Below are positions 1 to 64,000 of a stretch of DNA of 64,000 bases, one piece after another. Position 1 is the stretch's first letter, and every line of letters starts with the position of its first letter. The translations under genes and the position numbers were made by a program. Source of the stretch: Alphaproteobacteria bacterium (GTDB taxonomy: Bacteria; Pseudomonadota; Alphaproteobacteria; UBA2966); assembly GCA_964291395.2 (NCBI GenBank), contig OZ219858.1, positions 320,001 through 384,000 on the forward strand. The letters run 5' to 3'. The notes under the pieces were generated by a model that was not told where the DNA came from, searched no databases, and saw only the letters and a list, made by a program, of their open reading frames with translations.

Positions 1-172
1 CGTCGCCGATGAGTTTGCATTGGCGATCCCGGCGCTCGCTGGTGCTCAGCCGCCCACGAGCCTGGACTTCCTTGACATCTATCTGCCAGGGCAGACGTTT
101 GACGTATTGCTCGAACAGCGGGGCGGTGGGATCACTCTTCCCGCGGCCCACGGCGATGATCCTGATTCGCAT
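1..172 (-). CDS. rlmH: 23S rRNA (pseudouridine1915-N3)-methyltransferase, 5' part (runs off window start)
   Basis: Manual translation from ATG at 172: MRIRIIAVGRGKSDPTAPLFEQYVKRLPWQIDVKEV, RlmH-like N-terminus; conserved position after rsfS. Confidence 0.85.
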   Translation of the reverse strand, partial: MRIRIIAVGRGKSDPTAPLFEQYVKRLPWQIDVKEVQARGRLSTSERRDRQCKLIGD

Positions 173-178
173 GGGAAG

Positions 179-568
179 TTAACTGACGGCCTGCTCCGAC
201 GCGGGTAGCTCCACCGACCACATCTTCTCGAGGTTGTAGAACTCGCGCACTTCCTGCCGAAAGATGTGGGCGATGACGTCGCCCGCGTCAATCAGCACCC
301 AGTCGCATCGAGGCATGCCCTCGACCCCGACCGGTCGCCACTTGTTCTCCTTGAGGCGTTCAATAAGGTGTTCGGCGACGGCACCGACGTGCCGCTGCGA
401 GCGGCCCGTGGCGATCACCAGATAATCCGCAAGGATGGTCTTGTTCCGAATGTCTATGGAAACGATGTCGCCCGCCTTGTCGTCTTCCAGCGATGACGTC
501 ACCAGTTCCAGCAGCCCGGCCGAAGAATCAATGGCGGTATCCGCTTCGCTTATCTTCTCGTTTTCCAT
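179..568 (-). CDS. rsfS: Ribosome silencing factor (Iojap family)
   Basis: DDKAGDIVSIDI...ADYLVIATGRSQRHV...WVLIDAGDVIAHIF...REFYNLEKMW. Confidence 0.95.
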   Translation of the reverse strand: MENEKISEADTAIDSSAGLLELVTSSLEDDKAGDIVSIDIRNKTILADYLVIATGRSQRHVGAVAEHLIERLKENKWRPVGVEGMPRCDWVLIDAGDVIAHIFRQEVREFYNLEKMWSVELPASEQAVS

Positions 569-620
569 CCAGCGTGCTCGAACGACGCCTCTCTATGGTT
601 CACCTATTTCCCATCTTCCT

Positions 621-1232
621 TCAACGGCTCGTGGCGCTCTCCCGCAAGGCCGTTGCGGAAGTGGGATCGTTTGAACCCCAGAGGAAGATCCACGCCGGGG
701 GTACTCGATCAGCCAGGGTTCCTCCCTCATGTTCGTTCAATCGGCAACGGGCATATCGCGTCGCGGCAGTACCCGCCAGTGCTCGAAAAGAATAGGTTGG
801 ACGGTCGAAGACCGCAACGGGCACCGCCCCGAAGATTTCGATCCACCGTCGCCACTTCGTGATTTGAATCAAATTGTCCGCTCCCATGATCCACACGAAA
901 CCATGATGAGGATACCGGCTGCACAGCTTGCGAAGCGTGTCGACGGTGTATCGGGTTCCGAGTTCCGCCTCCGCTTCACTGATCCGGATACGCCGGTCGT
1001 GGGTGACGTCGCGGGCAGAATCGAGGCGTTCCGAGTACGGCGCCATTCCGGCTGTCGGCTTGAGAGGATTCTGTGGCGAAACCAGCCACCAGATCTGGTC
1101 GAGGTTCAGTCGCCTGAGCGCGAGCAGACTGATGTGAACGTGGCCGGCATGGGGTGGATTGAACGATCCACCCAACAGTCCCACCCGCGGACCGCGTGCG
1201 GTTCGCCGCCGAGGGACGGTCGTCTCGATCAT
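621..1232 (-). CDS. nadD: Nicotinate-nucleotide adenylyltransferase
   Basis: GLLGGSFNPPHAGH (HxGH) motif, WIMGADNL, TSATALR. Confidence 0.95.
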   Translation of the reverse strand: MIETTVPRRRTARGPRVGLLGGSFNPPHAGHVHISLLALRRLNLDQIWWLVSPQNPLKPTAGMAPYSERLDSARDVTHDRRIRISEAEAELGTRYTVDTLRKLCSRYPHHGFVWIMGADNLIQITKWRRWIEIFGAVPVAVFDRPTYSFRALAGTAATRYARCRLNEHEGGTLADRVPPAWIFLWGSNDPTSATALRESATSR

Positions 1233-1278
1233 GCGCCTCCGCGCATCACGATGTCGCGATACATTCGTCGCGGGATCA

Positions 1279-2570
1279 TCAGGGTCGGGTCTGCCCCGAT
1301 CCGTGGACGACGTACTTGAACGTGGTCAGCTGCTCCACGCCGACAGGGCCGCGCGCGTGCAGGCGTCCCGTCGAAATCCCGATCTCCGCTCCCATGCCGA
1401 ATTCGCCGCCATCCGCGAATTGCGTGGAGGCATTGTGCAACAGGATGGCGCTGTCCACCTCATTCAGGAAGCGCTCGGCCGCGGCTTCATTCCCGGTGAC
1501 GATGCTCTCGGTGTGATGGGAACCGTAAGTTCCGATGTGCTGGATGGCCGCGTCGAGATCCTCGACCACGCGCACGGAGAGGATCGCGTCGAGGTATTCC
1601 GTGGTCCAGTCGTCCTCGGTGGCCGGGGTAACACGATCATCCAAGAGTCGCGTGGGATCGTCCCCCCGGACCTCACATCCCGCGCCGATCAGATCGTCGA
1701 TGATGGGCGGCAGATGAGTCTGGGCAACCGCCTTATCGACGAGCAGCGTTTCCGCCGCGCCACAAATGCCAGTGCGCCGCATCTTGGCATTGAAAACGAT
1801 GTCCCGTGCCATCTCCGGTTCGGCGTCCCCGTGCACGTAAACGTGACACAGACCGTCGAGGTGGGCGATGACCGGCATCCGACTCTCTTCAAAAACCCGT
1901 TCGATCAGCGATCGTCCACCCCGCGGCACGATGATGTCGACGTAGTCGTGGAGGCGCAGGAGCGCACCGACCGCGGCACGGTCGCGTGTCGGCACGAGCT
2001 GGATGGCAGCCTCGGGCAGACCGGCGGCGGCCAGCCCCCGGCGCAGGCACGCGTGGATGGCGCGGGAGGAATGATGGCTTTCCGAGCCGCCGCGCAGGAT
2101 GGCCGCGTTACCCGATTTGAGGGACAAAGCACCGGCATCAGCCGTCACGTTCGGTCGGGACTCGTAGATGATGCCGATCACGCCAAGGGGGACGCGCACG
2201 CGCGAGATGCGCAAACCATTGGGACGCGTCCATTCGGCGATCACGTCGCCCACGGGGTCTGCGAGCTCCGCGACCTCCTCGAGACCCTTTGCGATGCCCT
2301 CGATTCGCGTTTCGTCGAGCGCCAATCGATCCAGCTTGGCCGCACCTAGGTCGGAGTCCCGAGCTGCCTTCATGTCGGCGTCATTGGCTTCGAGAATGTC
2401 TCCGGTACGGGCGCGGATTTCAGCGGCAGCCGCCAGCAGGGCCGTGTTCTTGTCCTCGGTGGACGTGCTGCTCAGGACCATTCCGGCCGCACGCGCGGCC
2501 TCGCCGAGGCGCGTCATCAGGGGCATGACGTCCTCGTCTCGTCGGGCGATTTCCGCCGTCCCAATGGCAC

Positions 2571-2574
<4 letters not shown>
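1279..2574 (-). CDS. proA: Glutamate-5-semialdehyde dehydrogenase
   Basis: [59 protein letters not shown]. Confidence 0.97.
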
Positions 2575-4843
<2,269 letters not shown>

Positions 4844-5101
4844 TCAGGCAGCCGGCTCCACGGACACGTAGGTGTGTCCCGATCCTTTCTTCTCGAACGC
4901 GACCTTACCCTTGATCAGGGCAAAGATCGTATGATCCTTGCCGAGGCCCACGTTCTGGCCCGGGCGCCACTTGGTGCCGCGTTGGCGGATGATGATGTTG
5001 CCGGGGATAACGTGCTCACCGCCGTACTTCTTGACGCCGAGCCGGCGCCCCACTGAATCCCTCCCGTTGCGCGAACTTCCGCCTGCCTTCTTGTGAGCCA
5101 T
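4844..5101 (-). CDS. rpmA: 50S ribosomal protein L27
   Basis: [16 protein letters not shown]...[11 protein letters not shown]. Confidence 0.98.
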
Positions 5102-5113
5102 GGCCCCGCTCCT

Positions 5114-5539
5114 CTAAGAGCCGTCCTTGTCGCCGCCGTCGGTCTTCTTACGCCCGCTCGGCGCCGCCTTGGTCTTCGGCTTGGACGCGGCCTTGCGTCC
5201 ACCTGACTTGGCCGCACGCTTCGCGCCGGGCACATTGACGTCGGTGATCCGAAGAAGAGTGACGTCCTGCCGGTGACCCTTCTTGCGACGGTAGTTCTTC
5301 CGGCGCTTCTTCTTGAACACGATGATCTTGTCGTCGCGCCCATGCTCGATGACCTCGGCACTGACGCTCGCGCCCTTGACCAGCGGACTGCCGACCGTCG
5401 TGGTCTTGTCGTCGCCGACCATCAGCACTTCAGCCAGATCGAGATTCGATCCTGCTTCGACCGCGAGTTTCTCGACGGCAATGACCTCGTCCTTGGCGAC
5501 ACGATATTGCTTGCCGCCTGTCCTGATGACTGCGTACAT
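5114..5539 (-). CDS. rplU: 50S ribosomal protein L21 (Lys-rich C-terminal extension)
   Basis: [14 protein letters not shown]...[17 protein letters not shown]. Confidence 0.98.
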
Positions 5540-5606
5540 GGAAGCTACCGGCTACACCAGAAATCACTTCGCCCACGACCTGTGACAGGTCTCGCGCGCG
5601 GCGGGA

Positions 5607-5634
5607 ACTATAGTCACCGCATCCAGCTAGTCAA
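5607..5634 (-). promoter_or_regulatory. Putative sigma70 promoter of rplU-rpmA
   Basis: Minus strand TTGACT-N16-TATAGT about 70 nt upstream of the rplU start. Confidence 0.55.
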
Positions 5635-5860
5635 TGATTTCGTTCAGTTTCCTCCCCCTCCGCGCCAGGGCTTGGGAAGGCGAGTCCTCCCTGGCAGGGT
5701 GAGCAGCATTGAAGCGTGCGTTTGTACGAGTTGTCTGTCCGTGCGGCCGGAACGAATTGGCAACCGTCATGGTTCTGCCATAATGCGCTTGCACGGTAAT
5801 ACGGCGAGTTCGCGGCACGAACAGCCGGCGTTTTGGTAGAGAAAGACAAGGGAGGTGACC

Positions 5861-6239
5861 ATGCGGGCCAAGGAGATCATGACTAGGCAGTAGGTCACAG
5901 CGGAACCCGAAACACCGGTGACGGAGATCGCGCAGATGATGATGGAACACCGAATCAGCGCGGTTCCCGTCATCACGCCCGATCATCTCGGTTCAGCGAG
6001 ACCGATCAGGCTGCCGCGGTCCTGGTGGCTGGGAAGCAAGAGCGTCGACAAGACCGAGGGCAATCTCGCCAAGATCATGACCACGCCGGATCTCGGTTGA
6101 TCAGGAAGCGACGATCGAAGACGTCGCGAGGCTGTTCCTGACGCGGAAGATCAATCAAGCCCCGGTGGTGCATGGGGGCAAGCTCGTGGGGATCGTCAGC
6201 CGCGGGGATCTGGTGTCGGCTGTCGCCCGTTCCGACTGA
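5861..6239 (+). pseudogene. CBS-domain pair protein, disrupted
   Basis: GGAGG RBS then MRAKEIMTRQ*(TAG 5891)VTAEPETPVTEIAQMMMEHRISAVPV...; after a frameshift near 6095: VDQEATIEDVARLFLTRKINQAPVVHGGKLVGIVSRGDLV. Confidence 0.8.
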
Positions 6240-6345
6240 CGTTCGCCAACCCGCGGAGAATCCGCCGCCACGCCGTCGGGACTTGTCGCGGTCCCGGCTT
6301 TGCACTATTGAGGCGGCCACCACGGAGCCGAGACGACCGTCGCTC

Positions 6346-6434
6346 GGAGGGGTGCCGGAGTGGCCGAACGGGGCGGTCTCGAAAACCGTTGTACGCACTG
6401 CGTACCGTGGGTTCGAATCCCACCCCCTCCGCCA
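6346..6434 (+). tRNA. tRNA-Ser(CGA)
   Basis: GGAGGGG/CCCCTCC acceptor stem, anticodon arm GCGGT-CT-CGA-AA-ACCGT, long variable arm, GTTCGAATC T-loop, encoded CCA. Confidence 0.97.
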
Positions 6435-6489
6435 TTCTCCTATCCCGTCAATACCCATGAGTGCTCTGAAAACCGATGTGGGGCTGTCC

Positions 6490-6720
6490 GTGGCAAGGCT
6501 GAACGCCGCGAAGGTCTACGAGGCGAACCTGCCGCGGCGATGTGCTGGCCGTCCTGAAGCCGATACGGACCGTGAGGCCGGGAACGGCAGGACGCGTCCG
6601 GCAGCGCATTCGCACAATTCTCCGATGGTGCGGGGCACACGACTACTGCGCCGGCAACGCGGCGGGGGAAGCGCTGAACGGCGCCCTTCCGCCCATGCCG
6701 CGCCGGTCGGCCGGTCGGCC
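6490..6720 (+). pseudogene. P4-like tyrosine integrase remnant (internally deleted)
   Basis: GTG-ARLNAAKV start fused to central-domain fragment DVLAVLKPIRTVRPGTAGRVRQRIRTILRWCGAHDYCAGNAAGEALNGALP; no catalytic domain. Confidence 0.7.
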
Positions 6721-6725
6721 GCAAA

Positions 6726-6760
6726 GGCGAGACTAAGCGAGACTAGCCGAGACTAGGCGA
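6726..6760. repeat. 10-bp tandem repeat NNCGAGACTA x3.5
   Basis: GGCGAGACTA AGCGAGACTA GCCGAGACTA GGCGA. Confidence 0.9.
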
Positions 6761-6849
6761 ACAAAAGCACCTGCAGGGTCCGGCCGGAGCCTCGGCGGTG
6801 AAGCGGGGCGCCGCCCTCAGGACCGGGCCGTGACGCGGACGTCCGGACC

Positions 6850-7385
6850 GGAATCCTCGGGCAGTATGTCCGCCGCGATGCTTTCGGCGACGCGCCGCCG
6901 CCTCGCGCACGGAATGCCGCGCGAGGTGGGCATAACGAGCCGTGGTCCGGGCCTGGGTGTGGCCGAGGAGCTTGTCGATCATGGGGTTGTTGAAAAGTCC
7001 GGCAGCCGTGATTCTCTGTCCCCATATCTTGTGTTCGTTTCTGGGACGCTACGAGATGTTGGGACGCAAGGCTCGCGACCAGTTGGAACTGTTCGTTACC
7101 GGGTCGCTCGATCAACTGGTGCCCGAGGATCATGTTCTGGCCCGCGTGGATCGTGTGCTCGACCTTGGGTGGTTGCGCGAGGAAGTGGCGGATTGCTACT
7201 GCGGGGATAATGGCCGTCCGGGTGTCGATCCGGAGATGGCGGCCAACCCCGACGGAAAGATCGCCGTGCCTCCCGAGACTGACGCACCTGAGCCCGGCCG
7301 CCCCGGGACTGGACCACGTAGACCTTGCGGCCGCTGGCGTGGACGCGCACGCCAAAGCCGCCGCCCTCCCCGTGCAGGGCGCATG
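6850..7385 (-). pseudogene. Second tyrosine integrase remnant (Arm-binding N-terminus and catalytic C-terminus), interrupted by IS
   Basis: N-terminal GFGVRVHASGRKVYVVQSRG / CVSLGRHGDLS (7250-7385) and C-terminal MIDKLLGHTQARTTARYAHLARHSVREAAAR (H...Y catalytic motif, ~6890-6982); middle missing. Confidence 0.8.
6983..7242 (+). mobile_element. IS1182/IS5-like insertion sequence, left end and truncated transposase
   Basis: End-like GGGTTGTTGAAAAGTC; ATG 7056 MLGRKARDQLELFVTGSLDQLVPEDHVLARVDRVLDLGWLREEVADCYCGDNGRPGVDPE (DUF772-type N-terminus), then abrupt truncation. Confidence 0.75.
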
Positions 7386-7505
7386 GCTCGGGCAGACCCG
7401 GCTGGATGGCAGGGAGCCCGGTGCATAAGAACAACGCGACATCCCTTCAGGCACTGCCACTTGCATGGCAACTCGGGTAAACTTATCCCGAATGTGAGGT
7501 CGGAC

Positions 7506-9248
7506 ATGCCAAACGCTTTGCTGGTCTACCCGGAACACCCTCCCACCTACTGGGGGGCCACCTATGCGCTGGAGATGTCGGGGATCAAAGCCGCCTACCC
7601 GCCTCTTGGGTTGCTAACCATCGCCGCGATGTTTCCCCCAGGCTATGAGCTCCGCCTGGTGGACATGAACGTGAATGCTTTGCATGACGCCGATCTCGAG
7701 TGGGCGGATTTTGTGTTCACGTCCACGATGATCACTCAGCAACTGTCGCTTCGTGCCGTGATCGAGCGGTGCAACCGCGAAGGGGTTCCGGTGGTAGCCG
7801 GTGGGCCTCATGCGACCATGTTTCACGAAGACATCGTAGGCGTGGACCACTTTGTGCTGGACGAGGTCGAAGAAACTTTCGGGGAATTCCTTGAGGATCT
7901 GCAAAGCGGAACGGCCAAGAGCATTTATCGGGAACCGCGAAAGCCGGATGTGACCCGGACGCCGGTTCCGCGCTTCGACCTCATCGATATGAAGAACTAC
8001 GCCAATATGAACGTGCAGTTCTCTCGGGGATGTCCTTTCGATTGTGAATTTTGCGACATCATCAAACTCTATGGTCGCGTGCCGCGTACCAAGTCGCCGG
8101 AACAGGTCGTGGAAGAGTTGGACTCCCTTTATCGGTTGGGTTGGCGCGGCCGCGTTTTCCTGGTTGACGACAACTTCATCGGGAACAAGCGAGATGCCAT
8201 GAATCTGCTGCCGAAGGTAGCCGAGTGGCAAAGGACAAGAGGACATCCGTTCACTCTGAGCACGGAGGCAAGCGCGAATCTTGCGCGAATGGACCAATTG
8301 ATGGATGCCATGATCGAGGCCGGTTTCGATACCGTGTTTGTCGGTATCGAATCTCCGAACCCCAGAACCCTGCTCAAGACCAAGAAGCCGCAAAATACCA
8401 GCAAGCACCAAGAGAACTACCTTTTCAATGCCGTTCGAAAAATCCAGCAGCATGGGATGCAAGTCCAAGGCGGGTTCATCTTGGGTCTGGATGGTGATGA
8501 CGAGGGCGTGTTCGACGCCCAGATCGAGTTCATTCAGGCGACCGGTATTCCCGTGGCCCCCATCTACCTGTTGACCGCCTTGAAGGGCACGGACATGTAC
8601 GAGCGCATGAAGTCGGAGAACCGGCTTCTGGAGGCGCCAATCGGAACCAATGCCATGCCTCTCAACTTCAAGCCGGAAATGGAATACAGGACATTGATCG
8701 AGGGATACGTGCGAGTGATAGGCACGCTCTACGATCCGACCCTGGAGAACTACTTCAGGCGTTGTCTGGCTCTGTTTAGGCATCTCAAACCTGTCCCACA
8801 CCTTCGAAAGCCTAAGGGCAGGAACGAGATCTACGCAGCCTTCATGGGTGTTCGCCGCTGTCTCTCAGACAGGCAAGTCCCTGCCTATTCGAAGTTCATT
8901 GGCAAGGTCTCCAAGGACTATCCACGCATGCTTCCCGAAGCAATCTATTTGGCTGCCATGGGTCATCACTTCGAGAGAATCAGCCGCCAGCAGATTGCAA
9001 TCCATGAGTTCCTCGGCTTCCTGAGAGGCGAGCTGGAGATGTTCCAGGAGGCGGCTTCGGGTGCCGCTTCGGAGGCCGAGGAAATCAGGAGCCGAAGAGA
9101 GACGTCGTTTGAACGAGCCCAGCAACGCTACGAGTCCATACCCGATGAGTTTCGATACCAGGGAGATGGGCTGGGCGATGCGCTAGAGTCCTTCCGACAT
9201 TCGGTGGATACACGGACGAATGAATTCGCGTGTGCTGAGATGGCATGA
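7506..9248 (+). CDS. B12-binding-domain radical SAM protein (class B methyltransferase-like, DUF4070-type C-terminus; SwfC-like candidate)
   Basis: GAGGT RBS and ATG 7506 (MPNALLVYPEHPPTYWG); YPPLGLLTIAA, VVAGGPHAT cobalamin domain; SRGCPFDCEFC CxxxCxxC; VDDNFIGN. Confidence 0.9.
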   Translation: MPNALLVYPEHPPTYWGATYALEMSGIKAAYPPLGLLTIAAMFPPGYELRLVDMNVNALHDADLEWADFVFTSTMITQQLSLRAVIERCNREGVPVVAGGPHATMFHEDIVGVDHFVLDEVEETFGEFLEDLQSGTAKSIYREPRKPDVTRTPVPRFDLIDMKNYANMNVQFSRGCPFDCEFCDIIKLYGRVPRTKSPEQVVEELDSLYRLGWRGRVFLVDDNFIGNKRDAMNLLPKVAEWQRTRGHPFTLSTEASANLARMDQLMDAMIEAGFDTVFVGIESPNPRTLLKTKKPQNTSKHQENYLFNAVRKIQQHGMQVQGGFILGLDGDDEGVFDAQIEFIQATGIPVAPIYLLTALKGTDMYERMKSENRLLEAPIGTNAMPLNFKPEMEYRTLIEGYVRVIGTLYDPTLENYFRRCLALFRHLKPVPHLRKPKGRNEIYAAFMGVRRCLSDRQVPAYSKFIGKVSKDYPRMLPEAIYLAAMGHHFERISRQQIAIHEFLGFLRGELEMFQEAASGAASEAEEIRSRRETSFERAQQRYESIPDEFRYQGDGLGDALESFRHSVDTRTNEFACAEMA

Positions 9249-9624
9249 TGAACATCGTCGAACCCACGTGTCGGCGAAGACGGGAGCATGGAAAATGGGC
9301 GTCGGGTCGTCATGATCGGGTTCCGGAGACCCGCCCATCCTCAAGGTGAATGTCTTCAATTGCGAACCATACGCGTCCCGCCAACCAGCCAGCTTGGCTG
9401 AAAATCCGTCAATGCACCAACATCCCAACTGGACCGGTCGACGGGGGCTGCCCATCGTGCGATATTTCTGAATTATTGGAGCAATATGGATTGAGGTGTT
9501 CGAAGGCAATACTGCGCCGATCAGGGAGGTATACGAATCGTGTTTCGCAGACCGATGCTCAAGGCAGCCCATCAGCACCGGAGGCCCGACGGGCTGATTT
9601 GAAGAACTTGACCCGTAAGGAACG

Positions 9625-10740
9625 ATGACACAGGATTCGACGAACCCTACCAGACCTGCCGAAAAGGCACGATGGCGCGGCTTCACGCAGTTAGCCCTGC
9701 TTCTTCTCGCAATCGCGGTTGCGCTGTACTTCGCCAGGGCTCCGAGCAGGGTGGAACGGGGACCGGTATCCGGTGCCGCACAGGCCAAACTGGTCCCGAG
9801 CATCGTTAAACCGGTCGCGACCGACCATGTCCTGACAGTCAATCTGACAGGAACCGTCAACCTCGCAAGGAAGACGACCGTAGTTTCCGAAGTCGTCGGA
9901 CGCGTGAACTGGGTTTCGCCCGCCTTCAGCAATGGGGGGACTATCCCGGCGAACGAGACGTTCATCAAAATCGATCCGGCTGAATACAGGCTTGAAGTCG
10001 AAGCGGCCAAGATGGCGGTCAAGGAAGCCGAGGCGCACGTCCAGATCGAAAAGGACCGCGCAGGCGAGGTCGCGAGAGCACAAGCACAGTTGGGAAAGGT
10101 AAGGGCGGCTCTGGCACTGGCAGAGCTGCGGCTCGAGCGGACCGAGATTTCGCTTCCCTTCGCATGCCGGGTTATCTCTTCGGATTTGGAGGTAGGTGAT
10201 CTGGTGGGGCCGGCCGACGCGGTCGGACGGATGTCGGTATTGGGTGTTGTCTATCGTCGGGACGCGCTGCAGGTCCGCGTGCCGATCGGTGCCGAAGACT
10301 TGGCGGATTTGGCCCCGGCGGTGGGTCGTTCGGCTCGGATCCATACCGATGGCGGCACATTTAGCGCTGAGGTGATGCGCGTATCGTCGGCGTTCTCGCC
10401 CAAGACGCGCCTTGCGGCGGTATTTCTCAAGTTTACGGAAGACGATTCGTCGGACAGGCCGCTCCCCCTTCCGGGCGAGTTCGCACACGTGGAGATTTCG
10501 GGACCCGAGCGCGACAATGTGTTTGTGCTACCCAAATCGTCTGCCTGGGAGAGCGACAAGGTCTGGGTGGTCAGAAACGGCGTGTTGAATTCCGCAACAG
10601 TCAGGACCATAGCCCGGACGGACGCCGGATGGGTCGTCGAGGCGTTCGACGCGGGCGAAGGCGTGGTCGTGGGCCCGCTGTCGGGTGCCCGGGAAGGCCA
10701 GGAGGTTGATGCCCGTCAAGCTACGACATCGTCTCAATAG
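9625..10740 (+). CDS. RND efflux membrane-fusion (periplasmic adaptor) protein
   Basis: N-terminal TM, SEVVGRV lipoyl half, helical hairpin, LERTEISLPF, VGDLV. Confidence 0.88.
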   Translation: MTQDSTNPTRPAEKARWRGFTQLALLLLAIAVALYFARAPSRVERGPVSGAAQAKLVPSIVKPVATDHVLTVNLTGTVNLARKTTVVSEVVGRVNWVSPAFSNGGTIPANETFIKIDPAEYRLEVEAAKMAVKEAEAHVQIEKDRAGEVARAQAQLGKVRAALALAELRLERTEISLPFACRVISSDLEVGDLVGPADAVGRMSVLGVVYRRDALQVRVPIGAEDLADLAPAVGRSARIHTDGGTFSAEVMRVSSAFSPKTRLAAVFLKFTEDDSSDRPLPLPGEFAHVEISGPERDNVFVLPKSSAWESDKVWVVRNGVLNSATVRTIARTDAGWVVEAFDAGEGVVVGPLSGAREGQEVDARQATTSSQ

Positions 10741-10784
10741 ACCTGTCTGATCAGTAACCCATCAAACGCCGAGCGCGAGCTATC

Positions 10785-13700
10785 TTGAAAAACGGACTGA
10801 TCGCATATTTTGTCGGGAATCCTGTCGCTGCCAGGCTCTTGATGATTTTCCTGATCCTCGGGGGTGTCATTGCCGGTTTACAACTCCGGTTCCAGAACGC
10901 CCCGGATCTGGACCTGCGTACGGTCACGATCACGCTGGCGTCACCGGGTTCCTCTCCCAGGGAGGTCGAGGAAGACATCAACCGCCGCATCGAGGAAAGC
11001 GTGGTCGGGCTCGCAGGAGTGGCCCGCGTCGTGGGCATAGCATCGGAAGGTTTCGCTCGAATTGAGGTGGAGCTCGAATCTTTTGCAAACGCGGACGCCG
11101 TCCTGGCTGATATCAAGAATGCGGTGGACGGCATTGAGAATTTTCCGCCCGCGAGCGCGGAGGCGCCGAGGGTGGAGATCAAGAAACTGTCGACCGAAGT
11201 ACTGACACTCTCCGTTTCGTCGCCGACACTGTCCGAGAACAGGCTCCGTCTGACGGCCGAGGACATTCGCGACGAGTTATTGGCCCTGCCTTCTGTGTCC
11301 TTGGTTCGCTTAAGGGGCACACGCGATAGAGAAATCGCGATCGAGATGAGCGAAGAGGAGTTGCGCCGCAATAATCTGTCCCTTTCCGAAGTGGCGAGGA
11401 AGGTGCGGCGGGCGTCGGTCAACCTGACATTTGGTGAATTGCGCACGGATGCAGGTGGAGTGGTCCTTCAGGTTATCGGGAAAAAAACGACCGGCAAGGA
11501 ATTTGAAAGCATTCCCCTGACGACTCGAGTCGACGGCACAATCATAAGGCTCGGCGACGTGGCAGAAATTCGCGACGGACTTGCCGACGAGCAAATAGTA
11601 TCCGAGGTCGACGGCAAGCCAACGCTGTTCGTTCGCGTCGAAGCGACCCAAGAACAATCGATCGTAGACGTCGCCGATAACGTCACGGAATGGCTTGCCA
11701 ACTACAAGCCTCCGGCCGGCGTCGAGGTCGATATCTGGGGTGACAGGGTCAAACCGATTTTCGACAGGTTCTCGGAAATATTGAGTAATGCCCTTATTGG
11801 AATCGTCCTTGTATTCGTTTGCCTCGTTCTTGTCTTCGATCTTCGGGTCGCGACCTGGATCACAGTGGGAATCCCCTTGTCGTTTGTCGCATCGTTGATG
11901 TTCTTTGAGATCGCGGGCCTGACCCTCAATATGGGAACGCTGTTTGCGTTCTTCTTGCTGATCGGCATCGTGGTCGACGACGCAGTTGTGGTAGGAGAGA
12001 GCATTGCGGCCGAAAGAGACCAGGGCAAGACCGCTCGGGAAGCGGCGATCTCTGGAGCCAAGATTGTTGTGGGGCCGATCACCGTAGGCGTACTCACAAC
12101 CGTTCTGGCATTTGTGCCACTTCTATTCGTAACGGCAGGAAATTACCAGATCGTACAGGTATTTCCCTACGTCGCATTTTTGGTCCTCTTTATTTCGCTC
12201 GCCGAAGCGTTCTGCATTTTGCCGTCGCATCTATCGCACGAAAAGGGATGGAGTCTTTCACCGCTACGCGATGTTCAGGAACGTGTGCGCGGTCGGCTCG
12301 ACGAATTGCGGGACGCCATCGTGGTCCCGATAGTCTCCTGGTCTGTCCGGCATGTCTTCTTGACATTTGCTTTCGGGATAGTTTTCGTGCTTGCCGCGAT
12401 TTGGTTGGTACGTTCAGAAACCGTCCGGGTGATCGTCTTTGACAGCGCCGCCAATCTCGGCAACACGATTCAGGCCGATCTGGAGTTGCCGGTCGGTGCT
12501 CCTTTCGATGCGACCGTAGCCGCGGCGCAGCGTTTCGTCCGAGCGGCCCGCGGCATTAACGAACAACTTGAAGGAGAGTCGATCAAGTCGGTTAGCCTCA
12601 TTGTGGGCAACCTTGGCGGCATCGCTGCGTCTCGGACGGGTCAAGACGACTCGATTCGGAGTCATCTCGCAACGGTGAGGCTGCAGCTCCATGACCGACC
12701 GCTTCGCGAGGCGTCGCCCGAAGTCATCGAGAGGGTATGGCGTCAAAATGTCGGCAACATGTCAAACTTGGAAAACGTCTCCATCCAGACCACCCGGGTC
12801 CGGTTCCAGCCCCCGGTCGCATACGCGCTCGTTCACGACGATCTTGAGGTCCTCCAGAAGGCTGCCGAAGAGTTGAGGTCGTTCATGGGCACGGTGTCCG
12901 GTCTCTACGGGCTATCGGACAGCCTGTCGCTCGGCAAGCGGTACTTCGAAATTCAGCTGACCCCGGCGGGGCAGGCGGCCGGGCTGACGCCGGCGATGAT
13001 CGGCAAGCAGCTGCGGGCCAACCTGCACGGTCTGGAAGTCCAGCGAATCCAACGCGGCCGCGACGAAATAAGAGTTGTGGTCCGGTATCCGGCGGAACGG
13101 CGGCGAAGCCTGCAAGAACTCGCCAGAGAGCGGATTGTCGGCCGTAACGGCAAAGAAATTCCGCTGTCCACCGTGGCACGTATCACTGAAAAACGGGAAC
13201 TCGCCACACTGACGCGCATCGATGGAAAGCCTGCGGCCTTGGTCAATGCATTTGCCGATTTCAACGAGACCACTCCGATACGGGCAAGGCGCGCAATCGC
13301 GCAGGAGTTCCTTCCCGACTTGCTCGCAAAATACCCTGGCCTCTCGATTTCCCGGGACGCCGGAGCCCGCGAGGAAAGGGCTATGCTCGAAACGTTAGGA
13401 GTGCTGGTGCCGATCGTCCTAGTCATCATGTACGGGCTGATGGCGTCATTCCTGCGGAGCTATTGGAAGCCGCTCGTAGCCGTGGTCGGCGTCCCGGTCG
13501 CCTTCGCCGGGGCTGTGATCGGCCATTGGGTGCTAGGTTGGCATCTGACCGCCATATCTCTGTTCGGCATGATTGGGGTCGCCGGGGTCATCGTCAATGA
13601 CGCGTTGGTTTTGCTCGATCGCTACAACACAATCCGCCGCGAGAACAAATCGATCCCGGCTATCGCGGCTGCGGCCGGGGCCACGCGAGACCGCTTTCGC

Positions 13701-13889
13701 GCGGTATTCCTGACCTCTCTGACAACCGTGTTGGGCCTCTCGCCGTTGCTCTACGAGCGAAGCGACGAGCTTTTGTTCCTCGTGCCGTTCGTGGTCAGCA
13801 TGCTGGGTGGCCTCCTTGCCGCGGGTATCTTCACACTGTTCGTCCTGCCGGCTCTGGTGATGTTCGTCGAGGGCCGCAGGGAAGCCTAG
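10785..13889 (+). CDS. AcrB/AcrD/AcrF-family RND transporter
   Basis: 1034 aa; PGSSPREVEEDI, GIVVDDAVVVGE (TM4 DD), GVIVNDALVL, RFRAVFLTSLTT. Confidence 0.95.
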   Translation: MKNGLIAYFVGNPVAARLLMIFLILGGVIAGLQLRFQNAPDLDLRTVTITLASPGSSPREVEEDINRRIEESVVGLAGVARVVGIASEGFARIEVELESFANADAVLADIKNAVDGIENFPPASAEAPRVEIKKLSTEVLTLSVSSPTLSENRLRLTAEDIRDELLALPSVSLVRLRGTRDREIAIEMSEEELRRNNLSLSEVARKVRRASVNLTFGELRTDAGGVVLQVIGKKTTGKEFESIPLTTRVDGTIIRLGDVAEIRDGLADEQIVSEVDGKPTLFVRVEATQEQSIVDVADNVTEWLANYKPPAGVEVDIWGDRVKPIFDRFSEILSNALIGIVLVFVCLVLVFDLRVATWITVGIPLSFVASLMFFEIAGLTLNMGTLFAFFLLIGIVVDDAVVVGESIAAERDQGKTAREAAISGAKIVVGPITVGVLTTVLAFVPLLFVTAGNYQIVQVFPYVAFLVLFISLAEAFCILPSHLSHEKGWSLSPLRDVQERVRGRLDELRDAIVVPIVSWSVRHVFLTFAFGIVFVLAAIWLVRSETVRVIVFDSAANLGNTIQADLELPVGAPFDATVAAAQRFVRAARGINEQLEGESIKSVSLIVGNLGGIAASRTGQDDSIRSHLATVRLQLHDRPLREASPEVIERVWRQNVGNMSNLENVSIQTTRVRFQPPVAYALVHDDLEVLQKAAEELRSFMGTVSGLYGLSDSLSLGKRYFEIQLTPAGQAAGLTPAMIGKQLRANLHGLEVQRIQRGRDEIRVVVRYPAERRRSLQELARERIVGRNGKEIPLSTVARITEKRELATLTRIDGKPAALVNAFADFNETTPIRARRAIAQEFLPDLLAKYPGLSISRDAGAREERAMLETLGVLVPIVLVIMYGLMASFLRSYWKPLVAVVGVPVAFAGAVIGHWVLGWHLTAISLFGMIGVAGVIVNDALVLLDRYNTIRRENKSIPAIAAAAGATRDRFRAVFLTSLTTVLGLSPLLYERSDELLFLVPFVVSMLGGLLAAGIFTLFVLPALVMFVEGRREA

Positions 13890-14177
13890 GAGATCGAAGC
13901 CTCGGGAGACTGAGGGACCCTCGCTGATGCCTTCGCTTGAGTCCGGCACCAGTCGCGCTGATGTAATTGTGTCACTGCGTTACGATGATGAAGCCACGCA
14001 CCTCAGCGGCGGCGGGATCGTGTGCCAGCGCGTCGGCGTCGAAGAGCACGCTCGGGACGACCGGATCGATGGCCGCGCGCGCTCCCTTCCATGGATGAGG
14101 TTCGTGCGAACCCTTCCCTTTGCATTGACCGTCAGCACCTCGCTATGCAGGCGCCGCATCAGTGGGCGAGTTCGAAC

Positions 14178-14942
14178 ATGAACGTCAACGGGCAAACGGC
14201 GATCGTTACCGGGGGCGCATCCGGACTGGGCGAAGCGACCGCGCAAGCGCTCGCGGCCGCTGGCGCCAGGGTGGGCATCCTCGACATGAACGAGGATCTG
14301 GCACGAAGGGTTGCGGCTGAGATCGGCGGTGCCGCCGCGGTGTGCGACGTGGTCGACTCCGCGAGCCACGAGGCCGCCGTCGCAGAAGTGCGCGAGCAAT
14401 TGGGACCGGCACGCATATTGGTCGCCTGCGCGGGCATCGCTCCCAGCGCCAAGCTGATAGGACGCGACGGCAAAGCAAGTCCGCTCGGAACAGTCACCCG
14501 CGCGATCGGCGTCAACCTGATCGGCACTATCAACTCGTGCCGGCTGGCTGCCGCCGACATGGCCGCTCTGGAGCCGATGAACGACAACGAGCGCGGCTGC
14601 ATCGTAACCACGGCCTCGGTTGCCGCCTTCGAGGGGCAGAGCGGACAGCTCGACTACGCCGCGTCGAAGGGCGGCGTCGCGGCGATGACGATCCCGCTGG
14701 CGCGCGAGCTTGCCAGCGAGGGCATCCGCGTGAACTGCATCGCGCCCGGTCTGATGGACACGCCGATGATGGGCGGCTTGTCAGGGCCGGCGAAGCAATT
14801 TCTGCTCGAAACGACGGTTTATCCCAAGCGCCTCGGAGGCGCGGACGAGTACGCCGCGCTGGTCGTCCATATCGCGGAGAACACCTTCATGAACGGCTCA
14901 GTGATCCGGTTCGATGGCGCGCTCCGAATGGGACCGAAATAG
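14178..14942 (+). CDS. SDR, 3-hydroxyacyl-CoA dehydrogenase type 2 (HSD17B10-like)
   Basis: AIVTGGASGLG, VACAGI, ERGCIVTTASVAAFEGQ, YAASKGG, IRVNCIAPG. Confidence 0.9.
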   Translation: MNVNGQTAIVTGGASGLGEATAQALAAAGARVGILDMNEDLARRVAAEIGGAAAVCDVVDSASHEAAVAEVREQLGPARILVACAGIAPSAKLIGRDGKASPLGTVTRAIGVNLIGTINSCRLAAADMAALEPMNDNERGCIVTTASVAAFEGQSGQLDYAASKGGVAAMTIPLARELASEGIRVNCIAPGLMDTPMMGGLSGPAKQFLLETTVYPKRLGGADEYAALVVHIAENTFMNGSVIRFDGALRMGPK

Positions 14943-15235
14943 CGCACGCCATGGTAAGGAGGCGATTAGCTCGTCGAGCGAGCGAGAGAACCCGCGACCA
15001 TTGGGGCCCGCGATGTGCCGCTCGCTGTCAATTGCCAAGAAGTACATATGCTGCTTCCGTTATACGTCCATGGACACAACCTGCGCACTTCACGACGACC
15101 TCGTGGACTGCGAACAATGACCGCACTAGAATGGATATGGAGACCTAATTTCCTTCATGTTTTGGCAAATTTCAGGCGATTGGCCGACGATCGTCGCCGA
15201 GCGGTTGTCGCCTTGGCGATACACCGAATAACGGC

Positions 15236-18200
15236 GTGGCTCTAGCAAGTACGGACAACGATGTTGCCATCGTCGGGTACAGCCATCGCATGCCCGGTGG
15301 CATACAGTCGGATTCCGATTTCTGGACCCTGCTCAGCAGGCGGGACATCGTCCAAGAGCCGATCACCGACCGCTACGGAAAAGGCCACTTGCCCATCGGG
15401 GAGTTTTCAGGCCCGGGGCGTCTTGCCAGTCCCTATGAGGGACTGTTTCGCGACGATGAAGAACTGCTTTTCGACCGCACGTTCTTCGGCATGTCCCACA
15501 ACGAACTGAGGCAGACCGAACCGCAGGTGAGGATGCTGCTGAATTGCGCGTGGGAAGCCATCGAACACGTTGGATGGGACCTTCATTCGTTGCGCAACAG
15601 CCCCACCGGGGTCTTCATAGGTTCGCAGGTTCCGGCCGTGTCCAACTGGCGGCCGCAGCATGGCGTCACGGAGAATTCCGTCTCCGGCATCAGCCTCGCC
15701 ATGCTGGCCAACCGGGTCTCCTACCACTTCAACCTCATGGGGTCGTCCGCAACCTACTGCACGGCCTGTTCCGCCGGCCTGAGCGCCCTGCACGCGGCGA
15801 TGAACGCGCTGGCGTGCGGCGATTGCGACCAGGCTCTGGTCGGCGCCGTCACCTACCTGGGCAGCGCCAGGATGAGCAGCGGCTTCAACCTCATGGGAGT
15901 CATCAGCCCGGAGGGCAAGTGCCATTCCTTCGACGCCGAAGCCGACGGCTACATGCGCTCCGAAGGATCGTTCGTCTTTGCCATCAAACCCCTGGCGGCG
16001 GCCGAGCGGGACGGGGACCCGATCTACGCCGTGATCGAGGCGACCGCGGTCAACGCGGCAGGGACGGCCGACGGCACGCCCGGTCTCGCGCCGGGGCGTT
16101 ACATCAGCGCGCCAACTCGTCATTCCCAAGTCCAGCTGATGCGCGAGGCCTCGACGCGCGCCGGCCGCACCGCTCTCGACTTCGACTACATCGAGGCGCA
16201 CGCGACCGGAACCGCAGTCGGCGATCCCATCGAGGGCAACGCCATCGCCGAGGCCTTTGGCGGCTTCGAGCGCGAAATCCCGCTGCGGGTCTCCAGCGTG
16301 AAGAGCAACGTCGGGCACATGGAAGCCGCCGCCTTCCACTGCGCCCTGCTCAAGGTCGTTCTGATGATGCAACGGCGCACCTTCGCGCCGACATCGAACA
16401 ACTTTCAGGTGCCCAATCCGGAGATCGACTTCGAGAGCTGCCCCATGCGGGTGCAGACGGACTGCGAGTCGTTCCCCGACCGTCCCGTGGTCGTCGGGAT
16501 CAACTCGTTCGGCTTCGGCGGCGCCAACGGGCATTGCGTGGTGCGCGAGTACCGGCCGGCGCTGTCAAGGCTCTGGTCGGTGCCGCTGGCGCCGGAGGCG
16601 GGCTACATGGTCCCGCTCTCGGCGCGAACGCCCAAGGCGCTCACCGAGAGCGCGCGCCGTCTGCGCCGCCTGCTCGATGAGCAGCCGATGGACCTCTACG
16701 CGCTCGCCGGCAACCTCAGCCGCCGCCGCACCCATTTCGCCGCACGGACGGCGTTCGCGGCGCACAGCTTGCTCGATCTGACCGAGGCGCTGGATGCCTT
16801 CGTGGAAGACGGCGCTGCCATCGCCACGGCGGAGGAGGGCGAGCGGCGGCTGGTCATGGTGTTCGCCGGGCAGGGGACGCAGTGGGCCGGTTGCGGGCGC
16901 GATCTCTACGAGGCCCATCCCGTCTTCCGCCGCGCCATCGACGCCATCGACGAGCACTGGCGCGCGCATGCTGAGACCTCGTTGCGCGAGGCCTGTTTCA
17001 CGGCTCCCCAGGAGGAGCTCGACGAGGTTCAACTCGCCCAACCCGCGATCTTCATGATCCAGTGCGCGCTGGTAGAACTGTTCAAGACCTGGGGCGTCTA
17101 TCCCGACTGCGTGGTGGGACACAGCTCCGGCGAGGTGGCCGCGGCGTACGCGTGCGGCGCGCTTTCGCTCGCCGACGCGACGCGCCTGGTCTACCACCGG
17201 GCTACCCTGCAGCAGCGCGTGGCCGGCTCCGGCCGCATGCTGGCGATCGGCCTCGACAAGACGGGTGTGGAGGAACTGCTGGACGGGCTGAACATCCCCT
17301 TCCGCCTAGACGGCGACCGGCCCGTTCAGGTCGAGATCGCCTGCGAGAACGCGCCGGCAAACACCGTCATCTGCGGTCGCGAAGACGATCTGCAGCCGGC
17401 GATGGAGGAGCTGGATCGGCGCAGCCTCCAGAACCGGCTGATCCCCGGCAACATCGCCTTTCACTCCCGGGCGATGGACGCCATCAGGGACGATGCGCTG
17501 GAGGCGCTCTCGTTCCTCGACGATCTCTCCTTCGACGCCGACGTGCAGTTCATCTCGTCTGTGACGGGTGCCGAGACGGAGCGGCTGGACAGCGCCTACT
17601 GGTGGTCCAACATCCGCCAGGCAGTCCGCTTCGCCGCAGCGATGGAGACCGTCAAGCGCGACCACCGGCCCGACGTGGCGCTGGAGCTCGCGCCTCACTC
17701 GGCCCTGCAACCCATCGTCGCGCAATGCATGGAAGACGTGGCATCGCCGCCCGTCTCCATTCCAACCCTGATGCGGGACACCGATACCTGCCTTGGCTTC
17801 CATGAGGCTTTGGGCAACCTCTTCAAGGCCGGCGTGTCGTCTGGACTTCGCTGCGCAGTACCCGCGTCCGGACCCCATCGTCCATCTGCTGCCGGGGCAT
17901 CCGAGGGACGAGCAGAAGACCGTCGACAACAGGCTGGACGACGAGTTTTTCCTGAAACAAGGCGACTACGCGCATGGTCCGCTGGTCGGCCACCGGATCG
18001 CGAGCGATCATCTCCTGTTCGAAGCACGGCTCTCCGAGGCGGCCTTTCCCTGGCTCGCGGAACACCGTGTCCATCACGCGTCGATCATGCCGGCCGCCGG
18101 CTACATTGAGCTGATACTGCAGGCCCTGGGCGGCATTCCGGTCCATTTCGACGTACTCGAGTTCCTGCAGCCGTGTCCCATCCCGAGGACGCCTGTCAGG

Positions 18201-21200
18201 CTGCAAACAGCCCTTTATCCGGTTCCCAATTCCGACGGTGAGTTCACCTTCCAGATTTCGACGCTGCCCTACGAGGTCGATCCGAAGAGCGAGCTGCACT
18301 GCCGCGGGAGGGTGCGCTTGATCAGCGTGCGACCGGAGCTGGACGCACCGGAAACGCTGTCGGACTTGGAGACGTCGGCTTACGAGCCTCTTCAATATGC
18401 CGCCGACGATGAAATCTACGAGCGCTTCGAAGTGGTTCTCGGGGAAACCTTCCAGTACGGCCCCCACTTCAGGAACATTCGGAAGCTCAGGCGTGAGCGA
18501 GAGACCGGCCGCCTCCTGCTGGATGTCGGCGTCGACGAGGCGCTGTGGGCGGGTGCAAGAGAAGAGGGATACGTCTCCTTTCCGCCTCTTCTCGACGGCG
18601 GGCTGCAGTCGTTTCTCTACGACTTGATGCTTGGCGCTGATCGTTTTGCCATTCCTCTGCGGGCGGAAAACGTGACGTTCTTGGGCGCGCCGACGGTGCC
18701 GCGCCTCGTTTGCCAACTGACCTATCCCGGCGGCAAGCGGTACGAAGTCGATGACAAGGGTCAATACAACGTTCCCAACGGCGAGTGGGTTTCCGGCCGG
18801 TTGAACTTCTACGACGAGGCGACCGGCGCGCTCACCCTTCACGTCGAGAAATACATCTCCTTCATCTCGTATCCCAGGCGGGTTGACCTGCCGCACAGCA
18901 AGCACCGTATCGCCTGGCAACCGAAGTTCGTCGCCGACGGCCGCGAGATCGCGGACCGGCTGCCCGGGGGCGAGATCGAGCCGTCGGCCCTGCTTGCCGC
19001 CCTGGAACGGGGGGAGGACGGCGACGGGCGAGTCTGCCATGCGCTGGAGTTCGCGGGCTCCAGGGAGCCGGAGCAGACCGTGCTTCAGAGCTGCCTCGAC
19101 CACCTCTCACGGGAGGAGACGCAGAGCGAGTTCTGGCTCGTCGCCGACGATGAGGAGGGCGCGCGGACATGCTTCGAGGCCTTCCACGCGCAGGACGCCG
19201 CGCTGCGCTTCGACTGCCTCGATCCGGCTGCGCGGCAGCCCTCCGCGCTCGATACGGGCCTGCTGCGCTCCGGTGCGGCGGAAGTCCTGTTCCTCCACCG
19301 CGACGAGGATGCGTTCATGCCCGACGACTGGCGGTTCTGGCAGGAGGTGGCGGTCGCGGGCGGATTGGCGCTGGTTTCCCACGCGGACGGCGCGGACATA
19401 GAGCCCGGCGCGGGCTGGACCACGCTTCGTGCCGGACGGCGAGCGACTCTGCTGCAGGCGCCGCCGCAGCGGGCGGGCGAAAGGGATGAGGCGGTGCTGC
19501 CGGCTCCGCGCTGGGTGATGGGGGCGCCCGATAGCCTGGCGAGGGACTGGACATCCCTACTCGACAATCCTGCGGTCTACCCGATCCCCTTCGAGGGCCC
19601 CGCGTCAAGCGATCCCTTCGAGGTCGAGACGTGGCCGCAGGCGGCGGACGTGCAGGCGATCGACGTTTTCTGCGACTGGGATCCGGAGGATGCGACGGGC
19701 GAGAGGGCGGTCTCGCAATTCGTCGCCCTGATTCAGTCGCTGGTGCCCTACAGGATCGACCAGGCCAGCTGCCCATGCCGCGTCACCGTGGCGACCCGCA
19801 AGGCGGTGTTCGAGCCTGAGGATGCACGCGGCAGCGCGCTCTGGGGTGCGGTGCGCACCATGGCGATGGAGATCGGCGAAGAGGCCCAGCTCGACTTCCG
19901 CCTCGTGGACCTGGGAGCCGCCGACGACCTGGAGACGCTGGCGTGGATCGCGCGGCACGACCTGCGCGAGCGCGAGCTTGCGGTGCGCGAGGGTCGCCTG
20001 TGGGTGCCGCGCGTCGTAAGCAATCGCGATCAGTACCCGAGCATCCCCGCCGGAGAGGACCCTCCCTACCGGCTCTTCCTGGACAATGCGGGGCAGATCG
20101 GCGGCCTCAGGATGAAGACCTACGATCCTCCGCCGCTGGCCCCGCACGCCGTGGAGATCGACGTCGTCGCGTCCGCACTCAACTTCCGCGACGTCATGGT
20201 GACGCTCGGGCTGCTGCCGTCACTGGCCTACGAGCGCTCCGCACTCGGCCGCGAGGTCGGCATGGAAGCGAGCGGCGTAGTCCGCCGCGCCGGCACGGCC
20301 GTGGAAGGGCTCGAGCCCGGCGATGAGGTGGTCTTCGTCGACGGCGGCTGTATCGCCAATCGCACTGTGGTGGGCCAGCACCGCGTGTTCCTTAAGCCCG
20401 CGGGCCTCACCATGGAAGAGGCCGCGTCATCGCTCTCGGTCTACGTCACCGCCTACTACTCGCTGATTCACCTGGCCCGGCTGCGCAAGGGCCAGCGCGT
20501 CCTGATTCACTCGGCCATGGGCGGCATCGGACAGGCCGCCATCGCGCTCGCCAACAACGTAGGCGCCGAGATTTATGCAACCGCGGGGAGCGAGAACAAA
20601 CGCGACCAGTTGCTCGCGCTCGGCGTCCGGGCGGCCTTCGATTCCCACAGCGAGGACTGGTACGACGGGTTGATGAAGGCGACCGGCGGCCAGGGTGTCG
20701 ATGTCGTGCTGAACTCCCTCGCGGGCCGCCACGTTCCGCTCTGCTTGCAGGCGCTCAGGGCGGGCGGCTGGCATTGCGAAATCGGCAAGGTCGACATCTA
20801 CGCCGACAGCGCCCTCGGCCTCCGCGTCTTCCGCAAGAACCTGCGCTTCGCGGCCATCGACCTCGACCGCCTGATGGTGGACGACCCGCTGCTCTCCCGC
20901 GAGCTCTCCCAGGCCTGCCTCGACCTGCTCGATCGTGGTGTGGTGCCGCCGTTGCCGGTCACCGCTTTCTCCTACGGCGACTACGCGAAGGCGCTCCGCC
21001 TGATGACCTCCGGCAAGCACCAAGGAAAACTGGTGCTGAAGGCGCCGCCGGCGTCCGCCGATCCGGACTTTCCCATCGACGACCGGCGGCCGTTGCTGGA
21101 CCCCGAGGGGACCTATCTCGTGACCGGCGGCCTCGGCGGCTTCGGTCCGCGGCTCCTGCCCTACCTGGTCACAGCCGGCGCCCGCCACCTGACCCTGATG

Positions 21201-22298
21201 GACCGCGATCCCGAGCGCCGCCGCAGCGAGAACTGGCTGCGCCAATCCACGACTCTTGCGGACATAGGGCAGGGGGTCGAGATCGACATCGTTTCCGGCG
21301 ACGTGGCGGAGGAGGCCGACGTGCGCCGCTGCGTCGCCAACGTGAGGAAGCCGCTCAAGGGCGTGTTCCATCTCGCCGGCGCGCTGGACGACTGTCTGCT
21401 GGCGGACATGACGGCGGAGTCCATCGCCCGCGTGTTCGCGCCGAAGGCCCACGGCGCGCTCTATCTCCACCGTGCTACCGAAGGCCTCGCGCTCGATCAC
21501 TTCGTCATGGTGTCGTCGCTCTCGTCGGCGTTCGGCAATCCGGGGCAGATCAACTACGGCGCCGCCAACGCCTACATGGACGGCCTCGCCGCCTGCCGCC
21601 GCCGGCAAGGACTGCCGGCTTTGTCCTACAACCTGGCGGCGGTCTCCGATGCGGGCATGGCCGCGCGCAACCTCGGCCTGCTGCGATTGATGAAAGCCGC
21701 GGGCATACCCCCGGTGAGCAGCTATTGCGCCATCGCCAACCTCGACTATGCGCTCCGCACGATGGCCGATGGCGACCATCTGATCACCGCACTCTTCAAG
21801 CGCGTGCTCTGGAGCGTCGATTCCGCCGACTACATGCGGTCCGGCCGCCTGATGAGCAACCAGGATGCGTTCAAGATGGACTCCGACGAGCAACTGACGG
21901 TCGATGGCGTCATGGCGCAGATCGCCGCCAAGGTCGCCGAGCTCTGCGGCCACGACGAGGGCGGTCTGGAGGAACCCCTCTCCAGCTTCGGCCTCAACTC
22001 CATCTCCGTCGCCGAACTGGGGGCGTTCATCCAGAGCGAGTTCGGCTTCCAGGCGAGCGCGCTCGAGCTGATGACCACGGCCTCGTGCCAGTCGCTGGCG
22101 CACGCCATCGTCTTCGGCACGACGAGCGACGAGGAGGCGGAAGCCGAGACGGACGGTGAAGACATCGACGATGCGCCCCTCGCCGCGCAGCGCCTTGTTC
22201 GCCGCAAGCCCTCGGTGTTCGCCAGCCCGCCCGAAGACCACTTCCCGCCGGCGCCCTGTTCCGGAAAAGGCGCCGCGAGTGCCCTGACCGCCGAGTAG
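15236..22298 (+). CDS. Single-module highly reducing type I PKS/FAS (KS-AT-DH-psiMT-ER-KR-ACP; SwfA-like), split by a +1 frameshift at ~17840
   Basis: KS TACSAG/EAHATGT/KSNVGH; AT GHSSG, IAFHS; DH LAEHRVHHASIMP and DGGLQ; ER LIHSAMGGIGQ; KR TGGLGGFG, LDD, NYGAAN; ACP FGLNSIS. ORFs 15236-18109 and 17793-22298 join at GGC GTG TCG [T] CTG GAC TTC. Confidence 0.92.
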
Positions 22299-22360
22299 CG
22301 CGATCCGGCGACAGGGGAGCGGGCTCCGCATCGGCGCAGTGAGTATCAAGGCAAGGCAGC

Positions 22361-24856
22361 ATGGCCGACGCATGTGTCGCTGACCGGACGGTGCCGCCGC
22401 TCATCGGCCTCCTGCCGCCGCAATGCCGGAGAGACGTGGACGAGCTGCGCCGCGTCATTCACGCGACGGTCTCGCGAGAGACGCCGGCCGAAGCCGTGAC
22501 ACCAACAGACTTTCGAGAGGTTTTGCTGACCGGGGCAACCGGCTTCGTCGGACGCTTCTTCCTGCGCGAGCTTCTGTGGCAGAACGAGCAGCTGATCGTG
22601 CACTGCCTGGTCCGCGCCGAGAGCGCCGAACACGGGTTCGAGCGCTTGCGCGACGCCCTGGAGCGGGCCGAAATCTGGGAGGAGGAGTGGACGTCGCGCC
22701 TGCGCGTGGTGCCCGGCGACGTCTTCCAAGAGCATTTCGGACTGAGCGAGTCAGTGTTCGACGGGCTCTGCCAGCGGATCGACGCGGTCTATCACCTGGC
22801 TGCCAACGTGGGCCTCGTCCAGTCCTATGCCGATATACGCGACGAGAACGTGCTGGGCCTTCGCTCCGTGCTCGAGCTCTGCCTGCGGACCCGACTCAAG
22901 CATCTGTTTTACGGATCCACCATGGCTGTTTTCCCCGAGTATTTTTGTGACTTTTCGCTGGAATACAGACAGAGCCGCATCGACGATCAGATGTCCCCCG
23001 ACCTCGCCGACATGAAGAAGGCCTTTCCGCTCGGCGCCATCGGGTATCCGTGGAGCAAGCTGGTGGCCGAGCAAGGCGTGTTGTTCGCGCAGGCGGCCGG
23101 TGTGCCGGTCGCGATCTTTCGCCTGCCGCAGATGGGGCTCTCCAGCACGGGGTACACGCAGGCAAACAATTTTCCGGCCCGCCTGTTCGCTGCGGCGATG
23201 CAACTGGGAAAGGCACCGGAAGGCTTTTCCATTCAACGGAATGCCGAGCCGGTCGATACCGTCAGCGAAATCTGCACGGCAATCTCACTCAACTCCGACC
23301 GCCGCTTCACCGTCTATCACTGCTGCGATCCGAATCCGCCCTACGACGATCTCGAAGTGGCGGACTTCGGCTTCTACTGGGAAGTAGTCCCCTACCAATC
23401 CTTCAGGAGGTCGTGCCAGGCTCTCGGCGACAGCTCTCCGCTGCGCGGGCAGTGGGTCCTGGTCGACCACTTCGCGCCCTATTGGTTCGGCGAGGACAAG
23501 GCGGGACACGCGCCGCCGATCAGCGATCGCGCCATCCGGGAGGATTGCCCGCACCCGATCAAGTGGCCGGCACTGCTGATCCGCCACGCGCGCTCCTACG
23601 ACTGGGTCAGGCGTCATCGGGAGAGATGGCCCTATCCGGTCCCCCAAGGCCGTCTGGACTTCGACGGACTCATCGCTCAGGCCGAGAGATACGCCGAGCG
23701 CATGGGCGTGCCCTTCGAGCCAACCTGCCCCTCGTGGATGCGCGCCGGCCTCAAGCAACTCGTGGAGGCGCTGAAATCGCCGGAGTCCGGGCTGCGGGAA
23801 ACCCGGGTCAGCCACGTCATCTATGGGTTGACCCGTGCGCTGCGCAACAATGCAAAACTCGCCCGCGAGGCGCGGCAGCACCCAGAGATCGAGCGGGAGG
23901 AGATCGAGCGGCCGGTCTTCATCGTCGGCATCAACCGTACCGGCACGACATTTCTGCATCGTCTGTTGTCGCGCGATCCCCAGTTCTGGGCACTGCGGCG
24001 CTACGAATTGACGGAGCCGGTGCTGTCCTCTGGCAAATACGCCACCGTCGCAGGCACGGCCGAGGATCCCCGCCGGGCCTACGCGGAAGAGCTACTAGGC
24101 GCGACCAATGTCGTCGATACGCTCTCCGGGCTCCACCGCACCGATATCGACGAGCCAGAGGAGGACTTGTGGATCCTCTGGCTTACGTTCTCGACCTGGA
24201 TATTCGCGACGGCGTACCACGTACCGGCCTATGGTCGTTGGCTCGCAGAAGCCGAGCCACGCAATGCCTACGCGCATCACCGGCGCGTCATGCAGCACTT
24301 CACCTGGCAGCGGCGGCAGCGGGAGCCGCAGAGCCAGCGGCACTGGCTGCTCAAGATGCCTTTTCATCTCATGGAATTGGAAGTGCTGCTGGAGACCTAT
24401 CCGGATGCCGTCTTCATCCAGACCCATCGCGAGCCCGTCGAGTTCATGGGCTCGTGGAACAGTATAGTGGAGCGGATACGAGGCTTTTCCACAGAGCCGA
24501 GGCCGCCGCACGAGGCCGGCGCCGAGCAGCTGGCCTTCATGAGCGGCATGTTGAACGGCGCGATGCGGTTTCGAGCCTCCAATCCCACGCTCGAAGAACG
24601 CTGGGTCGACGTGCGCTACGCCGATCTGGTCGATGACCCGATGGCCGTCGTGAACGACATCTACGCACGCCTCGGCTGGCCCCTTGAACCGCTCGCCGCC
24701 CACGCCATGCAGGGGTGGCTCACGCTTCAAGAGGAGCAGCGCCGGCACGAACCCCGGCACGAGTACAGGCTGGAGGACTATGGCCTCACACCGGCGGCCG
24801 TGAACGAGGCGTTCGCGCCGTATCGTGAGTACGTTGCGACCCGCGGTATCGCGTAA
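22361..24856 (+). CDS. Thioester reductase (R domain) - sulfotransferase fusion (SwfB-like)
   Basis: N-half VLLTGATGFVG, YHLAANV, GYPWSKLVAE (YxxxK); C-half PVFIVGINRTGTTFLHRLL (5'-PSB loop), WLLKMPFH, THREP..FMGS. Confidence 0.92.
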   Translation: MADACVADRTVPPLIGLLPPQCRRDVDELRRVIHATVSRETPAEAVTPTDFREVLLTGATGFVGRFFLRELLWQNEQLIVHCLVRAESAEHGFERLRDALERAEIWEEEWTSRLRVVPGDVFQEHFGLSESVFDGLCQRIDAVYHLAANVGLVQSYADIRDENVLGLRSVLELCLRTRLKHLFYGSTMAVFPEYFCDFSLEYRQSRIDDQMSPDLADMKKAFPLGAIGYPWSKLVAEQGVLFAQAAGVPVAIFRLPQMGLSSTGYTQANNFPARLFAAAMQLGKAPEGFSIQRNAEPVDTVSEICTAISLNSDRRFTVYHCCDPNPPYDDLEVADFGFYWEVVPYQSFRRSCQALGDSSPLRGQWVLVDHFAPYWFGEDKAGHAPPISDRAIREDCPHPIKWPALLIRHARSYDWVRRHRERWPYPVPQGRLDFDGLIAQAERYAERMGVPFEPTCPSWMRAGLKQLVEALKSPESGLRETRVSHVIYGLTRALRNNAKLAREARQHPEIEREEIERPVFIVGINRTGTTFLHRLLSRDPQFWALRRYELTEPVLSSGKYATVAGTAEDPRRAYAEELLGATNVVDTLSGLHRTDIDEPEEDLWILWLTFSTWIFATAYHVPAYGRWLAEAEPRNAYAHHRRVMQHFTWQRRQREPQSQRHWLLKMPFHLMELEVLLETYPDAVFIQTHREPVEFMGSWNSIVERIRGFSTEPRPPHEAGAEQLAFMSGMLNGAMRFRASNPTLEERWVDVRYADLVDDPMAVVNDIYARLGWPLEPLAAHAMQGWLTLQEEQRRHEPRHEYRLEDYGLTPAAVNEAFAPYREYVATRGIA

Positions 24857-25048
24857 CATTGCCGACGCCACGGGTATCGTATGTCTTCTTGCGGGACTGA
24901 GCGCCCGGTTCTCCGAGGCGCCTCTCGAAATTCGGATAGGCCCGTGAGGGTCCGACTCAACGCTCCGGCCGATCAACATTAGAGGTGGGAAGCGTTCATC
25001 CCATTTCCTCCTCGTTCCATAACCCAACGATGGACCAATCCACTGAAA

Positions 25049-25445
25049 GTGAATCAGTCGAGGTACTACTTTGGGGCGGCGAGTCGGGAATTCCAGCGGC
25101 GTGTGAATCTGATGCTCGGCGAGATGCCGGTGCGCGCGGTCGTGTACTCCCATTCCCACATCGATCATTTTGGCGGCGTGCACGGCGTGATCAGCGAGGC
25201 TGACGTGACCTCCGGAGACGTGCAGGTCTTTGCGCCCAAAGGCTTCATGCAAGCGGTTGCCTCGGACAACGTGTCCGCGCGAACGGCCATTTCGCGACGA
25301 GCGACAATGCAGTACGGGCGGGCAGCCAATATGCTTGCGGATGTATTCGAACAACTCGGCTACCAATACGAAAGCGCGAGCTTGCGTAACGTGTTCCTGA
25401 CCGCGGCGCAGGAATTGCGCAATTGCAATGAGTTAAGAGAGAGCA
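25049..25445 (+). pseudogene. Alkyl sulfatase (SdsA1/YjcS-type MBL fold) remnant, internally deleted
   Basis: VRAVVYSHSHIDHFGGVHG (HxHxDH)...RRATMQYG fused directly to dimerisation-domain segment LADVFEQLGYQYESASLRNVFLTAAQELRN. Confidence 0.82.
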
Positions 25446-25468
25446 CGAATCCCACCTCTTCCGCCATT
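25446..25468 (+). repeat. attR-like copy of the tRNA-Ser 3' end
   Basis: 21/23 match to 6414-6436 including the TCCGCCA end. Confidence 0.8.
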
Positions 25469-25591
25469 TCGCTTCGTGCGAAGCTTTACGCACGGCGGCC
25501 TCCGATGCCCTAGCGAAGGACTCTCCCTTGACCGCCAACGCCGGATCGGCAATCTAATGGAGACTCCGTCTGAACTTCGGATCGATCTGAC

Positions 25592-28500
25592 GTGACCGAT
25601 ACGGCTCGAGAATGGGGTAGCGGTGATACCCCCCTGCCGATCGCGGCGAATGAGGACAATCTGACGCTGCACTGGGCGCGATGGCGCGAGACGGCACGGG
25701 ACAGTTCCGACGAAACCATCCGTGTCTTCGCCGAGAACGTCGAAAGGGACCCCACCGCCAGTACCCTGCTCGCTTCAGTATTCGGGAACAGCCCCTATCT
25801 CAGCCGCTCGCTGATCGCCGATCAGACCTTTGCCCGGGTGTTGATCGAAGACGGTGCCGACGCGGCCTATGCCATGGCACTCGAAGCAGCGGACGACGGC
25901 ACCGACGACGACGGCGAGTCCATGGAAACGGCGATGAAGCGTCTGCGTGTCGCCAAGCGCCGTGCCGCGCTGGCCATCGGAGTTGCCGACATCGCTGCCG
26001 TCTGGCCGCTCGAAAAGGTCACCGCCGCGCTCTCGAATTTCGCTGAAGTGGCGCTTCGGGCGGCTTGCCGCCACCTGCTCGCCGGACAGCACCGGGCGGG
26101 CTACCTGGAGTTGACCGATCTTCGAGCGCCCGAGCGGGGCTCCGGGCTGCTGGTGCTCGGCATGGGCAAGCTCGGCGCGAGAGAGTTGAACTATTCCAGC
26201 GATATCGATCTGATCGTGTTCTACGATCAGGACTCGGTGCCTCATACCGGCAAGGGCGGTTTGCAGCAGATCTTCGTCCGGCTGGCCCGTGACCTCGTCA
26301 AGATGATCGGCGAGCAGACCAGAGACGGCTATGTGTTCCGGACCGATCTCAGGCTGCGTCCCGATCCCGGCTCCACGCCGCTGGCGCTTTCCGTGCAGGC
26401 GGCCGAGAACTACTACCGGCGCGCCGGGCGCAACTGGGAGCGTGCGGCCATGATCAAGGCACGCGCCGTCGCCGGCGATATCGAGAGGGGAGAGGCGTTT
26501 CTAGCCTCGCTCGCGCCCTTCATCTGGCGGCGCCACTTGGACTTCGCGGCGGGCCAGGACATCCAGGCGGTCAAGCGGCAGATCGACGCGTCTCGCCGAG
26601 CCGACCGGACGGCCGTCGCGGGCCACAACGTCAAGCTCGGACGCGGCGGCATCCGCGAGATCGAGTTCTTCGCGCAAGCCCAGCAGTTGATCTGGGGCGG
26701 CCGGACTCCGGCGTTGCGGGTGTTCGGCACCTTGAACGCACTCGACGCGCTGGTCGCCGCTGGGCGCGTGGCACCCCGAGCGGCTAGGGAGCTGCGATCG
26801 GCGTACGAGTTTCTCCGGCAGCTCGAGCACCGGTTGCAGATGGTGAACGACGAGCAGACCCACAGCCTGCCGGAAAGCGAGGAGGGAGTGGCAGCGATCG
26901 CTGTCTTCATGGGCTTCGATTCGGTCGACGCCTTCTCGGAAGAGTTGCTCGGCCATCTGCGCATCGTCGAGGGTTGGTTCGGGACGCTGTTCGAAGATAA
27001 GCTCGACGCCGCGTCGGAGCAGGGACTGGTTTTCTCCGACGAGGAAGACGTCCCGGAAACGCTCGAAGCTCTGGCCAGGATGGGCTTTGGGGAGCCGCGA
27101 CGGGTAACGGCGATGGTTCGAGCCTGGCTCGGCGACCGCTATCCGGCGATGCGGAGCGAGCGGGCGCGTCAACTCCTGGACGAGCTCGTGCCGACCGTGC
27201 TCCAGGCTTTCGCCGACTCGCCTCGTCCCGACCCCGCTCTGTCACGTTTCGACGCGTTTCTCGCCCGCCAACCCGACGGTGTCCGGCTGTTTTCCTTGTT
27301 GACCGCGCATCCCGAAATATTCGGCTTGATCGCCGAGATCATGGGCGCGGCCCCTCGGCTCGCCGCCTGGTTGACCAGTCATCCGGGTTTGCTCGACAGC
27401 GTTCTCAGCCGCGACTTCTCCGATCTCGACCTGCCGGATGACGCGGCGATGGACGAGGAAACGGTGGAAGCCGCGCGCCGGGGGTTGATCCGCCTGTTCT
27501 ATTCCCGGGAATTCACCGCCGCAGAGATGGTCACCGAACTCGACGCCGCGGTCCAGCAAGCCGCGGACTTGCAGGACCTTCTGGACGTGGTGCGGCGCTG
27601 GGCCAACGACCGGGTGTTTCAGATCGGCGTGCACATGCTGCGCGGCCTGCTGCCGCCGGTCGACGCGGGGCGGTCGCTCTCGGATATCGCCGATGTCTGC
27701 ATCGGTGCCCTGATGCCGGTGATCGAGAGGGAATTCGCCGCCGATCACGGTCGCGTTCCGGGCGGCGAGGTGGCGGTGGTAGCGTTCGGCAAGCTCGGCA
27801 GTCGCGAAATGACGGTGGGTTCGGATCTCGACCTGCTGTTCCTCTACGATTACGATTCCGACGCCACCCGATCCGACGGCAGAAAGGCGCTGCAGCCGAG
27901 CGACTACTACGCCCGATTGTGCCGCCGCTTGATCGGCGCCGTCGCGGCCCCGACCAGCGAGGGCAAGCTGTACGACGTGGACATGCGCCTGCGCCCGTCG
28001 GGAAATGCGGGCCCGATCGCCTGTTCCAGGGAAGCTTTCGTGAACTACCAGCGCGCCGATGCCTGGACCTGGGAACATCAGGCGCTGACCCGGGCGCGCG
28101 TGATCTATGCGGAAGGCGGGCTCGGCTCGTTGTTCGACGAGGTGAAGCACTCCGTGCTGACGCTACCGCGGGAGGGCGAACAACTCGCTGCCGATATCGT
28201 CGGCATGCGCGAACGGATACGGGACGAACATGGAAGCGACGACGCCTGGTCGATCAAGCATCGGCGCGGCGGTCTCTTGGATGTCGAGTTCATCGCCCAG
28301 TTCCTGCAATTGTCGGTGGCGGCGCGGCGGCCGGAGATCTTGGCCGGAGATGCGATTTCCGTCTTCGAGATCGCGGGTACCCATGGCGTGATCGATGCCG
28401 ATACCGCCCGGGAACTGGCGGACGCGACGCGGCTGTGGCGGAATCTACAGGGCATCCTGCGCCTGACCGTCGAGGGCGAAATCATCGGAGAGGAAGCGAT

Positions 28501-28627
28501 GATCTCCGTCAAAAGTATCATCGGACAGGCTGGCGGTAAGCTGGTCTTCGATGCGCTGGTCGAGTCGATGGAAGAGACCGCGGCCCGCGTGGCACGGCAT
28601 TTCGACACGCTGCTGGCCGCGGGATGA
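25592..28627 (+). CDS. glnE: Bifunctional glutamine synthetase adenylyltransferase/deadenylylase
   Basis: Two NT domains: GMGKLGARELNYSSDIDLI...RTDLRLRPDP and FGKLGSREMTVGSDLDL...DMRLRPSG; KLGRGGIREIEF. Confidence 0.96.
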   Translation: MTDTAREWGSGDTPLPIAANEDNLTLHWARWRETARDSSDETIRVFAENVERDPTASTLLASVFGNSPYLSRSLIADQTFARVLIEDGADAAYAMALEAADDGTDDDGESMETAMKRLRVAKRRAALAIGVADIAAVWPLEKVTAALSNFAEVALRAACRHLLAGQHRAGYLELTDLRAPERGSGLLVLGMGKLGARELNYSSDIDLIVFYDQDSVPHTGKGGLQQIFVRLARDLVKMIGEQTRDGYVFRTDLRLRPDPGSTPLALSVQAAENYYRRAGRNWERAAMIKARAVAGDIERGEAFLASLAPFIWRRHLDFAAGQDIQAVKRQIDASRRADRTAVAGHNVKLGRGGIREIEFFAQAQQLIWGGRTPALRVFGTLNALDALVAAGRVAPRAARELRSAYEFLRQLEHRLQMVNDEQTHSLPESEEGVAAIAVFMGFDSVDAFSEELLGHLRIVEGWFGTLFEDKLDAASEQGLVFSDEEDVPETLEALARMGFGEPRRVTAMVRAWLGDRYPAMRSERARQLLDELVPTVLQAFADSPRPDPALSRFDAFLARQPDGVRLFSLLTAHPEIFGLIAEIMGAAPRLAAWLTSHPGLLDSVLSRDFSDLDLPDDAAMDEETVEAARRGLIRLFYSREFTAAEMVTELDAAVQQAADLQDLLDVVRRWANDRVFQIGVHMLRGLLPPVDAGRSLSDIADVCIGALMPVIEREFAADHGRVPGGEVAVVAFGKLGSREMTVGSDLDLLFLYDYDSDATRSDGRKALQPSDYYARLCRRLIGAVAAPTSEGKLYDVDMRLRPSGNAGPIACSREAFVNYQRADAWTWEHQALTRARVIYAEGGLGSLFDEVKHSVLTLPREGEQLAADIVGMRERIRDEHGSDDAWSIKHRRGGLLDVEFIAQFLQLSVAARRPEILAGDAISVFEIAGTHGVIDADTARELADATRLWRNLQGILRLTVEGEIIGEEAMISVKSIIGQAGGKLVFDALVESMEETAARVARHFDTLLAAG

Positions 28628-28729
28628 CCTCATCGTCGGACCACCCGCCCGGTCTCGCCATCCATGGCGAACGGGGGTGTGACCTCCGATCCAGTTTGGG
28701 GGACGCGAAGTCGCAGAACAGAAAAGGAA

Positions 28730-29074
28730 ATGGCGATGGAGGTGAGAACCGAGCGACGAAATGCAACCTTGGTCGCCGAGGTTGAGGGCCGTATCGACGG
28801 TATCGCCGCCCGCGAGCTCGAGGATGCGATGAAATCTGCGATCAGCGATGAGGACGCCGCTGTGATCGTCGACCTTGAGAGCGTCTCCTATATCAGCAGT
28901 GCGGGCCTCAGAGCGATTCTGCTGGTCGCCAAGGACCTCTGGAAACGTGACGCGAAAGTCTCCTTGTGCTCGCTCAGGAAGCCAATTCGCGAAGTTTTTG
29001 ACATCGCCGGCTTCCACAAGATCATCAAGATCCACGATACCAAGGCGGAAGCACTGACCGAGACCGGTGACTAA
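28730..29074 (+). CDS. STAS-domain anti-sigma factor antagonist
   Basis: EGRIDG, IVDLESVSYISSAGLRAIL (phospho-Ser motif), REVFDIAGF. Confidence 0.9.
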   Translation: MAMEVRTERRNATLVAEVEGRIDGIAARELEDAMKSAISDEDAAVIVDLESVSYISSAGLRAILLVAKDLWKRDAKVSLCSLRKPIREVFDIAGFHKIIKIHDTKAEALTETGD

Positions 29075-29364
29075 GCCGGACGGTGTTTGAGCTCGACCTC
29101 GACAAACCGAAGCTCGCCCCCGGGGCCGTTGATCACGTCGTGCTCGACTCCCGCCTCCCGGAAATAGGAGACGCCGGCGATCATCTCGAACGGCGTACGC
29201 TTGCCCTCTCCATCCTCGATCTCCACCACGCCGCCGATCACCGGGGTGATGACGTAGTCGAAGCCGTGCCGATGCCAACCGGTCGCGGCGCCCGGCTCGA
29301 ACGCCCATTCGGTCACCCGGACATGTTCGTTATCGATATGAATCGTGGAAACGGCTTTGTTCAT
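29071..29364 (-). CDS. Small cupin-domain protein
   Basis: DNEHVRVTEWAFEPGAATGWHRHGFDYV...AGVEHDVIN. Confidence 0.85.
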   Translation of the reverse strand: MNKAVSTIHIDNEHVRVTEWAFEPGAATGWHRHGFDYVITPVIGGVVEIEDGEGKRTPFEMIAGVSYFREAGVEHDVINGPGGELRFVEVELKHRPA

Positions 29365-29476
29365 GGCGTTGGATTTCCGTAGACAGGACGTCATCAAACG
29401 GTGGACTGGCGCTGGCCCCGTTCCGTGTTGTCGTGAATAGTGGGACCATAGGACAGAACGGGTGGGAGGGAAATCG

Positions 29477-30367
29477 ATGACCGAATACCGCTATCCCGAC
29501 GCGATCGTCTCGACGGATTGGCTCGCCGACCGTCTCGATGATCCCGAGCTCCGTATCTACGAGAGTACGGTGTTTCTGCACCACGTGGAGGAAGGGCCCG
29601 ACGCACCATATCGCGTGGAGAGCGGCCGTGCCCGATACGAGGCGGCACATATCCCCGGCGCGGGGTTTCTCGACATCGCGAATGATCTTTCCGATCCCGA
29701 CGCGCCCACGCATTTCATGATGCCCTCGGCCACCCGGTTCGCCGAGGTCGTCGGGCGCGCCGGCCTCGGCGACGGCGCCCGAGTCATCGTCTACAGCCGC
29801 GGCAACAAGCAGTGGTCCACACGCCTGTGGTGGATGCTCCGGGCCATGGGGTTCGATAACGCCGCGGTGTTGAACGGAGGCTGGGAAAAATGGACCGCCG
29901 AGGGCCGGCCGACATCCGGCGTACCCCCCGCCTATCCGCCCGCCACCTTCACGCCGCACCCCCGGCCCGAGCTCTTTGTCGGCAAGGAGGCCGTGGCCGC
30001 CGCCATGGACGATCCGGGTATCTGTACGATCAACGCGCTCCTGCCGGAGCTTCACCGGGGCGAGAGCAAACGTTATGGCCGGCCCGGTCATATTCCGGGC
30101 AGCGTCAACCTCCCCTGCGGCACGCTGCTCGATCCCGAGACCAATGTGTTCCTGCCTCCCGATGCGGTGCAGGCCCGTCTCGACGCGGTCGGCGCAACGC
30201 CCGGCAAGAGGCCCATCGTCTATTGCGGGGGTGGCATAGCCGCGACCCTCGACGCCTTTCTCATGCACCAGCTCGGCTACGAGGACATCTCGGTTTACGA
30301 CGCCTCGATGAGCGAGTGGGCCAAGGACGAATCTCTGCCGATCGAGGCCGATCGACGGAAGGCCTGA
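29477..30367 (+). CDS. Tandem-domain rhodanese / 3-mercaptopyruvate sulfurtransferase-like
   Basis: VSTDWLA, HIPGA, RLWWMLR, GHIPGS, active-site YCGGGIAA, YDASMSEW. Confidence 0.9.
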   Translation: MTEYRYPDAIVSTDWLADRLDDPELRIYESTVFLHHVEEGPDAPYRVESGRARYEAAHIPGAGFLDIANDLSDPDAPTHFMMPSATRFAEVVGRAGLGDGARVIVYSRGNKQWSTRLWWMLRAMGFDNAAVLNGGWEKWTAEGRPTSGVPPAYPPATFTPHPRPELFVGKEAVAAAMDDPGICTINALLPELHRGESKRYGRPGHIPGSVNLPCGTLLDPETNVFLPPDAVQARLDAVGATPGKRPIVYCGGGIAATLDAFLMHQLGYEDISVYDASMSEWAKDESLPIEADRRKA

Positions 30368-30413
30368 CGGGATTTCCGTACGTCCCGTCAGGGTCGACCG
30401 CGCGATAGCCTCG

Positions 30414-31403
30414 TCAGACCTCCTTCTCCACCAGCGGCAGCACCTCGTTCGCAATGATGTCGAGCTGCTCTTCCTTCCAGGTGACCGGATTGAGCGCGAT
30501 CCACTCGCAGCCGCCCAGCGCCCTCACGCGTCCGGCGATCTTCTCCGCCACCTGCTCCACCTCCCCGCACAGGTAATATTCCTGCCAGTAGGGCAGATCC
30601 ATGCCCGAATAGACGGAAAAGTGCTCGACCGCGTTCTCGGGATTCTCACCGGGTTTCAATACGTAGATCCAGTTGTTGTAGACCGTGGACATGTCACCCG
30701 GATCTCGCCCGAAATCGCCCATGAAGGCTTGGATCTTCTCCCAGTCGTGGTTGATCATGTCGAGGCTGGCCGGCGCGTGCGGCACCCACGTCTCGGCATA
30801 CTTGGCGATCCGTTTCAGCACGGGCTCGATATTGGTGACCTTCTGACCGTACTTCTTTTCGAAGGTCATGCTGCCGCCGCCCATCCAGATGGGCGGATGA
30901 GGTTGCTGCGCCGGCTTCGGGTCGATGGTGAGGTCCTTCACCTGATAGTACTTGCCCTCGTACGTGACGTTGTCCTCCGTCCACAGCGCCGTGAGCAGTT
31001 CCAGCATCTCGTTCATGCGCCGCCCTCGCTCGTTATGGGGCACGCCCATGAGCTCGAACTCCTTTTCGTGCCAACCGACGCCGATTCCGAGGATCGAGCG
31101 TCCGCCCGACAACAGGTCCAAGGTGGCCCATTCCTTGGCGAAATAGGCGGGATTCCGGATCGGCAGGACGAGCACGAGCGTGCCGAGCCGGATGGTACGG
31201 GTCACACCCGACAACGCCGAGAGCATCGACAGGGGTTCCAGCCAAGTGCAGGCGTAGGCGGGCGGCGTGAGCAGCAGATGGTCGATACTGAAGGCCGCCT
31301 CGAAACCGAGGTCTTCCGCCTTACGAAGATAGGCGCCCATTTCCTGAAGCGTGGCCGTCTCGGGTCCGAGCGCGTAGCTGGGAATTCTCAGTCCGTATCT
31401 CAT
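30414..31403 (-). CDS. LLM-class (luciferase-like, possibly F420-dependent) oxidoreductase
   Basis: AEDLGFEAAFSIDH, IRLGTLVLVLPIRNP, TLDLLSGGR, KPAQQPHPPIWMGG. Confidence 0.9.
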   Translation of the reverse strand: MRYGLRIPSYALGPETATLQEMGAYLRKAEDLGFEAAFSIDHLLLTPPAYACTWLEPLSMLSALSGVTRTIRLGTLVLVLPIRNPAYFAKEWATLDLLSGGRSILGIGVGWHEKEFELMGVPHNERGRRMNEMLELLTALWTEDNVTYEGKYYQVKDLTIDPKPAQQPHPPIWMGGGSMTFEKKYGQKVTNIEPVLKRIAKYAETWVPHAPASLDMINHDWEKIQAFMGDFGRDPGDMSTVYNNWIYVLKPGENPENAVEHFSVYSGMDLPYWQEYYLCGEVEQVAEKIAGRVRALGGCEWIALNPVTWKEEQLDIIANEVLPLVEKEV

Positions 31404-31514
31404 CCGCCTCGATCCTCCCTGAACTGTCTTGCGGCCTTGAACACGCAGCACCGTGCCGGCTCGGGATCTACTTTCTCATACCGGTGACGAGCAGGCCAAG
31501 GGCGGGGCTCGCGA

Positions 31515-31814
31515 TGTGCCGGTAACACACGATATGTCCGGTCCATGTACCAGATGATCCGTCCGGTTTTGAAAGGCCTCCAAGCCACGGAGGGTTCGGA
31601 GGCGTCGGACGGCGCCGGCACCCCGCCCAACCCGGCGGACGAAGCGGGACAACCCGAGACTAGGCGAGACTAGGCGAGACGAGACCGCGGCGCGGCTGTT
31701 GAGCCAAGCCGAGGCGGCGGAGATACCAGGGGTCTCGGAGCGCACCTTCCGGCGCCGGCGCGCGCTGTCTTCCGGACCACAACACAAGCGGTCAACTCAT
31801 AGGGTACATAAACA
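31515..31814 (+). mobile_element. Internally deleted IS1202/ISNCY-type mini element
   Basis: Starts TGT with repeated GTCCGG sites; encodes LLSQAEAAEIPGVSERTFRRRR (transposase HTH start); ends AAGCGGTCAACTCATAGGGTACATAAACA; preceded by GGGCGGGGCTCGCGA, whose copy follows the element split by the second IS. Confidence 0.65.
31653..31685. repeat. 10-bp tandem repeat NNCGAGACTA, same unit as 6726-6760
   Basis: CCCGAGACTA GGCGAGACTA GGCGAGAC GAGAC. Confidence 0.85.
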
Positions 31815-31823
31815 GGGCGGGGC

Positions 31824-33015
31824 TGTCGCTAGCAAGTAGAATTGTCCGGTTTTCATAGCACATCGATTGGCCGCTTCTGTTGAGGTTGCCGGGCCTGTGG
31901 GGAAGTGGTCAGGCGCGGAGCGACTGTCCACTTGTCCACAGGCCGCGGGCGGGTCGCGTCGAAGCGGGTCACGCGGCCTTCCGGGTTTGAGTTTCGACGT
32001 TGCTCTGGTATCGGGCGAGGCATCTGGGTCCGTGGAACACGGCGATCGTGCCGTCGGGGTACTCGTGGACCCGGACGTAGTGAGGACGCTCCGGCCCGGC
32101 GGGGAGCGACCCGTTTGCCGTAGCGCACGGTGTTGTCGCGCCCGACGGTGCGCTCTGTGTGGAGGCAGAGGATGTCGTCGATCTGGCCGGGCCGGACGGC
32201 GACGGTCTTTGAACTCAGGCGGGGTTGCGAAGCGGCGGTTGTGGTCGGGTAGATAGCGCTCTTGGATGAAGCCGAGGGTGGTGATGCCGGAGTGCCAGTT
32301 CTTTGACCAGGCGGCGAAGGCGCGCTCGGACGGCGCTCGGCTGGGTGCGCCGGCTTGTCCACCTTGCCGCCGGCCTCGGGTGTGTGGAAGTAGTGGCTGC
32401 CGCGGTCGGTGTACAGAAGCGGGCAGGCCGGCTCGGTGACCTCCTTCAGTGCCTGGAAGGTGGACGCGGGCCTTCCTCCTCGACCAGGAGGCCGAGTAGA
32501 CAGGGTGACGATCAGGTCCAGCGGCGCCTGGCGGCGAGCCACTCATGGCGTGAGCCGCCGATGCAGCATCATGCCGATGCAGGGCTTGCGCGGCCGCCGG
32601 CGGCGATGCGCCCCGCGCCGCGGCGCCCTGGCGACCAACCCCGCCCGCTGCAGAGCGGTCTTGGTCCGTAGCTCCGAAAGCCGTGATGCTCGCGCAGATG
32701 GTCGTGGAAGTGCTTGACCGTCCGCCCACATGGCGGGTGCGGTACTGGCACCCACTCGCATCCACGGAGACCCGGCGGCCTTGCCGAGGCGGCGGTCGAA
32801 CAGGCCTTGCAGACCTTCCTCCTCGTAACGGCGCCGAAGCTGCGCTCCGACATCCCTAAAAGCTGCCGCGTCCAGCGCCACGCTTCGCCTCAAAGCGGCA
32901 CATCGAAAAACTTCTCCATCCTGCGCTCTGTAGCCACATCGTCCGGTTCATCCAGGGACACCTAACCGGACAACTCTCGTGCTACATAAACCGGACAGAT
33001 CATCTGTTAGCGACA
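31824..33015 (-). mobile_element. IS1202/ISNCY-family insertion sequence with degenerate transposase
   Basis: Imperfect terminal IRs TGTCGCTAGCAAGTAGAATTGTCCGGTTT / TGTCGCTAACAGATGATCTGTCCGGTTT; frameshifted fragments RRRYEEEGLQGLFDRRLGKA, RRRRPRKPCIGMMLH, LYTDRGSHYF, ERTVGRDNTVRY; flanking ACAGGGCGGGGC on both sides. Confidence 0.85.
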
Positions 33016-33101
33016 CTCGACAGGGCGGGGCTCGCGATGGCCGTATCGACTGTTGTAACCTGAACCCGCCCACCGGGAAGACGATAGGGCGCGGGGGAAC
33101 C

Positions 33102-34235
33102 ATGTCAGATCACGGCGCCGCACCAGCCATGTTCGAACCTTACGAACTGCGCGGCCTCAAGCTGGAAAACCGAGTCGTTGTCTCGCCCATGGACACGTAC
33201 TCGGCGGTCGACGGCTGTCCGACGGACTGGCATCTAGTGCATTACGGCACGCGCGCCATGGGGGGTGCGGGATTCATCGTCGCGGAGGGCACCGGCGTAT
33301 CGGGAACCGGCCGCATCACGCCGGGATGCGCCGGACTCTACCGGGACGAACAGGTCGCGGCCTGGCGCCGGGTGACCGACTTCGTGCACGAGCACACCCG
33401 GGCGAAGATCGGCGTCCAGATCTGCCACTCCGGCCGTCGCGGCTCCACAAAACGCATGTTCCACGGCCAGGATGACCCCCTGCCCGAGGGCAATTGGGAG
33501 ATCATCGCACCGTCACCCGTTGCCTACGGCGCCGACAATCAGGTGCCGACCCAGATGGACCGGGCGATGATGGACGAGGTCCACGAAGATTTTCGCCGTG
33601 CCGCCGTGAATGCGGTCACCGCCGGATTCGATGCCATCGAGTATCACTGCGCCCACGGTTACCTGATGTCGAGCTTTCTCTCGCCCATCGGAAACCAGCG
33701 CAACGATGAATACGGCGGAGAGCTGTCAGGCCGCTTACGGTACCCCCTGGAGGTGTTCGACTCCATCCGCGCCAGCGTTCCCGACGGGTTTCCCGTCGGC
33801 GTGCGCATCTCGTCGAGCGATCTCGTCGAGGGCGGGAATACGGACGATGACGCCGTCGAGATCGCGAAGGCCTTCAAAGCGCACGACGCCGACTACATCG
33901 CTTCGTCGTCTGGCGGCGCGGCGAAATGGACGCCCATCGCCCGTCCCGCACCGTTGGGTTACGTGCCCTATGCGCGCCGCATCAAGCACGAGGCGGGAAT
34001 CGCGTCGATCTGTGTCGGCAACATCAACACCGTCGAGGAGGTGACCGGTATTCTGGAACGCGGCGACGCCGACCTCGTGGCGCTCGGGCGGCAACACTTG
34101 CGCGATCCGTACTGGATGCTGCATGCGGCTCAGCAGCTCGAGTATCGGCCCTTCGACATCTGGCCCATCCAGTATACCACGGTGCCGCGCCAGGACCGTA
34201 TCTGGAAACGTGACCGGCAGGCCGCGGGTGGTTGA
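33102..34235 (+). CDS. NADH:flavin oxidoreductase (Old Yellow Enzyme family)
   Basis: LENRVVVSPM, GRITPGCAGL, EYHCAHGYLMSSFLSP..NQRNDEYGG, ALGRQHLRDPYW. Confidence 0.9.
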   Translation: MSDHGAAPAMFEPYELRGLKLENRVVVSPMDTYSAVDGCPTDWHLVHYGTRAMGGAGFIVAEGTGVSGTGRITPGCAGLYRDEQVAAWRRVTDFVHEHTRAKIGVQICHSGRRGSTKRMFHGQDDPLPEGNWEIIAPSPVAYGADNQVPTQMDRAMMDEVHEDFRRAAVNAVTAGFDAIEYHCAHGYLMSSFLSPIGNQRNDEYGGELSGRLRYPLEVFDSIRASVPDGFPVGVRISSSDLVEGGNTDDDAVEIAKAFKAHDADYIASSSGGAAKWTPIARPAPLGYVPYARRIKHEAGIASICVGNINTVEEVTGILERGDADLVALGRQHLRDPYWMLHAAQQLEYRPFDIWPIQYTTVPRQDRIWKRDRQAAGG

Positions 34236-34285
34236 GCATCGGCTCGTACGTCGCCGCGGTCGGGGAGCAACGGGGAAATCGACGA

Positions 34286-35365
34286 ATGGCTGATCCGATC
34301 CGCGTCGGATTTCTGGGCATCGAGCACATCCACGCCGACTTCTGGCAGGAGGTTTTCCAGGACTCGCCGCACACGGAACTCGTCGGCGCCTGGTCGATCA
34401 CGCCGGGTCTGACCGCGAGCAAAGGCGCGGAGTTCGGGTACAAATCCTGGGAAGATCGTGATGCGCTCTTGGACGCCTCCGACGCCGTGGTGATCTGCGC
34501 ACCCACCATGCATCACGCCGACATGGTGGAGCTCGCCGCGCGGGCCGGCAAGAAGATCCTGCTGGAAAAGCCCATGGCCGCCACGACGGAACACCTCGAC
34601 CGCATCGGGGCGGTGCTGGAGGAGACCGGGGCTTGGCTGATGCAGGCCTATCCCAAGCGTTTCGACCCGATCAACAAGGAGATCCGCCAGATTCTCGACA
34701 GTGGCGATCTCGGGACGATTTCCCTGATGCGTATCCGTCACGGCCATGCCGGCGCCTCCAATCCGGTATTCGGCGGGACGTGGTTCACCGATCCGGACTT
34801 GGCCGGCGGGGGCACGATGATGGATGAAGGGTCCCACGCCGCGGATTTCGTCCGCCGCACGTTCGGTGACCCGGAGGAAGTCTCGTGCCTCATGTCGAAT
34901 TCGGCGCAGGGCTTCCCCGTAGAGGATACGGGCATCGCCATTTACAAGTGGTCCAACGGACTCGTCGGAGAGATCGTCTCGTGCTTCCAGTTCCACGGCG
35001 GCGAGAACTCGATCGAGGTCTACGGCACGCACGGGACGCTCATCGTGTCGGGTGTCGATCTCGGGTCCCGCGATCTCACCGAATCGGGTTTCCTCAAGAC
35101 GTTCGTCGTTCCCGGGGACTCGAACCGCGGCGGTGAGCTGGTGCTGCACGACGAGAAGAAATGGACCGTTTCGGACACCGTGCCCCAGTTCAAGAAAGAC
35201 ACGCCGACGTTCCACAAGAACGTCGCGTCCGCATTCGTGGACGCCATGGTGACCGGTGGCCCGCCGCCCTGTACTTATCTCGACGGCCGCCGGGCTTCCG
35301 AGATGATCATCGCCGCGTACGAGTCGGCGAAAACGGGCAGGGCCGTGAAGATCGAATACGGCTAA
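34286..35365 (+). CDS. Gfo/Idh/MocA-family oxidoreductase
   Basis: IRVGFLG, ILLEKPMA, GGGTMMDEGSHAAD. Confidence 0.88.
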   Translation: MADPIRVGFLGIEHIHADFWQEVFQDSPHTELVGAWSITPGLTASKGAEFGYKSWEDRDALLDASDAVVICAPTMHHADMVELAARAGKKILLEKPMAATTEHLDRIGAVLEETGAWLMQAYPKRFDPINKEIRQILDSGDLGTISLMRIRHGHAGASNPVFGGTWFTDPDLAGGGTMMDEGSHAADFVRRTFGDPEEVSCLMSNSAQGFPVEDTGIAIYKWSNGLVGEIVSCFQFHGGENSIEVYGTHGTLIVSGVDLGSRDLTESGFLKTFVVPGDSNRGGELVLHDEKKWTVSDTVPQFKKDTPTFHKNVASAFVDAMVTGGPPPCTYLDGRRASEMIIAAYESAKTGRAVKIEYG

Positions 35366-35457
35366 CCGCGACCGACGATGAAGCGCCGCTTGCCCAACCT
35401 CTCCGACATCGTAGTACATTGCGGGGTGCGTGCACTCCGATCCACGGGATTGACGTC

Positions 35458-36405
35458 ATGAGCGTTGCCGCCCGATTGAACCAGGACAATGCGCCCCCGG
35501 AGACCGCCGGTGAGATTCCCGGGATCGCATGGGTGAACGGCGAGTTCCAGCCCCTGTCGGAAGCCAAGCTTTCGCTGCTCGACTGGGGCTTCGTGCGTGG
35601 CGACTGCACGTACGACGTGGCCAGCGTCTTCAAGGGCGCCTTCTTCCGCCTGGACGATCACGTGGACCGGTTCCTTTCCTCGATGGCCAAGTTGCGGCTC
35701 ACCATGCCGTTCGACCGGGACGGGCTGATCGACGTGATGACCGAATGCGCCCGGCGTCCGGGACTGCGCGACGCGTTCGTGAAAATGATATGCACGCGCG
35801 GCCTTCAGCCGCCCTCATTCTCCCGCAACCCGCGAGACGCGTTGAACCAGTTGTTCGTCTATTCCGTTCCCTACACCTTTTTCATGACGGAAGAGCAGCG
35901 TGCGCGGGGCATGCGCCTTCACGTGGCTTCGACGCCGCGCATCCCGACGGAGTGCATCGACCCTACCATCAAGAACTACAACAGACTGGATTTCGTGAGC
36001 GGAATATTCGAGGCCTACGACGCCGGTGCCGACCAGGTGGTCATGCCGGACATGCACGGCAACATCACCGAGGGCCTCGGGTTCAACGTTTTCGTCATCA
36101 GGGACGGCCGGGCGACCTCGCCGGGCACGGGCGTGCTCGAGGGCGTCACGCGAAAGGTCGTGCTCGAGCTGTGCGAGGACATCGGCCTGCCCGCTCGCCT
36201 CGGCACCGTCTCCGTGGAAGACCTCTTGAGCGCCGACGAGGCGTTTCTTTGTACCACCGCGGGCGGAGTCGTTGGAATCACCGAGGTCAACGGCCGCACC
36301 ATCGCCAACGGCATGCCCCGAGAAACGACTCGCCGGCTCGATGATCTGTACTGGGCCAAGCACGAGGATCCGGCGTACATCACGCCGATCGACTACGGCG
36401 CTTGA
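35458..36405 (+). CDS. Class IV PLP-dependent aminotransferase
   Basis: LLDWGFVRGDCTYDV, FRLDDHVDRF, DPTIKNYN (PLP Lys), ITEGLGFNVF, LEGVTR, FLCTTAGG. Confidence 0.9.
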   Translation: MSVAARLNQDNAPPETAGEIPGIAWVNGEFQPLSEAKLSLLDWGFVRGDCTYDVASVFKGAFFRLDDHVDRFLSSMAKLRLTMPFDRDGLIDVMTECARRPGLRDAFVKMICTRGLQPPSFSRNPRDALNQLFVYSVPYTFFMTEEQRARGMRLHVASTPRIPTECIDPTIKNYNRLDFVSGIFEAYDAGADQVVMPDMHGNITEGLGFNVFVIRDGRATSPGTGVLEGVTRKVVLELCEDIGLPARLGTVSVEDLLSADEAFLCTTAGGVVGITEVNGRTIANGMPRETTRRLDDLYWAKHEDPAYITPIDYGA

Positions 36406-36409
36406 CCCG

Positions 36410-38110
36410 ATGACGCAAACCGCGGAACCGCTGCGGCCGACAGCAGACGCGCCCCTCGATCCCGTTACCCTGGGTATTCTCTGGGATCGCCTGATCTCGA
36501 TCACCGACGAAGGCGTTTCGGCGATGCTGCGGTCGTCCTTTTCGACGATCCTGCGGGAGTGTCTCGATCTCACCGCCATCCTGTTCGACGCCGATGGAAA
36601 CTCGATCGCCCAAGGGACCAAGAGCCTGCCTTCCTTTACCGGAACCGGGCCGGCGACCCTGCGCCACATTCTCGAGCGCCACCCGCCCGAGACCCTGAAC
36701 CCGGGTGACGCGATCGCGACCAACGACGCCTGGCAGGGGACGGGCCACTATTTCGACATTTGTGTCATGCGACCGGCGTTCCGCCACGGGCGCATCGTCG
36801 GCTACACCATGAGCATCTCGCACCTGCCCGATATCGGTGGCATCGGCTACACCGCCGCCGCCACGGACATCTATCAGGAGGGTCTGCGAATTCCAGCCTG
36901 CAAGCTGATGCAAGCGGGCGAGCCGAACGAGCTGGCGTTCGAATTCATCCGCGCGAACGTCCGGGTCCCGGAGCAGGTCGTGGGGGACATCATGGCCAAC
37001 GTCTCCTGTAACGAGGTGAGCGGCCAGAAGCTCGCGGAGTTCATGGACGAGACCGGCCTCGATGATCTGGGCCCGCTCTCCCACGCCATTCGCAGGCAGT
37101 CGGAACGCTCAATGCGCGACTGCATCCGGGGTATTCCCGACGGAGTCTACCGGAACCGGGTCGACATCGAAGGATTCGACGAATCCGTGCGGCTTGCCTG
37201 CAGCATCACGGTGAACGGGGACCACCTGCTGATCGACTACGACGGCACCGGGCCGTCCGTCAGCCGCGGGATCAACTGCGCCCTCAACATCACCTCCGCA
37301 TGGACCTATTTCGCGCTCAAGTGCCTGATGGCGGGAGACATCCCCAACAACCAGGGGTTTCTCGCTCCGGTCTCGATCAAAGCACCGGAGGGGTGCATCC
37401 TCAACGCCCGGCCACCGTCGCCCACGGCCGGCCGGCACCTCGTGGTGCACTTCATCCCGTCCCTTGTTTTCGGTGCCTTCGAGCAGGCCATTCCCGACGT
37501 GGTGCAGGCCGAGAGCGGCATGGTCGGCCACCTCACCGTCCAGGGCGTCCACCGCAACGGCCGCGAGATCTCGGATATCTTCACGGCGACGGGGGGCGTA
37601 GGCGGCGCCAGGGAGGCGGACGGCGCCGAGACCACCTCGACGCCGACCACCATCGGGGTCGTGCCCGTGGAGATCTGGGAGGCGCTGACCAGCATGACGG
37701 TCGAACGCAAGGCGTTCATTCCCGACAGCGGCGGCGGCGGCCGCACCCGGGGCGGCCTGGGCCAGGAAGTCGTGATCCGCAACGACAGCGGCAACACGCT
37801 GACGGTCTTCCCAATGGGGTACCGGACGGACTTTCCGGCACGGGGATACCACGGCGGCGCCGATGGCCGCCCCACCCGTTTCGAAGCGAACGGCAAGCCC
37901 CTGCATCCCAAGGACCGCTATCTGATGGCATCGGGCGACCGCGTGCGCATCATGGAAGCAGGCGGCGGCGGGTTCGGCGCCGCCAGGGACCGCGATCCCG
38001 AACGGGTCCTGGAAGATGTCCTCGAAGGTTACGTGAGCGTGGAATGCGCGCGGGAGGCCTACGGCGTCGAGGTTGACGCGGCCGCGCGGACCGCGCGCCG
38101 CCGGGCCTGA
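36410..38110 (+). CDS. Hydantoinase B / oxoprolinase family protein
   Basis: RSSFSTILRECLD, NDAWQGTGHYFD, HLPDIGG, PDSGGGGRTRGGLG, AGGGGFG. Confidence 0.92.
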   Translation: MTQTAEPLRPTADAPLDPVTLGILWDRLISITDEGVSAMLRSSFSTILRECLDLTAILFDADGNSIAQGTKSLPSFTGTGPATLRHILERHPPETLNPGDAIATNDAWQGTGHYFDICVMRPAFRHGRIVGYTMSISHLPDIGGIGYTAAATDIYQEGLRIPACKLMQAGEPNELAFEFIRANVRVPEQVVGDIMANVSCNEVSGQKLAEFMDETGLDDLGPLSHAIRRQSERSMRDCIRGIPDGVYRNRVDIEGFDESVRLACSITVNGDHLLIDYDGTGPSVSRGINCALNITSAWTYFALKCLMAGDIPNNQGFLAPVSIKAPEGCILNARPPSPTAGRHLVVHFIPSLVFGAFEQAIPDVVQAESGMVGHLTVQGVHRNGREISDIFTATGGVGGAREADGAETTSTPTTIGVVPVEIWEALTSMTVERKAFIPDSGGGGRTRGGLGQEVVIRNDSGNTLTVFPMGYRTDFPARGYHGGADGRPTRFEANGKPLHPKDRYLMASGDRVRIMEAGGGGFGAARDRDPERVLEDVLEGYVSVECAREAYGVEVDAAARTARRRA

Positions 38111-38145
38111 CCACTCGATCAAGAGGTTCGGACGGTCCTGATCTC

Positions 38146-40242
38146 ATGACCCATCGGGTTGGAGTCGACATCGGCGGAACGTTCACGGACTTCGCGCTCT
38201 TCGCCGAGGGGAGCGGCATCGTCGGTATCCACAAGCGGCTGACCACGCCTGGGGACCCCTCTCGGGCCGTCATCGAGGGTCTCCAGGACTTGTTGACCGA
38301 GAGCGGCGTGGCCTTCGCCGACGTCCAGGCCGTCGTTCACGGGACCACGCTCGTCACGAATGCCGTCATCGAGCGCCGGGGCGCTCCCACCGGTATGCTC
38401 GTCACCCAAGGTTTCCGCGACATCCTCGATATGCGTCGGGAACGGCGCTATGACCTCTACGACCTGACACCCGGATTTCCCGACCCGCTGGTGCCGAGGG
38501 CGCTGCGGCGCGAGGTCGACGAACGTATCCTGTTCGACGGCAGCGTCGAGCGGGCCGTCGATCTCGAGGAGGCCAAGTCGGACGTGGCGGAGCTGGTTAC
38601 CGACCACGATATCGGGGCGCTTGCGGTCTGCTTCATCAATTCCTACCTCAACCCGACCCACGAGCTTGCGGTGCGCGACGCCATCCAGGCCGCGTTTCCC
38701 GATCTGTTCGTCTCGACGTCGGCGGAGGTGTTTCCACACTGGCGTGAATTCGAACGCTGGACCACGGCCACGGCCAATGCCTTCACTCAGCCCGTGCTCG
38801 ACAGGTATTTGCGGCATATCGAACGCGAACTCGGCGCCTTGGGCTTTACCGGTCGCATCACCATGATGGCGTCGAATGGCGGTATGGTGACACTCGATAC
38901 GGCGCGGCGTTTCCCCGTCCGCATGATGGAATCGGGGCCTGCCGCGGGCGCCCTGATGTCGGCGCGTCACGGCGCCGCCCTAGGCCTCCCCGACGTCCTG
39001 TCCTTCGACATGGGAGGCACGACGGCGAAGGGAGCGCTGGTACGCGCCGGTTCGCCGCTCCGCACCTATGAACTCGAGGTGGCGCGGGTCAACGAGTTCA
39101 AGCCGGGGAGCGGCGTCCCCATCAAGATTCCCGTCATCGACATGATCGAAATCGGCGCGGGCGGCGGATCCATTGCCGAGATCGACGGCCGTGGCATGAT
39201 TCGTGTCGGGCCGCGCAGCGCCGGCGCCGATCCGGGCCCTGCGTGCTACGGGCAGAGAGGCGAGGCGGCGACTCTCACAGACGCCAACGTGGTACTCGGC
39301 TATCTCGATCCCGACTTTTTTCTCGGCGGCGAGATGCGACTCGATCCACGGGCTTCCGAAAGAGCGATTGCCGCGCACGTGGCCGATCCTCTGGACGTCT
39401 CGGTGGTTCGGGCGGCCTGGGGAATCCACGAAACCATCAACGAAGACGTGGCGCGGGCGTTCCGGGTGCACGCGGCGGAGAGGGGGTTCGACTACCGGGG
39501 CTGTACCATGATCGCGTTCGGCGGTTCCGGTCCCATTCATGCCCACGGCATTGCCGCCAAATTGAAGGTGCCTCGCGTGATCTTTCCACCGGCGGCCGGG
39601 GTCATGTCGGCGCTGGGCCTGCTCGTATGCCCGCTCTCGTTCGACGTCGCCCGCTCCAACCTTACCTTCGTCGACGCGCTCGGGGACGATTGGTACGAAC
39701 GCCACTACCGGCCGCTGGCCGACGAGGCCGTCGGCCTGATCCGAGCCGCGGGCGTCGCTGCCGCGGACGTCACGGTCATCCATCGCCTCGACATCCGCTA
39801 CCAGGGCCAGGGATTCGAGATCGAAGTCACCCTGCCGAACGAGGCTGATCCCGTGGTCATGCGGGATGCCATTCCCGACGCCTTCGGTGCGCGCTACCAG
39901 GAGATCTTCGCCATCCCCGGTCTCGACGAGCGCCTGGAAATCGTCAATTGGAAGGTGGAGGCGCGGGCGCCCGAACCGGAAGATTCCGGCATGCCGGCGT
40001 TCCTCGGTGTCGAGGCCGGCGAACGGGCGGCAAGAAAGCGCAGCCGCAGGGCGTATTTCCCCGAAGCCGACGACTTCTTCGATTGCCCGGTCCACGACCG
40101 GTACACGCTCGTGCCGGGCGACGCGGTGGAGGGGCCGGCCCTGATCGAGGAGCGGGAATCGACTTGCTTGCTCGGCGTTGGCGGCACCGCGCGCGTCGAC
40201 GAGCGTTACAACCTCGTCGTCGATCTGGCCGAAGCGACATAG
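38146..40242 (+). CDS. Hydantoinase A / oxoprolinase family protein (ATP-binding)
   Basis: GVDIGGTFTD, HGTTLVTNA, ESGPAAG, FDMGGTT, GAGGGSIA, SAGADPGPACYG. Confidence 0.93.
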   Translation: MTHRVGVDIGGTFTDFALFAEGSGIVGIHKRLTTPGDPSRAVIEGLQDLLTESGVAFADVQAVVHGTTLVTNAVIERRGAPTGMLVTQGFRDILDMRRERRYDLYDLTPGFPDPLVPRALRREVDERILFDGSVERAVDLEEAKSDVAELVTDHDIGALAVCFINSYLNPTHELAVRDAIQAAFPDLFVSTSAEVFPHWREFERWTTATANAFTQPVLDRYLRHIERELGALGFTGRITMMASNGGMVTLDTARRFPVRMMESGPAAGALMSARHGAALGLPDVLSFDMGGTTAKGALVRAGSPLRTYELEVARVNEFKPGSGVPIKIPVIDMIEIGAGGGSIAEIDGRGMIRVGPRSAGADPGPACYGQRGEAATLTDANVVLGYLDPDFFLGGEMRLDPRASERAIAAHVADPLDVSVVRAAWGIHETINEDVARAFRVHAAERGFDYRGCTMIAFGGSGPIHAHGIAAKLKVPRVIFPPAAGVMSALGLLVCPLSFDVARSNLTFVDALGDDWYERHYRPLADEAVGLIRAAGVAAADVTVIHRLDIRYQGQGFEIEVTLPNEADPVVMRDAIPDAFGARYQEIFAIPGLDERLEIVNWKVEARAPEPEDSGMPAFLGVEAGERAARKRSRRAYFPEADDFFDCPVHDRYTLVPGDAVEGPALIEERESTCLLGVGGTARVDERYNLVVDLAEAT

Positions 40243-40342
40243 CCCAAAGTCCGACCGTCGGTGCGGGGCTTGCCTGCACCGGCAGGATCGAGTGCAATCT
40301 CTCGACCTTCATGCGGATGAATCACGGACGATTCCAGCGATC

Positions 40343-41878
40343 ATGTCAGGCACGATCCTGAACCTCCTCTCGCGCGGCGCCGGAGCCGATACCGCGATCG
40401 GCGCTCCCGAAGCCCCGGGCCTCGGCTTTGACGGCTTGCGGCAACACGTGCGGGAGACCATCGGGACGCTCCGACGCCTCGGCATCGGCCGCAATGACCG
40501 CGTGGCCATCGTGCTCCCCAACGGACCTGACATGGCCAGCGCCTTCGTGTCGGTGGCCGCCGCCGCGACGACGGCACCCCTGAACCCGGCTTATCGCGAC
40601 GAGGAGTTCGAGTTCTACCTCGGCGATCTCAATGCGAAGGCATTGATCGTCGACGCCGATGGCGACTCGCCCGCGACCGCGGTGGCGGAACGCCTTGGGG
40701 TGGGTGTGCTGCGGCTTACGACCCGCTCGACGGAGGCCGCGGGACTGTTCGGCCTGAGGGGCGAGGCCGTCGATGAACCTTCCGGCGATGCCGAAGCGGC
40801 CGCAGAAGACGTCGCGCTGGTGCTTCACACGTCCGGCACCACTTCGCGGCCCAAGATCGTCCCGCTCAGCCACGCCAACGCATGCGCATCCGCCAAGAAC
40901 ATCTCGGCGACGCTGTCCTTGGGTCCGGAGGACCGTTGCCTCAACGTCATGCCCCTGTTCCATATTCACGGGCTGATGGCCGCCGTCCTCGCAAGCCTGT
41001 CGGCGGGTGCCTCGGTCCACTGTCCGCCCGGGTTCAATGCACTTGGATTTTTCGCCTGGCTCGACGAGGTCCGTCCGACTTGGTACACCGCCGTGCCCAC
41101 CATGCATCAGGCGATCCTGGCACGCGCCGAGCGCAATCGAGAGATCATCGGGCGGTCCAGGCTACGCCTCATTCGCTCGTCCAGCGCGTCGCTGCCGCCG
41201 CAGGTCATGGCGGAGCTGGAAGAGGTCTTCGGCGTTCCCGTTATCGAGTCCTACGGTATGACCGAAGCCGCGCATCAGATGGCCTCGAATCCCCTGCCGC
41301 CAAAACCGCGCAAACCCGGTTCGGTCGGGCTGCCCGCCGGCCCCGAGATCGCCATCCTCGGCGAGTCGGGCGCGCTCCAGCCCCAGGGTACCCAGGGCGA
41401 GGTCGCCATCAGGGGCGACAACGTCACGACCGGCTACGAGACCAACCCGGAGGCGAACGCCGGCGCCTTTACCGACGGCTGGTTCCGGACGGGAGACCTG
41501 GGTTTCTTCGACGAAGACGGATATCTCACCATCACCGGCCGGCTGAAGGAGATCATCAACCGCGGTGGCGAGAAGATCTCGCCACGCGAGGTCGACGAGG
41601 TCCTGACGGGTCACGACGCGGTGGCCCAGGCCGTCACCTTCGCGGTGCCGCACGGAAAGCTGGGCGAGGACGTCGCGGCGGCCGTCGTGCTGCGCGAGGG
41701 CAGGTCGCTGACCGAAAAGGAGTTGCGCGATTTTGCCGCGGAGCGGCTCGCCGCCTTCAAGGTTCCCCGCACCGTCGTGTTCCTCGACGAGATCCCCAAG
41801 GGCGCGACCGGCAAGCTGCAGCGCATCGGCCTCGCCGAGCGGCTCGGACTGACCAAAACCACCGTGGCCGCCCAATGA
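40343..41878 (+). CDS. Acyl-CoA synthetase, oxalate-CoA ligase-like
   Basis: LHTSGTTSRPKIVPLSH, MPLFHIHGL, WYTAVPTMHQ, IRSSSASL, YGMTEAAHQMASNPLPP, PKGATGKLQR. Confidence 0.85.
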   Translation: MSGTILNLLSRGAGADTAIGAPEAPGLGFDGLRQHVRETIGTLRRLGIGRNDRVAIVLPNGPDMASAFVSVAAAATTAPLNPAYRDEEFEFYLGDLNAKALIVDADGDSPATAVAERLGVGVLRLTTRSTEAAGLFGLRGEAVDEPSGDAEAAAEDVALVLHTSGTTSRPKIVPLSHANACASAKNISATLSLGPEDRCLNVMPLFHIHGLMAAVLASLSAGASVHCPPGFNALGFFAWLDEVRPTWYTAVPTMHQAILARAERNREIIGRSRLRLIRSSSASLPPQVMAELEEVFGVPVIESYGMTEAAHQMASNPLPPKPRKPGSVGLPAGPEIAILGESGALQPQGTQGEVAIRGDNVTTGYETNPEANAGAFTDGWFRTGDLGFFDEDGYLTITGRLKEIINRGGEKISPREVDEVLTGHDAVAQAVTFAVPHGKLGEDVAAAVVLREGRSLTEKELRDFAAERLAAFKVPRTVVFLDEIPKGATGKLQRIGLAERLGLTKTTVAAQ

Positions 41879-42858
41879 AGATCTGCATCTTCGGAGCCGG
41901 CGCCATCGGGGGACATGTCGGCGCCCTGCTGTCCCGCGCGGGTCTCGACGTCACGCTGATCGCGCGGGGGCCGCACCTCGCAGCCATGAAACAGCATGGG
42001 CTGACCCTCGTCACCGGCGACGGAGACGAGTTCATCGCGCGGCCACGGTGCACGGACGACCCGGCGGAAGCCGGTATCCAGGATTACGTCCTGATCGCGC
42101 TCAAGGCGCATTCCGTGCCGCTGGTCGCGGATCGCATGGCACCGCTTCTCGGTCCCGACACCGTCGTCGTGCCGGTCGTCAACGGCATCCCCTGGTGGTA
42201 CTTCCATAAGCTCGAAGGGCCTTACGAAGATCATCGCATCGCCTGCGTCGACCCCGACGACCGCCAATGGACGCATATCGGCCCCGAACGCGTGGTCGGC
42301 TGCGTCGTCTGGACCTCGGCGGAAATCCAGCGGCCCGGCGTCATCAAACATTCCTACGGCAACCGCATGCCGCTCGGCGAGCCCGACGGCAGGCGATCGG
42401 AGCGCGCCCTCCAACTCAGCAAAGCGATGATCGCGGCCGGCCTCAAGTCGCCGGTAAGGCCGAAGATACGCAACGAGATCTGGATGAAACTGTGGGGCAA
42501 CCTGTCCTTCAACCCGGTGAGCGTTCTGACCGACGCGACGCTGGAGACCCTGGCGACCGATCCCGGCTGCCGCGACCTGCTGCGAGCCATGATGGCGGAG
42601 GGCCGGGCCGTCGGCGAGGCGCTCGGCGCCGAGTTCCCGATGGACGTCGATACCCGCATCAAGGCCGCCGAAGATGTCGGCGCCCACCGCACGTCCATGC
42701 TCCAGGACCTCGACCAGGGCCGCCCCATGGAGATCGACGCACTGGTGAGCTCTGTCGTGGAACTCGGGCGCCTGGTGGGCGTTCCGACTCCGACCATCGC
42801 CCTCGTCCACGCCCTCGTGGTCCGCCGCGCCCGGGAGGCCGGCTGCTATCCAGGCTGA
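41875..42858 (+). CDS. 2-dehydropantoate 2-reductase family (PanE2/oxalyl-CoA reductase-like)
   Basis: ATG 41875 overlaps the ligase stop; MKICIFGAGAIGG, NGIPWWYF, IWMKLWGNLSFNP, HRTSMLQDLDQGRPME. Confidence 0.88.
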   Translation: MKICIFGAGAIGGHVGALLSRAGLDVTLIARGPHLAAMKQHGLTLVTGDGDEFIARPRCTDDPAEAGIQDYVLIALKAHSVPLVADRMAPLLGPDTVVVPVVNGIPWWYFHKLEGPYEDHRIACVDPDDRQWTHIGPERVVGCVVWTSAEIQRPGVIKHSYGNRMPLGEPDGRRSERALQLSKAMIAAGLKSPVRPKIRNEIWMKLWGNLSFNPVSVLTDATLETLATDPGCRDLLRAMMAEGRAVGEALGAEFPMDVDTRIKAAEDVGAHRTSMLQDLDQGRPMEIDALVSSVVELGRLVGVPTPTIALVHALVVRRAREAGCYPG

Positions 42859-42871
42859 CCGTCCCGCCTCG

Positions 42872-42997
42872 CGCCGGGACGGGTGTCATCCCCTCGCGCG
42901 TTTGCCGTAGACTTCGAGGCGGAGGGCTGCGACTCGGCCCCCATCGTGGAGGGGACCTCACGGCTAAACCGTTTCCCGGCCCGCTCGCCGCGCGGAA
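42872..42997 (+). repeat. Degenerate direct-repeat copy of 44521-44634 (leader and first codons of the FadH-like gene)
   Basis: Shared CCCTCGCGCGTTTGCCGTAGACTTCG...CGACTCGGCCCCCATCGTGGAGGG...GGCT(A/G)AACCGTT. Confidence 0.8.
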
Positions 42998-43039
42998 TCC
43001 GAAGCCATAAAGCTGACGCGCGATCACGAGCGGCGGAAC

Positions 43040-43370
43040 CTATGCCGAGGTCTCGGGACCGTGTTTCTCCCCCCATTCGTACAGCGCACGAATGACCGGA
43101 CCGAGCTTTCTTCCCTTTTCGGTCAGCAGGTATTCCGCACGCGGTGGGTGTTGCTCGTAGAACCGCCGTTCAACGACCCCCTTGGCCTCGAGCGTTTTCA
43201 GCCGCGCCCGTGTTGGGCGCGATACCCTCAAGCGATCGGAGAAGTTCCTGAAACCGGCAAACGCCCGATTGAAACAGATCGCGCAGGATCAGGAGGGTCC
43301 AACGATCGCCGACCACACTCGCCGACCGTGCGACCGGGCAATGCAGGTTGCGCTTGGAGATCATCGCCAT
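43040..43370 (-). pseudogene. HxlR-family winged-HTH regulator, frameshifted
   Basis: CPVARSASVVGDRWTLLILRDL...RFQELLRSLEGIAPNT, then frame change near 43208 to ARLKTLEAKGVVERRFYEQHPPRAEYLLTEKG. Confidence 0.85.
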
Positions 43371-43482
43371 GATCGAGATGGATACCGGTCGCGCCACGGC
43401 GAGCGAATCCAGTCAGGGGGTACTCTAGCATCTTGACTCACAACAGCCAATTGACGTTACTACATGTACGGAACTTACTGAA

Positions 43483-44445
43483 ATGAAAAACTCGTGGACT
43501 GGAATGGTTGCGACACTGCTCGTCGGCTGTACCGGCGGCGTCGACCTCTCCTCGCAATACGCGGCCTACGACGCGGCGTTCCGGCAAGAGCACGAGCAGA
43601 TCATCCACACCGTGCCGCGCGACGGGTTCACGCTGCACGCTCGCGAGTTCGCGCCGGACGATATCGAGACCTCCGATGCCCCCTACATCCTGATGCACGG
43701 CTTTCCCGATAGTCTCCATCTTTATGACCGTCTCGCGCCGCTGCTGGCCAAAAAACGCCGCGTGATCACCTTTGATTTCCTCGGTTGGGGTAATTCGGAC
43801 AAACCGGAAGACCACCGCTACGACGTCGCCAGCCTACGGCGCGATCTCGAAGCAGTGATCGCCTATTTCGGTTTGCGGCGGGTCCGGCTGGTGGTGCACG
43901 ACGCATCGGGTCTTCCCGGCATCGATTATGCGATCGACAATCCGGACCGGACGGTCGAGCTCATCCTGCTGAACACGCTCTACGCCCCGTCGGAGAAGCG
44001 GATCATGCCGCCGTCGATAAAACGGTTCTCGACGCTCGGCCTGAGACGTGACCTTCTGGTCTTCGGCGCCAAGCGAAGCGACTCGTTGTGGCGGGACGGC
44101 CATGCCGGGCAGGTCGGAGCGTTCTTCGCCGACTCGGCGATCCGCGACCAGTACTTGCCGATCTTCTCGCATCAGGCACTCGGCATCAGGTCGGCATTCT
44201 TCGGCCTGACCGGGGTGTGGACTGCAGAGGTGCAAGCGCGGGCGAGGCGCGTCGCCGAGCTTCGCCATCTCGAGGTGCCGACGAAGATCATCTTTGGCAC
44301 CGAGGATCCCTATCTCAACCCGGCATTGGCTCGCGAGCTCGGCCACCTGATCCCCAATGTGCGGCTGTGGCTGGTCGAGGCCGCCGGCCACTACGTCCAA
44401 CTCGACAGGCCCGAAGAGGTGGCCCGACTCGTTCTGGACACCTGA
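43483..44445 (+). CDS. Alpha/beta hydrolase (haloalkane dehalogenase/epoxide hydrolase fold), possible lipoprotein
   Basis: LLVGC lipobox-like; HGFP, DFLGWGNSDKP, nucleophile elbow VVHDASG, AGHYVQLDRP. Confidence 0.85.
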   Translation: MKNSWTGMVATLLVGCTGGVDLSSQYAAYDAAFRQEHEQIIHTVPRDGFTLHAREFAPDDIETSDAPYILMHGFPDSLHLYDRLAPLLAKKRRVITFDFLGWGNSDKPEDHRYDVASLRRDLEAVIAYFGLRRVRLVVHDASGLPGIDYAIDNPDRTVELILLNTLYAPSEKRIMPPSIKRFSTLGLRRDLLVFGAKRSDSLWRDGHAGQVGAFFADSAIRDQYLPIFSHQALGIRSAFFGLTGVWTAEVQARARRVAELRHLEVPTKIIFGTEDPYLNPALARELGHLIPNVRLWLVEAAGHYVQLDRPEEVARLVLDT

Positions 44446-44595
44446 CCGGACGCTGAAAATTCCTGGCATCGGTCTCGGCGTCGAAGGACTGCTCTTGCAC
44501 TCGGCGGGTGAGCTTCTCATCGTCGGACGGCTGTTACCCCCTCGCGCGTTTGCCGTAGACTTCGCGACTCGGCCCCCATCGTGGAGGGAGGACTC

Positions 44596-46566
44596 TTGGC
44601 TGAACCGTTCCCGAATCTGTTCGCCCCGCTGAAAGTGGGGACGTACACCCTCAAGAACCGGATCATGAACACCGGTCACGCGGCCCATTTTCAAACCGGT
44701 GACGGCATCCCGACCGACCGCTACGTCGACTACGTCCGCGAACGTGCCAAGGGAGGCGTGGGCATCATCGTCACGGGGTTCACGGTCACCCGGTACGACG
44801 GCGACGCGGCCCTGTCGCTGGCCAACTACGACGAGAGGATCACCGCCGCCTACGGAAAGTTCTCGGAAGCGACGCACGCGTACGGCGTGCCCATGTTGGC
44901 GCAGCTCGGACATCGCGGACGCCGGGTCTCGGATGGTGCGGCCTATCTGCAGCGCACCATCGAGGCGCCGTCGGCCGTGCCGGCGCCCGACTTTTCCTCT
45001 CCCCAACTGGTGCCCCATGCGATGTCCACCGCGGAAGTCGAAGAGGTCGTCGAGTCCTTCGCCACGGCGACACGGCGGGTCGTCCGTGGCGAGATGGATG
45101 GCGTAGAGCTGGCCGTGGGCCTCGATTTCCTGTTCGCCAACTTTCTCAGCCAGTATGCCAACCGGCGGGATGACAAGTACGGTGGTGGAACGCTCGAAGA
45201 GCGCATGACGTTTCTCGATGAAGTCATCGACGTGGTGCGCGGCGAACTCGGGCCCGAGCGCCTGCTGGGAATCCGCTTCTACGACGACCTCGTGGACTAC
45301 AGCCTGGGACTGGAGGACTACAAGCGGGTCGCCAGCCTGGTCGAAGCCGGCGGCAAGGTGAATTACTTCAACATGTGGCAGGGCATCGTGCCGAGCCCGC
45401 GAAGCGGCCGGGAACACTGGCCGCCCCACTACTACAAGCCTGGACAATTCGCCTATCTGCCGGCGGGTCTCAAGGAAGCGACCACGCTGCCGGTTGTCGG
45501 CACGGGGCGCATCGACTCCCCGGCGTTGGCAGACAGCATGATCGCGGAGGGCAAGGCCGACGTCATCGGCATGGCGCGGGCGCTGATTGCCGACGCACAT
45601 TGGGCCAACAAGGCCCGCGACGGCCACGCCGACGATATCCGCACCTGCATCGCCTGCACCCAGAGCTGCGTTGGACACATCTACATCGGCATGGGCGTCG
45701 GCTGTATCTACAACCCGGTGACCGGACGCGAGCGCGAGTGGTCCGAGCTGCGGCCGGCCGAAACGAAGAAGAAGGTGGTGATCGTAGGCGCCGGGCCGGC
45801 CGGTTGCGAGGCCGCACGCATCGCGGCGGAACGAGGCCACGACGTCGTGGTCTTCGAGACGGGCCAGCGGATCGGCGGTCAGGTCAATCTCGTGATGCGG
45901 ACGCCCGCCCGGGAAATCTTCGAACAGATCATCCTTTTTTTCGAACGCCAGCTCGAAAAACTGAGCGTCGACGTCCGGCTGCAACACGAGGCGGGGCCTG
46001 ACGACGTGCTGGCGGAAAACCCGGACACCGTCGTCGTAGCCACGGGCTCGACGGCCTTCATGCCGGACGTGATCGGCACCGGCCAGAAACACGTGCTGAG
46101 CAGCCGCGACGTGCTGCTCGGCAACGCCGAAATCGGCGAGCGGGTCCTCGTGGTCGACACCCTGGGCCGGGCCGAGGCGCCCACCGTGGCCGAATACCTT
46201 GCGGATCGGGGCCGTCAGGTCGAGATCGTCACGGGCCTCGAATACGTGGGCCGCAACATGCCGGTCCCCGCCTGGCACGTCCAACTCGAACGCTTGATGC
46301 GGAAGGGGGTGACGCTGACGCCGTTTACGGGCGTCTGGGAGGTCACGGAAAACGCCGTCGACGTCTACAACGTCGTCTCGTGGGAGCCGCATACGATCGA
46401 CGGCGTCGACACGGTGGTCATGGCCGCCGGCGGGCGGGCGGACGATGGGCTGTACCACGAGCTTCACGGGCGGCACGCCGACGTTCGTGCCATCGGCGAC
46501 TGCTACCAGCCGCGCGACATCGAGCTGGCCGTAGTCGACGGCCACCGCGTGGCCCGGCAGATCTAG
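44596..46566 (+). CDS. FadH/TMADH-like multi-domain flavoenzyme (OYE barrel, 4Fe-4S, FAD domain)
   Basis: TTG start after GGAGG; ERAKGGVGII, ANRRDDKYGG, CIACTQSC-x11-C cluster motif, VIVGAGPAG, IGDCYQPR. Confidence 0.9.
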   Translation: MAEPFPNLFAPLKVGTYTLKNRIMNTGHAAHFQTGDGIPTDRYVDYVRERAKGGVGIIVTGFTVTRYDGDAALSLANYDERITAAYGKFSEATHAYGVPMLAQLGHRGRRVSDGAAYLQRTIEAPSAVPAPDFSSPQLVPHAMSTAEVEEVVESFATATRRVVRGEMDGVELAVGLDFLFANFLSQYANRRDDKYGGGTLEERMTFLDEVIDVVRGELGPERLLGIRFYDDLVDYSLGLEDYKRVASLVEAGGKVNYFNMWQGIVPSPRSGREHWPPHYYKPGQFAYLPAGLKEATTLPVVGTGRIDSPALADSMIAEGKADVIGMARALIADAHWANKARDGHADDIRTCIACTQSCVGHIYIGMGVGCIYNPVTGREREWSELRPAETKKKVVIVGAGPAGCEAARIAAERGHDVVVFETGQRIGGQVNLVMRTPAREIFEQIILFFERQLEKLSVDVRLQHEAGPDDVLAENPDTVVVATGSTAFMPDVIGTGQKHVLSSRDVLLGNAEIGERVLVVDTLGRAEAPTVAEYLADRGRQVEIVTGLEYVGRNMPVPAWHVQLERLMRKGVTLTPFTGVWEVTENAVDVYNVVSWEPHTIDGVDTVVMAAGGRADDGLYHELHGRHADVRAIGDCYQPRDIELAVVDGHRVARQI

Positions 46567-46574
46567 ACGGCGCC

Positions 46575-47474
46575 GTGGCTCGCGACCTGCAGTTCCAGGT
46601 TCTGCTGCTGCCCAACGCGCCGTGGGATGAGCTGTCGGCGCGGTTTCGACACGTGGAGGCGCTCGGCTTTGACCTCGTGGCCACGGCGGATCACTTCGTC
46701 GACTGGCGCAACCCTTCGATTCCATGGCTGGAAGGATGGACGGTGCTGGCGGCGGCGGCGCGCGAGACCTCGCGAATCAAGATCGCCACATACGTCACCC
46801 AGATCCCGTTTCGCAACCCGGCCATGTTGGCGCTCCAGGCGCTGACCGTGGACCAGATCTCCCAAGGCCGGCTGGTCGTCGGAATCGGCACGGGCCTCGT
46901 CGAGGATCCTGCCTACGACATGATCGGCATTCCGAATTGGAGCTACGCGGAGCGCGTGGCGCGCCTGAAGGAATACGTCGAGATCGTCGACCTGATGTTG
47001 ACCAACGAGACCACGACCTACCGGGGCGCGTACTACGCCATCACGGACGCCGTGATGATCCCCCGGCCGATCCAGAAACCGCGCCCGCCGATCGCCATTG
47101 GCGCCATGGGTCCTGTCATGATCAAGCATGCGGCTCGCTACGCCGATATCTGGAACAGCCTCAGCTTCGCGGAGACCTTTGAGAAGCAGCTCCGGGAAAC
47201 GCGGCACCGCATGGAACTCCTGGACGAGCACTGCGCCGCGATCGGCCGCGACCCGGCCACCATCCGGCGCTCCTACGTGGTTCTGGATCAGGGCGCCCGG
47301 AACAGCGGCGGCGCCATCGGCTATTACGCGTCGACCGACGCCTTCGCCGAGAAGGTGGAGCGGGTCATCGACATCGGGATCACCGAAATCGTGCTGCATT
47401 ACCCACTGGTGGAGCGGGAGATGCCCATATTCGAACGGGTCGCGACGGACATCATCCCGAAGCTGAAGCGGTAA
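46575..47474 (+). CDS. LLM-class oxidoreductase
   Basis: EALGFDLVATADHF, FRNPAMLA, VDQISQGRLVVGIG, PRPIQKPRPPI. Confidence 0.88.
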   Translation: MARDLQFQVLLLPNAPWDELSARFRHVEALGFDLVATADHFVDWRNPSIPWLEGWTVLAAAARETSRIKIATYVTQIPFRNPAMLALQALTVDQISQGRLVVGIGTGLVEDPAYDMIGIPNWSYAERVARLKEYVEIVDLMLTNETTTYRGAYYAITDAVMIPRPIQKPRPPIAIGAMGPVMIKHAARYADIWNSLSFAETFEKQLRETRHRMELLDEHCAAIGRDPATIRRSYVVLDQGARNSGGAIGYYASTDAFAEKVERVIDIGITEIVLHYPLVEREMPIFERVATDIIPKLKR

Positions 47475-47500
47475 TATCACACCAATCAGGAGGATGTGCC

Positions 47501-47968
47501 ATGGCGGACCTGGACCACGACCATTTCATGGGCTTGGCCCTGGACGAAGCGCAGGCGTCACACGATGCCGGCAACCTTGCCGTGGGGAGCGTCATCGTCC
47601 TCGACGGTGAGGTCGTCGGGCGCGGCCGCAACTGGACCGCAACTCACGAAGATCCGCTGTCGCATGCCGAGGTCGACGCCATCCGCGACGCCTGCAAGCG
47701 ACTGGGCCGAGCCAGCTTGGCCGGCGCAACCCTCTATTCCGTGGCGGAGTCCTGTCCCATGTGCCTTTGGGCCATCCACGAGTCGGGCATCGATCGGCTC
47801 GTGCTCGGAGCCCGCCACATGGCCCTCGGCATCACACGATTCGGCGATTATACGGTCGAGAGCATGATCGACTTCACCAAGAGCAATCTCCAGCTGCTCA
47901 CGGGTGTCCGGGAGGCCGAATGCGTCGCGATGCGGGGCAAGCCGGGCGGTTATCTGATCGAGCGCTGA
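47501..47968 (+). CDS. Nucleoside/guanine deaminase (cytidine deaminase-like fold)
   Basis: DPLSHAEVDAIR and ESCPMC zinc motifs; AGGAGG RBS. Confidence 0.88.
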   Translation: MADLDHDHFMGLALDEAQASHDAGNLAVGSVIVLDGEVVGRGRNWTATHEDPLSHAEVDAIRDACKRLGRASLAGATLYSVAESCPMCLWAIHESGIDRLVLGARHMALGITRFGDYTVESMIDFTKSNLQLLTGVREAECVAMRGKPGGYLIER

Positions 47969-48876
47969 GGCCGCCGGCGCGGCGGGTCCAGCGATTCCTC
48001 CAGGCAGGCCTCCAGAAGTTCGGCGAACCGCTGCGCAATTCGGGACAACGGCTTGTGCGCCGGACGGAGCAGCGCCAAGTCTATCGGAATGGCCGGCTCG
48101 AAGGGCCGGACCGCGAAATCCCGATGCCCGTCGGCTTCCGGCAGCAGGGGTCCGACGACGGATACACCCAGGCCCCGCCCGACCAGACCCAGGATTCCCG
48201 CCATCGTTCGCGCCTGCAGTTTCAGGACCCGGTGCACACCGGCAGTCTCAAAGACTTCGTCGACCATGTGCCGGAAGATCGAATCCGTCCTGAAGGAAAC
48301 AAAGACCTCCCCTTCCAGGTCGCGGGCGGCCACGGTCGTCTTCGCGGTCAGGGAATGATCCCGCGGCAGGACGCAAACCGCCTCAAGCCGCGCGAGGGGC
48401 CGGGACTCGATCGCGGCGTTGTCGACAGGCAGGGCGCACAGGCCGATATCGCATTGCCGCGAAACGATCCGCTCGAAGACCCGCTGCGAAGGCTGGACCT
48501 CCAAGGACACGAGCACGTCGGGATAGGTGCCGGAGAACCGGCGGACCACTTCCGGCACCAAGGAGTTCGCGAGACTGGGGATCGTCACCAAGCTGACGTG
48601 ACCCGTTCCGTACTCCCTGATGGCTTCCGCGGTTCGGAAGATCTGATCGAGACCGATGAACGCGCGATCGACCTCCTCGTAAAAGGCCTCCCCTTCCGCG
48701 GTCGGGATCAGTTGCCGATTGGCGCGCTCGAAAAGCTTGAACCCGATTTCGGCCTCCAGCTCGGCGATCATTCGGCTGACGGCCGGCTGGGACACGGACA
48801 GGACGCCGGCGGCCCGGGTCGCGGTCCCGGTGATCATCACGGCACGGAAGGCCTCGACTTGGCGGAGCGATATCAT
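47950..48876 (-). CDS. LysR-family transcriptional regulator
   Basis: MISLRQVEAFRAVMITGTATRAAGVLSVSQPAVSRMIAELE...LFER. Confidence 0.93.
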   Translation of the reverse strand: MISLRQVEAFRAVMITGTATRAAGVLSVSQPAVSRMIAELEAEIGFKLFERANRQLIPTAEGEAFYEEVDRAFIGLDQIFRTAEAIREYGTGHVSLVTIPSLANSLVPEVVRRFSGTYPDVLVSLEVQPSQRVFERIVSRQCDIGLCALPVDNAAIESRPLARLEAVCVLPRDHSLTAKTTVAARDLEGEVFVSFRTDSIFRHMVDEVFETAGVHRVLKLQARTMAGILGLVGRGLGVSVVGPLLPEADGHRDFAVRPFEPAIPIDLALLRPAHKPLSRIAQRFAELLEACLEESLDPPRRRPQRSIR

Positions 48877-48983
48877 TCGGAGCACCCCCTGTTCGTCCGA
48901 GGTTGACGGAGCCGCACGACCTCGTTCGGCGACGACCGAGCGCCGCCGAGAATATCCGGGCATGAGCGAATCGTGCCCTAAAT

Positions 48984-48998
48984 ATAATATTTCGTAAT
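48984..48998. promoter_or_regulatory. Putative LysR recognition box in the AT-rich divergent promoter
   Basis: ATAA-N7-TAAT (T-N11-A) between divergent LysR and ABC genes. Confidence 0.45.
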
Positions 48999-49076
48999 GA
49001 GATATCAAAATTTTGGCACTCTTGATTATGAAAAATCAGAGCGATACCATGGGCCGATCCTGCATGGGGCAGAGCG

Positions 49077-49922
49077 ATGACGATTGTCGGGACACACGCC
49101 GGATCGAGGCGATTGCCACCGCCGCGCGCGCGAACACCGCTGCTTTCCCGAAAGTCCCCCCTCTTCAGCCTGGTACAGCTTGCCGTGCTGCTGGGCGGGG
49201 TGACTTGGCTCATCTACAGCGGCGCCCAGGCGATGGAATACAATTGGCAATGGTACCGGGTGGACCGCTACATCTACCGGATCGTCGACGGCGAGTTCAT
49301 CTTCGGCCCCCTGCTGCGGGGCCTCGGCGTAACCCTCGAAATGGCGGTCTGGAGCGTGTTTCTCGCCATCGCGATCGGCATGGTGACCGCACTCCTGCGC
49401 CTGTCGAACTCGGCGTCCGGACGTTTTCTGGCGACGGTCTACCTCGAGGCCATTCGTAACACGCCGCTGCTGGTCCAGCTGTTTTTGTTCTACTACGTGC
49501 TGGCGCCGATCCTGGGAATCGACAGATTCTGGGCCGGAGTTCTGTGTCTTTCTTTTTTCGAGGGGTCCTTCGCCAGCGAGATCATCCGGGCGGGCCTCCA
49601 GTCGGTTCCCAGGGGGCAGTACGAAGGCTCGGACGCCCTTGGATTTACCAAGCTCGACCGCCTGCGTTTCATCTTACTGCCGCAGGCGATACCCCTGATC
49701 CTTCCACCGATGACCGGACTGCTGATATCGCTCATCAAGCATTCCGCAATCGTCAGTGTGATCGCCGTGGCAGATTTGACGACCGAGGGAATGAACATCA
49801 TTTCGGAAACCTTCATGGCGTTCGAAATCTGGTTCACGGTCGCCGCCATTTATTTGGTGATTACCGTGTCGCTTTCGTTCTTCGTTTCATGGCTGGAACA
49901 CCTCATGAAGCGGCACCGGTGA
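49077..49922 (+). CDS. Polar amino-acid ABC transporter permease
   Basis: IRNTPLLVQL, SEIIRAGLQSVPRGQYEG (EAA loop), LLPQAI. Confidence 0.92.
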   Translation: MTIVGTHAGSRRLPPPRARTPLLSRKSPLFSLVQLAVLLGGVTWLIYSGAQAMEYNWQWYRVDRYIYRIVDGEFIFGPLLRGLGVTLEMAVWSVFLAIAIGMVTALLRLSNSASGRFLATVYLEAIRNTPLLVQLFLFYYVLAPILGIDRFWAGVLCLSFFEGSFASEIIRAGLQSVPRGQYEGSDALGFTKLDRLRFILLPQAIPLILPPMTGLLISLIKHSAIVSVIAVADLTTEGMNIISETFMAFEIWFTVAAIYLVITVSLSFFVSWLEHLMKRHR

Positions 49923-49972
49923 TGCGTAATGTGCAACCCCAGAGTCCTCACAATGCAAGGGAGGTTAATCGC

Positions 49973-50806
49973 ATGATATCTACAAAGCTGTTTAGAAACG
50001 CGGTCATCACAGCGGTGGTCGCTCTCGGTTTCATCGGCCCGGCCAAGACCGACACGCAACAGGATCTCGCGGGTGACAGCGTCATCGAGGAAATCAAGAA
50101 ACGCGGGGTCATGCGTGTCGGCATGTCGACGTTCGTGCCCTGGGCCATGCGCGCCAAGGACGGCAGCCTGATCGGCTTCGAGATCGACGTGGCGAAGCAA
50201 GTGGCGGAGGATATGGATGTCGAGATCGAGTTCGTTCCGACGGCCTGGTCCGGAATCATTCCCGCGCTGATCGCCAAGAAGTTCGACGTGATCATCGGCG
50301 GTATGTCGATCACGCCAGGGCGGAACTTGACGGTCAACTTCACGATTCCCTACGCCCATTCGGGCCAGCAAATGGTGGCCAGCAAAGCGCTCGCGGACGG
50401 GATGAGCGTGGACGAATTCAACAGCTCGAAGGTAACCATTGCCTGTCGCCGCGGCGCCACGCCCTGCACGGCGGCTCAGGAACTCTTTCCGAAGGCCAGC
50501 CTCCGGCGGTTCGATGACGACGCTCAGGCGTTTCAGGAAGTGGTCAACGGCAAGGCACACGCCTTCATTACCTCCGCCCCAAAGCCTCGTTTCTGGATGC
50601 AGAAGCACCCTGGAAAGCTTTTCATGCCGACCGAAGAAAATCTGACCCGGGGCGACGAGGCGTTTGCGCTTCGTAAAGGTGATCCGGATGCCCTCAATTT
50701 CTTCAGCAACTGGATCCGCGTTCACACGAGCAACGGCTGGTTGAAGGAGCGTCACGACTTCTGGTTCACCACCCAGGAATGGACCGGCAGGGTCGAGCAG
50801 CAGTAG
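49973..50806 (+). CDS. Polar amino-acid ABC transporter substrate-binding protein
   Basis: Signal peptide MISTKLFRNAVITAVVALG; LIGFEIDVAK, WSGIIPALIAKKFDVIIGGMSITPGR. Confidence 0.92.
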   Translation: MISTKLFRNAVITAVVALGFIGPAKTDTQQDLAGDSVIEEIKKRGVMRVGMSTFVPWAMRAKDGSLIGFEIDVAKQVAEDMDVEIEFVPTAWSGIIPALIAKKFDVIIGGMSITPGRNLTVNFTIPYAHSGQQMVASKALADGMSVDEFNSSKVTIACRRGATPCTAAQELFPKASLRRFDDDAQAFQEVVNGKAHAFITSAPKPRFWMQKHPGKLFMPTEENLTRGDEAFALRKGDPDALNFFSNWIRVHTSNGWLKERHDFWFTTQEWTGRVEQQ

Positions 50807-50818
50807 CGGTAGAGGAGA

Positions 50819-50850
50819 TCACCCCCGACAGTCCGGACCGTCGGGGGTGA
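50819..50850. terminator. Intercistronic stem-loop after the SBP gene (mRNA-stabilising or partial terminator)
   Basis: TCACCCCCGAC...GTCGGGGGTGA 11-bp inverted repeat; no U-tract. Confidence 0.55.
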
Positions 50851-50869
50851 CCTCGAGGGAGTCATCGAT

Positions 50870-51778
50870 ATGACGGTGGATCGCTCGCCACCGCCGGCCG
50901 AGCGCAGGCGGCGAATTCAGAAGGTGGACGTGGGGGTCATCACGCTGGTGATCCTGCTCTTCGCCTTCGTCGTCTATCGCGTCGACTACGTTCTTGTCTA
51001 CGACTGGGATTGGGAGCCGGTGCTCAATTTCATCGTCACGACCGACCCCGAAACCGGATCCTGGATGGCGAACCTGCTGGTCGAGGGCCTGATGATGACC
51101 CTGCGCCTCGCATTTTGGGGAACCATCGTCGCCGCGGTTATCGGGTTGCTGATGGGGCTTTGCCGTGTCAGCGGCGATCTGTTCTTGCGGATGATGTCCA
51201 GGTTGTACGTCGAGCTGATCCGGAACATTCCTCCCCTCGTATTCATTTTCGTCTTCTACTTTTTCATCAGCAGCCAGATCATGCCGCTGCTGGGCGTCGA
51301 GGAATTCGCCCGCGAAGCGTCACCAACCACTCAGAAAGTGATCGGTCTGTTTTTCAGTCCGATCGGACTGTTCAGCAACTTTTTGGCCGGCGTGATCTGC
51401 CTTGCCATGTTCGAAGGAGCCTACATCACCGAGATCGTGCGGGCCGGAATTCAATCGATAGACAAAGGCCAGTGGGAAGGTGCGCGGGCCATCGGCTTGT
51501 CACGTTTTGACGTGATGCGTGACGTGATTTTGCCCCAGGCCATCAGGAAGATATTGCCGCCTCTGGCCGGGCAGTTCATCACTCTGGTCAAGGACTCGGC
51601 GATCGTGGCTCTGATATCGGTCCAGGAGCTCACCTTTTCCGGGATCGAAGTGGCCGCGACCACCACACGCGTCTTTGAAACGTGGATTGTCGTGGGGGCC
51701 ATGTACTTCGTCGTGTGTTACGTTTTCGCCGTGCTGTTCAGGCGCTGGGAAACATCGATGCCGCAGGACAAGCGCTGA
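50870..51778 (+). CDS. Polar amino-acid ABC transporter permease
   Basis: [32 protein letters not shown]. Confidence 0.92.
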
Positions 51779-51812
51779 GCCCCATCGGCACAAGATCGGA
51801 GGGCAGGTCACG

Positions 51813-52568
51813 ATGAGCGAGTCCGGCGGAGACCGCTACATGCTCGAAATGCAAGGTGTCGGCAAATGGTTCGGCAATTTCTGCGCGCTATACGACATCG
51901 ATCTGCAGGTCCGTCCCGGCGAGAAGGTCGTCGTGTGCGGACCGTCCGGATCCGGCAAATCGACGATGATCCGCTGCGTGAACCGCCTTGAGGAACATCA
52001 GGCCGGACACATCTTCGTCGATGGGACCGAACTGACCGATGACACGAAGAACATCGAGTTGATTCGCCGCGAAGTGGGCATGGTGTTTCAGCACTTCAAC
52101 CTCTTTCCTCATCTGTCGGTGAGGCGCAATTTGACCCTCGGCCCCATTCGCAACCTCAACCTTTCGAAGAACGAGGCGGATGAACGCGCCATGCACTATC
52201 TCGAGCGCGTTCGCATCGCGGAACAGGCGGACAAGTTCCCGAGCCAGTTGTCGGGCGGCCAGCAGCAGCGCGTCGCCATCGCCCGCGCGCTCTGCATGCG
52301 GCCCAAGCTGATGCTGTTCGACGAGCCGACCTCCGCCCTGGATCCCGAAATGATCTCGGGCGTGCTGGAGGTGATGGTCGAACTGGCGCAAGACGGGATG
52401 ACGATGGTGTGCGTCACCCATGAAATGGGGTTCGCGAGACAGGTCGCCGACAGAATGGTCTTCATGGACTCGGGAGAAATCGTCGAGGTGGCACCGCCTG
52501 ATCGATTCTTCTCCGATCCCGAGACCGAGCGCACCAAGCTCTTCCTCAGCCAGATCCTGTCCCACTGA
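51813..52568 (+). CDS. Polar amino-acid ABC transporter ATPase
   Basis: [43 protein letters not shown]. Confidence 0.95.
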
Positions 52569-52645
52569 AGCTCGAGGCATTTTGTTATAAAAATTCTTAC
52601 ATCTAGACAGCACTATCATGCTGAAATGTTATATAAATCTGGAGC

Positions 52646-53899
52646 ATGAGACAGCGGTATTCGATCTTTTCGCTGGCGCGCAATGCCCTCGGCTTCCATC
52701 GCAACTGGCAACGGGTCTGGCGAACCCCGCCGCTCAGGGATGCCTATGACGTCGTCATCGTCGGGGCCGGAGGGCACGGACTGGCGGCCGCCTACTACCT
52801 CGCCCGCAATCACGGCGTGACCGACGTCGCGGTGCTGGACCGCGGCTGGCTCGGCGGCGGCAACATCGCCCGCAACACCGTCACGATACGGTCCAACTAC
52901 CTGCGCGACGAGAGCATCCCGTTCTTCGTGAAGTCGGTCGAACTCTACAAGGGACTGAGCCGGGAACTGAACTACAACCTCATGTTCAGCCAGCGCGGCA
53001 TGATCGACGTGGTCCAGACATACCCGAGGCTGCGCGACCTGACGCGGCGCATGCTGGCAATGGACATCCACGGGTCCACCTACAGGCGCATCAGCGTCGC
53101 GGAGATCCGCCGCCGAATCCCGCCACTCACCGGCGGCGGCCCGGATGCCCGGATGCCCGTCATCGCGGGCATGGTACATCCGGATGCCGCCGTCGCCCGT
53201 CACGACGCGGTTGCCTGGGGACTGGCACGCGCCGCCGACAGTTACGGGGTCGCGCTTCATCAGAACACGCCGGTCAGATCCCTGCTGCGGGGGCCGCACG
53301 GCGGGATCTCGGGCGTGGAGACGGAAAGGGGAACGATTCGGGCGAACAAGGTCGCAGTTGCCGTGTCGGGCCATACCACCACGATCACGGAGACGGCGGG
53401 GCTCCGCCTGCCGCTAAAGTCCTACAACCTGTCAGCCTTCGTGTCCGAGCCGGTCAAGCCTCTCATCGACGTGGTCGTGAACTGCCCGGACATCGGCGTC
53501 TATCTGAGCCAATCCGACAAGGGAGAACTGGTCGTCGGAGGCGAGACCGATCCGCAGCAATCTTTCCGCCGCGGCATCAAGGAAGCGGTTTTTGAAGACA
53601 CCGTGGCGGCCATGCTCGACCTCTTCCCCAGTTTCAAGCGCCTGAAGCTGTTACGGCAATGGGGCGGTTGCCTGGATTTCGCCCACGACGCCAGCCCGAT
53701 CGTCTCCGCCACCGATATCCCCGGCCTCTTCGTCAGCGCGGGCTGGTGGGGCGGCTTCAAGGCGGTGCCCGCCGGCGGACTGACGCTCGCCCACCTCATC
53801 GCCACCGGCCGGCCGCACCCCCTGATCGAGCCGTTCTCACTGAAGCGCTTCGAGCGCCTGGAGTTCATCCTCGAGTCCGGCACGACATCGACGCGGTGA
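52646..53899 (+). CDS. soxB: Sarcosine oxidase beta-subunit family (divergent)
   Basis: GAGGHGLAAAYYLA, GGGNIARNTVTIRSNY, ARHDAVAWG, GGFKAVP. Confidence 0.85.
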   Translation: MRQRYSIFSLARNALGFHRNWQRVWRTPPLRDAYDVVIVGAGGHGLAAAYYLARNHGVTDVAVLDRGWLGGGNIARNTVTIRSNYLRDESIPFFVKSVELYKGLSRELNYNLMFSQRGMIDVVQTYPRLRDLTRRMLAMDIHGSTYRRISVAEIRRRIPPLTGGGPDARMPVIAGMVHPDAAVARHDAVAWGLARAADSYGVALHQNTPVRSLLRGPHGGISGVETERGTIRANKVAVAVSGHTTTITETAGLRLPLKSYNLSAFVSEPVKPLIDVVVNCPDIGVYLSQSDKGELVVGGETDPQQSFRRGIKEAVFEDTVAAMLDLFPSFKRLKLLRQWGGCLDFAHDASPIVSATDIPGLFVSAGWWGGFKAVPAGGLTLAHLIATGRPHPLIEPFSLKRFERLEFILESGTTSTR

Positions 53900-53940
53900 A
53901 TGGCTGGCCGACGAGCCCGGTAGTTCGACATGAGAAGACG

Positions 53941-54213
53941 ATGCTGACCATTCCCTGTCCCTGGTGCGGAGACCGGCACGAGAGCGAGTTCTTCTGCGGC
54001 GGCGCGTACGAAAAGGCGCGGCCGGCGCGGCCGGAAACGCTGTCCGACGAGGCCTGGGTCGACTACGTCACCGTTTCCCCGAATCCGGCGGGACCCCTGG
54101 TGGAGCGATGGTGGCACCAGCGCGGCTGTGGTCTCTGGTTCTTCCTTGAGCGCGACACGCTGACACACGACATCCGGCCGCTCTCCGATGGTGAGGATCA
54201 TGAGCCGCGTTGA
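53941..54213 (+). CDS. soxD: Sarcosine oxidase delta-subunit family
   Basis: MLTIPCPWCGDR.ESEF...WWHQRGC (C3H zinc site). Confidence 0.88.
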   Translation: MLTIPCPWCGDRHESEFFCGGAYEKARPARPETLSDEAWVDYVTVSPNPAGPLVERWWHQRGCGLWFFLERDTLTHDIRPLSDGEDHEPR

Positions 54214-57148
54214 CCGCGGTTCGGCGCCCGGCGCGCTGATCGACCGTGACAGCCCTCTTCGGTTCACCTTCAACGACCGGACGTATACCGGATACCGGGG
54301 CGACACCCTGGCGTCGGCCCTGTTGGCCAACGGGATCAGCCTGACGGGGCGAAGTTTCAAATATCACCGGCCGCGCGGCATTCAGGGCGCAGGGTACGAG
54401 GAGCCGGCCACACTCGTCCAACTCTCCGGCGGCGAAGACGCGACGAACTGGCCGGTCACCAGGGTCCCTCTCTCCGCCGGCCTCGCGGCATCGAGCGTCA
54501 ACTGCTGGCCTTCGCCCGACTTCGACGTGGGTGCCGTCGCCCAGGCCTTCTCGCGGCTCCTGCCTGCCGGCTTCTACTACAAGACCTTCATGTGGCCGAA
54601 CTGGCATCTGTTCGAGCCGGCCATCCGCCGCGCCGCCGGCCTGGGCCATGCGCCCACGTTCGAACCGGAGCATCTCCGCTACGAGACGCGTTTCCATCAC
54701 TGCGACGTGCTGGTGATCGGGGCGGGACCGGCGGGCCTGATGGCGGCTCTGGCCGCCGGACGGAGCGGCGCGCGCGTCCTGCTGGTCGACGACGACACCA
54801 CGATCGGCGGCCGTCTCCATGCCGACGGGGATCTCGTCGACGGCCGCCCGGCGTCCGACTGGCTGAAGGATGTCGCAGCGGACCTCGAAGCGACGGGCAC
54901 CGTACGCCGTCTGAGCGATGCGACGGCGTGGGCCCACCATGAGCACAACTTCGTCATGGTGACCCAGCGCAGTCCGTGCCCGGCACACGTCTTTCAGCGT
55001 ACCTGGCGGGTCCGTGCCCGGCAGGTCGTGATCGCCACGGGTGCCATCGAGCGCCCCATGGTGTTCGCGAACAACGACCGGCCCGGAATCATGCTGGCGT
55101 CGGCGGCATGCTGCTACGTGAACCGCTACGCCGTGCGCCCGGGCAAGAGCACGGTGGTGTTCACGAACAACGACAGCGCCTGGCACGCGGCGTTCGATCT
55201 GCACGCCGCCGGGATCGCGGTACGCGGACTCGTGGACGTGCGCCCGCAAATCCCCGCCTCGCTCCTGAAGCGCGCCAGCTCGGCCGGGATCGTCGCGCAC
55301 ACCGGGGCGGTCGTGCAGGAGGCCCTGGGCGGGAGGCACCTCAGGGCGGTGCGGATCGCCTCCCGCGGAGACGGTCGGAAAACGACAATCGACTGCGATC
55401 TCCTGTGCACCTCCGGCGGCTGGAACCCGACCGTTCATCTCTATTCCCAGTCACGGGGTAGACTGCGCTACGACCCGAACCTGGCGGCCTTCGTACCCGG
55501 CGAGGCGCGCCAGGGCACCATTCCCGCGGGCAGCGCCAACGGCGCCTTCGGTCTCGGCGGCTGCCTGGCGGAAGGCCGTGACGCCGGCCATGCCGCGGCG
55601 GAGCGCTGCGGCTTCGCGCCCGCCGCCATGGACCTGCCGGTGGTATCGGACCCCCCCTATCGAATCGAGGCGTACTGGGGCGTCGAGTCCTTCGGATCGG
55701 CAAAGAAGGCCTTCGTCGACATCCAGAACGACGTCACCGTATCCGATCTGGAGTTGGCCGTGCGCGAGGGCTTCGGCGCCGTCGAACACGCCAAGCGCTA
55801 TACCACGGCCGGCATGGGCGTCGATCAGGGCAAGACGGGCAACGTCAACGCCATCGGGCTGCTCGCCGCGCTGAACGGGGACGACCCGGGCGCCGTCGGA
55901 ACCACGACCTTCCGGCCGCCGTACGTGCCCGTCGAGTTCGGCGCCGTCGCCGGGCATCGGCCGGGATCGCTGCTCCTGCCCTACCGGCACACGCCCATGA
56001 CCCGCTGGCACAAGGAACGGGGCGCGGTGATGTACGAGGCGGGAGCCCGCTGGCGGCGTCCCGGATTCTATCCCCGGGCCGGGGAGACCATGGAGCAGGC
56101 CGTAACCCGCGAGGCGGCCGCGGTTCGCAACGGTCTGGGCATATACGACGGTTCGCCCCTCGGAAAGTTCGACATCCGCGGCCCGGACGCGGTGAAACTC
56201 CTCGACTTCGTCTACACCAACGACTGGGACGATCTCGGACCGGACCGGGGTCGTTACGGGATCATGCTGAGCGACGACGGTCTGATCCTGGACGACGGCG
56301 TCACGTTCAAGCTGGCCGATGACCACTATCTCATGACGACGTCGACCGCCAACGCCGACATGGTCTACCGGATGCTGGAGGGGCTTCTCCAGACCGACAG
56401 GCCCGACTGGCGGGTGGCGGTCACGCCCGTCACCGAGCACTGGGCCAACGCCACCGTCTGCGGACCGAAGGCCCGCGAATTCATGCGGACGGTCGGCACC
56501 GATATTGACCTGGACGGCGATGACTTCCCCTTCATGAGCATGCGCGTGGGCCGGGTCGCCAACCTCCCGGCACGCATGTTCCGGGTGAGCTACACCGGCG
56601 AACTCAGTTTCGAGATCAACGTCCCCGCTGGCCGCGGGCTCCAGCTATGGGAGTCCCTGATCGAGGCGGGACGGGCGTTCAGCATCACCCCCATCGGATC
56701 GGAAGCCAACCACCTGCTGCGCGTCGAAAAGGGCTTCCTGTCCCCGGGTCATGAGGTCGACGGCACGGCCGACCCGTACGACCTGGGGCTGGGCTGGATC
56801 GTCTCCGGCAAGAAACCCGACTTCATCGGCAAGCGGGCCCTGGAGATCCGCCGCGCCAGCGGCGGGCCGCGCCGCGAGCTCGTGGGCCTGCTGACCGCAG
56901 ACCCGCACGAGATCGTGCCCGAGGGAAGCCCCATCACCCCCGGCGGGCGGAAGGAAGCGAGCGAGGGATTCGTCTCGGCCTGCGTCATGAGTGTGGCGCG
57001 AGGCCGGTCGGTGGCCCTCGCGCTCTTGCGTGACGGCCGCGCGCGGATAGGCCAGACGGTCTCGATCCGCGTCAAGAAGGACCTCGTGCGCGCAGCGGTG
57101 ACGAAGCCGGTGTTTTACGATCCCACGGGCGAGAGGCTGCGGAGCTGA
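54200..57148 (+). CDS. soxA: Sarcosine oxidase alpha-subunit family
   Basis: GDTLASALLANG, RSFKYHRPRG, GFYYKTFM, KRYTTAGMGVDQGK, TTFRPPY, GcvT-like C-terminus SYTGELSFEI. Confidence 0.92.
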   Translation: MSRVDRGSAPGALIDRDSPLRFTFNDRTYTGYRGDTLASALLANGISLTGRSFKYHRPRGIQGAGYEEPATLVQLSGGEDATNWPVTRVPLSAGLAASSVNCWPSPDFDVGAVAQAFSRLLPAGFYYKTFMWPNWHLFEPAIRRAAGLGHAPTFEPEHLRYETRFHHCDVLVIGAGPAGLMAALAAGRSGARVLLVDDDTTIGGRLHADGDLVDGRPASDWLKDVAADLEATGTVRRLSDATAWAHHEHNFVMVTQRSPCPAHVFQRTWRVRARQVVIATGAIERPMVFANNDRPGIMLASAACCYVNRYAVRPGKSTVVFTNNDSAWHAAFDLHAAGIAVRGLVDVRPQIPASLLKRASSAGIVAHTGAVVQEALGGRHLRAVRIASRGDGRKTTIDCDLLCTSGGWNPTVHLYSQSRGRLRYDPNLAAFVPGEARQGTIPAGSANGAFGLGGCLAEGRDAGHAAAERCGFAPAAMDLPVVSDPPYRIEAYWGVESFGSAKKAFVDIQNDVTVSDLELAVREGFGAVEHAKRYTTAGMGVDQGKTGNVNAIGLLAALNGDDPGAVGTTTFRPPYVPVEFGAVAGHRPGSLLLPYRHTPMTRWHKERGAVMYEAGARWRRPGFYPRAGETMEQAVTREAAAVRNGLGIYDGSPLGKFDIRGPDAVKLLDFVYTNDWDDLGPDRGRYGIMLSDDGLILDDGVTFKLADDHYLMTTSTANADMVYRMLEGLLQTDRPDWRVAVTPVTEHWANATVCGPKAREFMRTVGTDIDLDGDDFPFMSMRVGRVANLPARMFRVSYTGELSFEINVPAGRGLQLWESLIEAGRAFSITPIGSEANHLLRVEKGFLSPGHEVDGTADPYDLGLGWIVSGKKPDFIGKRALEIRRASGGPRRELVGLLTADPHEIVPEGSPITPGGRKEASEGFVSACVMSVARGRSVALALLRDGRARIGQTVSIRVKKDLVRAAVTKPVFYDPTGERLRS

Positions 57149-57149
57149 C

Positions 57150-57668
57150 ATGTCCTACCGGGTGGAGGTCTCGCGTCGGCCGGGCTGCACGCTGTTCGAC
57201 CTACGAGGTTCCGCAGGGGGCGCCGACACCCTCTTCAAGCACCTGCGGACGGCAGTGCCCGTGCGGCCGAACACGGTCAGGGTGAGCGACGCTCGGGCCG
57301 TGTACTGGGTGGGGCCGGAGCGCTGGCTCCTGCGCGAGGAACACGGGCTCCCGGCCGGCTCCCCCGGCATGGCGTCCCCCGCCCTCCCGGCGGGCGACAC
57401 GATGCCCCTGAATGTCTCGGCAGTCGACGTTTCGGATGCCTACGTCCGTTTCTCCGTCGCCGGCCCGGACGCCCTCGACGTCATGTCGCAAGCCACGCCG
57501 CTGGACCTCAGCCCCGGCACGTTTCCCGACGGCAGCGCCAGCTACACCGAGTTCTTCGGCACCACCGCCCTCACGGAATGCGTGTCCGCCGGCACTTCGT
57601 TCGTCGTGTTCGTCGAACGCAGCTACGCGGACTACGTGGAGGCGTGCCTTCGCCGGGCCGCCGGATGA
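57150..57668 (+). CDS. soxG: Sarcosine oxidase gamma-subunit family
   Basis: WVGPERWLL, VDVSDAY, GPDALDVM...PLDL, RSYADY. Confidence 0.85.
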   Translation: MSYRVEVSRRPGCTLFDLRGSAGGADTLFKHLRTAVPVRPNTVRVSDARAVYWVGPERWLLREEHGLPAGSPGMASPALPAGDTMPLNVSAVDVSDAYVRFSVAGPDALDVMSQATPLDLSPGTFPDGSASYTEFFGTTALTECVSAGTSFVVFVERSYADYVEACLRRAAG

Positions 57669-57701
57669 GTTCGCCGATACGATCCGCCAAACTTCGCGCC
57701 T

Positions 57702-58539
57702 TCAAGTGAACCGCACCCTGGCCTGACTGAGACCGGTCAAGTCCACCATGACCGATGCCGGCGTATCGAAGAACACCGTCTGAACCACACTCCCCAACAT
57801 GACGAAGGTTCCGGCACGCAAGGGCCTGCCCATGCCGGCCCGGTGGTCCGGCACGCAAGGGCCTGCCCATGCCGGCCCGGTGGTTGGCAAGCCACGCCAA
57901 GGCTTCGAGCGGATCGCCGAGAATGTCGGCGCCGAGACCCGACGCGCGCTCCTCGCCATCGATCCAGAGCGTACCGCGGACCGCCTTCAGATCCAGGCCG
58001 CGCCAGTCGGTTTGCTCGGCTCCGAGAACGACGCCGGCATTGAAAAAATCGTCCCCGATGAGAACCGGCGCGGAGAGAGCCGAGTAGTCTTCGTAGCGAT
58101 CATCGACCAGCTCGATCGCCCCCATGAGCGCCGAAACCGCTTCGCTCACCGTGTCACGCGAATAGGGTGCCCGCTCGGCCGAGAGATCGGCGCCGAGTCG
58201 GGCCGCGATCTCGCACTCGACGCCGATCCGATGGAACCGCGACAACGGCAGTTCGACGCTCTCGTGAAAGGTCATGCCGTCGAACACCTCGCCGGCACAC
58301 GGGTGATCGATTTCCAGAAACGCCTGCATGACCGGCGTGGTGCAACCGATCTTGTGCCCCGCCGGCCGGCCGTGTCCCGCCTCTTGAAGGAGTCCGTGCA
58401 AGGCCGCCTGGATCGCGTAGCCCTCCGCTTCCGTCCGCGGCGTGAGATGAGCCGGCGGCGCCGGGGTCGGCCTACCGCCGAGGCGGGCCTGAGCCATAAA
58501 GTCTGCCGCAGCGGCAATCCGGGTTTCGTCGAGAGTCAT
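57702..58539 (-). pseudogene. 2-keto-4-pentenoate hydratase / FAH-superfamily protein, frameshifted by a 37-bp tandem duplication
   Basis: GHKIGCT, GVECEIA, AIELVDDR, GDPLEALAWLAN; true C-terminus (LRAGTFVMLGS...VRFT*) lies in another frame ending at 57702. Confidence 0.85.
57810..57883. repeat. Perfect 37-bp tandem duplication
   Basis: TCCGGCACGCAAGGGCCTGCCCATGCCGGCCCGGTGG x2. Confidence 0.95.
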
Positions 58540-58647
58540 GCCTGGTCGTTCGATTCGTCCGACGGAGCCGATCCATCAAGATGAAACCTCACCATACCCA
58601 TGGCCCGACCCCTTTCGCGCCACGTCGCGAAGCTCGGCCGCCGTCGG

Positions 58648-59196
58648 TCATGGGGCCAGGCCGGCCTCGGCACGCATGCGAAAAATCGGATCGTTCCGGT
58701 TTCGCTGCAATTCCGCCCATTCCGGTTTGAGCGGTGGGATATCGCTGCGTTGCAGCCTCAGCGCCTCGAAGACGACGACGCGGTCGGCGATCCGCCAGGC
58801 ACCGTCCCGCCGCTCGACGCGATCGACATAGCGCCCGAACTGGGACATTTGCATGGGCTGTGAGCCGTCTCCCGTACCGTAGGCCTCCTGTGCTTCGGGC
58901 CCCAACGTGTGGGCCGTCACGAAATAGGTCTCGACCACGGCGACATCGGAACCGGCGAATTCGATGAGGCAGTTTCCCAGGAAATGCACGCTCTGGAACA
59001 GAAGCCCGTTCCGTTCCCGAATGAAGTCGATCAAGCCGTCCACGTCGCCCTTGTAGTCGCCGTGGTCGTCGTGGGCGTCCTCGTGATAGACGCTCCGCAC
59101 TCCCTCCCAGTCCCCTCGGTCGACAGCACGGGCATAGCGCGCCATCAGGTCGCGAATCTCCTCGCGATCGATCAGTCGTTGCAGTGATTCTTGCAT
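58648..59196 (-). CDS. SnoaL/NTF2-like domain protein
   Basis: DREEIRDLMARYARAVDRGDW, YHEDAHDDHG, GRYVDRVERRDGAWRI. Confidence 0.88.
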   Translation of the reverse strand: MQESLQRLIDREEIRDLMARYARAVDRGDWEGVRSVYHEDAHDDHGDYKGDVDGLIDFIRERNGLLFQSVHFLGNCLIEFAGSDVAVVETYFVTAHTLGPEAQEAYGTGDGSQPMQMSQFGRYVDRVERRDGAWRIADRVVVFEALRLQRSDIPPLKPEWAELQRNRNDPIFRMRAEAGLAP

Positions 59197-59389
59197 GACG
59201 GCAATCCCCCTGCTCGTTCAGCCAAATCGAATCCATCGGCCATTGTAGACGAACGGTTTCCGTTCGGTTCGCGGCAGGCGCACGTGAAAACGGGATTTGG
59301 CGGCCGCTTCGCCCCCCCCCCCTGTCGGGTCCCGGTAATCTGTTCCAGCAGACGGTCACGCGTCAGATCGACTTTATGAAGAGGGTGCC

Positions 59390-60976
59390 CTAGTACCCGA
59401 GCGCACAGCCGTCCTTGCGCGGCTCGGAGCCGCCGGCCAGCGTACCGCGGTCCCAGTCGATCCAGATCGCCTGCCCCCCGCCGTGGGGCATGGCCACCCG
59501 TTCCGTCTCGTGGCCCAGCGCCTGGAGGCCCCGCTCGACGTCCTCGCCGATGCCGTGCTCGAGCAGATATTTGTCGCCGAAATGGAAGGCGCGGGGACAA
59601 TCGATGGCTGCCTGCACGTCCATGCCGTAATCCAGAATATTGGTGAGAAGGTGGGTGTGGCCGGTAGGCTGATACTGCCCGCCCATCACACCGTAGGGCA
59701 TGAGCACGCGTTCCCGTTCCGCCAGCATGCCCGGCATGATGGTGTGGAGCGGCCGCTTCCTCGGCGCGATACAGTTCGGGTGACCCAACTCCACCCGGAA
59801 ACCGGAGCCCCGGTTCTGCAGCATCACCCCGGTGTTGGGACTGAGCAGCCCGGTCCCGAACGCGTAGGACAGCGAATTGATGAACGAGATCGCGTTGCGG
59901 TCCGAGTCGACGACGCAGAGGTACACCGTATCCGGGGCCGTGGGCGGCCGGATCGACTTCAGGTCCATGGCCATGGCGGGATCGATCTCGGCGCGCAGCT
60001 CCGCAGCGAATTCCGCCGACAGGAGCCTGTCGAGCGGGACATCGACAAAGGCCGGATCTCCGACGTCGGTCTCACGCACGTTGTAGGCAAGGCGCGCCGC
60101 CTCCGCCTCGAGGTGGAATCGCTCGGCACCGAGCGGATCGAGTTCCGCAAGGTCGAAGCCCTCGATGACGTGAAGCATCAGCAGGGCGGTGACGCCCGGG
60201 TTGTTGGGGGGCACCTGATAGACGTCGAGTCCGCGGTAGCTGCCCTTGATCGGCGTAGTGTATTCCGACTCGTGCGCCGCGAAGTCTTCGAGGGTATGCA
60301 TCGCTCCGAGCGAATTCAGGTAGGTCACGATGTCCTCGGCGACGGTGCCGGTATAGAAGCCGTCCCGCCCGTCCCGAACGATGGTCTTCATGGTTTCTGC
60401 CAGCATCTCCTGGCGATGGACGTCGCCTTCCGCCAACGGCTTGCCTCCCGGCAGGAAAACGCTGGCCGACGTCGGATCCCGCGCGAGTTTTTCCGCGTTC
60501 GCCGCCCAGGCCTGGGCGACGCGGCCGTGGACGACGTAACCGTGTTCGGCGTAGTCGATTGCCGGCTGCAGGACTTCGTCGAATCCCATCGTGCCGTGGT
60601 CCGCGAGCAGCCGCGACCAGGCGTCGACCGCGCCCGGAACGGTAACCGCATGGGGGCTGAACAGCGGAATACCCGTAAAGCCATTGTCGAGATACCATTC
60701 CGCCGCCGCGGCCGCCGGCGCCCGGCCCGATCCGTTGATGGAGATGATGTCGGTCGTCCCGTGCGGCGCGAAGAGCGCGAAACAGTCGCCGCCGATTCCG
60801 GTGGAGTGCGGCTCCACGACGCCGAGAACGGCCGCGGCGGCGACTGCGGCATCGACGGCGTTGCCGCCGGCCCGAAGAACGTCGACTGCGGTCAAGGTCG
60901 CCGCCGGATGCGACGTCGCCGCCATGGCGTTGAGCGAGCGCACCGTCGATCGCCCGGATCGGTGAAAGTCGCGCAT
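59390..60976 (-). CDS. ggt: Gamma-glutamyltransferase family (Ntn hydrolase)
   Basis: GGNAVDAAVA, GIGGDCF, VTVPGAV, autocatalytic DTVYLCVVD, KRPLHTIMP, GVMGGQYQ. Confidence 0.92.
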   Translation of the reverse strand: MRDFHRSGRSTVRSLNAMAATSHPAATLTAVDVLRAGGNAVDAAVAAAAVLGVVEPHSTGIGGDCFALFAPHGTTDIISINGSGRAPAAAAAEWYLDNGFTGIPLFSPHAVTVPGAVDAWSRLLADHGTMGFDEVLQPAIDYAEHGYVVHGRVAQAWAANAEKLARDPTSASVFLPGGKPLAEGDVHRQEMLAETMKTIVRDGRDGFYTGTVAEDIVTYLNSLGAMHTLEDFAAHESEYTTPIKGSYRGLDVYQVPPNNPGVTALLMLHVIEGFDLAELDPLGAERFHLEAEAARLAYNVRETDVGDPAFVDVPLDRLLSAEFAAELRAEIDPAMAMDLKSIRPPTAPDTVYLCVVDSDRNAISFINSLSYAFGTGLLSPNTGVMLQNRGSGFRVELGHPNCIAPRKRPLHTIMPGMLAERERVLMPYGVMGGQYQPTGHTHLLTNILDYGMDVQAAIDCPRAFHFGDKYLLEHGIGEDVERGLQALGHETERVAMPHGGGQAIWIDWDRGTLAGGSEPRKDGCALGY

Positions 60977-61097
60977 GGGGTGGGTTTCCGCTTTGAGGCA
61001 CGCCCAGTATGCGCATCAGTCGCGGCCATGCAAACGGTCGCCCATGCACGCCGCCCGACGGCCCGACACCGATTGCGAACGAAAGTCGCGGACAGGC

Positions 61098-61925
61098 TTA
61101 TTCGAATGCCGTGAAGATCTCGGTCAGCTCCGCGAAGGTAGCTCCCTCGGTCATGAGGTCGAAGGTTCCCTCCTCGCGAATTTCCCGAGCTGCTTTCATG
61201 AGGGCGCCCAGTGCCACGCGGGAGGCCGCGGAGCCGATACTGACCCGACGCACGCCCGCCTCGGCGAGTTCGCCGATGCTGTAGGTCGCACCGGGCGTTC
61301 CCATCAACGCGTTGACCGGCCGTCCCACCGACGTGCAGACCGTTCGGATGGTCTCCAGATCGGGAAGCGCCGGCGCATAGAGCGCATCGGCTCCCGCCTG
61401 CTCGAACGCCTGCAATCGCGCAATGGTGTCGGAAAGATCGGGATTGCCCCGCAGAAAGTTCTCGCACCGCGCCGTGAGGATGAAGTCATGGGGAAGGCTT
61501 CGTGCGGCCTCCACCGCGGCCTCGATCCTGTCGACGGCGAGCGCGAACTCGTAGAGCGGCCGGTCGTTGCGGTTCGTGAAGTCCTCGATGGAGCAGCCGG
61601 CCAGCCCCGCCATGGCCGCCGCGCGGACCGTCTCGGCGGCACTTTCCGGCGAGTCGCCGAATCCCTTCTCCAGGTCGGCGGAAACGGGCAGATCGGTCGC
61701 CCCGACGATGTCGCGGCAGTTCGCGAGGGTCTGTTCCCGCGGCACCGCGCCGTCATCGACTCCGAGGGAAAATGCCAGTCCGGCGCTCGTCGTGGCCAGG
61801 GCCTCGAACCCCATGGAAGCGAGGATGCGGGCCGTGCCGACATCCCAGGGATTGGGGATGACGAAGATGCCATCCCGCTCGTGAAGCGCCCGGAAACGCT
61901 CGTAGACGCTTCTATCGCTCATCAC
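61098..61925 (-). CDS. Isocitrate lyase/PEP mutase family protein
   Basis: PNPWDVGTA, ATTSAG, PVSADLEKGFG, GCSIED, AGADALYAP. Confidence 0.9.
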   Translation of the reverse strand: MMSDRSVYERFRALHERDGIFVIPNPWDVGTARILASMGFEALATTSAGLAFSLGVDDGAVPREQTLANCRDIVGATDLPVSADLEKGFGDSPESAAETVRAAAMAGLAGCSIEDFTNRNDRPLYEFALAVDRIEAAVEAARSLPHDFILTARCENFLRGNPDLSDTIARLQAFEQAGADALYAPALPDLETIRTVCTSVGRPVNALMGTPGATYSIGELAEAGVRRVSIGSAASRVALGALMKAAREIREEGTFDLMTEGATFAELTEIFTAFE

Positions 61926-61973
61926 TTTCTCCCCCCTTGTATGTCCTGGAGATGGCCCTCGCGGCGTCCCGGC

Positions 61974-62348
61974 CTAATCGAGCAACTCGCTGTTGTCGAC
62001 CTTGGTGACCAGCACCAGGCAGCCTTCAGGCGTATCGGTGAAGTGGGTGGTCCCCGGTTCGTACATCACGTAGTCGCCCGGTCCGATCCGGGTCCCGTCG
62101 CTATCGACAATGCTTCCTTCGAGAACGAAGAACTCATCGTAGCCGCCGTGCTGGTGAAGAGGCCCCTTCGTGCCCGGGTCGAGCTTGAGGAGATAGCGTC
62201 CGCCGCGACCGAGCTTGGCGTCGGCGCTCAGCGGAAACCAGCTCATGCTCGGGATGCTCTTGCCGTCCCGTTCGTAAGGGAGAAACTCCTGACCACCGGT
62301 CGCAAAGATGTGCCGCATGGACGTATCGAGGGGGTTCTCTCTGGCCAT
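61974..62348 (-). CDS. ChrR-like cupin protein
   Basis: LLKLDPGTKGPLHQHGGYDEFFVLEG...GDYVMYEPGTTH. Confidence 0.85.
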   Translation of the reverse strand: MARENPLDTSMRHIFATGGQEFLPYERDGKSIPSMSWFPLSADAKLGRGGRYLLKLDPGTKGPLHQHGGYDEFFVLEGSIVDSDGTRIGPGDYVMYEPGTTHFTDTPEGCLVLVTKVDNSELLD

Positions 62349-62474
62349 CGCGCATCTCCTTCCGCCCCTGAGGGTCAATTCCGGTAAGATTGGCCGCACC
62401 ATTCAACCATATCGACGAAACATCCGCTGCAGAATCGGCAGTGCAACCCAAGCACCGTACCCGGTGAAACGTCC

Positions 62475-63482
62475 ATGGAATTCGCGTTCGGACTGGTACC
62501 CACTTCGGACCTCGAAGGCTTTGCCCGACTGATCGGACAAGCCGAAGGATGGGGCTTCGACGCAGCCTACGTCCCTGACCAGGGATTCCATCCCGACCCG
62601 TTCGTAGCCCTCGCGAGCCTCGCCACCACGCTCTCTCGAATCCGACTCGGAGTCGCCGTCACCAACCCGTACACGCGACATCCCGTGCAGACCGCCCGCG
62701 CCGCCGGCGCGCTGGCGAACTTGAGCGACGGACGGTTCATCCTCGGACTCGGTGCCGGCGAGGTCGGCGGATTGCGGGACCGCTTGGGCGCCGTGCGCGC
62801 GCCCTTCCTGCCCATCGTGGAGACGGCCATCGGAGCCATACGTGATCTTCTCGCCGGTCGGGAGGTATCCGTCGAAACCCCGGCGTTCGCGATCCGGAAC
62901 GTGCGGCTCGAGTTCGAGGTAGGGCATCGCGTGCCGATCTACCTGGCGACCACGGCGTTTGAAGGCTTCAAGCTGGCGGGGCGGATGGCGGACGGTTTGA
63001 TCCTGGCCGACATCACCGACCCCGACGCCATTGACGCCTGTCTCAAGGCGGTGGCCCAGGGAGCAGCCGAGGCCGGACGGTCTGCGGACGACGTCACCGT
63101 GGTGACCTGGATCACGACGATCGTGACTGACGATGCCTCCAGAACCCGGGATCATCTGCGCCGAATCATGGCGATGACCGTGTGCGCCTTCCATCGGGAT
63201 CTGCGGGCGATGATGGGGGTCGACGAAGATCACCGAACGCGGCTGCTGGAGGCGCTCAAGCGCGGTGGGGCGGCGCTCGATCCCGACCTGTTTCCCGACG
63301 AGCTATTCGACCGGGTCGGCATCGTGGGCAATGCCGGGCATTGCATCGAACGCCTGCGCGCAATCGAAGCCGGCGGCGGAGACCAATACGCCATCCGCAT
63401 GCCCGCCGCCGCGGCCGCCCTGGTGGACTACGGCGCGAACCTGCTAACTATCGCCGAACGCGTCATTCCGGATTTCAGGTAG
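62475..63482 (+). CDS. LLM-class oxidoreductase (Mer/F420-dependent-like)
   Basis: AEGWGFDAAYVPD, IRLGVAVTNPYTRHP, LSDGRFILGLGAG. Confidence 0.88.
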   Translation: MEFAFGLVPTSDLEGFARLIGQAEGWGFDAAYVPDQGFHPDPFVALASLATTLSRIRLGVAVTNPYTRHPVQTARAAGALANLSDGRFILGLGAGEVGGLRDRLGAVRAPFLPIVETAIGAIRDLLAGREVSVETPAFAIRNVRLEFEVGHRVPIYLATTAFEGFKLAGRMADGLILADITDPDAIDACLKAVAQGAAEAGRSADDVTVVTWITTIVTDDASRTRDHLRRIMAMTVCAFHRDLRAMMGVDEDHRTRLLEALKRGGAALDPDLFPDELFDRVGIVGNAGHCIERLRAIEAGGGDQYAIRMPAAAAALVDYGANLLTIAERVIPDFR

Positions 63483-63530
63483 GCCCGGACGATCATCGAT
63501 GGTCTCATTTACGGCATACAGGGAGTGATT

Positions 63531-64000
63531 ATGTTGAAGGAGAGTCTCGGATTGGAGGGCAAGGCCGCCATCGTCACCGGCGGCGGCGCGGCGGGCGACG
63601 GTATCGGCAACGGACGCGCGGCGGCGATCATGCTCGCCCGGGCCGGCGCCCGCGTGCTGGTCGTCGATCGTTTCCTCGATCTGGCGGAGAACACGGTCGG
63701 GATGATCGAGGCCGAAGGCGGCGAAGCGGTCGCCCACCAGGCCGACCTCGGTCACGAAGATGAATGCCAAGGCGTGGTGGCCGCCGCGATGGAGCGGTTC
63801 GGCCGCCTCGACGTCCTCGACAACAACGTCGGCATCAGCAGCAAGGGCAGCGTTGTCGAGGAGGGCCGGGAAGCCTGGGAACAAGTCATGCGGGTCAACG
63901 TCGAAAGCGTTTTCCTGGCCTCGAAATACGCCGTGCCGGCGATGATTGAGAGCGGCGACGGCGGCGCCATCGTCAACATCGCCTCGACGGCCGCCATCCG
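63531..64000 (+). CDS. SDR oxidoreductase, 5' part (runs off window end)
   Basis: Manual translation: MLKESLGLEGKAAIVTGGGAAGDGIGNGRAAAIMLARAGARV...LDVLDNNVGI...GGAIVNIAS. Confidence 0.88.
   Translation, partial: MLKESLGLEGKAAIVTGGGAAGDGIGNGRAAAIMLARAGARVLVVDRFLDLAENTVGMIEAEGGEAVAHQADLGHEDECQGVVAAAMERFGRLDVLDNNVGISSKGSVVEEGREAWEQVMRVNVESVFLASKYAVPAMIESGDGGAIVNIASTAAI

Follow-up and report, generated by a model that had tools for sequence, protein, structure and literature searches.

How did a swf cluster come to lie between a tRNA-Ser gene and glnE in the chromosome of an uncultured sponge-associated alphaproteobacterium (hereafter G000), and does this position tell us how such clusters spread? 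The swf genes ('sponge symbiont widespread FAS') were described by Della Sala et al. in 2013, with an alkyl sulphate as predicted product (PMC3908369). They make up one of the two PKS/FAS families reported from nearly all high-microbial-abundance sponges, with a host range described as independent of taxonomy (PMC9426513). In our data they occur in Alpha- and Gammaproteobacteria and in Rhodothermales within sponges. The first-pass annotation proposed that the cluster arrived here by site-specific integration at the tRNA, and took this as a route for horizontal spread. Our results suggest that positions 6437-25468 of the window (the whole stretch of 64,000 nucleotides analysed) probably represent a genomic island, now decayed, at the 3' end of tRNA-Ser(CGA), with the swf cluster as its cargo.

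A repeated tRNA end and integrase debris

The target gene of the island, tRNA-Ser(CGA) (6346-6434, plus strand), is intact and is the sole tRNA of the window according to ARAGORN. Its sequence is 99% identical in four congeners and 94% in a fifth. Its final 21 nt and 2 nt of flank form an attL-type repeat (6414-6436, plus strand). As the first-pass annotation had noticed, this 23-mer recurs about 19 kb downstream: the one further copy, an attR-type repeat without a tRNA body upstream (25446-25468), is on the same strand, 19,032 nt apart, and matches the tRNA 3' end at 21 of 23 positions. A second copy appeared in none of 100 dinucleotide shuffles (chance expectation 0.00). Among the 20 direct-repeat families listed between 5800 and 26000, this is the only pair with at least 90% identity, the others ranging from 66% to 87%. 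Another candidate repeat, GCCATTTCGC... at 25286 (84% over 19 nt, within the sulfatase remnant), was judged a chance match.

Three further tRNA-Ser genes of the genome have the att core as their 3' end too, so the repeat alone is not diagnostic of tRNA-Ser(CGA). The attR variant has a single occurrence in the whole genome. The host-type 23-mer is identical in the five other swf-bearing alphaproteobacterial genomes checked, none of which has a donor-type tRNA with the attR variant, and the two mismatches are most simply explained by drift. A 37-nt block just behind the tRNA (6476-6512, plus strand), with a 34/37 copy at another place in the genome, 106 nt downstream of tRNA-Ser(TGA), is possibly an element end or arm sequence.

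Integrase debris lies about 0.3-1 kb from the tRNA, much where it had been placed at first, though as sub-threshold fragments with weak Pfam matches and no intact integrase gene. The C-terminal remnant (6746-7048, minus strand) is a stop-free frame with the motif LLGHTQARTTARYAHL at about 6899-6985. It matches PF00589 below the Pfam cut-off (profile positions 146-169 of 172, E 0.028, 14.6 bits; E 0.16 in the whole-genome scan) and resembles a 69%-identical remnant at C3:1133738. The N-terminal remnant (7099-7446, minus strand) retains part of a P4-type arm-DNA-binding domain at about 7270-7371, also below the cut-off (PF13356, profile positions 18-61 of 83, E 0.0048, 17.4 bits), and weakly matches another remnant at C1:968396. 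Compared with the genome's own integrases, the debris gave only a 30-aa C-terminal match (E 0.009). Between the two pieces is the N-terminal fragment of an IS1182/IS5-type transposase (7050-7301, plus strand; similar part about 7056-7235), in frame with the swfC open reading frame. The fragment itself has no direct Pfam match. Frames of 460-465 aa in 3 of 20 relatives have N-termini 41-44% identical to it, and one of these frames has the domains DUF772, DDE_Tnp_1_6 and DDE_Tnp_1. Because the integrase pieces are on the same strand and in the right order, with the IS fragment between them, we read them as the likely N- and C-terminal ends of one gene. The two dead integrases initially counted thus become a single one, split in two.

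The enclosed genes and their composition

Pfam matches confirmed the biosynthetic cassette between the repeats as first described, with all genes on the plus strand. The first is swfC (7506-9248, ATG at 7506; named after PMC3908369), a B12-binding radical SAM protein with DUF4070, 70-82% identical to the radical SAM gene adjoining swfB in 11 other loci. It is followed by the HlyD-family periplasmic adaptor of an RND efflux pump (9625-10740, 52% identical to the copy in the sister species, G005), an AcrB-family RND transporter (10785-13889, E 5e-126) that adjoins swfA in six other loci, and a short-chain dehydrogenase/reductase (SDR; 14022-14942) found near swfA or swfB in 10 other loci at 65-87% identity. 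The mono-modular swfA (15236-22298) has all its domains, KS-AT-DH-ER-KR-ACP, and is split into overlapping frames (15236-18109 and 17793-22298) by one extra base at about 17839, as judged by comparison with L014, L016 and L022. This gene is a single open reading frame of 2360 aa in G005. The 12 of 37 indel rows listed for metagenome contigs include none at 17839. Directly after swfA, an order kept in every locus with both genes, comes swfB (22361-24856), an 831-aa fusion of a thioester reductase (NAD_binding_4) and a sulfotransferase (Sulfotransfer_3) whose full-length matches among the 30 other swf loci compared are 63-84% identical. The last gene is a 154-aa alkyl-sulfatase remnant (25049-25513) made of an MBL piece and a dimerisation piece, both partial Pfam matches. 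Its homology stops at about 25424 and its open frame continues across the attR repeat; we found no counterpart beside swf in the 30 other loci or in G005. The right flank, outside the island, starts with a second paralog of glnE (25592-28627, plus strand; Pfam), 123 nt after the repeat, in line with the roughly 120 nt of the first-pass annotation.

The domain organisation of swfA, the reductase-sulfotransferase fusion in swfB and the B12/radical SAM nature of swfC are as described in PMC3908369. Unlike in that description, swfC is upstream here, HlyD, AcrB and the SDR lie between it and swfA, and swfA is frameshifted. No relaxase, coupling protein or type IV secretion gene was found in the nine long open reading frames between 6942 and 28627 or in the antisense and short frames scanned, which sets the locus apart from integrative conjugative or mobilisable elements. 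The composition of the island is atypical: its 5-kb windows fall in the 63rd-97th percentile of tetranucleotide deviation, against the 14th-23rd for the flanks, a profile that the first-pass annotation had suggested comparing. Their G+C content goes down to 57.1% (63.9% in the genome). Within the island it is a mosaic of 54-70%, which fits assembly from several pieces.

The locus in related genomes and the origin of the cassette

We compared the locus with those of five congeners (G001 to G005). The proA-proB-obg-tRNA flank is kept across the genus, and all six genomes diverge from one another directly after the CCA. The homology with G005 breaks off at 6435, one base past the tRNA, and returns at 25525, 57 nt past the second repeat, the 56 nt in between aligning weakly; the flanking proteins are 81-88% identical. 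Between the same flanks, G005 has a different insert of 12.6 kb. This insert encodes a HEPN protein and a DEAD+UvrD helicase of 1749 aa; G005 also has a P4-type arm-domain remnant above the Pfam cut-off (PF13356, 29.5 bits). In G002 the same tRNA end is occupied by a 6.5-kb insert with a Type III restriction-modification system, while G001 and G004 have a conserved gene, 26 and 67 nt past the tRNA, that differs from the right flank found here. The inserts of G002 and G005 recall tRNA-adjacent defence hotspots, in contrast with the biosynthetic cluster that G000 carries at this place. None of the stretches of the five congeners has a second tRNA-end repeat, so this hotspot does not as a rule carry integrase-type scars; G000 is the only one of the six with a recognisable att repeat.

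The first-pass annotation expected relatives lacking the cassette to have the tRNA beside glnE. None of the five congeners has this empty junction, which we do not take as refuting the island because glnE here is a second paralog that is variable within the genus and because the flanks match precisely in G005. G005 has this paralog at the same place (82% identical); in G001, G002 and G004 it is 53% identical and at other loci, and it was not found in G003. A glnE-based scan of metagenome contigs for an empty site returned only distant relatives (best 58% identity), and none of the nine loci checked has a tRNA of any kind.

The cassette itself is rare among relatives. Of 41 genomes of the same genus, family, order or class, two (G000 and G005) have a full-length swfB, as does 1 of 401 genomes of a phylum sample (G000 itself); G001 to G004 have no swfB match at E<=1e-20. 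In G005 the cassette is at another locus, and the corresponding site is empty in G000 (C3:958358-958460); the G005 cassette is 73% identical in DNA to the one here, and its flanks are 82-89% identical. The swfB tree groups G005 with a Paracoccaceae MAG (100/100) and places the G000 copy in a separate clade (97/98). The swfA of two other loci, L015 and L016, is 92% identical to the G000 copy over the DH-ER-KR-ACP part, with flanking genes only 50-68% identical to G000, and two genes that are neighbours in G000 flank swfA-swfB in these loci. The homology break relative to G005, the G005 cassette at another locus with an empty site here, and the different swfB clades show that the cassette was clearly acquired horizontally, in a tRNA-linked variable locus. 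It is very unlikely that the cassette was ancestral at this locus and was lost or replaced in the relatives. The flanks conserved across the genus would accommodate such vertical inheritance, but the placement and clade of the G005 copy, the contrast between swfA and the flanking genes in L015 and L016, the atypical composition and the lack of swfB matches in G001 to G004 all argue against it.

Arrival of the cluster and the spread of swf

In our preferred reading, a circular element would have recombined into the tRNA gene via a P4-type tyrosine integrase with an arm-binding N-domain and a catalytic C-domain. Its attP would have copied the last ~21 nt of the tRNA, and recombination would have left the tRNA intact at attL while shifting a copy to the other end, attR; the tRNA is indeed intact at the insertion point, its own 3' end. 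The cargo would have comprised swfC, the mono-modular PKS/FAS gene swfA, swfB, the RND efflux pair, the SDR and the now-truncated alkyl sulfatase. An IS would later have inserted into the integrase gene, and deletions would have cut both to fragments, leaving an island unable to excise by its own enzyme; swfA would also have gained its 1-nt frameshift. Of the site-specific arrival first proposed, horizontal acquisition and a variable segment between the repeats thus hold, while we infer the recombination event itself, that is, entry in a single step as cargo of an integrase-bearing element.

The main competitor, plausible but clearly less probable, is that an earlier element left behind the repeat and the integrase debris, and that the swf cassette came in afterwards, or took the place of the cargo, by some other process, for example homologous or illegitimate recombination or capture mediated by an IS. 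Such a history would agree with the apparent entry of swf at other chromosomal sites, where swfA-swfB lies between conserved genes without an integrase (G005, L015 and L016), as well as the accessory genes that vary among loci, the swings in internal G+C, the IS fragment and the turnover of cargo at tRNA-Ser(CGA) within the genus. Yet the stretch from debris to cassette showed neither an internal boundary nor a second repeat pair or IS end, and the enclosure is tight: swfC starts 60 nt past the N-terminal integrase frame, and attR lies about 20 nt past the end of the sulfatase homology.

Two further explanations concern the repeats and the assembly. The second copy could be what remains of another tRNA gene that has decayed, e.g. 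of a tandem tRNA-Ser, as the first-pass annotation had itself considered, and the 3' end shared by three other tRNA-Ser genes would allow it. This is very unlikely given that identity with tRNA-Ser(CGA) begins only in the T-loop, that ARAGORN found no tRNA-like structure upstream of the copy and Rfam no match at E<=10 (25250-25600), that no congener has a second tRNA in the interval, and that the copy is located at the synteny breakpoint. It is likewise very unlikely that a foreign contig was joined into this metagenome-derived genome. Its estimated contamination is 9.01% and tRNA genes are common mis-join points, but public sponge-metagenome contigs cross both attL (6406-7114, 1 difference) and attR (25139-25537, 399 nt, 4 differences), a support limited by the fact that the runs may include the source sample.

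A decayed tRNA island with a biosynthetic cargo is of a familiar type. The Yersinia high-pathogenicity island at tRNA-Asn and the E. coli pks/colibactin island at asnW are tRNA-linked islands with a P4-type integrase and PKS/NRPS cargo. They share with the locus studied here the insertion at a tRNA 3' end, the direct repeat of that end, an arm-domain integrase beside the tRNA, the biosynthetic cargo and a patchy distribution among relatives. They differ from it in the target, here tRNA-Ser(CGA) of an uncultured sponge-associated alphaproteobacterium, in the integrase, here a pair of sub-threshold pieces with an IS remnant between them, and in the cargo, here a swf cluster with RND efflux genes. 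The locus gives the first concrete mobility context that we have seen for the swf cluster. We found none in the literature that could be searched by full text, PMC9426513 included; the accessible text of PMC3908369 lists three integrase/recombinase ORFs on one fosmid and does not contain the words horizontal, mobile, transposase or tRNA, and that of the 2014 follow-up does not contain horizontal, integrase, transposase or mobile.

The broader claim, that tRNA islands are a general route of swf spread, found no support in the comparison with the 30 other loci and their 10-kb flanks. No tRNA-Ser occurs in these flanks, a partial recombinase adjoins swfB in just one locus, and the two other insertion sites (G005; L015 and L016) are without integrase. 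No PF00589 match within 15 kb of a swf locus was among those listed for 10 swf-bearing genomes, with 57 and 115 further matches falling beyond the listings; one of these genomes has at least 150 integrase copies, so that proximity there means little. In G005, none lies within 60 kb of the cassette insertion. Which accessory genes (swfC, SDR, HlyD/AcrB) are present, in what order and on which strand, differs from locus to locus. The G000 locus and the two other sites, with their empty counterparts in G000, provide direct comparative evidence that the cassette moved between chromosomal sites and lineages. A tRNA-Ser integrative island is one plausible vehicle, with a target sequence conserved across hosts. 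This copy is a dead element of an ordinary kind, of value because it documents one case and offers a starting point in the search for live relatives.

A more speculative and rather doubtful idea is that the swf cassette is itself a mobile circular module that enters different short targets using whichever recombinase is at hand. The five genes common to G000 and G005 are cyclically permuted (HlyD-AcrB-SDR-swfA-swfB against SDR-swfA-swfB-HlyD-AcrB in G005). An exact 12-nt repeat (16/18 with its neighbours) lies on either side of the G005 insertion. It duplicates the 3' end of the gene next to it, and the empty site of G000 has it once, with one mismatch in 12. The permuted order, this pair of repeats and the tRNA-end bracket, with its target identical in the five other swf-bearing alphaproteobacteria checked, fit such a module; if true, it would explain how one cluster reached Alpha- and Gammaproteobacteria and Rhodothermales in sponges.

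The stretch is present in runs labelled sponge metagenome. Among 15 of 65 joints listed from assembled contigs of four runs (6000-25900), none links the tRNA end to 25469, as an excision or an empty site would, although contigs of this kind cannot show absence. A joint from 25087 to 25447, with short sides (26-36 nt), was seen in two runs.

The tRNA-Ser repeat and the integrase remains

ARAGORN finds a single tRNA gene in the window, tRNA-Ser(cga) (6346-6434, + strand). Its last 21 nt and two flanking bases form a repeat (6414-6436, attL-type) whose second copy (25446-25468, attR-type) has the same orientation and differs by two C-to-T changes; the tRNA side of the island junction reads ...CCTCCGCCA. 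The first-pass annotation had reported this 23-mer as recurring with two mismatches, and we confirmed it: a search allowing three mismatches gives only these two copies in the window and none in 100 dinucleotide-preserving shuffles, and the pair is the sole one with ≥90% identity among the 20 direct-repeat families listed for 5800-26000. Identity between the copies starts in the T-loop. In the genome holding the window (G000), the 3' end of this tRNA is common to the two copies of tRNA-Ser(GGA) and nearly so to tRNA-Ser(TGA), while the variant at 25446 occurs once.

Beside the tRNA, two minus-strand remnants score below the Pfam cut-offs: a P4-type arm-DNA-binding domain in a stop-free frame (7099-7446; PF13356, E 0.0048, 17.4 bits) and a tyrosine-recombinase catalytic domain (6746-7048; PF00589, E 0.028, 14.6 bits). 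The latter frame matches the last 24 positions of PF00589, with the motif LLGH..TT..YAH, and has E 0.16 in the whole-genome scan. Between both frames lies a plus-strand transposase-like fragment (7050-7301), an 84-aa stretch that resembles, at 41-44% identity, the N-terminal ends of 460-465-aa frames from 3 of 20 relatives; one of these frames consists of DUF772 and a DDE transposase. Two dead integrases had been proposed here. The simplest reading of the sequence is instead one dead integrase gene directed towards the tRNA, which an IS would have struck and a deletion would then have shortened from ~1.2 kb to ~0.5 kb. The genome has comparable scraps in other places (C3:1133738 and C1:968396), and also an intact 411-aa P4-type integrase (C1:1561244-1562479). 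Two other serine tRNA genes, tRNA-Ser(GCT) and tRNA-Ser(TGA), likewise have integrase genes or scraps at a distance of 15-50 kb on their downstream side. A 37-nt block past the end of tRNA-Ser(CGA) (6476-6512) matches C1:1511210-1511246, downstream of tRNA-Ser(TGA), at 34 of 37 positions. Three tandem units of ~10 nt (GCGAGACTAG-like) occupy 6725-6762, and such short arrays give 48 further BLAST hits genome-wide, some of them overlapping.

The swf cassette between the repeats

Gene calls between the repeats, checked with Pfam and for start codons, give swfC (7506-9248; B12-binding radical SAM with DUF4070), an HlyD RND adaptor (9625-10740), an AcrB RND transporter (10785-13889), a short-chain dehydrogenase (SDR, 14022-14942), swfA (15236-22298), swfB (22361-24856; thioester reductase and sulfotransferase), and a 154-aa frame with pieces of an alkyl sulfatase only (25049-25513). 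This is the swf ('sponge symbiont widespread FAS') cluster, swfA, swfB, and swfC, of Della Sala et al. 2013 (PMC3908369). SwfA is read in two overlapping frames, KS-AT (15236-18109) and DH-ER-KR-ACP (17793-22298), because of one extra base at ~17839 (17826-17850), outside any homopolymer, relative to three other swf loci (L014, L016, and L022). It is a single 2360-aa ORF in the sister species, G005, and matches in other loci run in one frame straight across the break point. The split may reflect genuine pseudogenisation or a mistake in the assembly; the 'poribacterial' copy has a similar split, for which its authors suspected a sequencing error (PMC3908369). The truncated alkyl sulfatase (25049-25424) ends a cluster whose predicted product is an alkyl sulphate (PMC3908369), with the RND efflux pair nearby, and the three may once have formed a make, export, and degrade set. 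In the 30 other loci, swf had no sulfatase next to it.

A variable locus and a foreign cassette

The order proA-proB-obg-two ORFs-tRNA-Ser(CGA) is kept in all five congeners (G001-G005), and the six genomes all differ from each other right after the CCA. The same conserved gene follows the tRNA after 26 nt in G001 and 67 nt in G004, and comes in G002 after a 6.5-kb Type III restriction-modification insert. In G003, glnE is absent there: ~5.7 kb of other DNA is followed by homologues of the window from 29080 on. G005, the closest relative (flank proteins 81-88% and glnE 82% identical), has a 12.6-kb insert and then glnE; the insert encodes a 1749-aa DEAD and UvrD helicase, a HEPN protein, and a P4-type arm-domain remnant above the Pfam cut-off. 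DNA homology between the window and G005 stops at 6435 and restarts at 25525, and the synteny breaks lie within 0 and 57 nt of the two island ends. The insert of G002 (L011 6157-12511), directly after the tRNA, contains a methylase, DUF2806, and a Res helicase-endonuclease, without integrase or repeat. That of G005 contains, by eye, a glutamate dehydrogenase-like gene (L006 ~10110-11480, minus strand), and a second copy of the glnE promoter region and initial codons lies 2 kb upstream of glnE, before the HEPN-domain ORF (L006 12098-12195 and 14082-14180).

The first-pass annotation proposed comparing relatives for an empty tRNA-Ser-glnE junction. The tRNA adjoins glnE in none of the five congeners, nor does a second tRNA-end copy occur in the stretches of them that were compared. 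The glnE of the window (25592-28627) is the second of two paralogs in G000 (the other is at C1:1286936-1289803). Its best matches in G001, G002, and G004, at other loci, are just 53% identical, and none was found in G003. Its appearance is that of an accessory paralog or one that has moved. The strict empty-site test therefore fails. Despite this failure, the locus is, as judged from these comparisons, a hypervariable tRNA-linked hotspot.

The cassette is of foreign origin and occupies three or more different insertion sites. Searches for full-length swfB gave 2 of 41 genomes of the genus, family, order, and class (G000 and G005; a third, G026, matches in a single domain), and 1 of 401 genomes of the phylum sample, G000 itself, where 12 other matches cover one domain only. 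The G005 cassette (C1:~753.6-770.2 kb; L008/L007) has the order SDR fragment-swfA-swfB-1.6 kb-HlyD-AcrB, a cyclic permutation of that of the window. The inserted DNA, 16.6 kb long, separates a histidine-kinase-like gene (by eye) from a convergent gene. In G000, the flanking sequences correspond to C3:954755-958358 and 958460-960886, where the empty site is ~100 bp wide, and are 82-89% identical to these, versus 73% for the DNA of the two cassettes. An exact 12-nt repeat, TAGAGCCGGCCG (16 of 18 with neighbours), flanks the insertion on both sides and is a copy of the terminal part of the gene next to it; PF00589 has no match within 60 kb. In two other alphaproteobacterial MAGs (L015/L016; 1-2900, 12491-22490), swfA-swfB stands alone in ~10 kb, with the DH-ER-KR-ACP part of swfA 92% and swfB 84% identical to the window; the flanking genes are 50-68% identical to G000 neighbours (C3:627610-628650 and 629091-630323), which makes this a third insertion site. 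In L015, ~1.5 kb interrupt the KS-AT part of swfA. The genome behind L016 has at least 150 PF00589 matches, many in identical 293- or 360-aa frames, which suggests that a repeat element with a recombinase has multiplied greatly there.

We built a maximum-likelihood swfB tree of 24 proteins, using the 22 of 30 loci with full-length swfB (8 partial ones were excluded). G005 pairs with a Paracoccaceae MAG (100/100), and the window copy groups with L014-L017 (92/93) within a clade excluding G005 (97/98); the tree also takes in Gammaproteobacteria and Rhodothermales copies. The tetranucleotide profile, proposed earlier as a check, sets the island (63rd-97th percentile of deviation) apart from its flanks (14th-23rd).

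Probable cargo, a possible composite island, and the spread of swf

We consider it probable that this is a P4-type island integrated at tRNA-Ser whose cargo is the swf cassette, and that it has lost its mobility and is in decay, as seen in the wrecked integrase, the truncated sulfatase, and the frameshifted swfA. Biosynthetic clusters as cargo of tRNA-linked islands are textbook knowledge, as in the HPI and the pks island. The main rival is a composite, in which the same island was entered secondarily by the cassette. This fits the integrase-free swf insertions elsewhere and the mosaic G+C (54-70%) inside the island, and we judge it less probable. Vertical inheritance of the cassette is unlikely given the swfB distribution, the different sites, the swfB tree, and the composition. 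It is also unlikely that the 25446 copy is a decayed second tRNA, an origin that the first-pass annotation had raised against its own reading: ARAGORN finds no tRNA body upstream of it, and Rfam has no match at E≤10 in 25250-25600. Mis-assembly is unlikely too, because short contigs of public runs cover 6406-7114 and 25139-25537, and thus both junctions exist outside the assembly (the runs may include its source).

The cargo reading had been extended to a route for the spread of swf-type clusters, and here it does not generalise: a tRNA/integrase link is not general among the swf loci examined. Flanks of up to 10 kb contain a tRNA in 2 of 30 loci, both times a tRNA-Gly placed at the wrong end of the cassette, and tRNA-Ser in none. 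With the integrase frames of G000 and a transposase as queries (rough tblastn), one locus of 30 matched, that of a Thalassobaculaceae MAG (L025 12579-13757). Directly after swfB, it has a 392-aa frame that combines an integrase SAM-like domain with no more than the first 78 of the 172 catalytic positions. Among the PF00589 matches listed for 10 swf-bearing genomes (57 and 115 more are unlisted), none lies within 15 kb of the swf locus compared. The att 23-mer is identical in 5 of 5 other swf-bearing alphaproteobacterial genomes checked, so a tRNA-Ser-targeting element would find its site in many hosts. In the full-text literature searched on swf, no mobile context is described; the island provides documented evidence of cassette mobility and a bait for finding a live element.

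Public runs in which this stretch occurs come from 15 studies, and most of the runs listed are labelled sponge metagenome. In contigs of two of four runs, 25087 is joined to 25447, one base past where the second repeat starts, dropping 359 nt of the sulfatase remnant; these contigs may come from another organism, because the sides of the joint are only 26-36 nt long.

Follow-up and report, generated by a model that had tools for sequence, protein, structure and literature searches.

The window, i.e., the whole stretch of 64,000 nucleotides of alphaproteobacterial DNA analysed here, contains a decayed ~19-kb genomic island (6414-25468) that is integrated at a tRNA-Ser(CGA) gene and carries an extended swf cluster. 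The best explanation for its content, which we hold with moderate confidence, is that the cluster would make and export an alkyl sulfate lipid, the predicted product most likely being an exported long-chain alkyl sulfate that is possibly methylated. The swf family is known already, and the locus belongs to this described family, with its synthase gene frameshifted. Between 7506 and 25445, Pfam identifies a B12 radical SAM protein, a periplasmic adaptor (MFP), an RND permease, a short-chain dehydrogenase/reductase (SDR), a polyketide synthase (PKS), a fusion of thioester reductase and sulfotransferase (R-ST) and an alkylsulfatase remnant (Table 1). A preliminary description had read these as one co-directional cassette, and the domains found gene by gene, all on the plus strand, agree with this.

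Table 1. Features of the island and of its integration site (positions in the window).
Feature	Position	Strand	Basis
tRNA-Ser (anticodon CGA), integration target, left end of island	6346..6434	+	ARAGORN
Left direct repeat (attL-like), tRNA 3′ end plus 2 nt	6414..6436	+	
Integrase remnant, 52 aa of phage-integrase central domain	6551..6706	+	Pfam Phage_int_M
Non-coding debris between integrase remnant and cluster	6707..7505	.	by eye
SwfC-like B12-binding radical SAM protein, 580 aa	7506..9248	+	Pfam B12-binding, Radical_SAM, DUF4070
Periplasmic adaptor (MFP), 371 aa	9625..10740	+	Pfam HlyD_3; NCBIfam RND_mfp 109.8 bits (cut-off 94.9)
AcrB/MdtB-type RND permease, 1034 aa	10785..13889	+	Pfam ACR_tran, full length, 422 bits
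FabG-like SDR	14022..14942	+	Pfam adh_short, 146 bits
SwfA-type PKS part 1, KS-AT	15236..17838 (ORF to 18109)	+	Pfam
Extra base, frame shift between AT and DH	17839	+	alignment with 14 homologous loci
SwfA-type PKS part 2, DH-ER-KR-ACP	17840..22298 (ORF from 17793)	+	Pfam
SwfB-type R-ST fusion, 831 aa, intact	22361..24856	+	Pfam NAD_binding_4 180 bits, Sulfotransfer_3 131 bits
Metallo-beta-lactamase-fold alkylsulfatase remnant	25049..25445 (ORF to 25513, 154 aa)	+	Pfam fragments
Right direct repeat (attR-like)	25446..25468	+	21/23 identical to tRNA 3′ end

The borders of the island are marked by a 23-nt repeat with 2 mismatches, and two matches were obtained in none of 100 shuffles. The cassette end at 25445 in the preliminary description therefore marks the island's right-hand repeat. 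The nearest relative, G005 from the same genus, carries the same 23-mer at its tRNA gene with 1 mismatch and matches the window at 23-6435 and 25525-29067 with ~75-84% nucleotide identity; at the same site, it harbors a different insert of 12.6 kb that encodes UvrD and DEAD helicases as well as an HEPN protein. R-ST is present in 2 of 21 relatives, and the G005 copy lies elsewhere in its genome. Together with the tRNA gene, the repeat and the integrase fragment, the different insert in G005 corroborates the earlier suggestion of a tRNA-integrated island. The integrase match falls slightly short of its cut-off (E 9.4e-6, 26.2 bits against 27), and no intact integrase gene was found around the 52-aa fragment.

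Pfam gave nothing at E ≤ 1 in the debris next to this fragment. By eye, the debris resembles a putative recombinase C-terminus on the minus strand and a putative transposase N-terminus on the plus strand. A ~35-nt repeat at ~6725-6762 is dispersed over the genome, with 20+ places in G000.

Judged by its sequence, the locus is a copy of the swf cluster of marine-sponge bacteria. This cluster, swfA/swfB/swfC, was described from sponge metagenomes (Della Sala et al. 2013, PMC3908369; cited throughout from part of its text), and the assignment follows from the presence of all five SwfA signature motifs given there together with the occurrence in sponge metagenomes. In the ketosynthase of SwfA, the second Q of DPQQR is changed to I or V, and HATGT replaces HGTGT (PMC3908369); the translation here reads EPQVR and HATGT, and the three acyltransferase signatures QCALVEL, GHSSGE and IAFH are exact. 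The match to swf, which the preliminary description had made, is thus confirmed by the architecture and by five of five published signatures. An assignment to the capsule-associated synthases WcbR and RkpA, which retain DPQQR and HGTGT according to the same source, does not fit EPQVR and HATGT, and scanning of the flanks revealed no capsule genes. Among the runs listed, 15 of 24 are labelled as sponge metagenomes and 20 of 24 rows, from 17 studies, contain all or part of the stretch, with island contigs at 99%+ identity in runs X2, X3 and X17.

The order of the Pfam domains, KS-AT-DH-ER-KR-ACP, amounts to one module as in published SwfA, the gene being split by one base. By eye, the second part retains the DH His/Pro, the glycine-rich loops of ER and KR, the KR Tyr and the ACP Ser. 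Full-length homologues (at least 120) are mostly single proteins of ~2,270-2,390 aa, with a few shorter ones from 1,685 aa. The R-ST starts 63 nt past the PKS stop, in keeping with SwfB, a protein of ~832 aa encoded directly after swfA. It has 840 homologues and reaches 211.2 bits with the NCBIfam model Thioester-redct, whose cut-off is 213.35. The motifs TGATGFVG, YPWSK and RTGTT can be read in it, which correspond to an NAD(P)H loop, to Y..SK and, in the case of RTGTT, to a sequence resembling a PAPS loop. For the R half, MxaA (4u7w, E 1.6e-38) is the nearest solved chain. Matches of the ST half are 2zq5 (E 3.2e-36) and 2z6v (E 2e-29), both named 'putative uncharacterized protein' in the PDB listing, which we take to be mycobacterial Stf sulfotransferases.

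Sequence alone does not tell if reduction by an R domain ends with the aldehyde. A precedent for full reduction is the thioester reductase of a coccidian PKS (TgPKS2 TR), which converts octanoyl-CoA to octanol, i.e., performs a four-electron reduction from acyl thioester to primary alcohol (10.1101/2023.05.23.541938, from part of its text). Per PMC3908369, R and ST domains are otherwise adjacent only in the coccidian type I FAS/PKS, which have terminal R-ST or TR domains. There, however, these domains reside in giant multimodular eukaryotic synthases, whereas the protein here is free-standing, bacterial and has a mono-modular partner.

The radical SAM protein has the CxxxCxxC motif and the B12 domain that define SwfC (CX3CX2C). 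Its gene precedes those of the pump and is found 13 kb upstream of swfB. Orthologues that are 61-82% identical occur in 17 of 28 swf genomes; SwfC is missing from the other 11 (E ≤ 1e-100) and hence is not essential, and one published cluster also lacks swfC (PMC3908369). No NCBIfam model exceeded its cut-off for this protein. The nearest solved chain is 9ccb (E 2.2e-12), which is cited in a paper, available in part, on MgmA, a B12-dependent radical SAM glutamine C-methyltransferase. The true start of the SDR is probably later than 14022; its Pfam domain starts at residue 58, and every NCBIfam FabG-type match remains under its cut-off.

In comparison to the published clusters, all three genes recur here with unchanged domain make-up and matching sizes (~2350 aa and 831 aa, as compared to 2361 aa for SwfA and 832 aa for SwfB; PMC3908369). 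The KS and AT signature motifs, the habitat and the lack of an established product are also shared. However, swfC here is not beside swfB but upstream of the MFP/RND pair and the SDR, for which the available part of the 2013 text holds no mention (efflux, AcrB, short-chain). Furthermore, the cluster here sits on a tRNA-Ser island, and its swfA is frameshifted.

The two overlapping frames of the PKS, one with KS and AT, the other with DH, ER, KR and PP-binding domains, result from one extra base at ~17839. This base is either a real mutation or an assembly error, and it is absent from all 14 aligned homologues. A split SwfA (POR_0547/0548) was also met in 2013, and a sequencing error was suspected (PMC3908369). 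If the extra base is real, the swf copy of this genome makes nothing. Whether the copy is indeed a dead relic, with a truly mutated synthase, a decaying island and a strain without swf product, is a question on which we judge the evidence to be evenly balanced. Signs of decay are the fragmented integrase and the sulfatase remnant, and the affected site, at which no homologue has the base, is not a homopolymer. A crude scan for GC3 frame switches, with thresholds that catch this case, gave only 13-22 candidate sites in 4.16 Mb, which means that indels do not abound in the assembly; however, the scan had no control genome, and its sensitivity is not calibrated. In an independent sponge run (X2), near-identical island contigs were found (0-7 differences per 400-1800 nt), with a depth of 49.6 at 17841 and no contig without a base. 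Yet the depth in this run is 0 at 17839, such that contigs may simply break there, and the site has no coverage in the raw-read run X21. Against a dead copy speaks that X3 and the RNA library X17 each have one contig without a base at 17839/17841. The X17 contig listed over these positions, however, has 16 other differences in 349 nt and hence comes from a relative rather than from this strain. The other six cluster genes are all full length with respect to their homologues, which also speaks against a dead copy. The relic reading, in turn, is in line with degraded swf copies at other loci, namely ~1.5 kb inserted in the PKS (L003), a frame break (L015), several breaks with a split R-ST (L027) and a PKS N-terminus fused to the R-ST tail (L029).

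As to what an intact cluster would make, no established product for any swf cluster was found in the literature searched, and the preliminary description likewise knew of none. The product is probably a sulfated fatty alcohol; an alkyl sulfate was already proposed by Della Sala et al., and expression of swfABC in E. coli BAP1 yielded no new compound by LC-MS in positive- or negative-ion mode (PMC3908369). In the pathway that we propose, the single-module, fully reducing SwfA would use malonyl units iteratively, such that a long and mostly saturated acyl chain grows on its ACP. The free-standing SwfB would take the chain from the ACP, and its R half would release it with NAD(P)H, yielding first the aldehyde and then the primary alcohol; the second reduction is possibly aided or taken over by the FabG-like SDR. 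The sulfotransferase half would then transfer sulfate from PAPS to the alcohol, giving the alkyl sulfate. SwfC, where present, may act on the chain at an unactivated carbon, methylation being the most likely modification, and the MFP/RND pair would move the anionic lipid from the inner membrane to the outer membrane or the outside. Both PAPS and holo-ACP can be provided by the genome, in which APS kinase has one match and PPTase has two.

The assignment of the pump to this pathway is suggested by its linkage to swf. An RND orthologue (55-77% identity) is found in 20 of the 28 other swf genomes, and none above 55% identity was found in the remaining 8. In 9 of the 28, it lies within 15 kb of R-ST, at 10 loci in total. 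These loci have varied gene orders and orientations, with R-ST identities of 48-84%; one of the loci compared (L052) shows the identical order rSAM-MFP-RND-PKS-RST, and another (L055) contains a 48-62% divergent MFP-RND-PKS-RST locus. In L052, L053, L055, L056 and L061, the MFP invariably accompanies the RND orthologue. In many genomes, the RND orthologue is distant or on another contig, e.g., 411 kb off in G031. Among the 21 relatives, RND above 55% identity occurs only in the two genomes with R-ST (2/2 versus 0/19), and the remaining ones have RND paralogues at 30-33% only, or no match at E ≤ 1e-100. SDR homologues adjoin swf in 9 of 30 loci.

Homologues of the cluster thus do co-occur with the radical SAM and RND genes, in keeping with the preliminary reading as one system. 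The exporter and the SDR, however, are not additions special to this locus, as had been claimed; both recur in many swf loci and are thus parts of the wider swf family. The 'matching degradative sulfatase' also named as an addition fares no better, since the remnant is a one-off with no match in the other swf loci compared at E < 0.01. It covers positions 40-88 of 196 of the Pfam profile Lactamase_B (31.8 bits) and 99-138 of 139 of Alkyl_sulf_dimr (35.4 bits), and has no NCBIfam match. A working alkylsulfatase of the SdsA1 type was rejected, because 154 aa with partial profiles stand against full metallo-beta-lactamase, dimerisation and SCP2-like domains that span several hundred residues.

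It is possible, if rather unlikely, that the product is a structural envelope lipid which is not secreted, and that the MFP/RND pair shuttles this sulfated lipid to the outer membrane. This differs from the export of an alkyl sulfate only in the destination of the product. RND transporters with such roles are known, in that HpnN shuttles hopanoids and MmpL8 the mycobacterial sulfolipid. The specific co-occurrence of the pump with swf is compatible with an envelope role, as is the finding that no outer-membrane channel gene lies within the island. Furthermore, SwfA and SwfB are 63-95% identical across classes, a very high conservation that points to selection for a role in the sponge niche. However, an AcrB/MdtB-type pump with an adaptor is the usual make-up for efflux across both membranes, and the presence of swf in only 2 of 21 relatives argues against an essential envelope part. 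The mycobacterial sulfolipid-1 locus (Pks2, PapA1/2, MmpL8, Stf0) follows a shared logic, in that a sulfated lipid is made and placed by proteins encoded together, namely a type I PKS acting iteratively, a sulfotransferase and a lipid transporter of the RND superfamily. There, sulfate is placed on trehalose, acyl groups are transferred by PapA enzymes, the MmpL transporter works without an adaptor, and neither a thioester reductase nor a radical SAM protein is present; here, PapA enzymes are absent, and the sulfate would go on the reduced end of the polyketide.

We consider it improbable that the sulfate is a leaving group, i.e., that the alkyl sulfate is an activated intermediate from which elimination would give an alkene, or alkyl transfer an ether or amine lipid. 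The curacin precedent was raised by Della Sala et al., and free alkyl sulfates are not known as widespread in sponges (PMC3908369). Yet Pfam finds neither a thioesterase domain nor a further conserved transferase in the cluster, and across 30 loci, the neighbours that recur are limited to the radical SAM, SDR and MFP/RND genes plus scattered unrelated ones. Among the 16 solved chains matching R-ST (E ≤ 0.001), none has a name that denotes a sulfotransferase of the curacin or olefin-synthase type, and a conserved pump for an amphiphile suits an end product better than an intermediate. The ACP-ST-TE arrangement of CurM and the olefin synthases, the precedent cited in PMC3908369, is likewise a terminal module of a type I synthase in which a PAPS-dependent sulfotransferase has a polyketide or fatty chain as its substrate. 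In that system, however, the sulfotransferase modifies a beta-hydroxyl on the ACP, after which the thioesterase decarboxylates the chain and eliminates the sulfate, whereas the sulfotransferase here follows a reductase, on a separate protein. Off-loading of the CurM/olefin-synthase type was rejected, since Pfam finds a thioesterase in no gene of the cluster and none of the 16 PDB matches is a sulfotransferase chain of this type.

That the pump and the SDR are unrelated hitch-hikers, namely an ordinary multidrug efflux system and a housekeeping reductase that are on the island by chance, is very improbable given the RND linkage in ten loci, its distribution among the relatives and the SDR adjoining swf, even though GC content is uneven in the island (0.56-0.60 over 7-14 kb versus 0.63-0.69 over 14-24 kb) and the identity ranks of RND and R-ST mismatch across genomes, indicating separate histories of the parts.

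In a wider context, we tentatively propose that swfA/swfB and a dedicated MFP/RND pair, with the SDR and the B12 radical SAM protein as options, may constitute a module that is self-contained and moves horizontally. Sponge symbionts would use it to make a sulfated, possibly methyl-branched fatty alcohol and to place this product on or outside the cell, and the module would be traded on tRNA islands as it serves life in the sponge. If this is true, the failure of the expression attempt in 2013 would be explained, because neither the pump nor the SDR was included and cobalamin is not supplied by E. coli. The module would then be spread over unrelated sponge symbionts from Alpha- and Gammaproteobacteria and Rhodothermales. 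Its product would be a natural anionic surfactant, and the aliphatic sulfates of marine invertebrates, which are so far unexplained, may thus have a source in bacteria.

Judged by architecture and motifs, set against the signatures stated in the accessible text of the 2013 description of the family (Della Sala 2013, PMC3908369), the locus is a swf cluster on the tested features. In that text, SwfA is a polyketide synthase (PKS) of 2361 aa with the order KS-AT-DH-ER-KR-ACP, SwfB is a fusion of a thioester reductase (R) and a sulfotransferase (ST) of 832 aa, and SwfC is a B12 radical SAM protein (rSAM) that is missing from one example. The KS of SwfA is said there to carry I or V in place of the second Q of DPQQR and HATGT for HGTGT, and its AT to carry IAFH, GHSSGE and QCALVEL. 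The window's synthase contains EPQVR, HATGT, IAFH, GHSSGE and QCALVEL. Thus, both the domain make-up and the SwfA motifs fit the published wording, and the kinship with swf that the preliminary description had offered holds.

Pfam likewise bears out the gene content that had been read from the bare sequence: seven co-directional genes occupy 7506-25513 of the plus strand (see table). In the PKS, the KS Cys/His/His, the AT GHSSGE serine, the DH His...Pro, the glycine loops of ER and KR, the KR Tyr and the ACP serine were recognized by eye, as were a TGATGFVG loop and YPWSK in the R domain, a PAPS-binding type of loop (RTGTT) in the ST half, and CPFDCEFC in the rSAM. The cluster genes other than the PKS match their homologues over the full length. 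A small ORF at 9350-9628 and the spacer at 9249-9624 had no match in any compared locus. Contigs from a sponge metatranscriptome (X17) match the island at 7094-7300, 7564-7930 and 12465-12659 without a single difference; they are not proof that the island is transcribed, as they may stem from carried-over DNA.

Features of the swf locus in the window
Feature	Position	Strand	Evidence
B12-binding/radical-SAM/DUF4070 protein	7506-9248	+	Pfam
HlyD-type adaptor (MFP)	9625-10740	+	Pfam; NCBIfam RND_mfp above cut-off
AcrB-family permease (RND), full-length	10785-13889	+	Pfam
FabG-like SDR	14022-14942	+	Pfam
Type I synthase, KS-AT frame	15236-18109	+	Pfam; overlaps second PKS frame
Type I synthase, DH-ER-KR-ACP frame	17793-22298	+	Pfam
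Thioester-reductase/sulfotransferase fusion (R-ST)	22361-24856	+	Pfam
154-aa ORF with scraps of metallo-beta-lactamase and alkylsulfatase dimerisation domains	25049-25513	+	Pfam

Sponge metagenomes contain the stretch (of 24 runs listed, 15 bear that label; 17 studies). A search with the R-ST scored 840 homologues; those listed, 120 in all, are 63-95% identical. Across species-representative genomes it has 30 loci, spread over Alphaproteobacteria, Arenicellales and other Gammaproteobacteria, and Rhodothermales. Broken swf copies occur in other metagenome-assembled genomes, at four of the compared loci. One of these (L003) has an insertion of approximately 1.5 kb in the PKS and another (L015) a frame break in the PKS; a third (L027) has several breaks and an R-ST interrupted by about 1.6 kb, and in the fourth (L029) the PKS N-terminus is joined directly to the last third of the R-ST, with a TAG. 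Some genomes (G039, G023, G029 and G043) harbor multiple swf copies that differ in lineage, with R-ST identities of 76% and 64% in G039 and of 73% and 48% in G023; where linkage is visible, each copy has its own MFP/RND pair.

Is the pump part of the swf system? The flanks of the compared loci were about 10 kb and reached only some 2.9 kb upstream of the PKS; within them, tblastn found the rSAM at 10, the SDR at 9 and the RND at 5 of the 30 loci. Whole-genome coordinates were compared for the 28 genomes from which these loci come. Of these, 17 have an rSAM orthologue (61-82% identity), and in 11 it is within 15 kb of the R-ST. An RND orthologue with an identity of 55% or more was found in 20 genomes, of which 9 (10 loci) have it within the same distance of the R-ST; the linkage counts are lower bounds in fragmented assemblies. 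The remaining RND orthologues are distant (411 kb in G031, 31 kb in G022) or lie on another contig of a fragmented assembly. One locus (L052) repeats the window's order, rSAM-MFP-RND-PKS-RST; a same-genus relative, G005, has PKS-RST-MFP-RND (L053), and a divergent locus with an R-ST of 48% identity has MFP-RND-PKS-RST (L055). Among 21 relatives, an RND above 55% identity occurs only in the genome of the window and in G005, the others having paralogues of 30-33% identity or no match at E<=1e-100; these genomes are kin rather than independent, and the co-occurrence of RND and R-ST among them is a pattern, not a statistic. On these counts of linkage and co-occurrence, the pump and the SDR are recurrent accessory parts of swf. 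Neither is mentioned in the accessible text of PMC3908369.

Other neighbors recur as well. Genes for a molybdopterin oxidoreductase, an AMP-binding enzyme, an ABC transporter and Memo/AMMECR1 each stand beside 3-6 of 31 swf loci, mostly in related genomes, and are not counted as swf parts. Where the rSAM or RND orthologues are unlinked (six loci, L056-L061), they lie among AraC/DJ-1 regulators, amidase, PEP mutase, hydantoinase, TPR proteins and pyruvate carboxylase, with no shared neighbor pattern and no clue to the substrate.

The preliminary description had also counted a matching degradative sulfatase among the additions to swf, and here the comparison of loci is against it. With the remnant as query, tblastn at E<=1e-10 matched only the window's own copies among the 30 loci, and at E<=10 the best foreign match in the compared loci had an E of 0.02 over 29 residues. 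On this comparison, we reject the predicted alkylsulfatase remnant as a swf component. One contig from X2, a run with near-identical island contigs, runs from 25087 straight on to 25447, with 359 nt left out and 26 nt on its short side; this would be a variant without most of the remnant, up to the right-hand repeat.

With respect to a possible pathway, SwfA has one module only, fully reducing and with an AT of the malonyl type, and so would act iteratively and build a largely saturated chain. The R half of SwfB would then reduce the chain off. The closest solved structures of this half are MxaA (4u7w, E 1.6e-38), which we take to be an alcohol-forming terminal reductase, and a type I PKS reductase chain (8v1x). 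According to the accessible part of a preprint, a coccidian PKS reductase converts octanoyl-CoA to octanol, and two- and four-electron reduction are not distinguishable from sequence (10.1101/2023.05.23.541938). The aldehyde-to-alcohol step may fall to the conserved FabG-like SDR, which could instead tailor a mid-chain oxygen. The ST half resembles the solved chains 2zq5 and 2z6v, presumably mycobacterial Stf. No chain named for curacin or olefin synthase was among its solved-structure matches and Pfam found no thioesterase, which makes sulfation of the new primary alcohol by the ST half, as the end point, the simplest reading. The genome of the window encodes one APS kinase and two PPTases.

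The rSAM reached the cut-off of no named NCBIfam family, and the nearest chain of solved structure, 9ccb, is cited in a paper that, in its accessible part, concerns the glutamine C-methyltransferase MgmA. Our best guess is that it methylates an unactivated carbon of the chain, a step that would be dispensable, since many swf genomes are without the gene. The MFP/RND pair would take the resulting anionic amphiphile out of the inner membrane, to the outer membrane or the outside. Taken together, the predicted functions point to an exported sulfated lipid. A similar logic is found in mycobacterial sulfolipid-1, whose locus combines a PKS, a sulfotransferase and an RND transporter, but the defining parts of that locus are absent here. 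The locus belongs neither with the CurM-type off-loading modules nor with the WcbR/RkpA capsule PKSs, since the defining features of both were looked for and not found.

The cluster lies on an island between proA, proB, obg and tRNA-Ser(cga) upstream and a GlnE-type adenylyltransferase downstream. The 23 nt at the tRNA end (6414-6436) are repeated with two mismatches at 25446-25468, and no shuffle of the window yielded two matches to the repeat. Between tRNA and cluster lies a 52-aa fragment of an integrase central domain (E 9.4e-6, just below the Pfam cut-off). The debris at 6707-7505, read by eye as recombinase and transposase fragments, found no Pfam support at E<=1 and has no full-length copy elsewhere in the genome. 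An element of about 35 nt at 6725-6762, with GAGACTA-like units, has at least 20 matches of 84-96% identity on all three contigs of the genome and looks like a small dispersed repeat. The GlnE-type gene (25592-28627) is one of two in this genome, the other (C1:1286936-1289803) being 52% identical to it, and same-genus relatives likewise have two or more GlnE matches.

G005 is syntenic with the window over 23-6435 and from 25525 on (about 75-84% nucleotide identity), and carries at the same tRNA-Ser a different insert of 12.6 kb (L044:14986-20000 and L045:1-7580), with UvrD-like and DEAD-box helicases and a HEPN-domain protein, which may be a defence island. A second copy of window 25525-25623, 76% identical, lies inside that insert (L045:5598-5695). 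Of the 21 relatives, only the genome of the window and G005 have an R-ST gene, and the G005 copy, 64% identical, is located elsewhere. GC content is 0.56-0.60 over 7000-14000 (rSAM, MFP, RND) and 0.63-0.69 over 14000-24000 (SDR, PKS, R-ST), and the best matches differ by half, the PKS being 92% identical to loci with no nearby pump (L002/L004) and the RND 77% identical to another genome, G031. The GC step and the differing best-match genomes suggest that the island is mosaic in origin; it is now immobile, at a tRNA-Ser hotspot. GC content drops a second time at 48000-53000, to 0.59 from about 0.65 in the surrounding DNA, and foreign DNA may have inserted there too.

Near 17839, the junction of the two PKS frames, the window carries a single extra base that all 14 aligned homologous loci lack. 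Of the 120 listed full-length homologues, most consist of one protein of some 2,270-2,390 aa; a few are shorter, the smallest having 1,685 aa. A base is missing at 17839/17841 in one contig of run X3 and in one of X17, an RNA library; the listed X17 contig that spans this position (349 nt) has 16 further differences and thus comes from a relative. The X2 depth values disagree, with 49.6 and no deletion at 17841 and 0 at 17839. Only six raw reads of run X21 aligned, all in the first bin, such that 17839 lies outside their coverage. A loosened GC3 frame-switch scan gave 13-22 candidate sites in the 4.16-Mb assembly, which argues weakly against an indel-ridden assembly, the scan being crude, with thresholds chosen to include the PKS case, and run on a single genome with no control. 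The strict scan missed the known PKS switch, and a genome-wide scan for overlapping stop-to-stop frames was uninformative (352 pairs, mostly ordinary neighbors). We regard the question whether the extra base is a real mutation as about evenly balanced, and the copy in the window may be inactive.

The locus belongs to the swf family as already described rather than to a novel type of system, and the swf product is not apparent from it. Sponge metagenomes are dominated by two PKS families, one of which is swf, and its product has been without identity since 2013. A 2014 follow-up removed swf from Poribacteria and called its function unknown, and a 2023 paper, which places swf in 'Thalassonella', still says so of both function and product. 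A 2022 paper states in passing, citing the 2013 work, that SwfA makes methyl-branched fatty acids; the accessible text of PMC3908369 holds no demonstration of this. We found no characterised swf product in the literature searched, which mostly leaves out subscription journals. Relative to the papers, as far as their text was accessible, the conserved pump and SDR, the carriage on a tRNA island and the frequent decay are new. One route by which swf spreads is a tRNA-Ser island hotspot, with copies that often decay. Furthermore, a specific MFP/RND pump and an SDR within the system would indicate an exported or surface lipid. According to the accessible text, expression of swfABC in E. coli yielded nothing in 2013 (PMC3908369). 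The pump and the SDR offer a specific, testable explanation for this empty result, and concrete grounds for trying the heterologous expression again with more of the genes.
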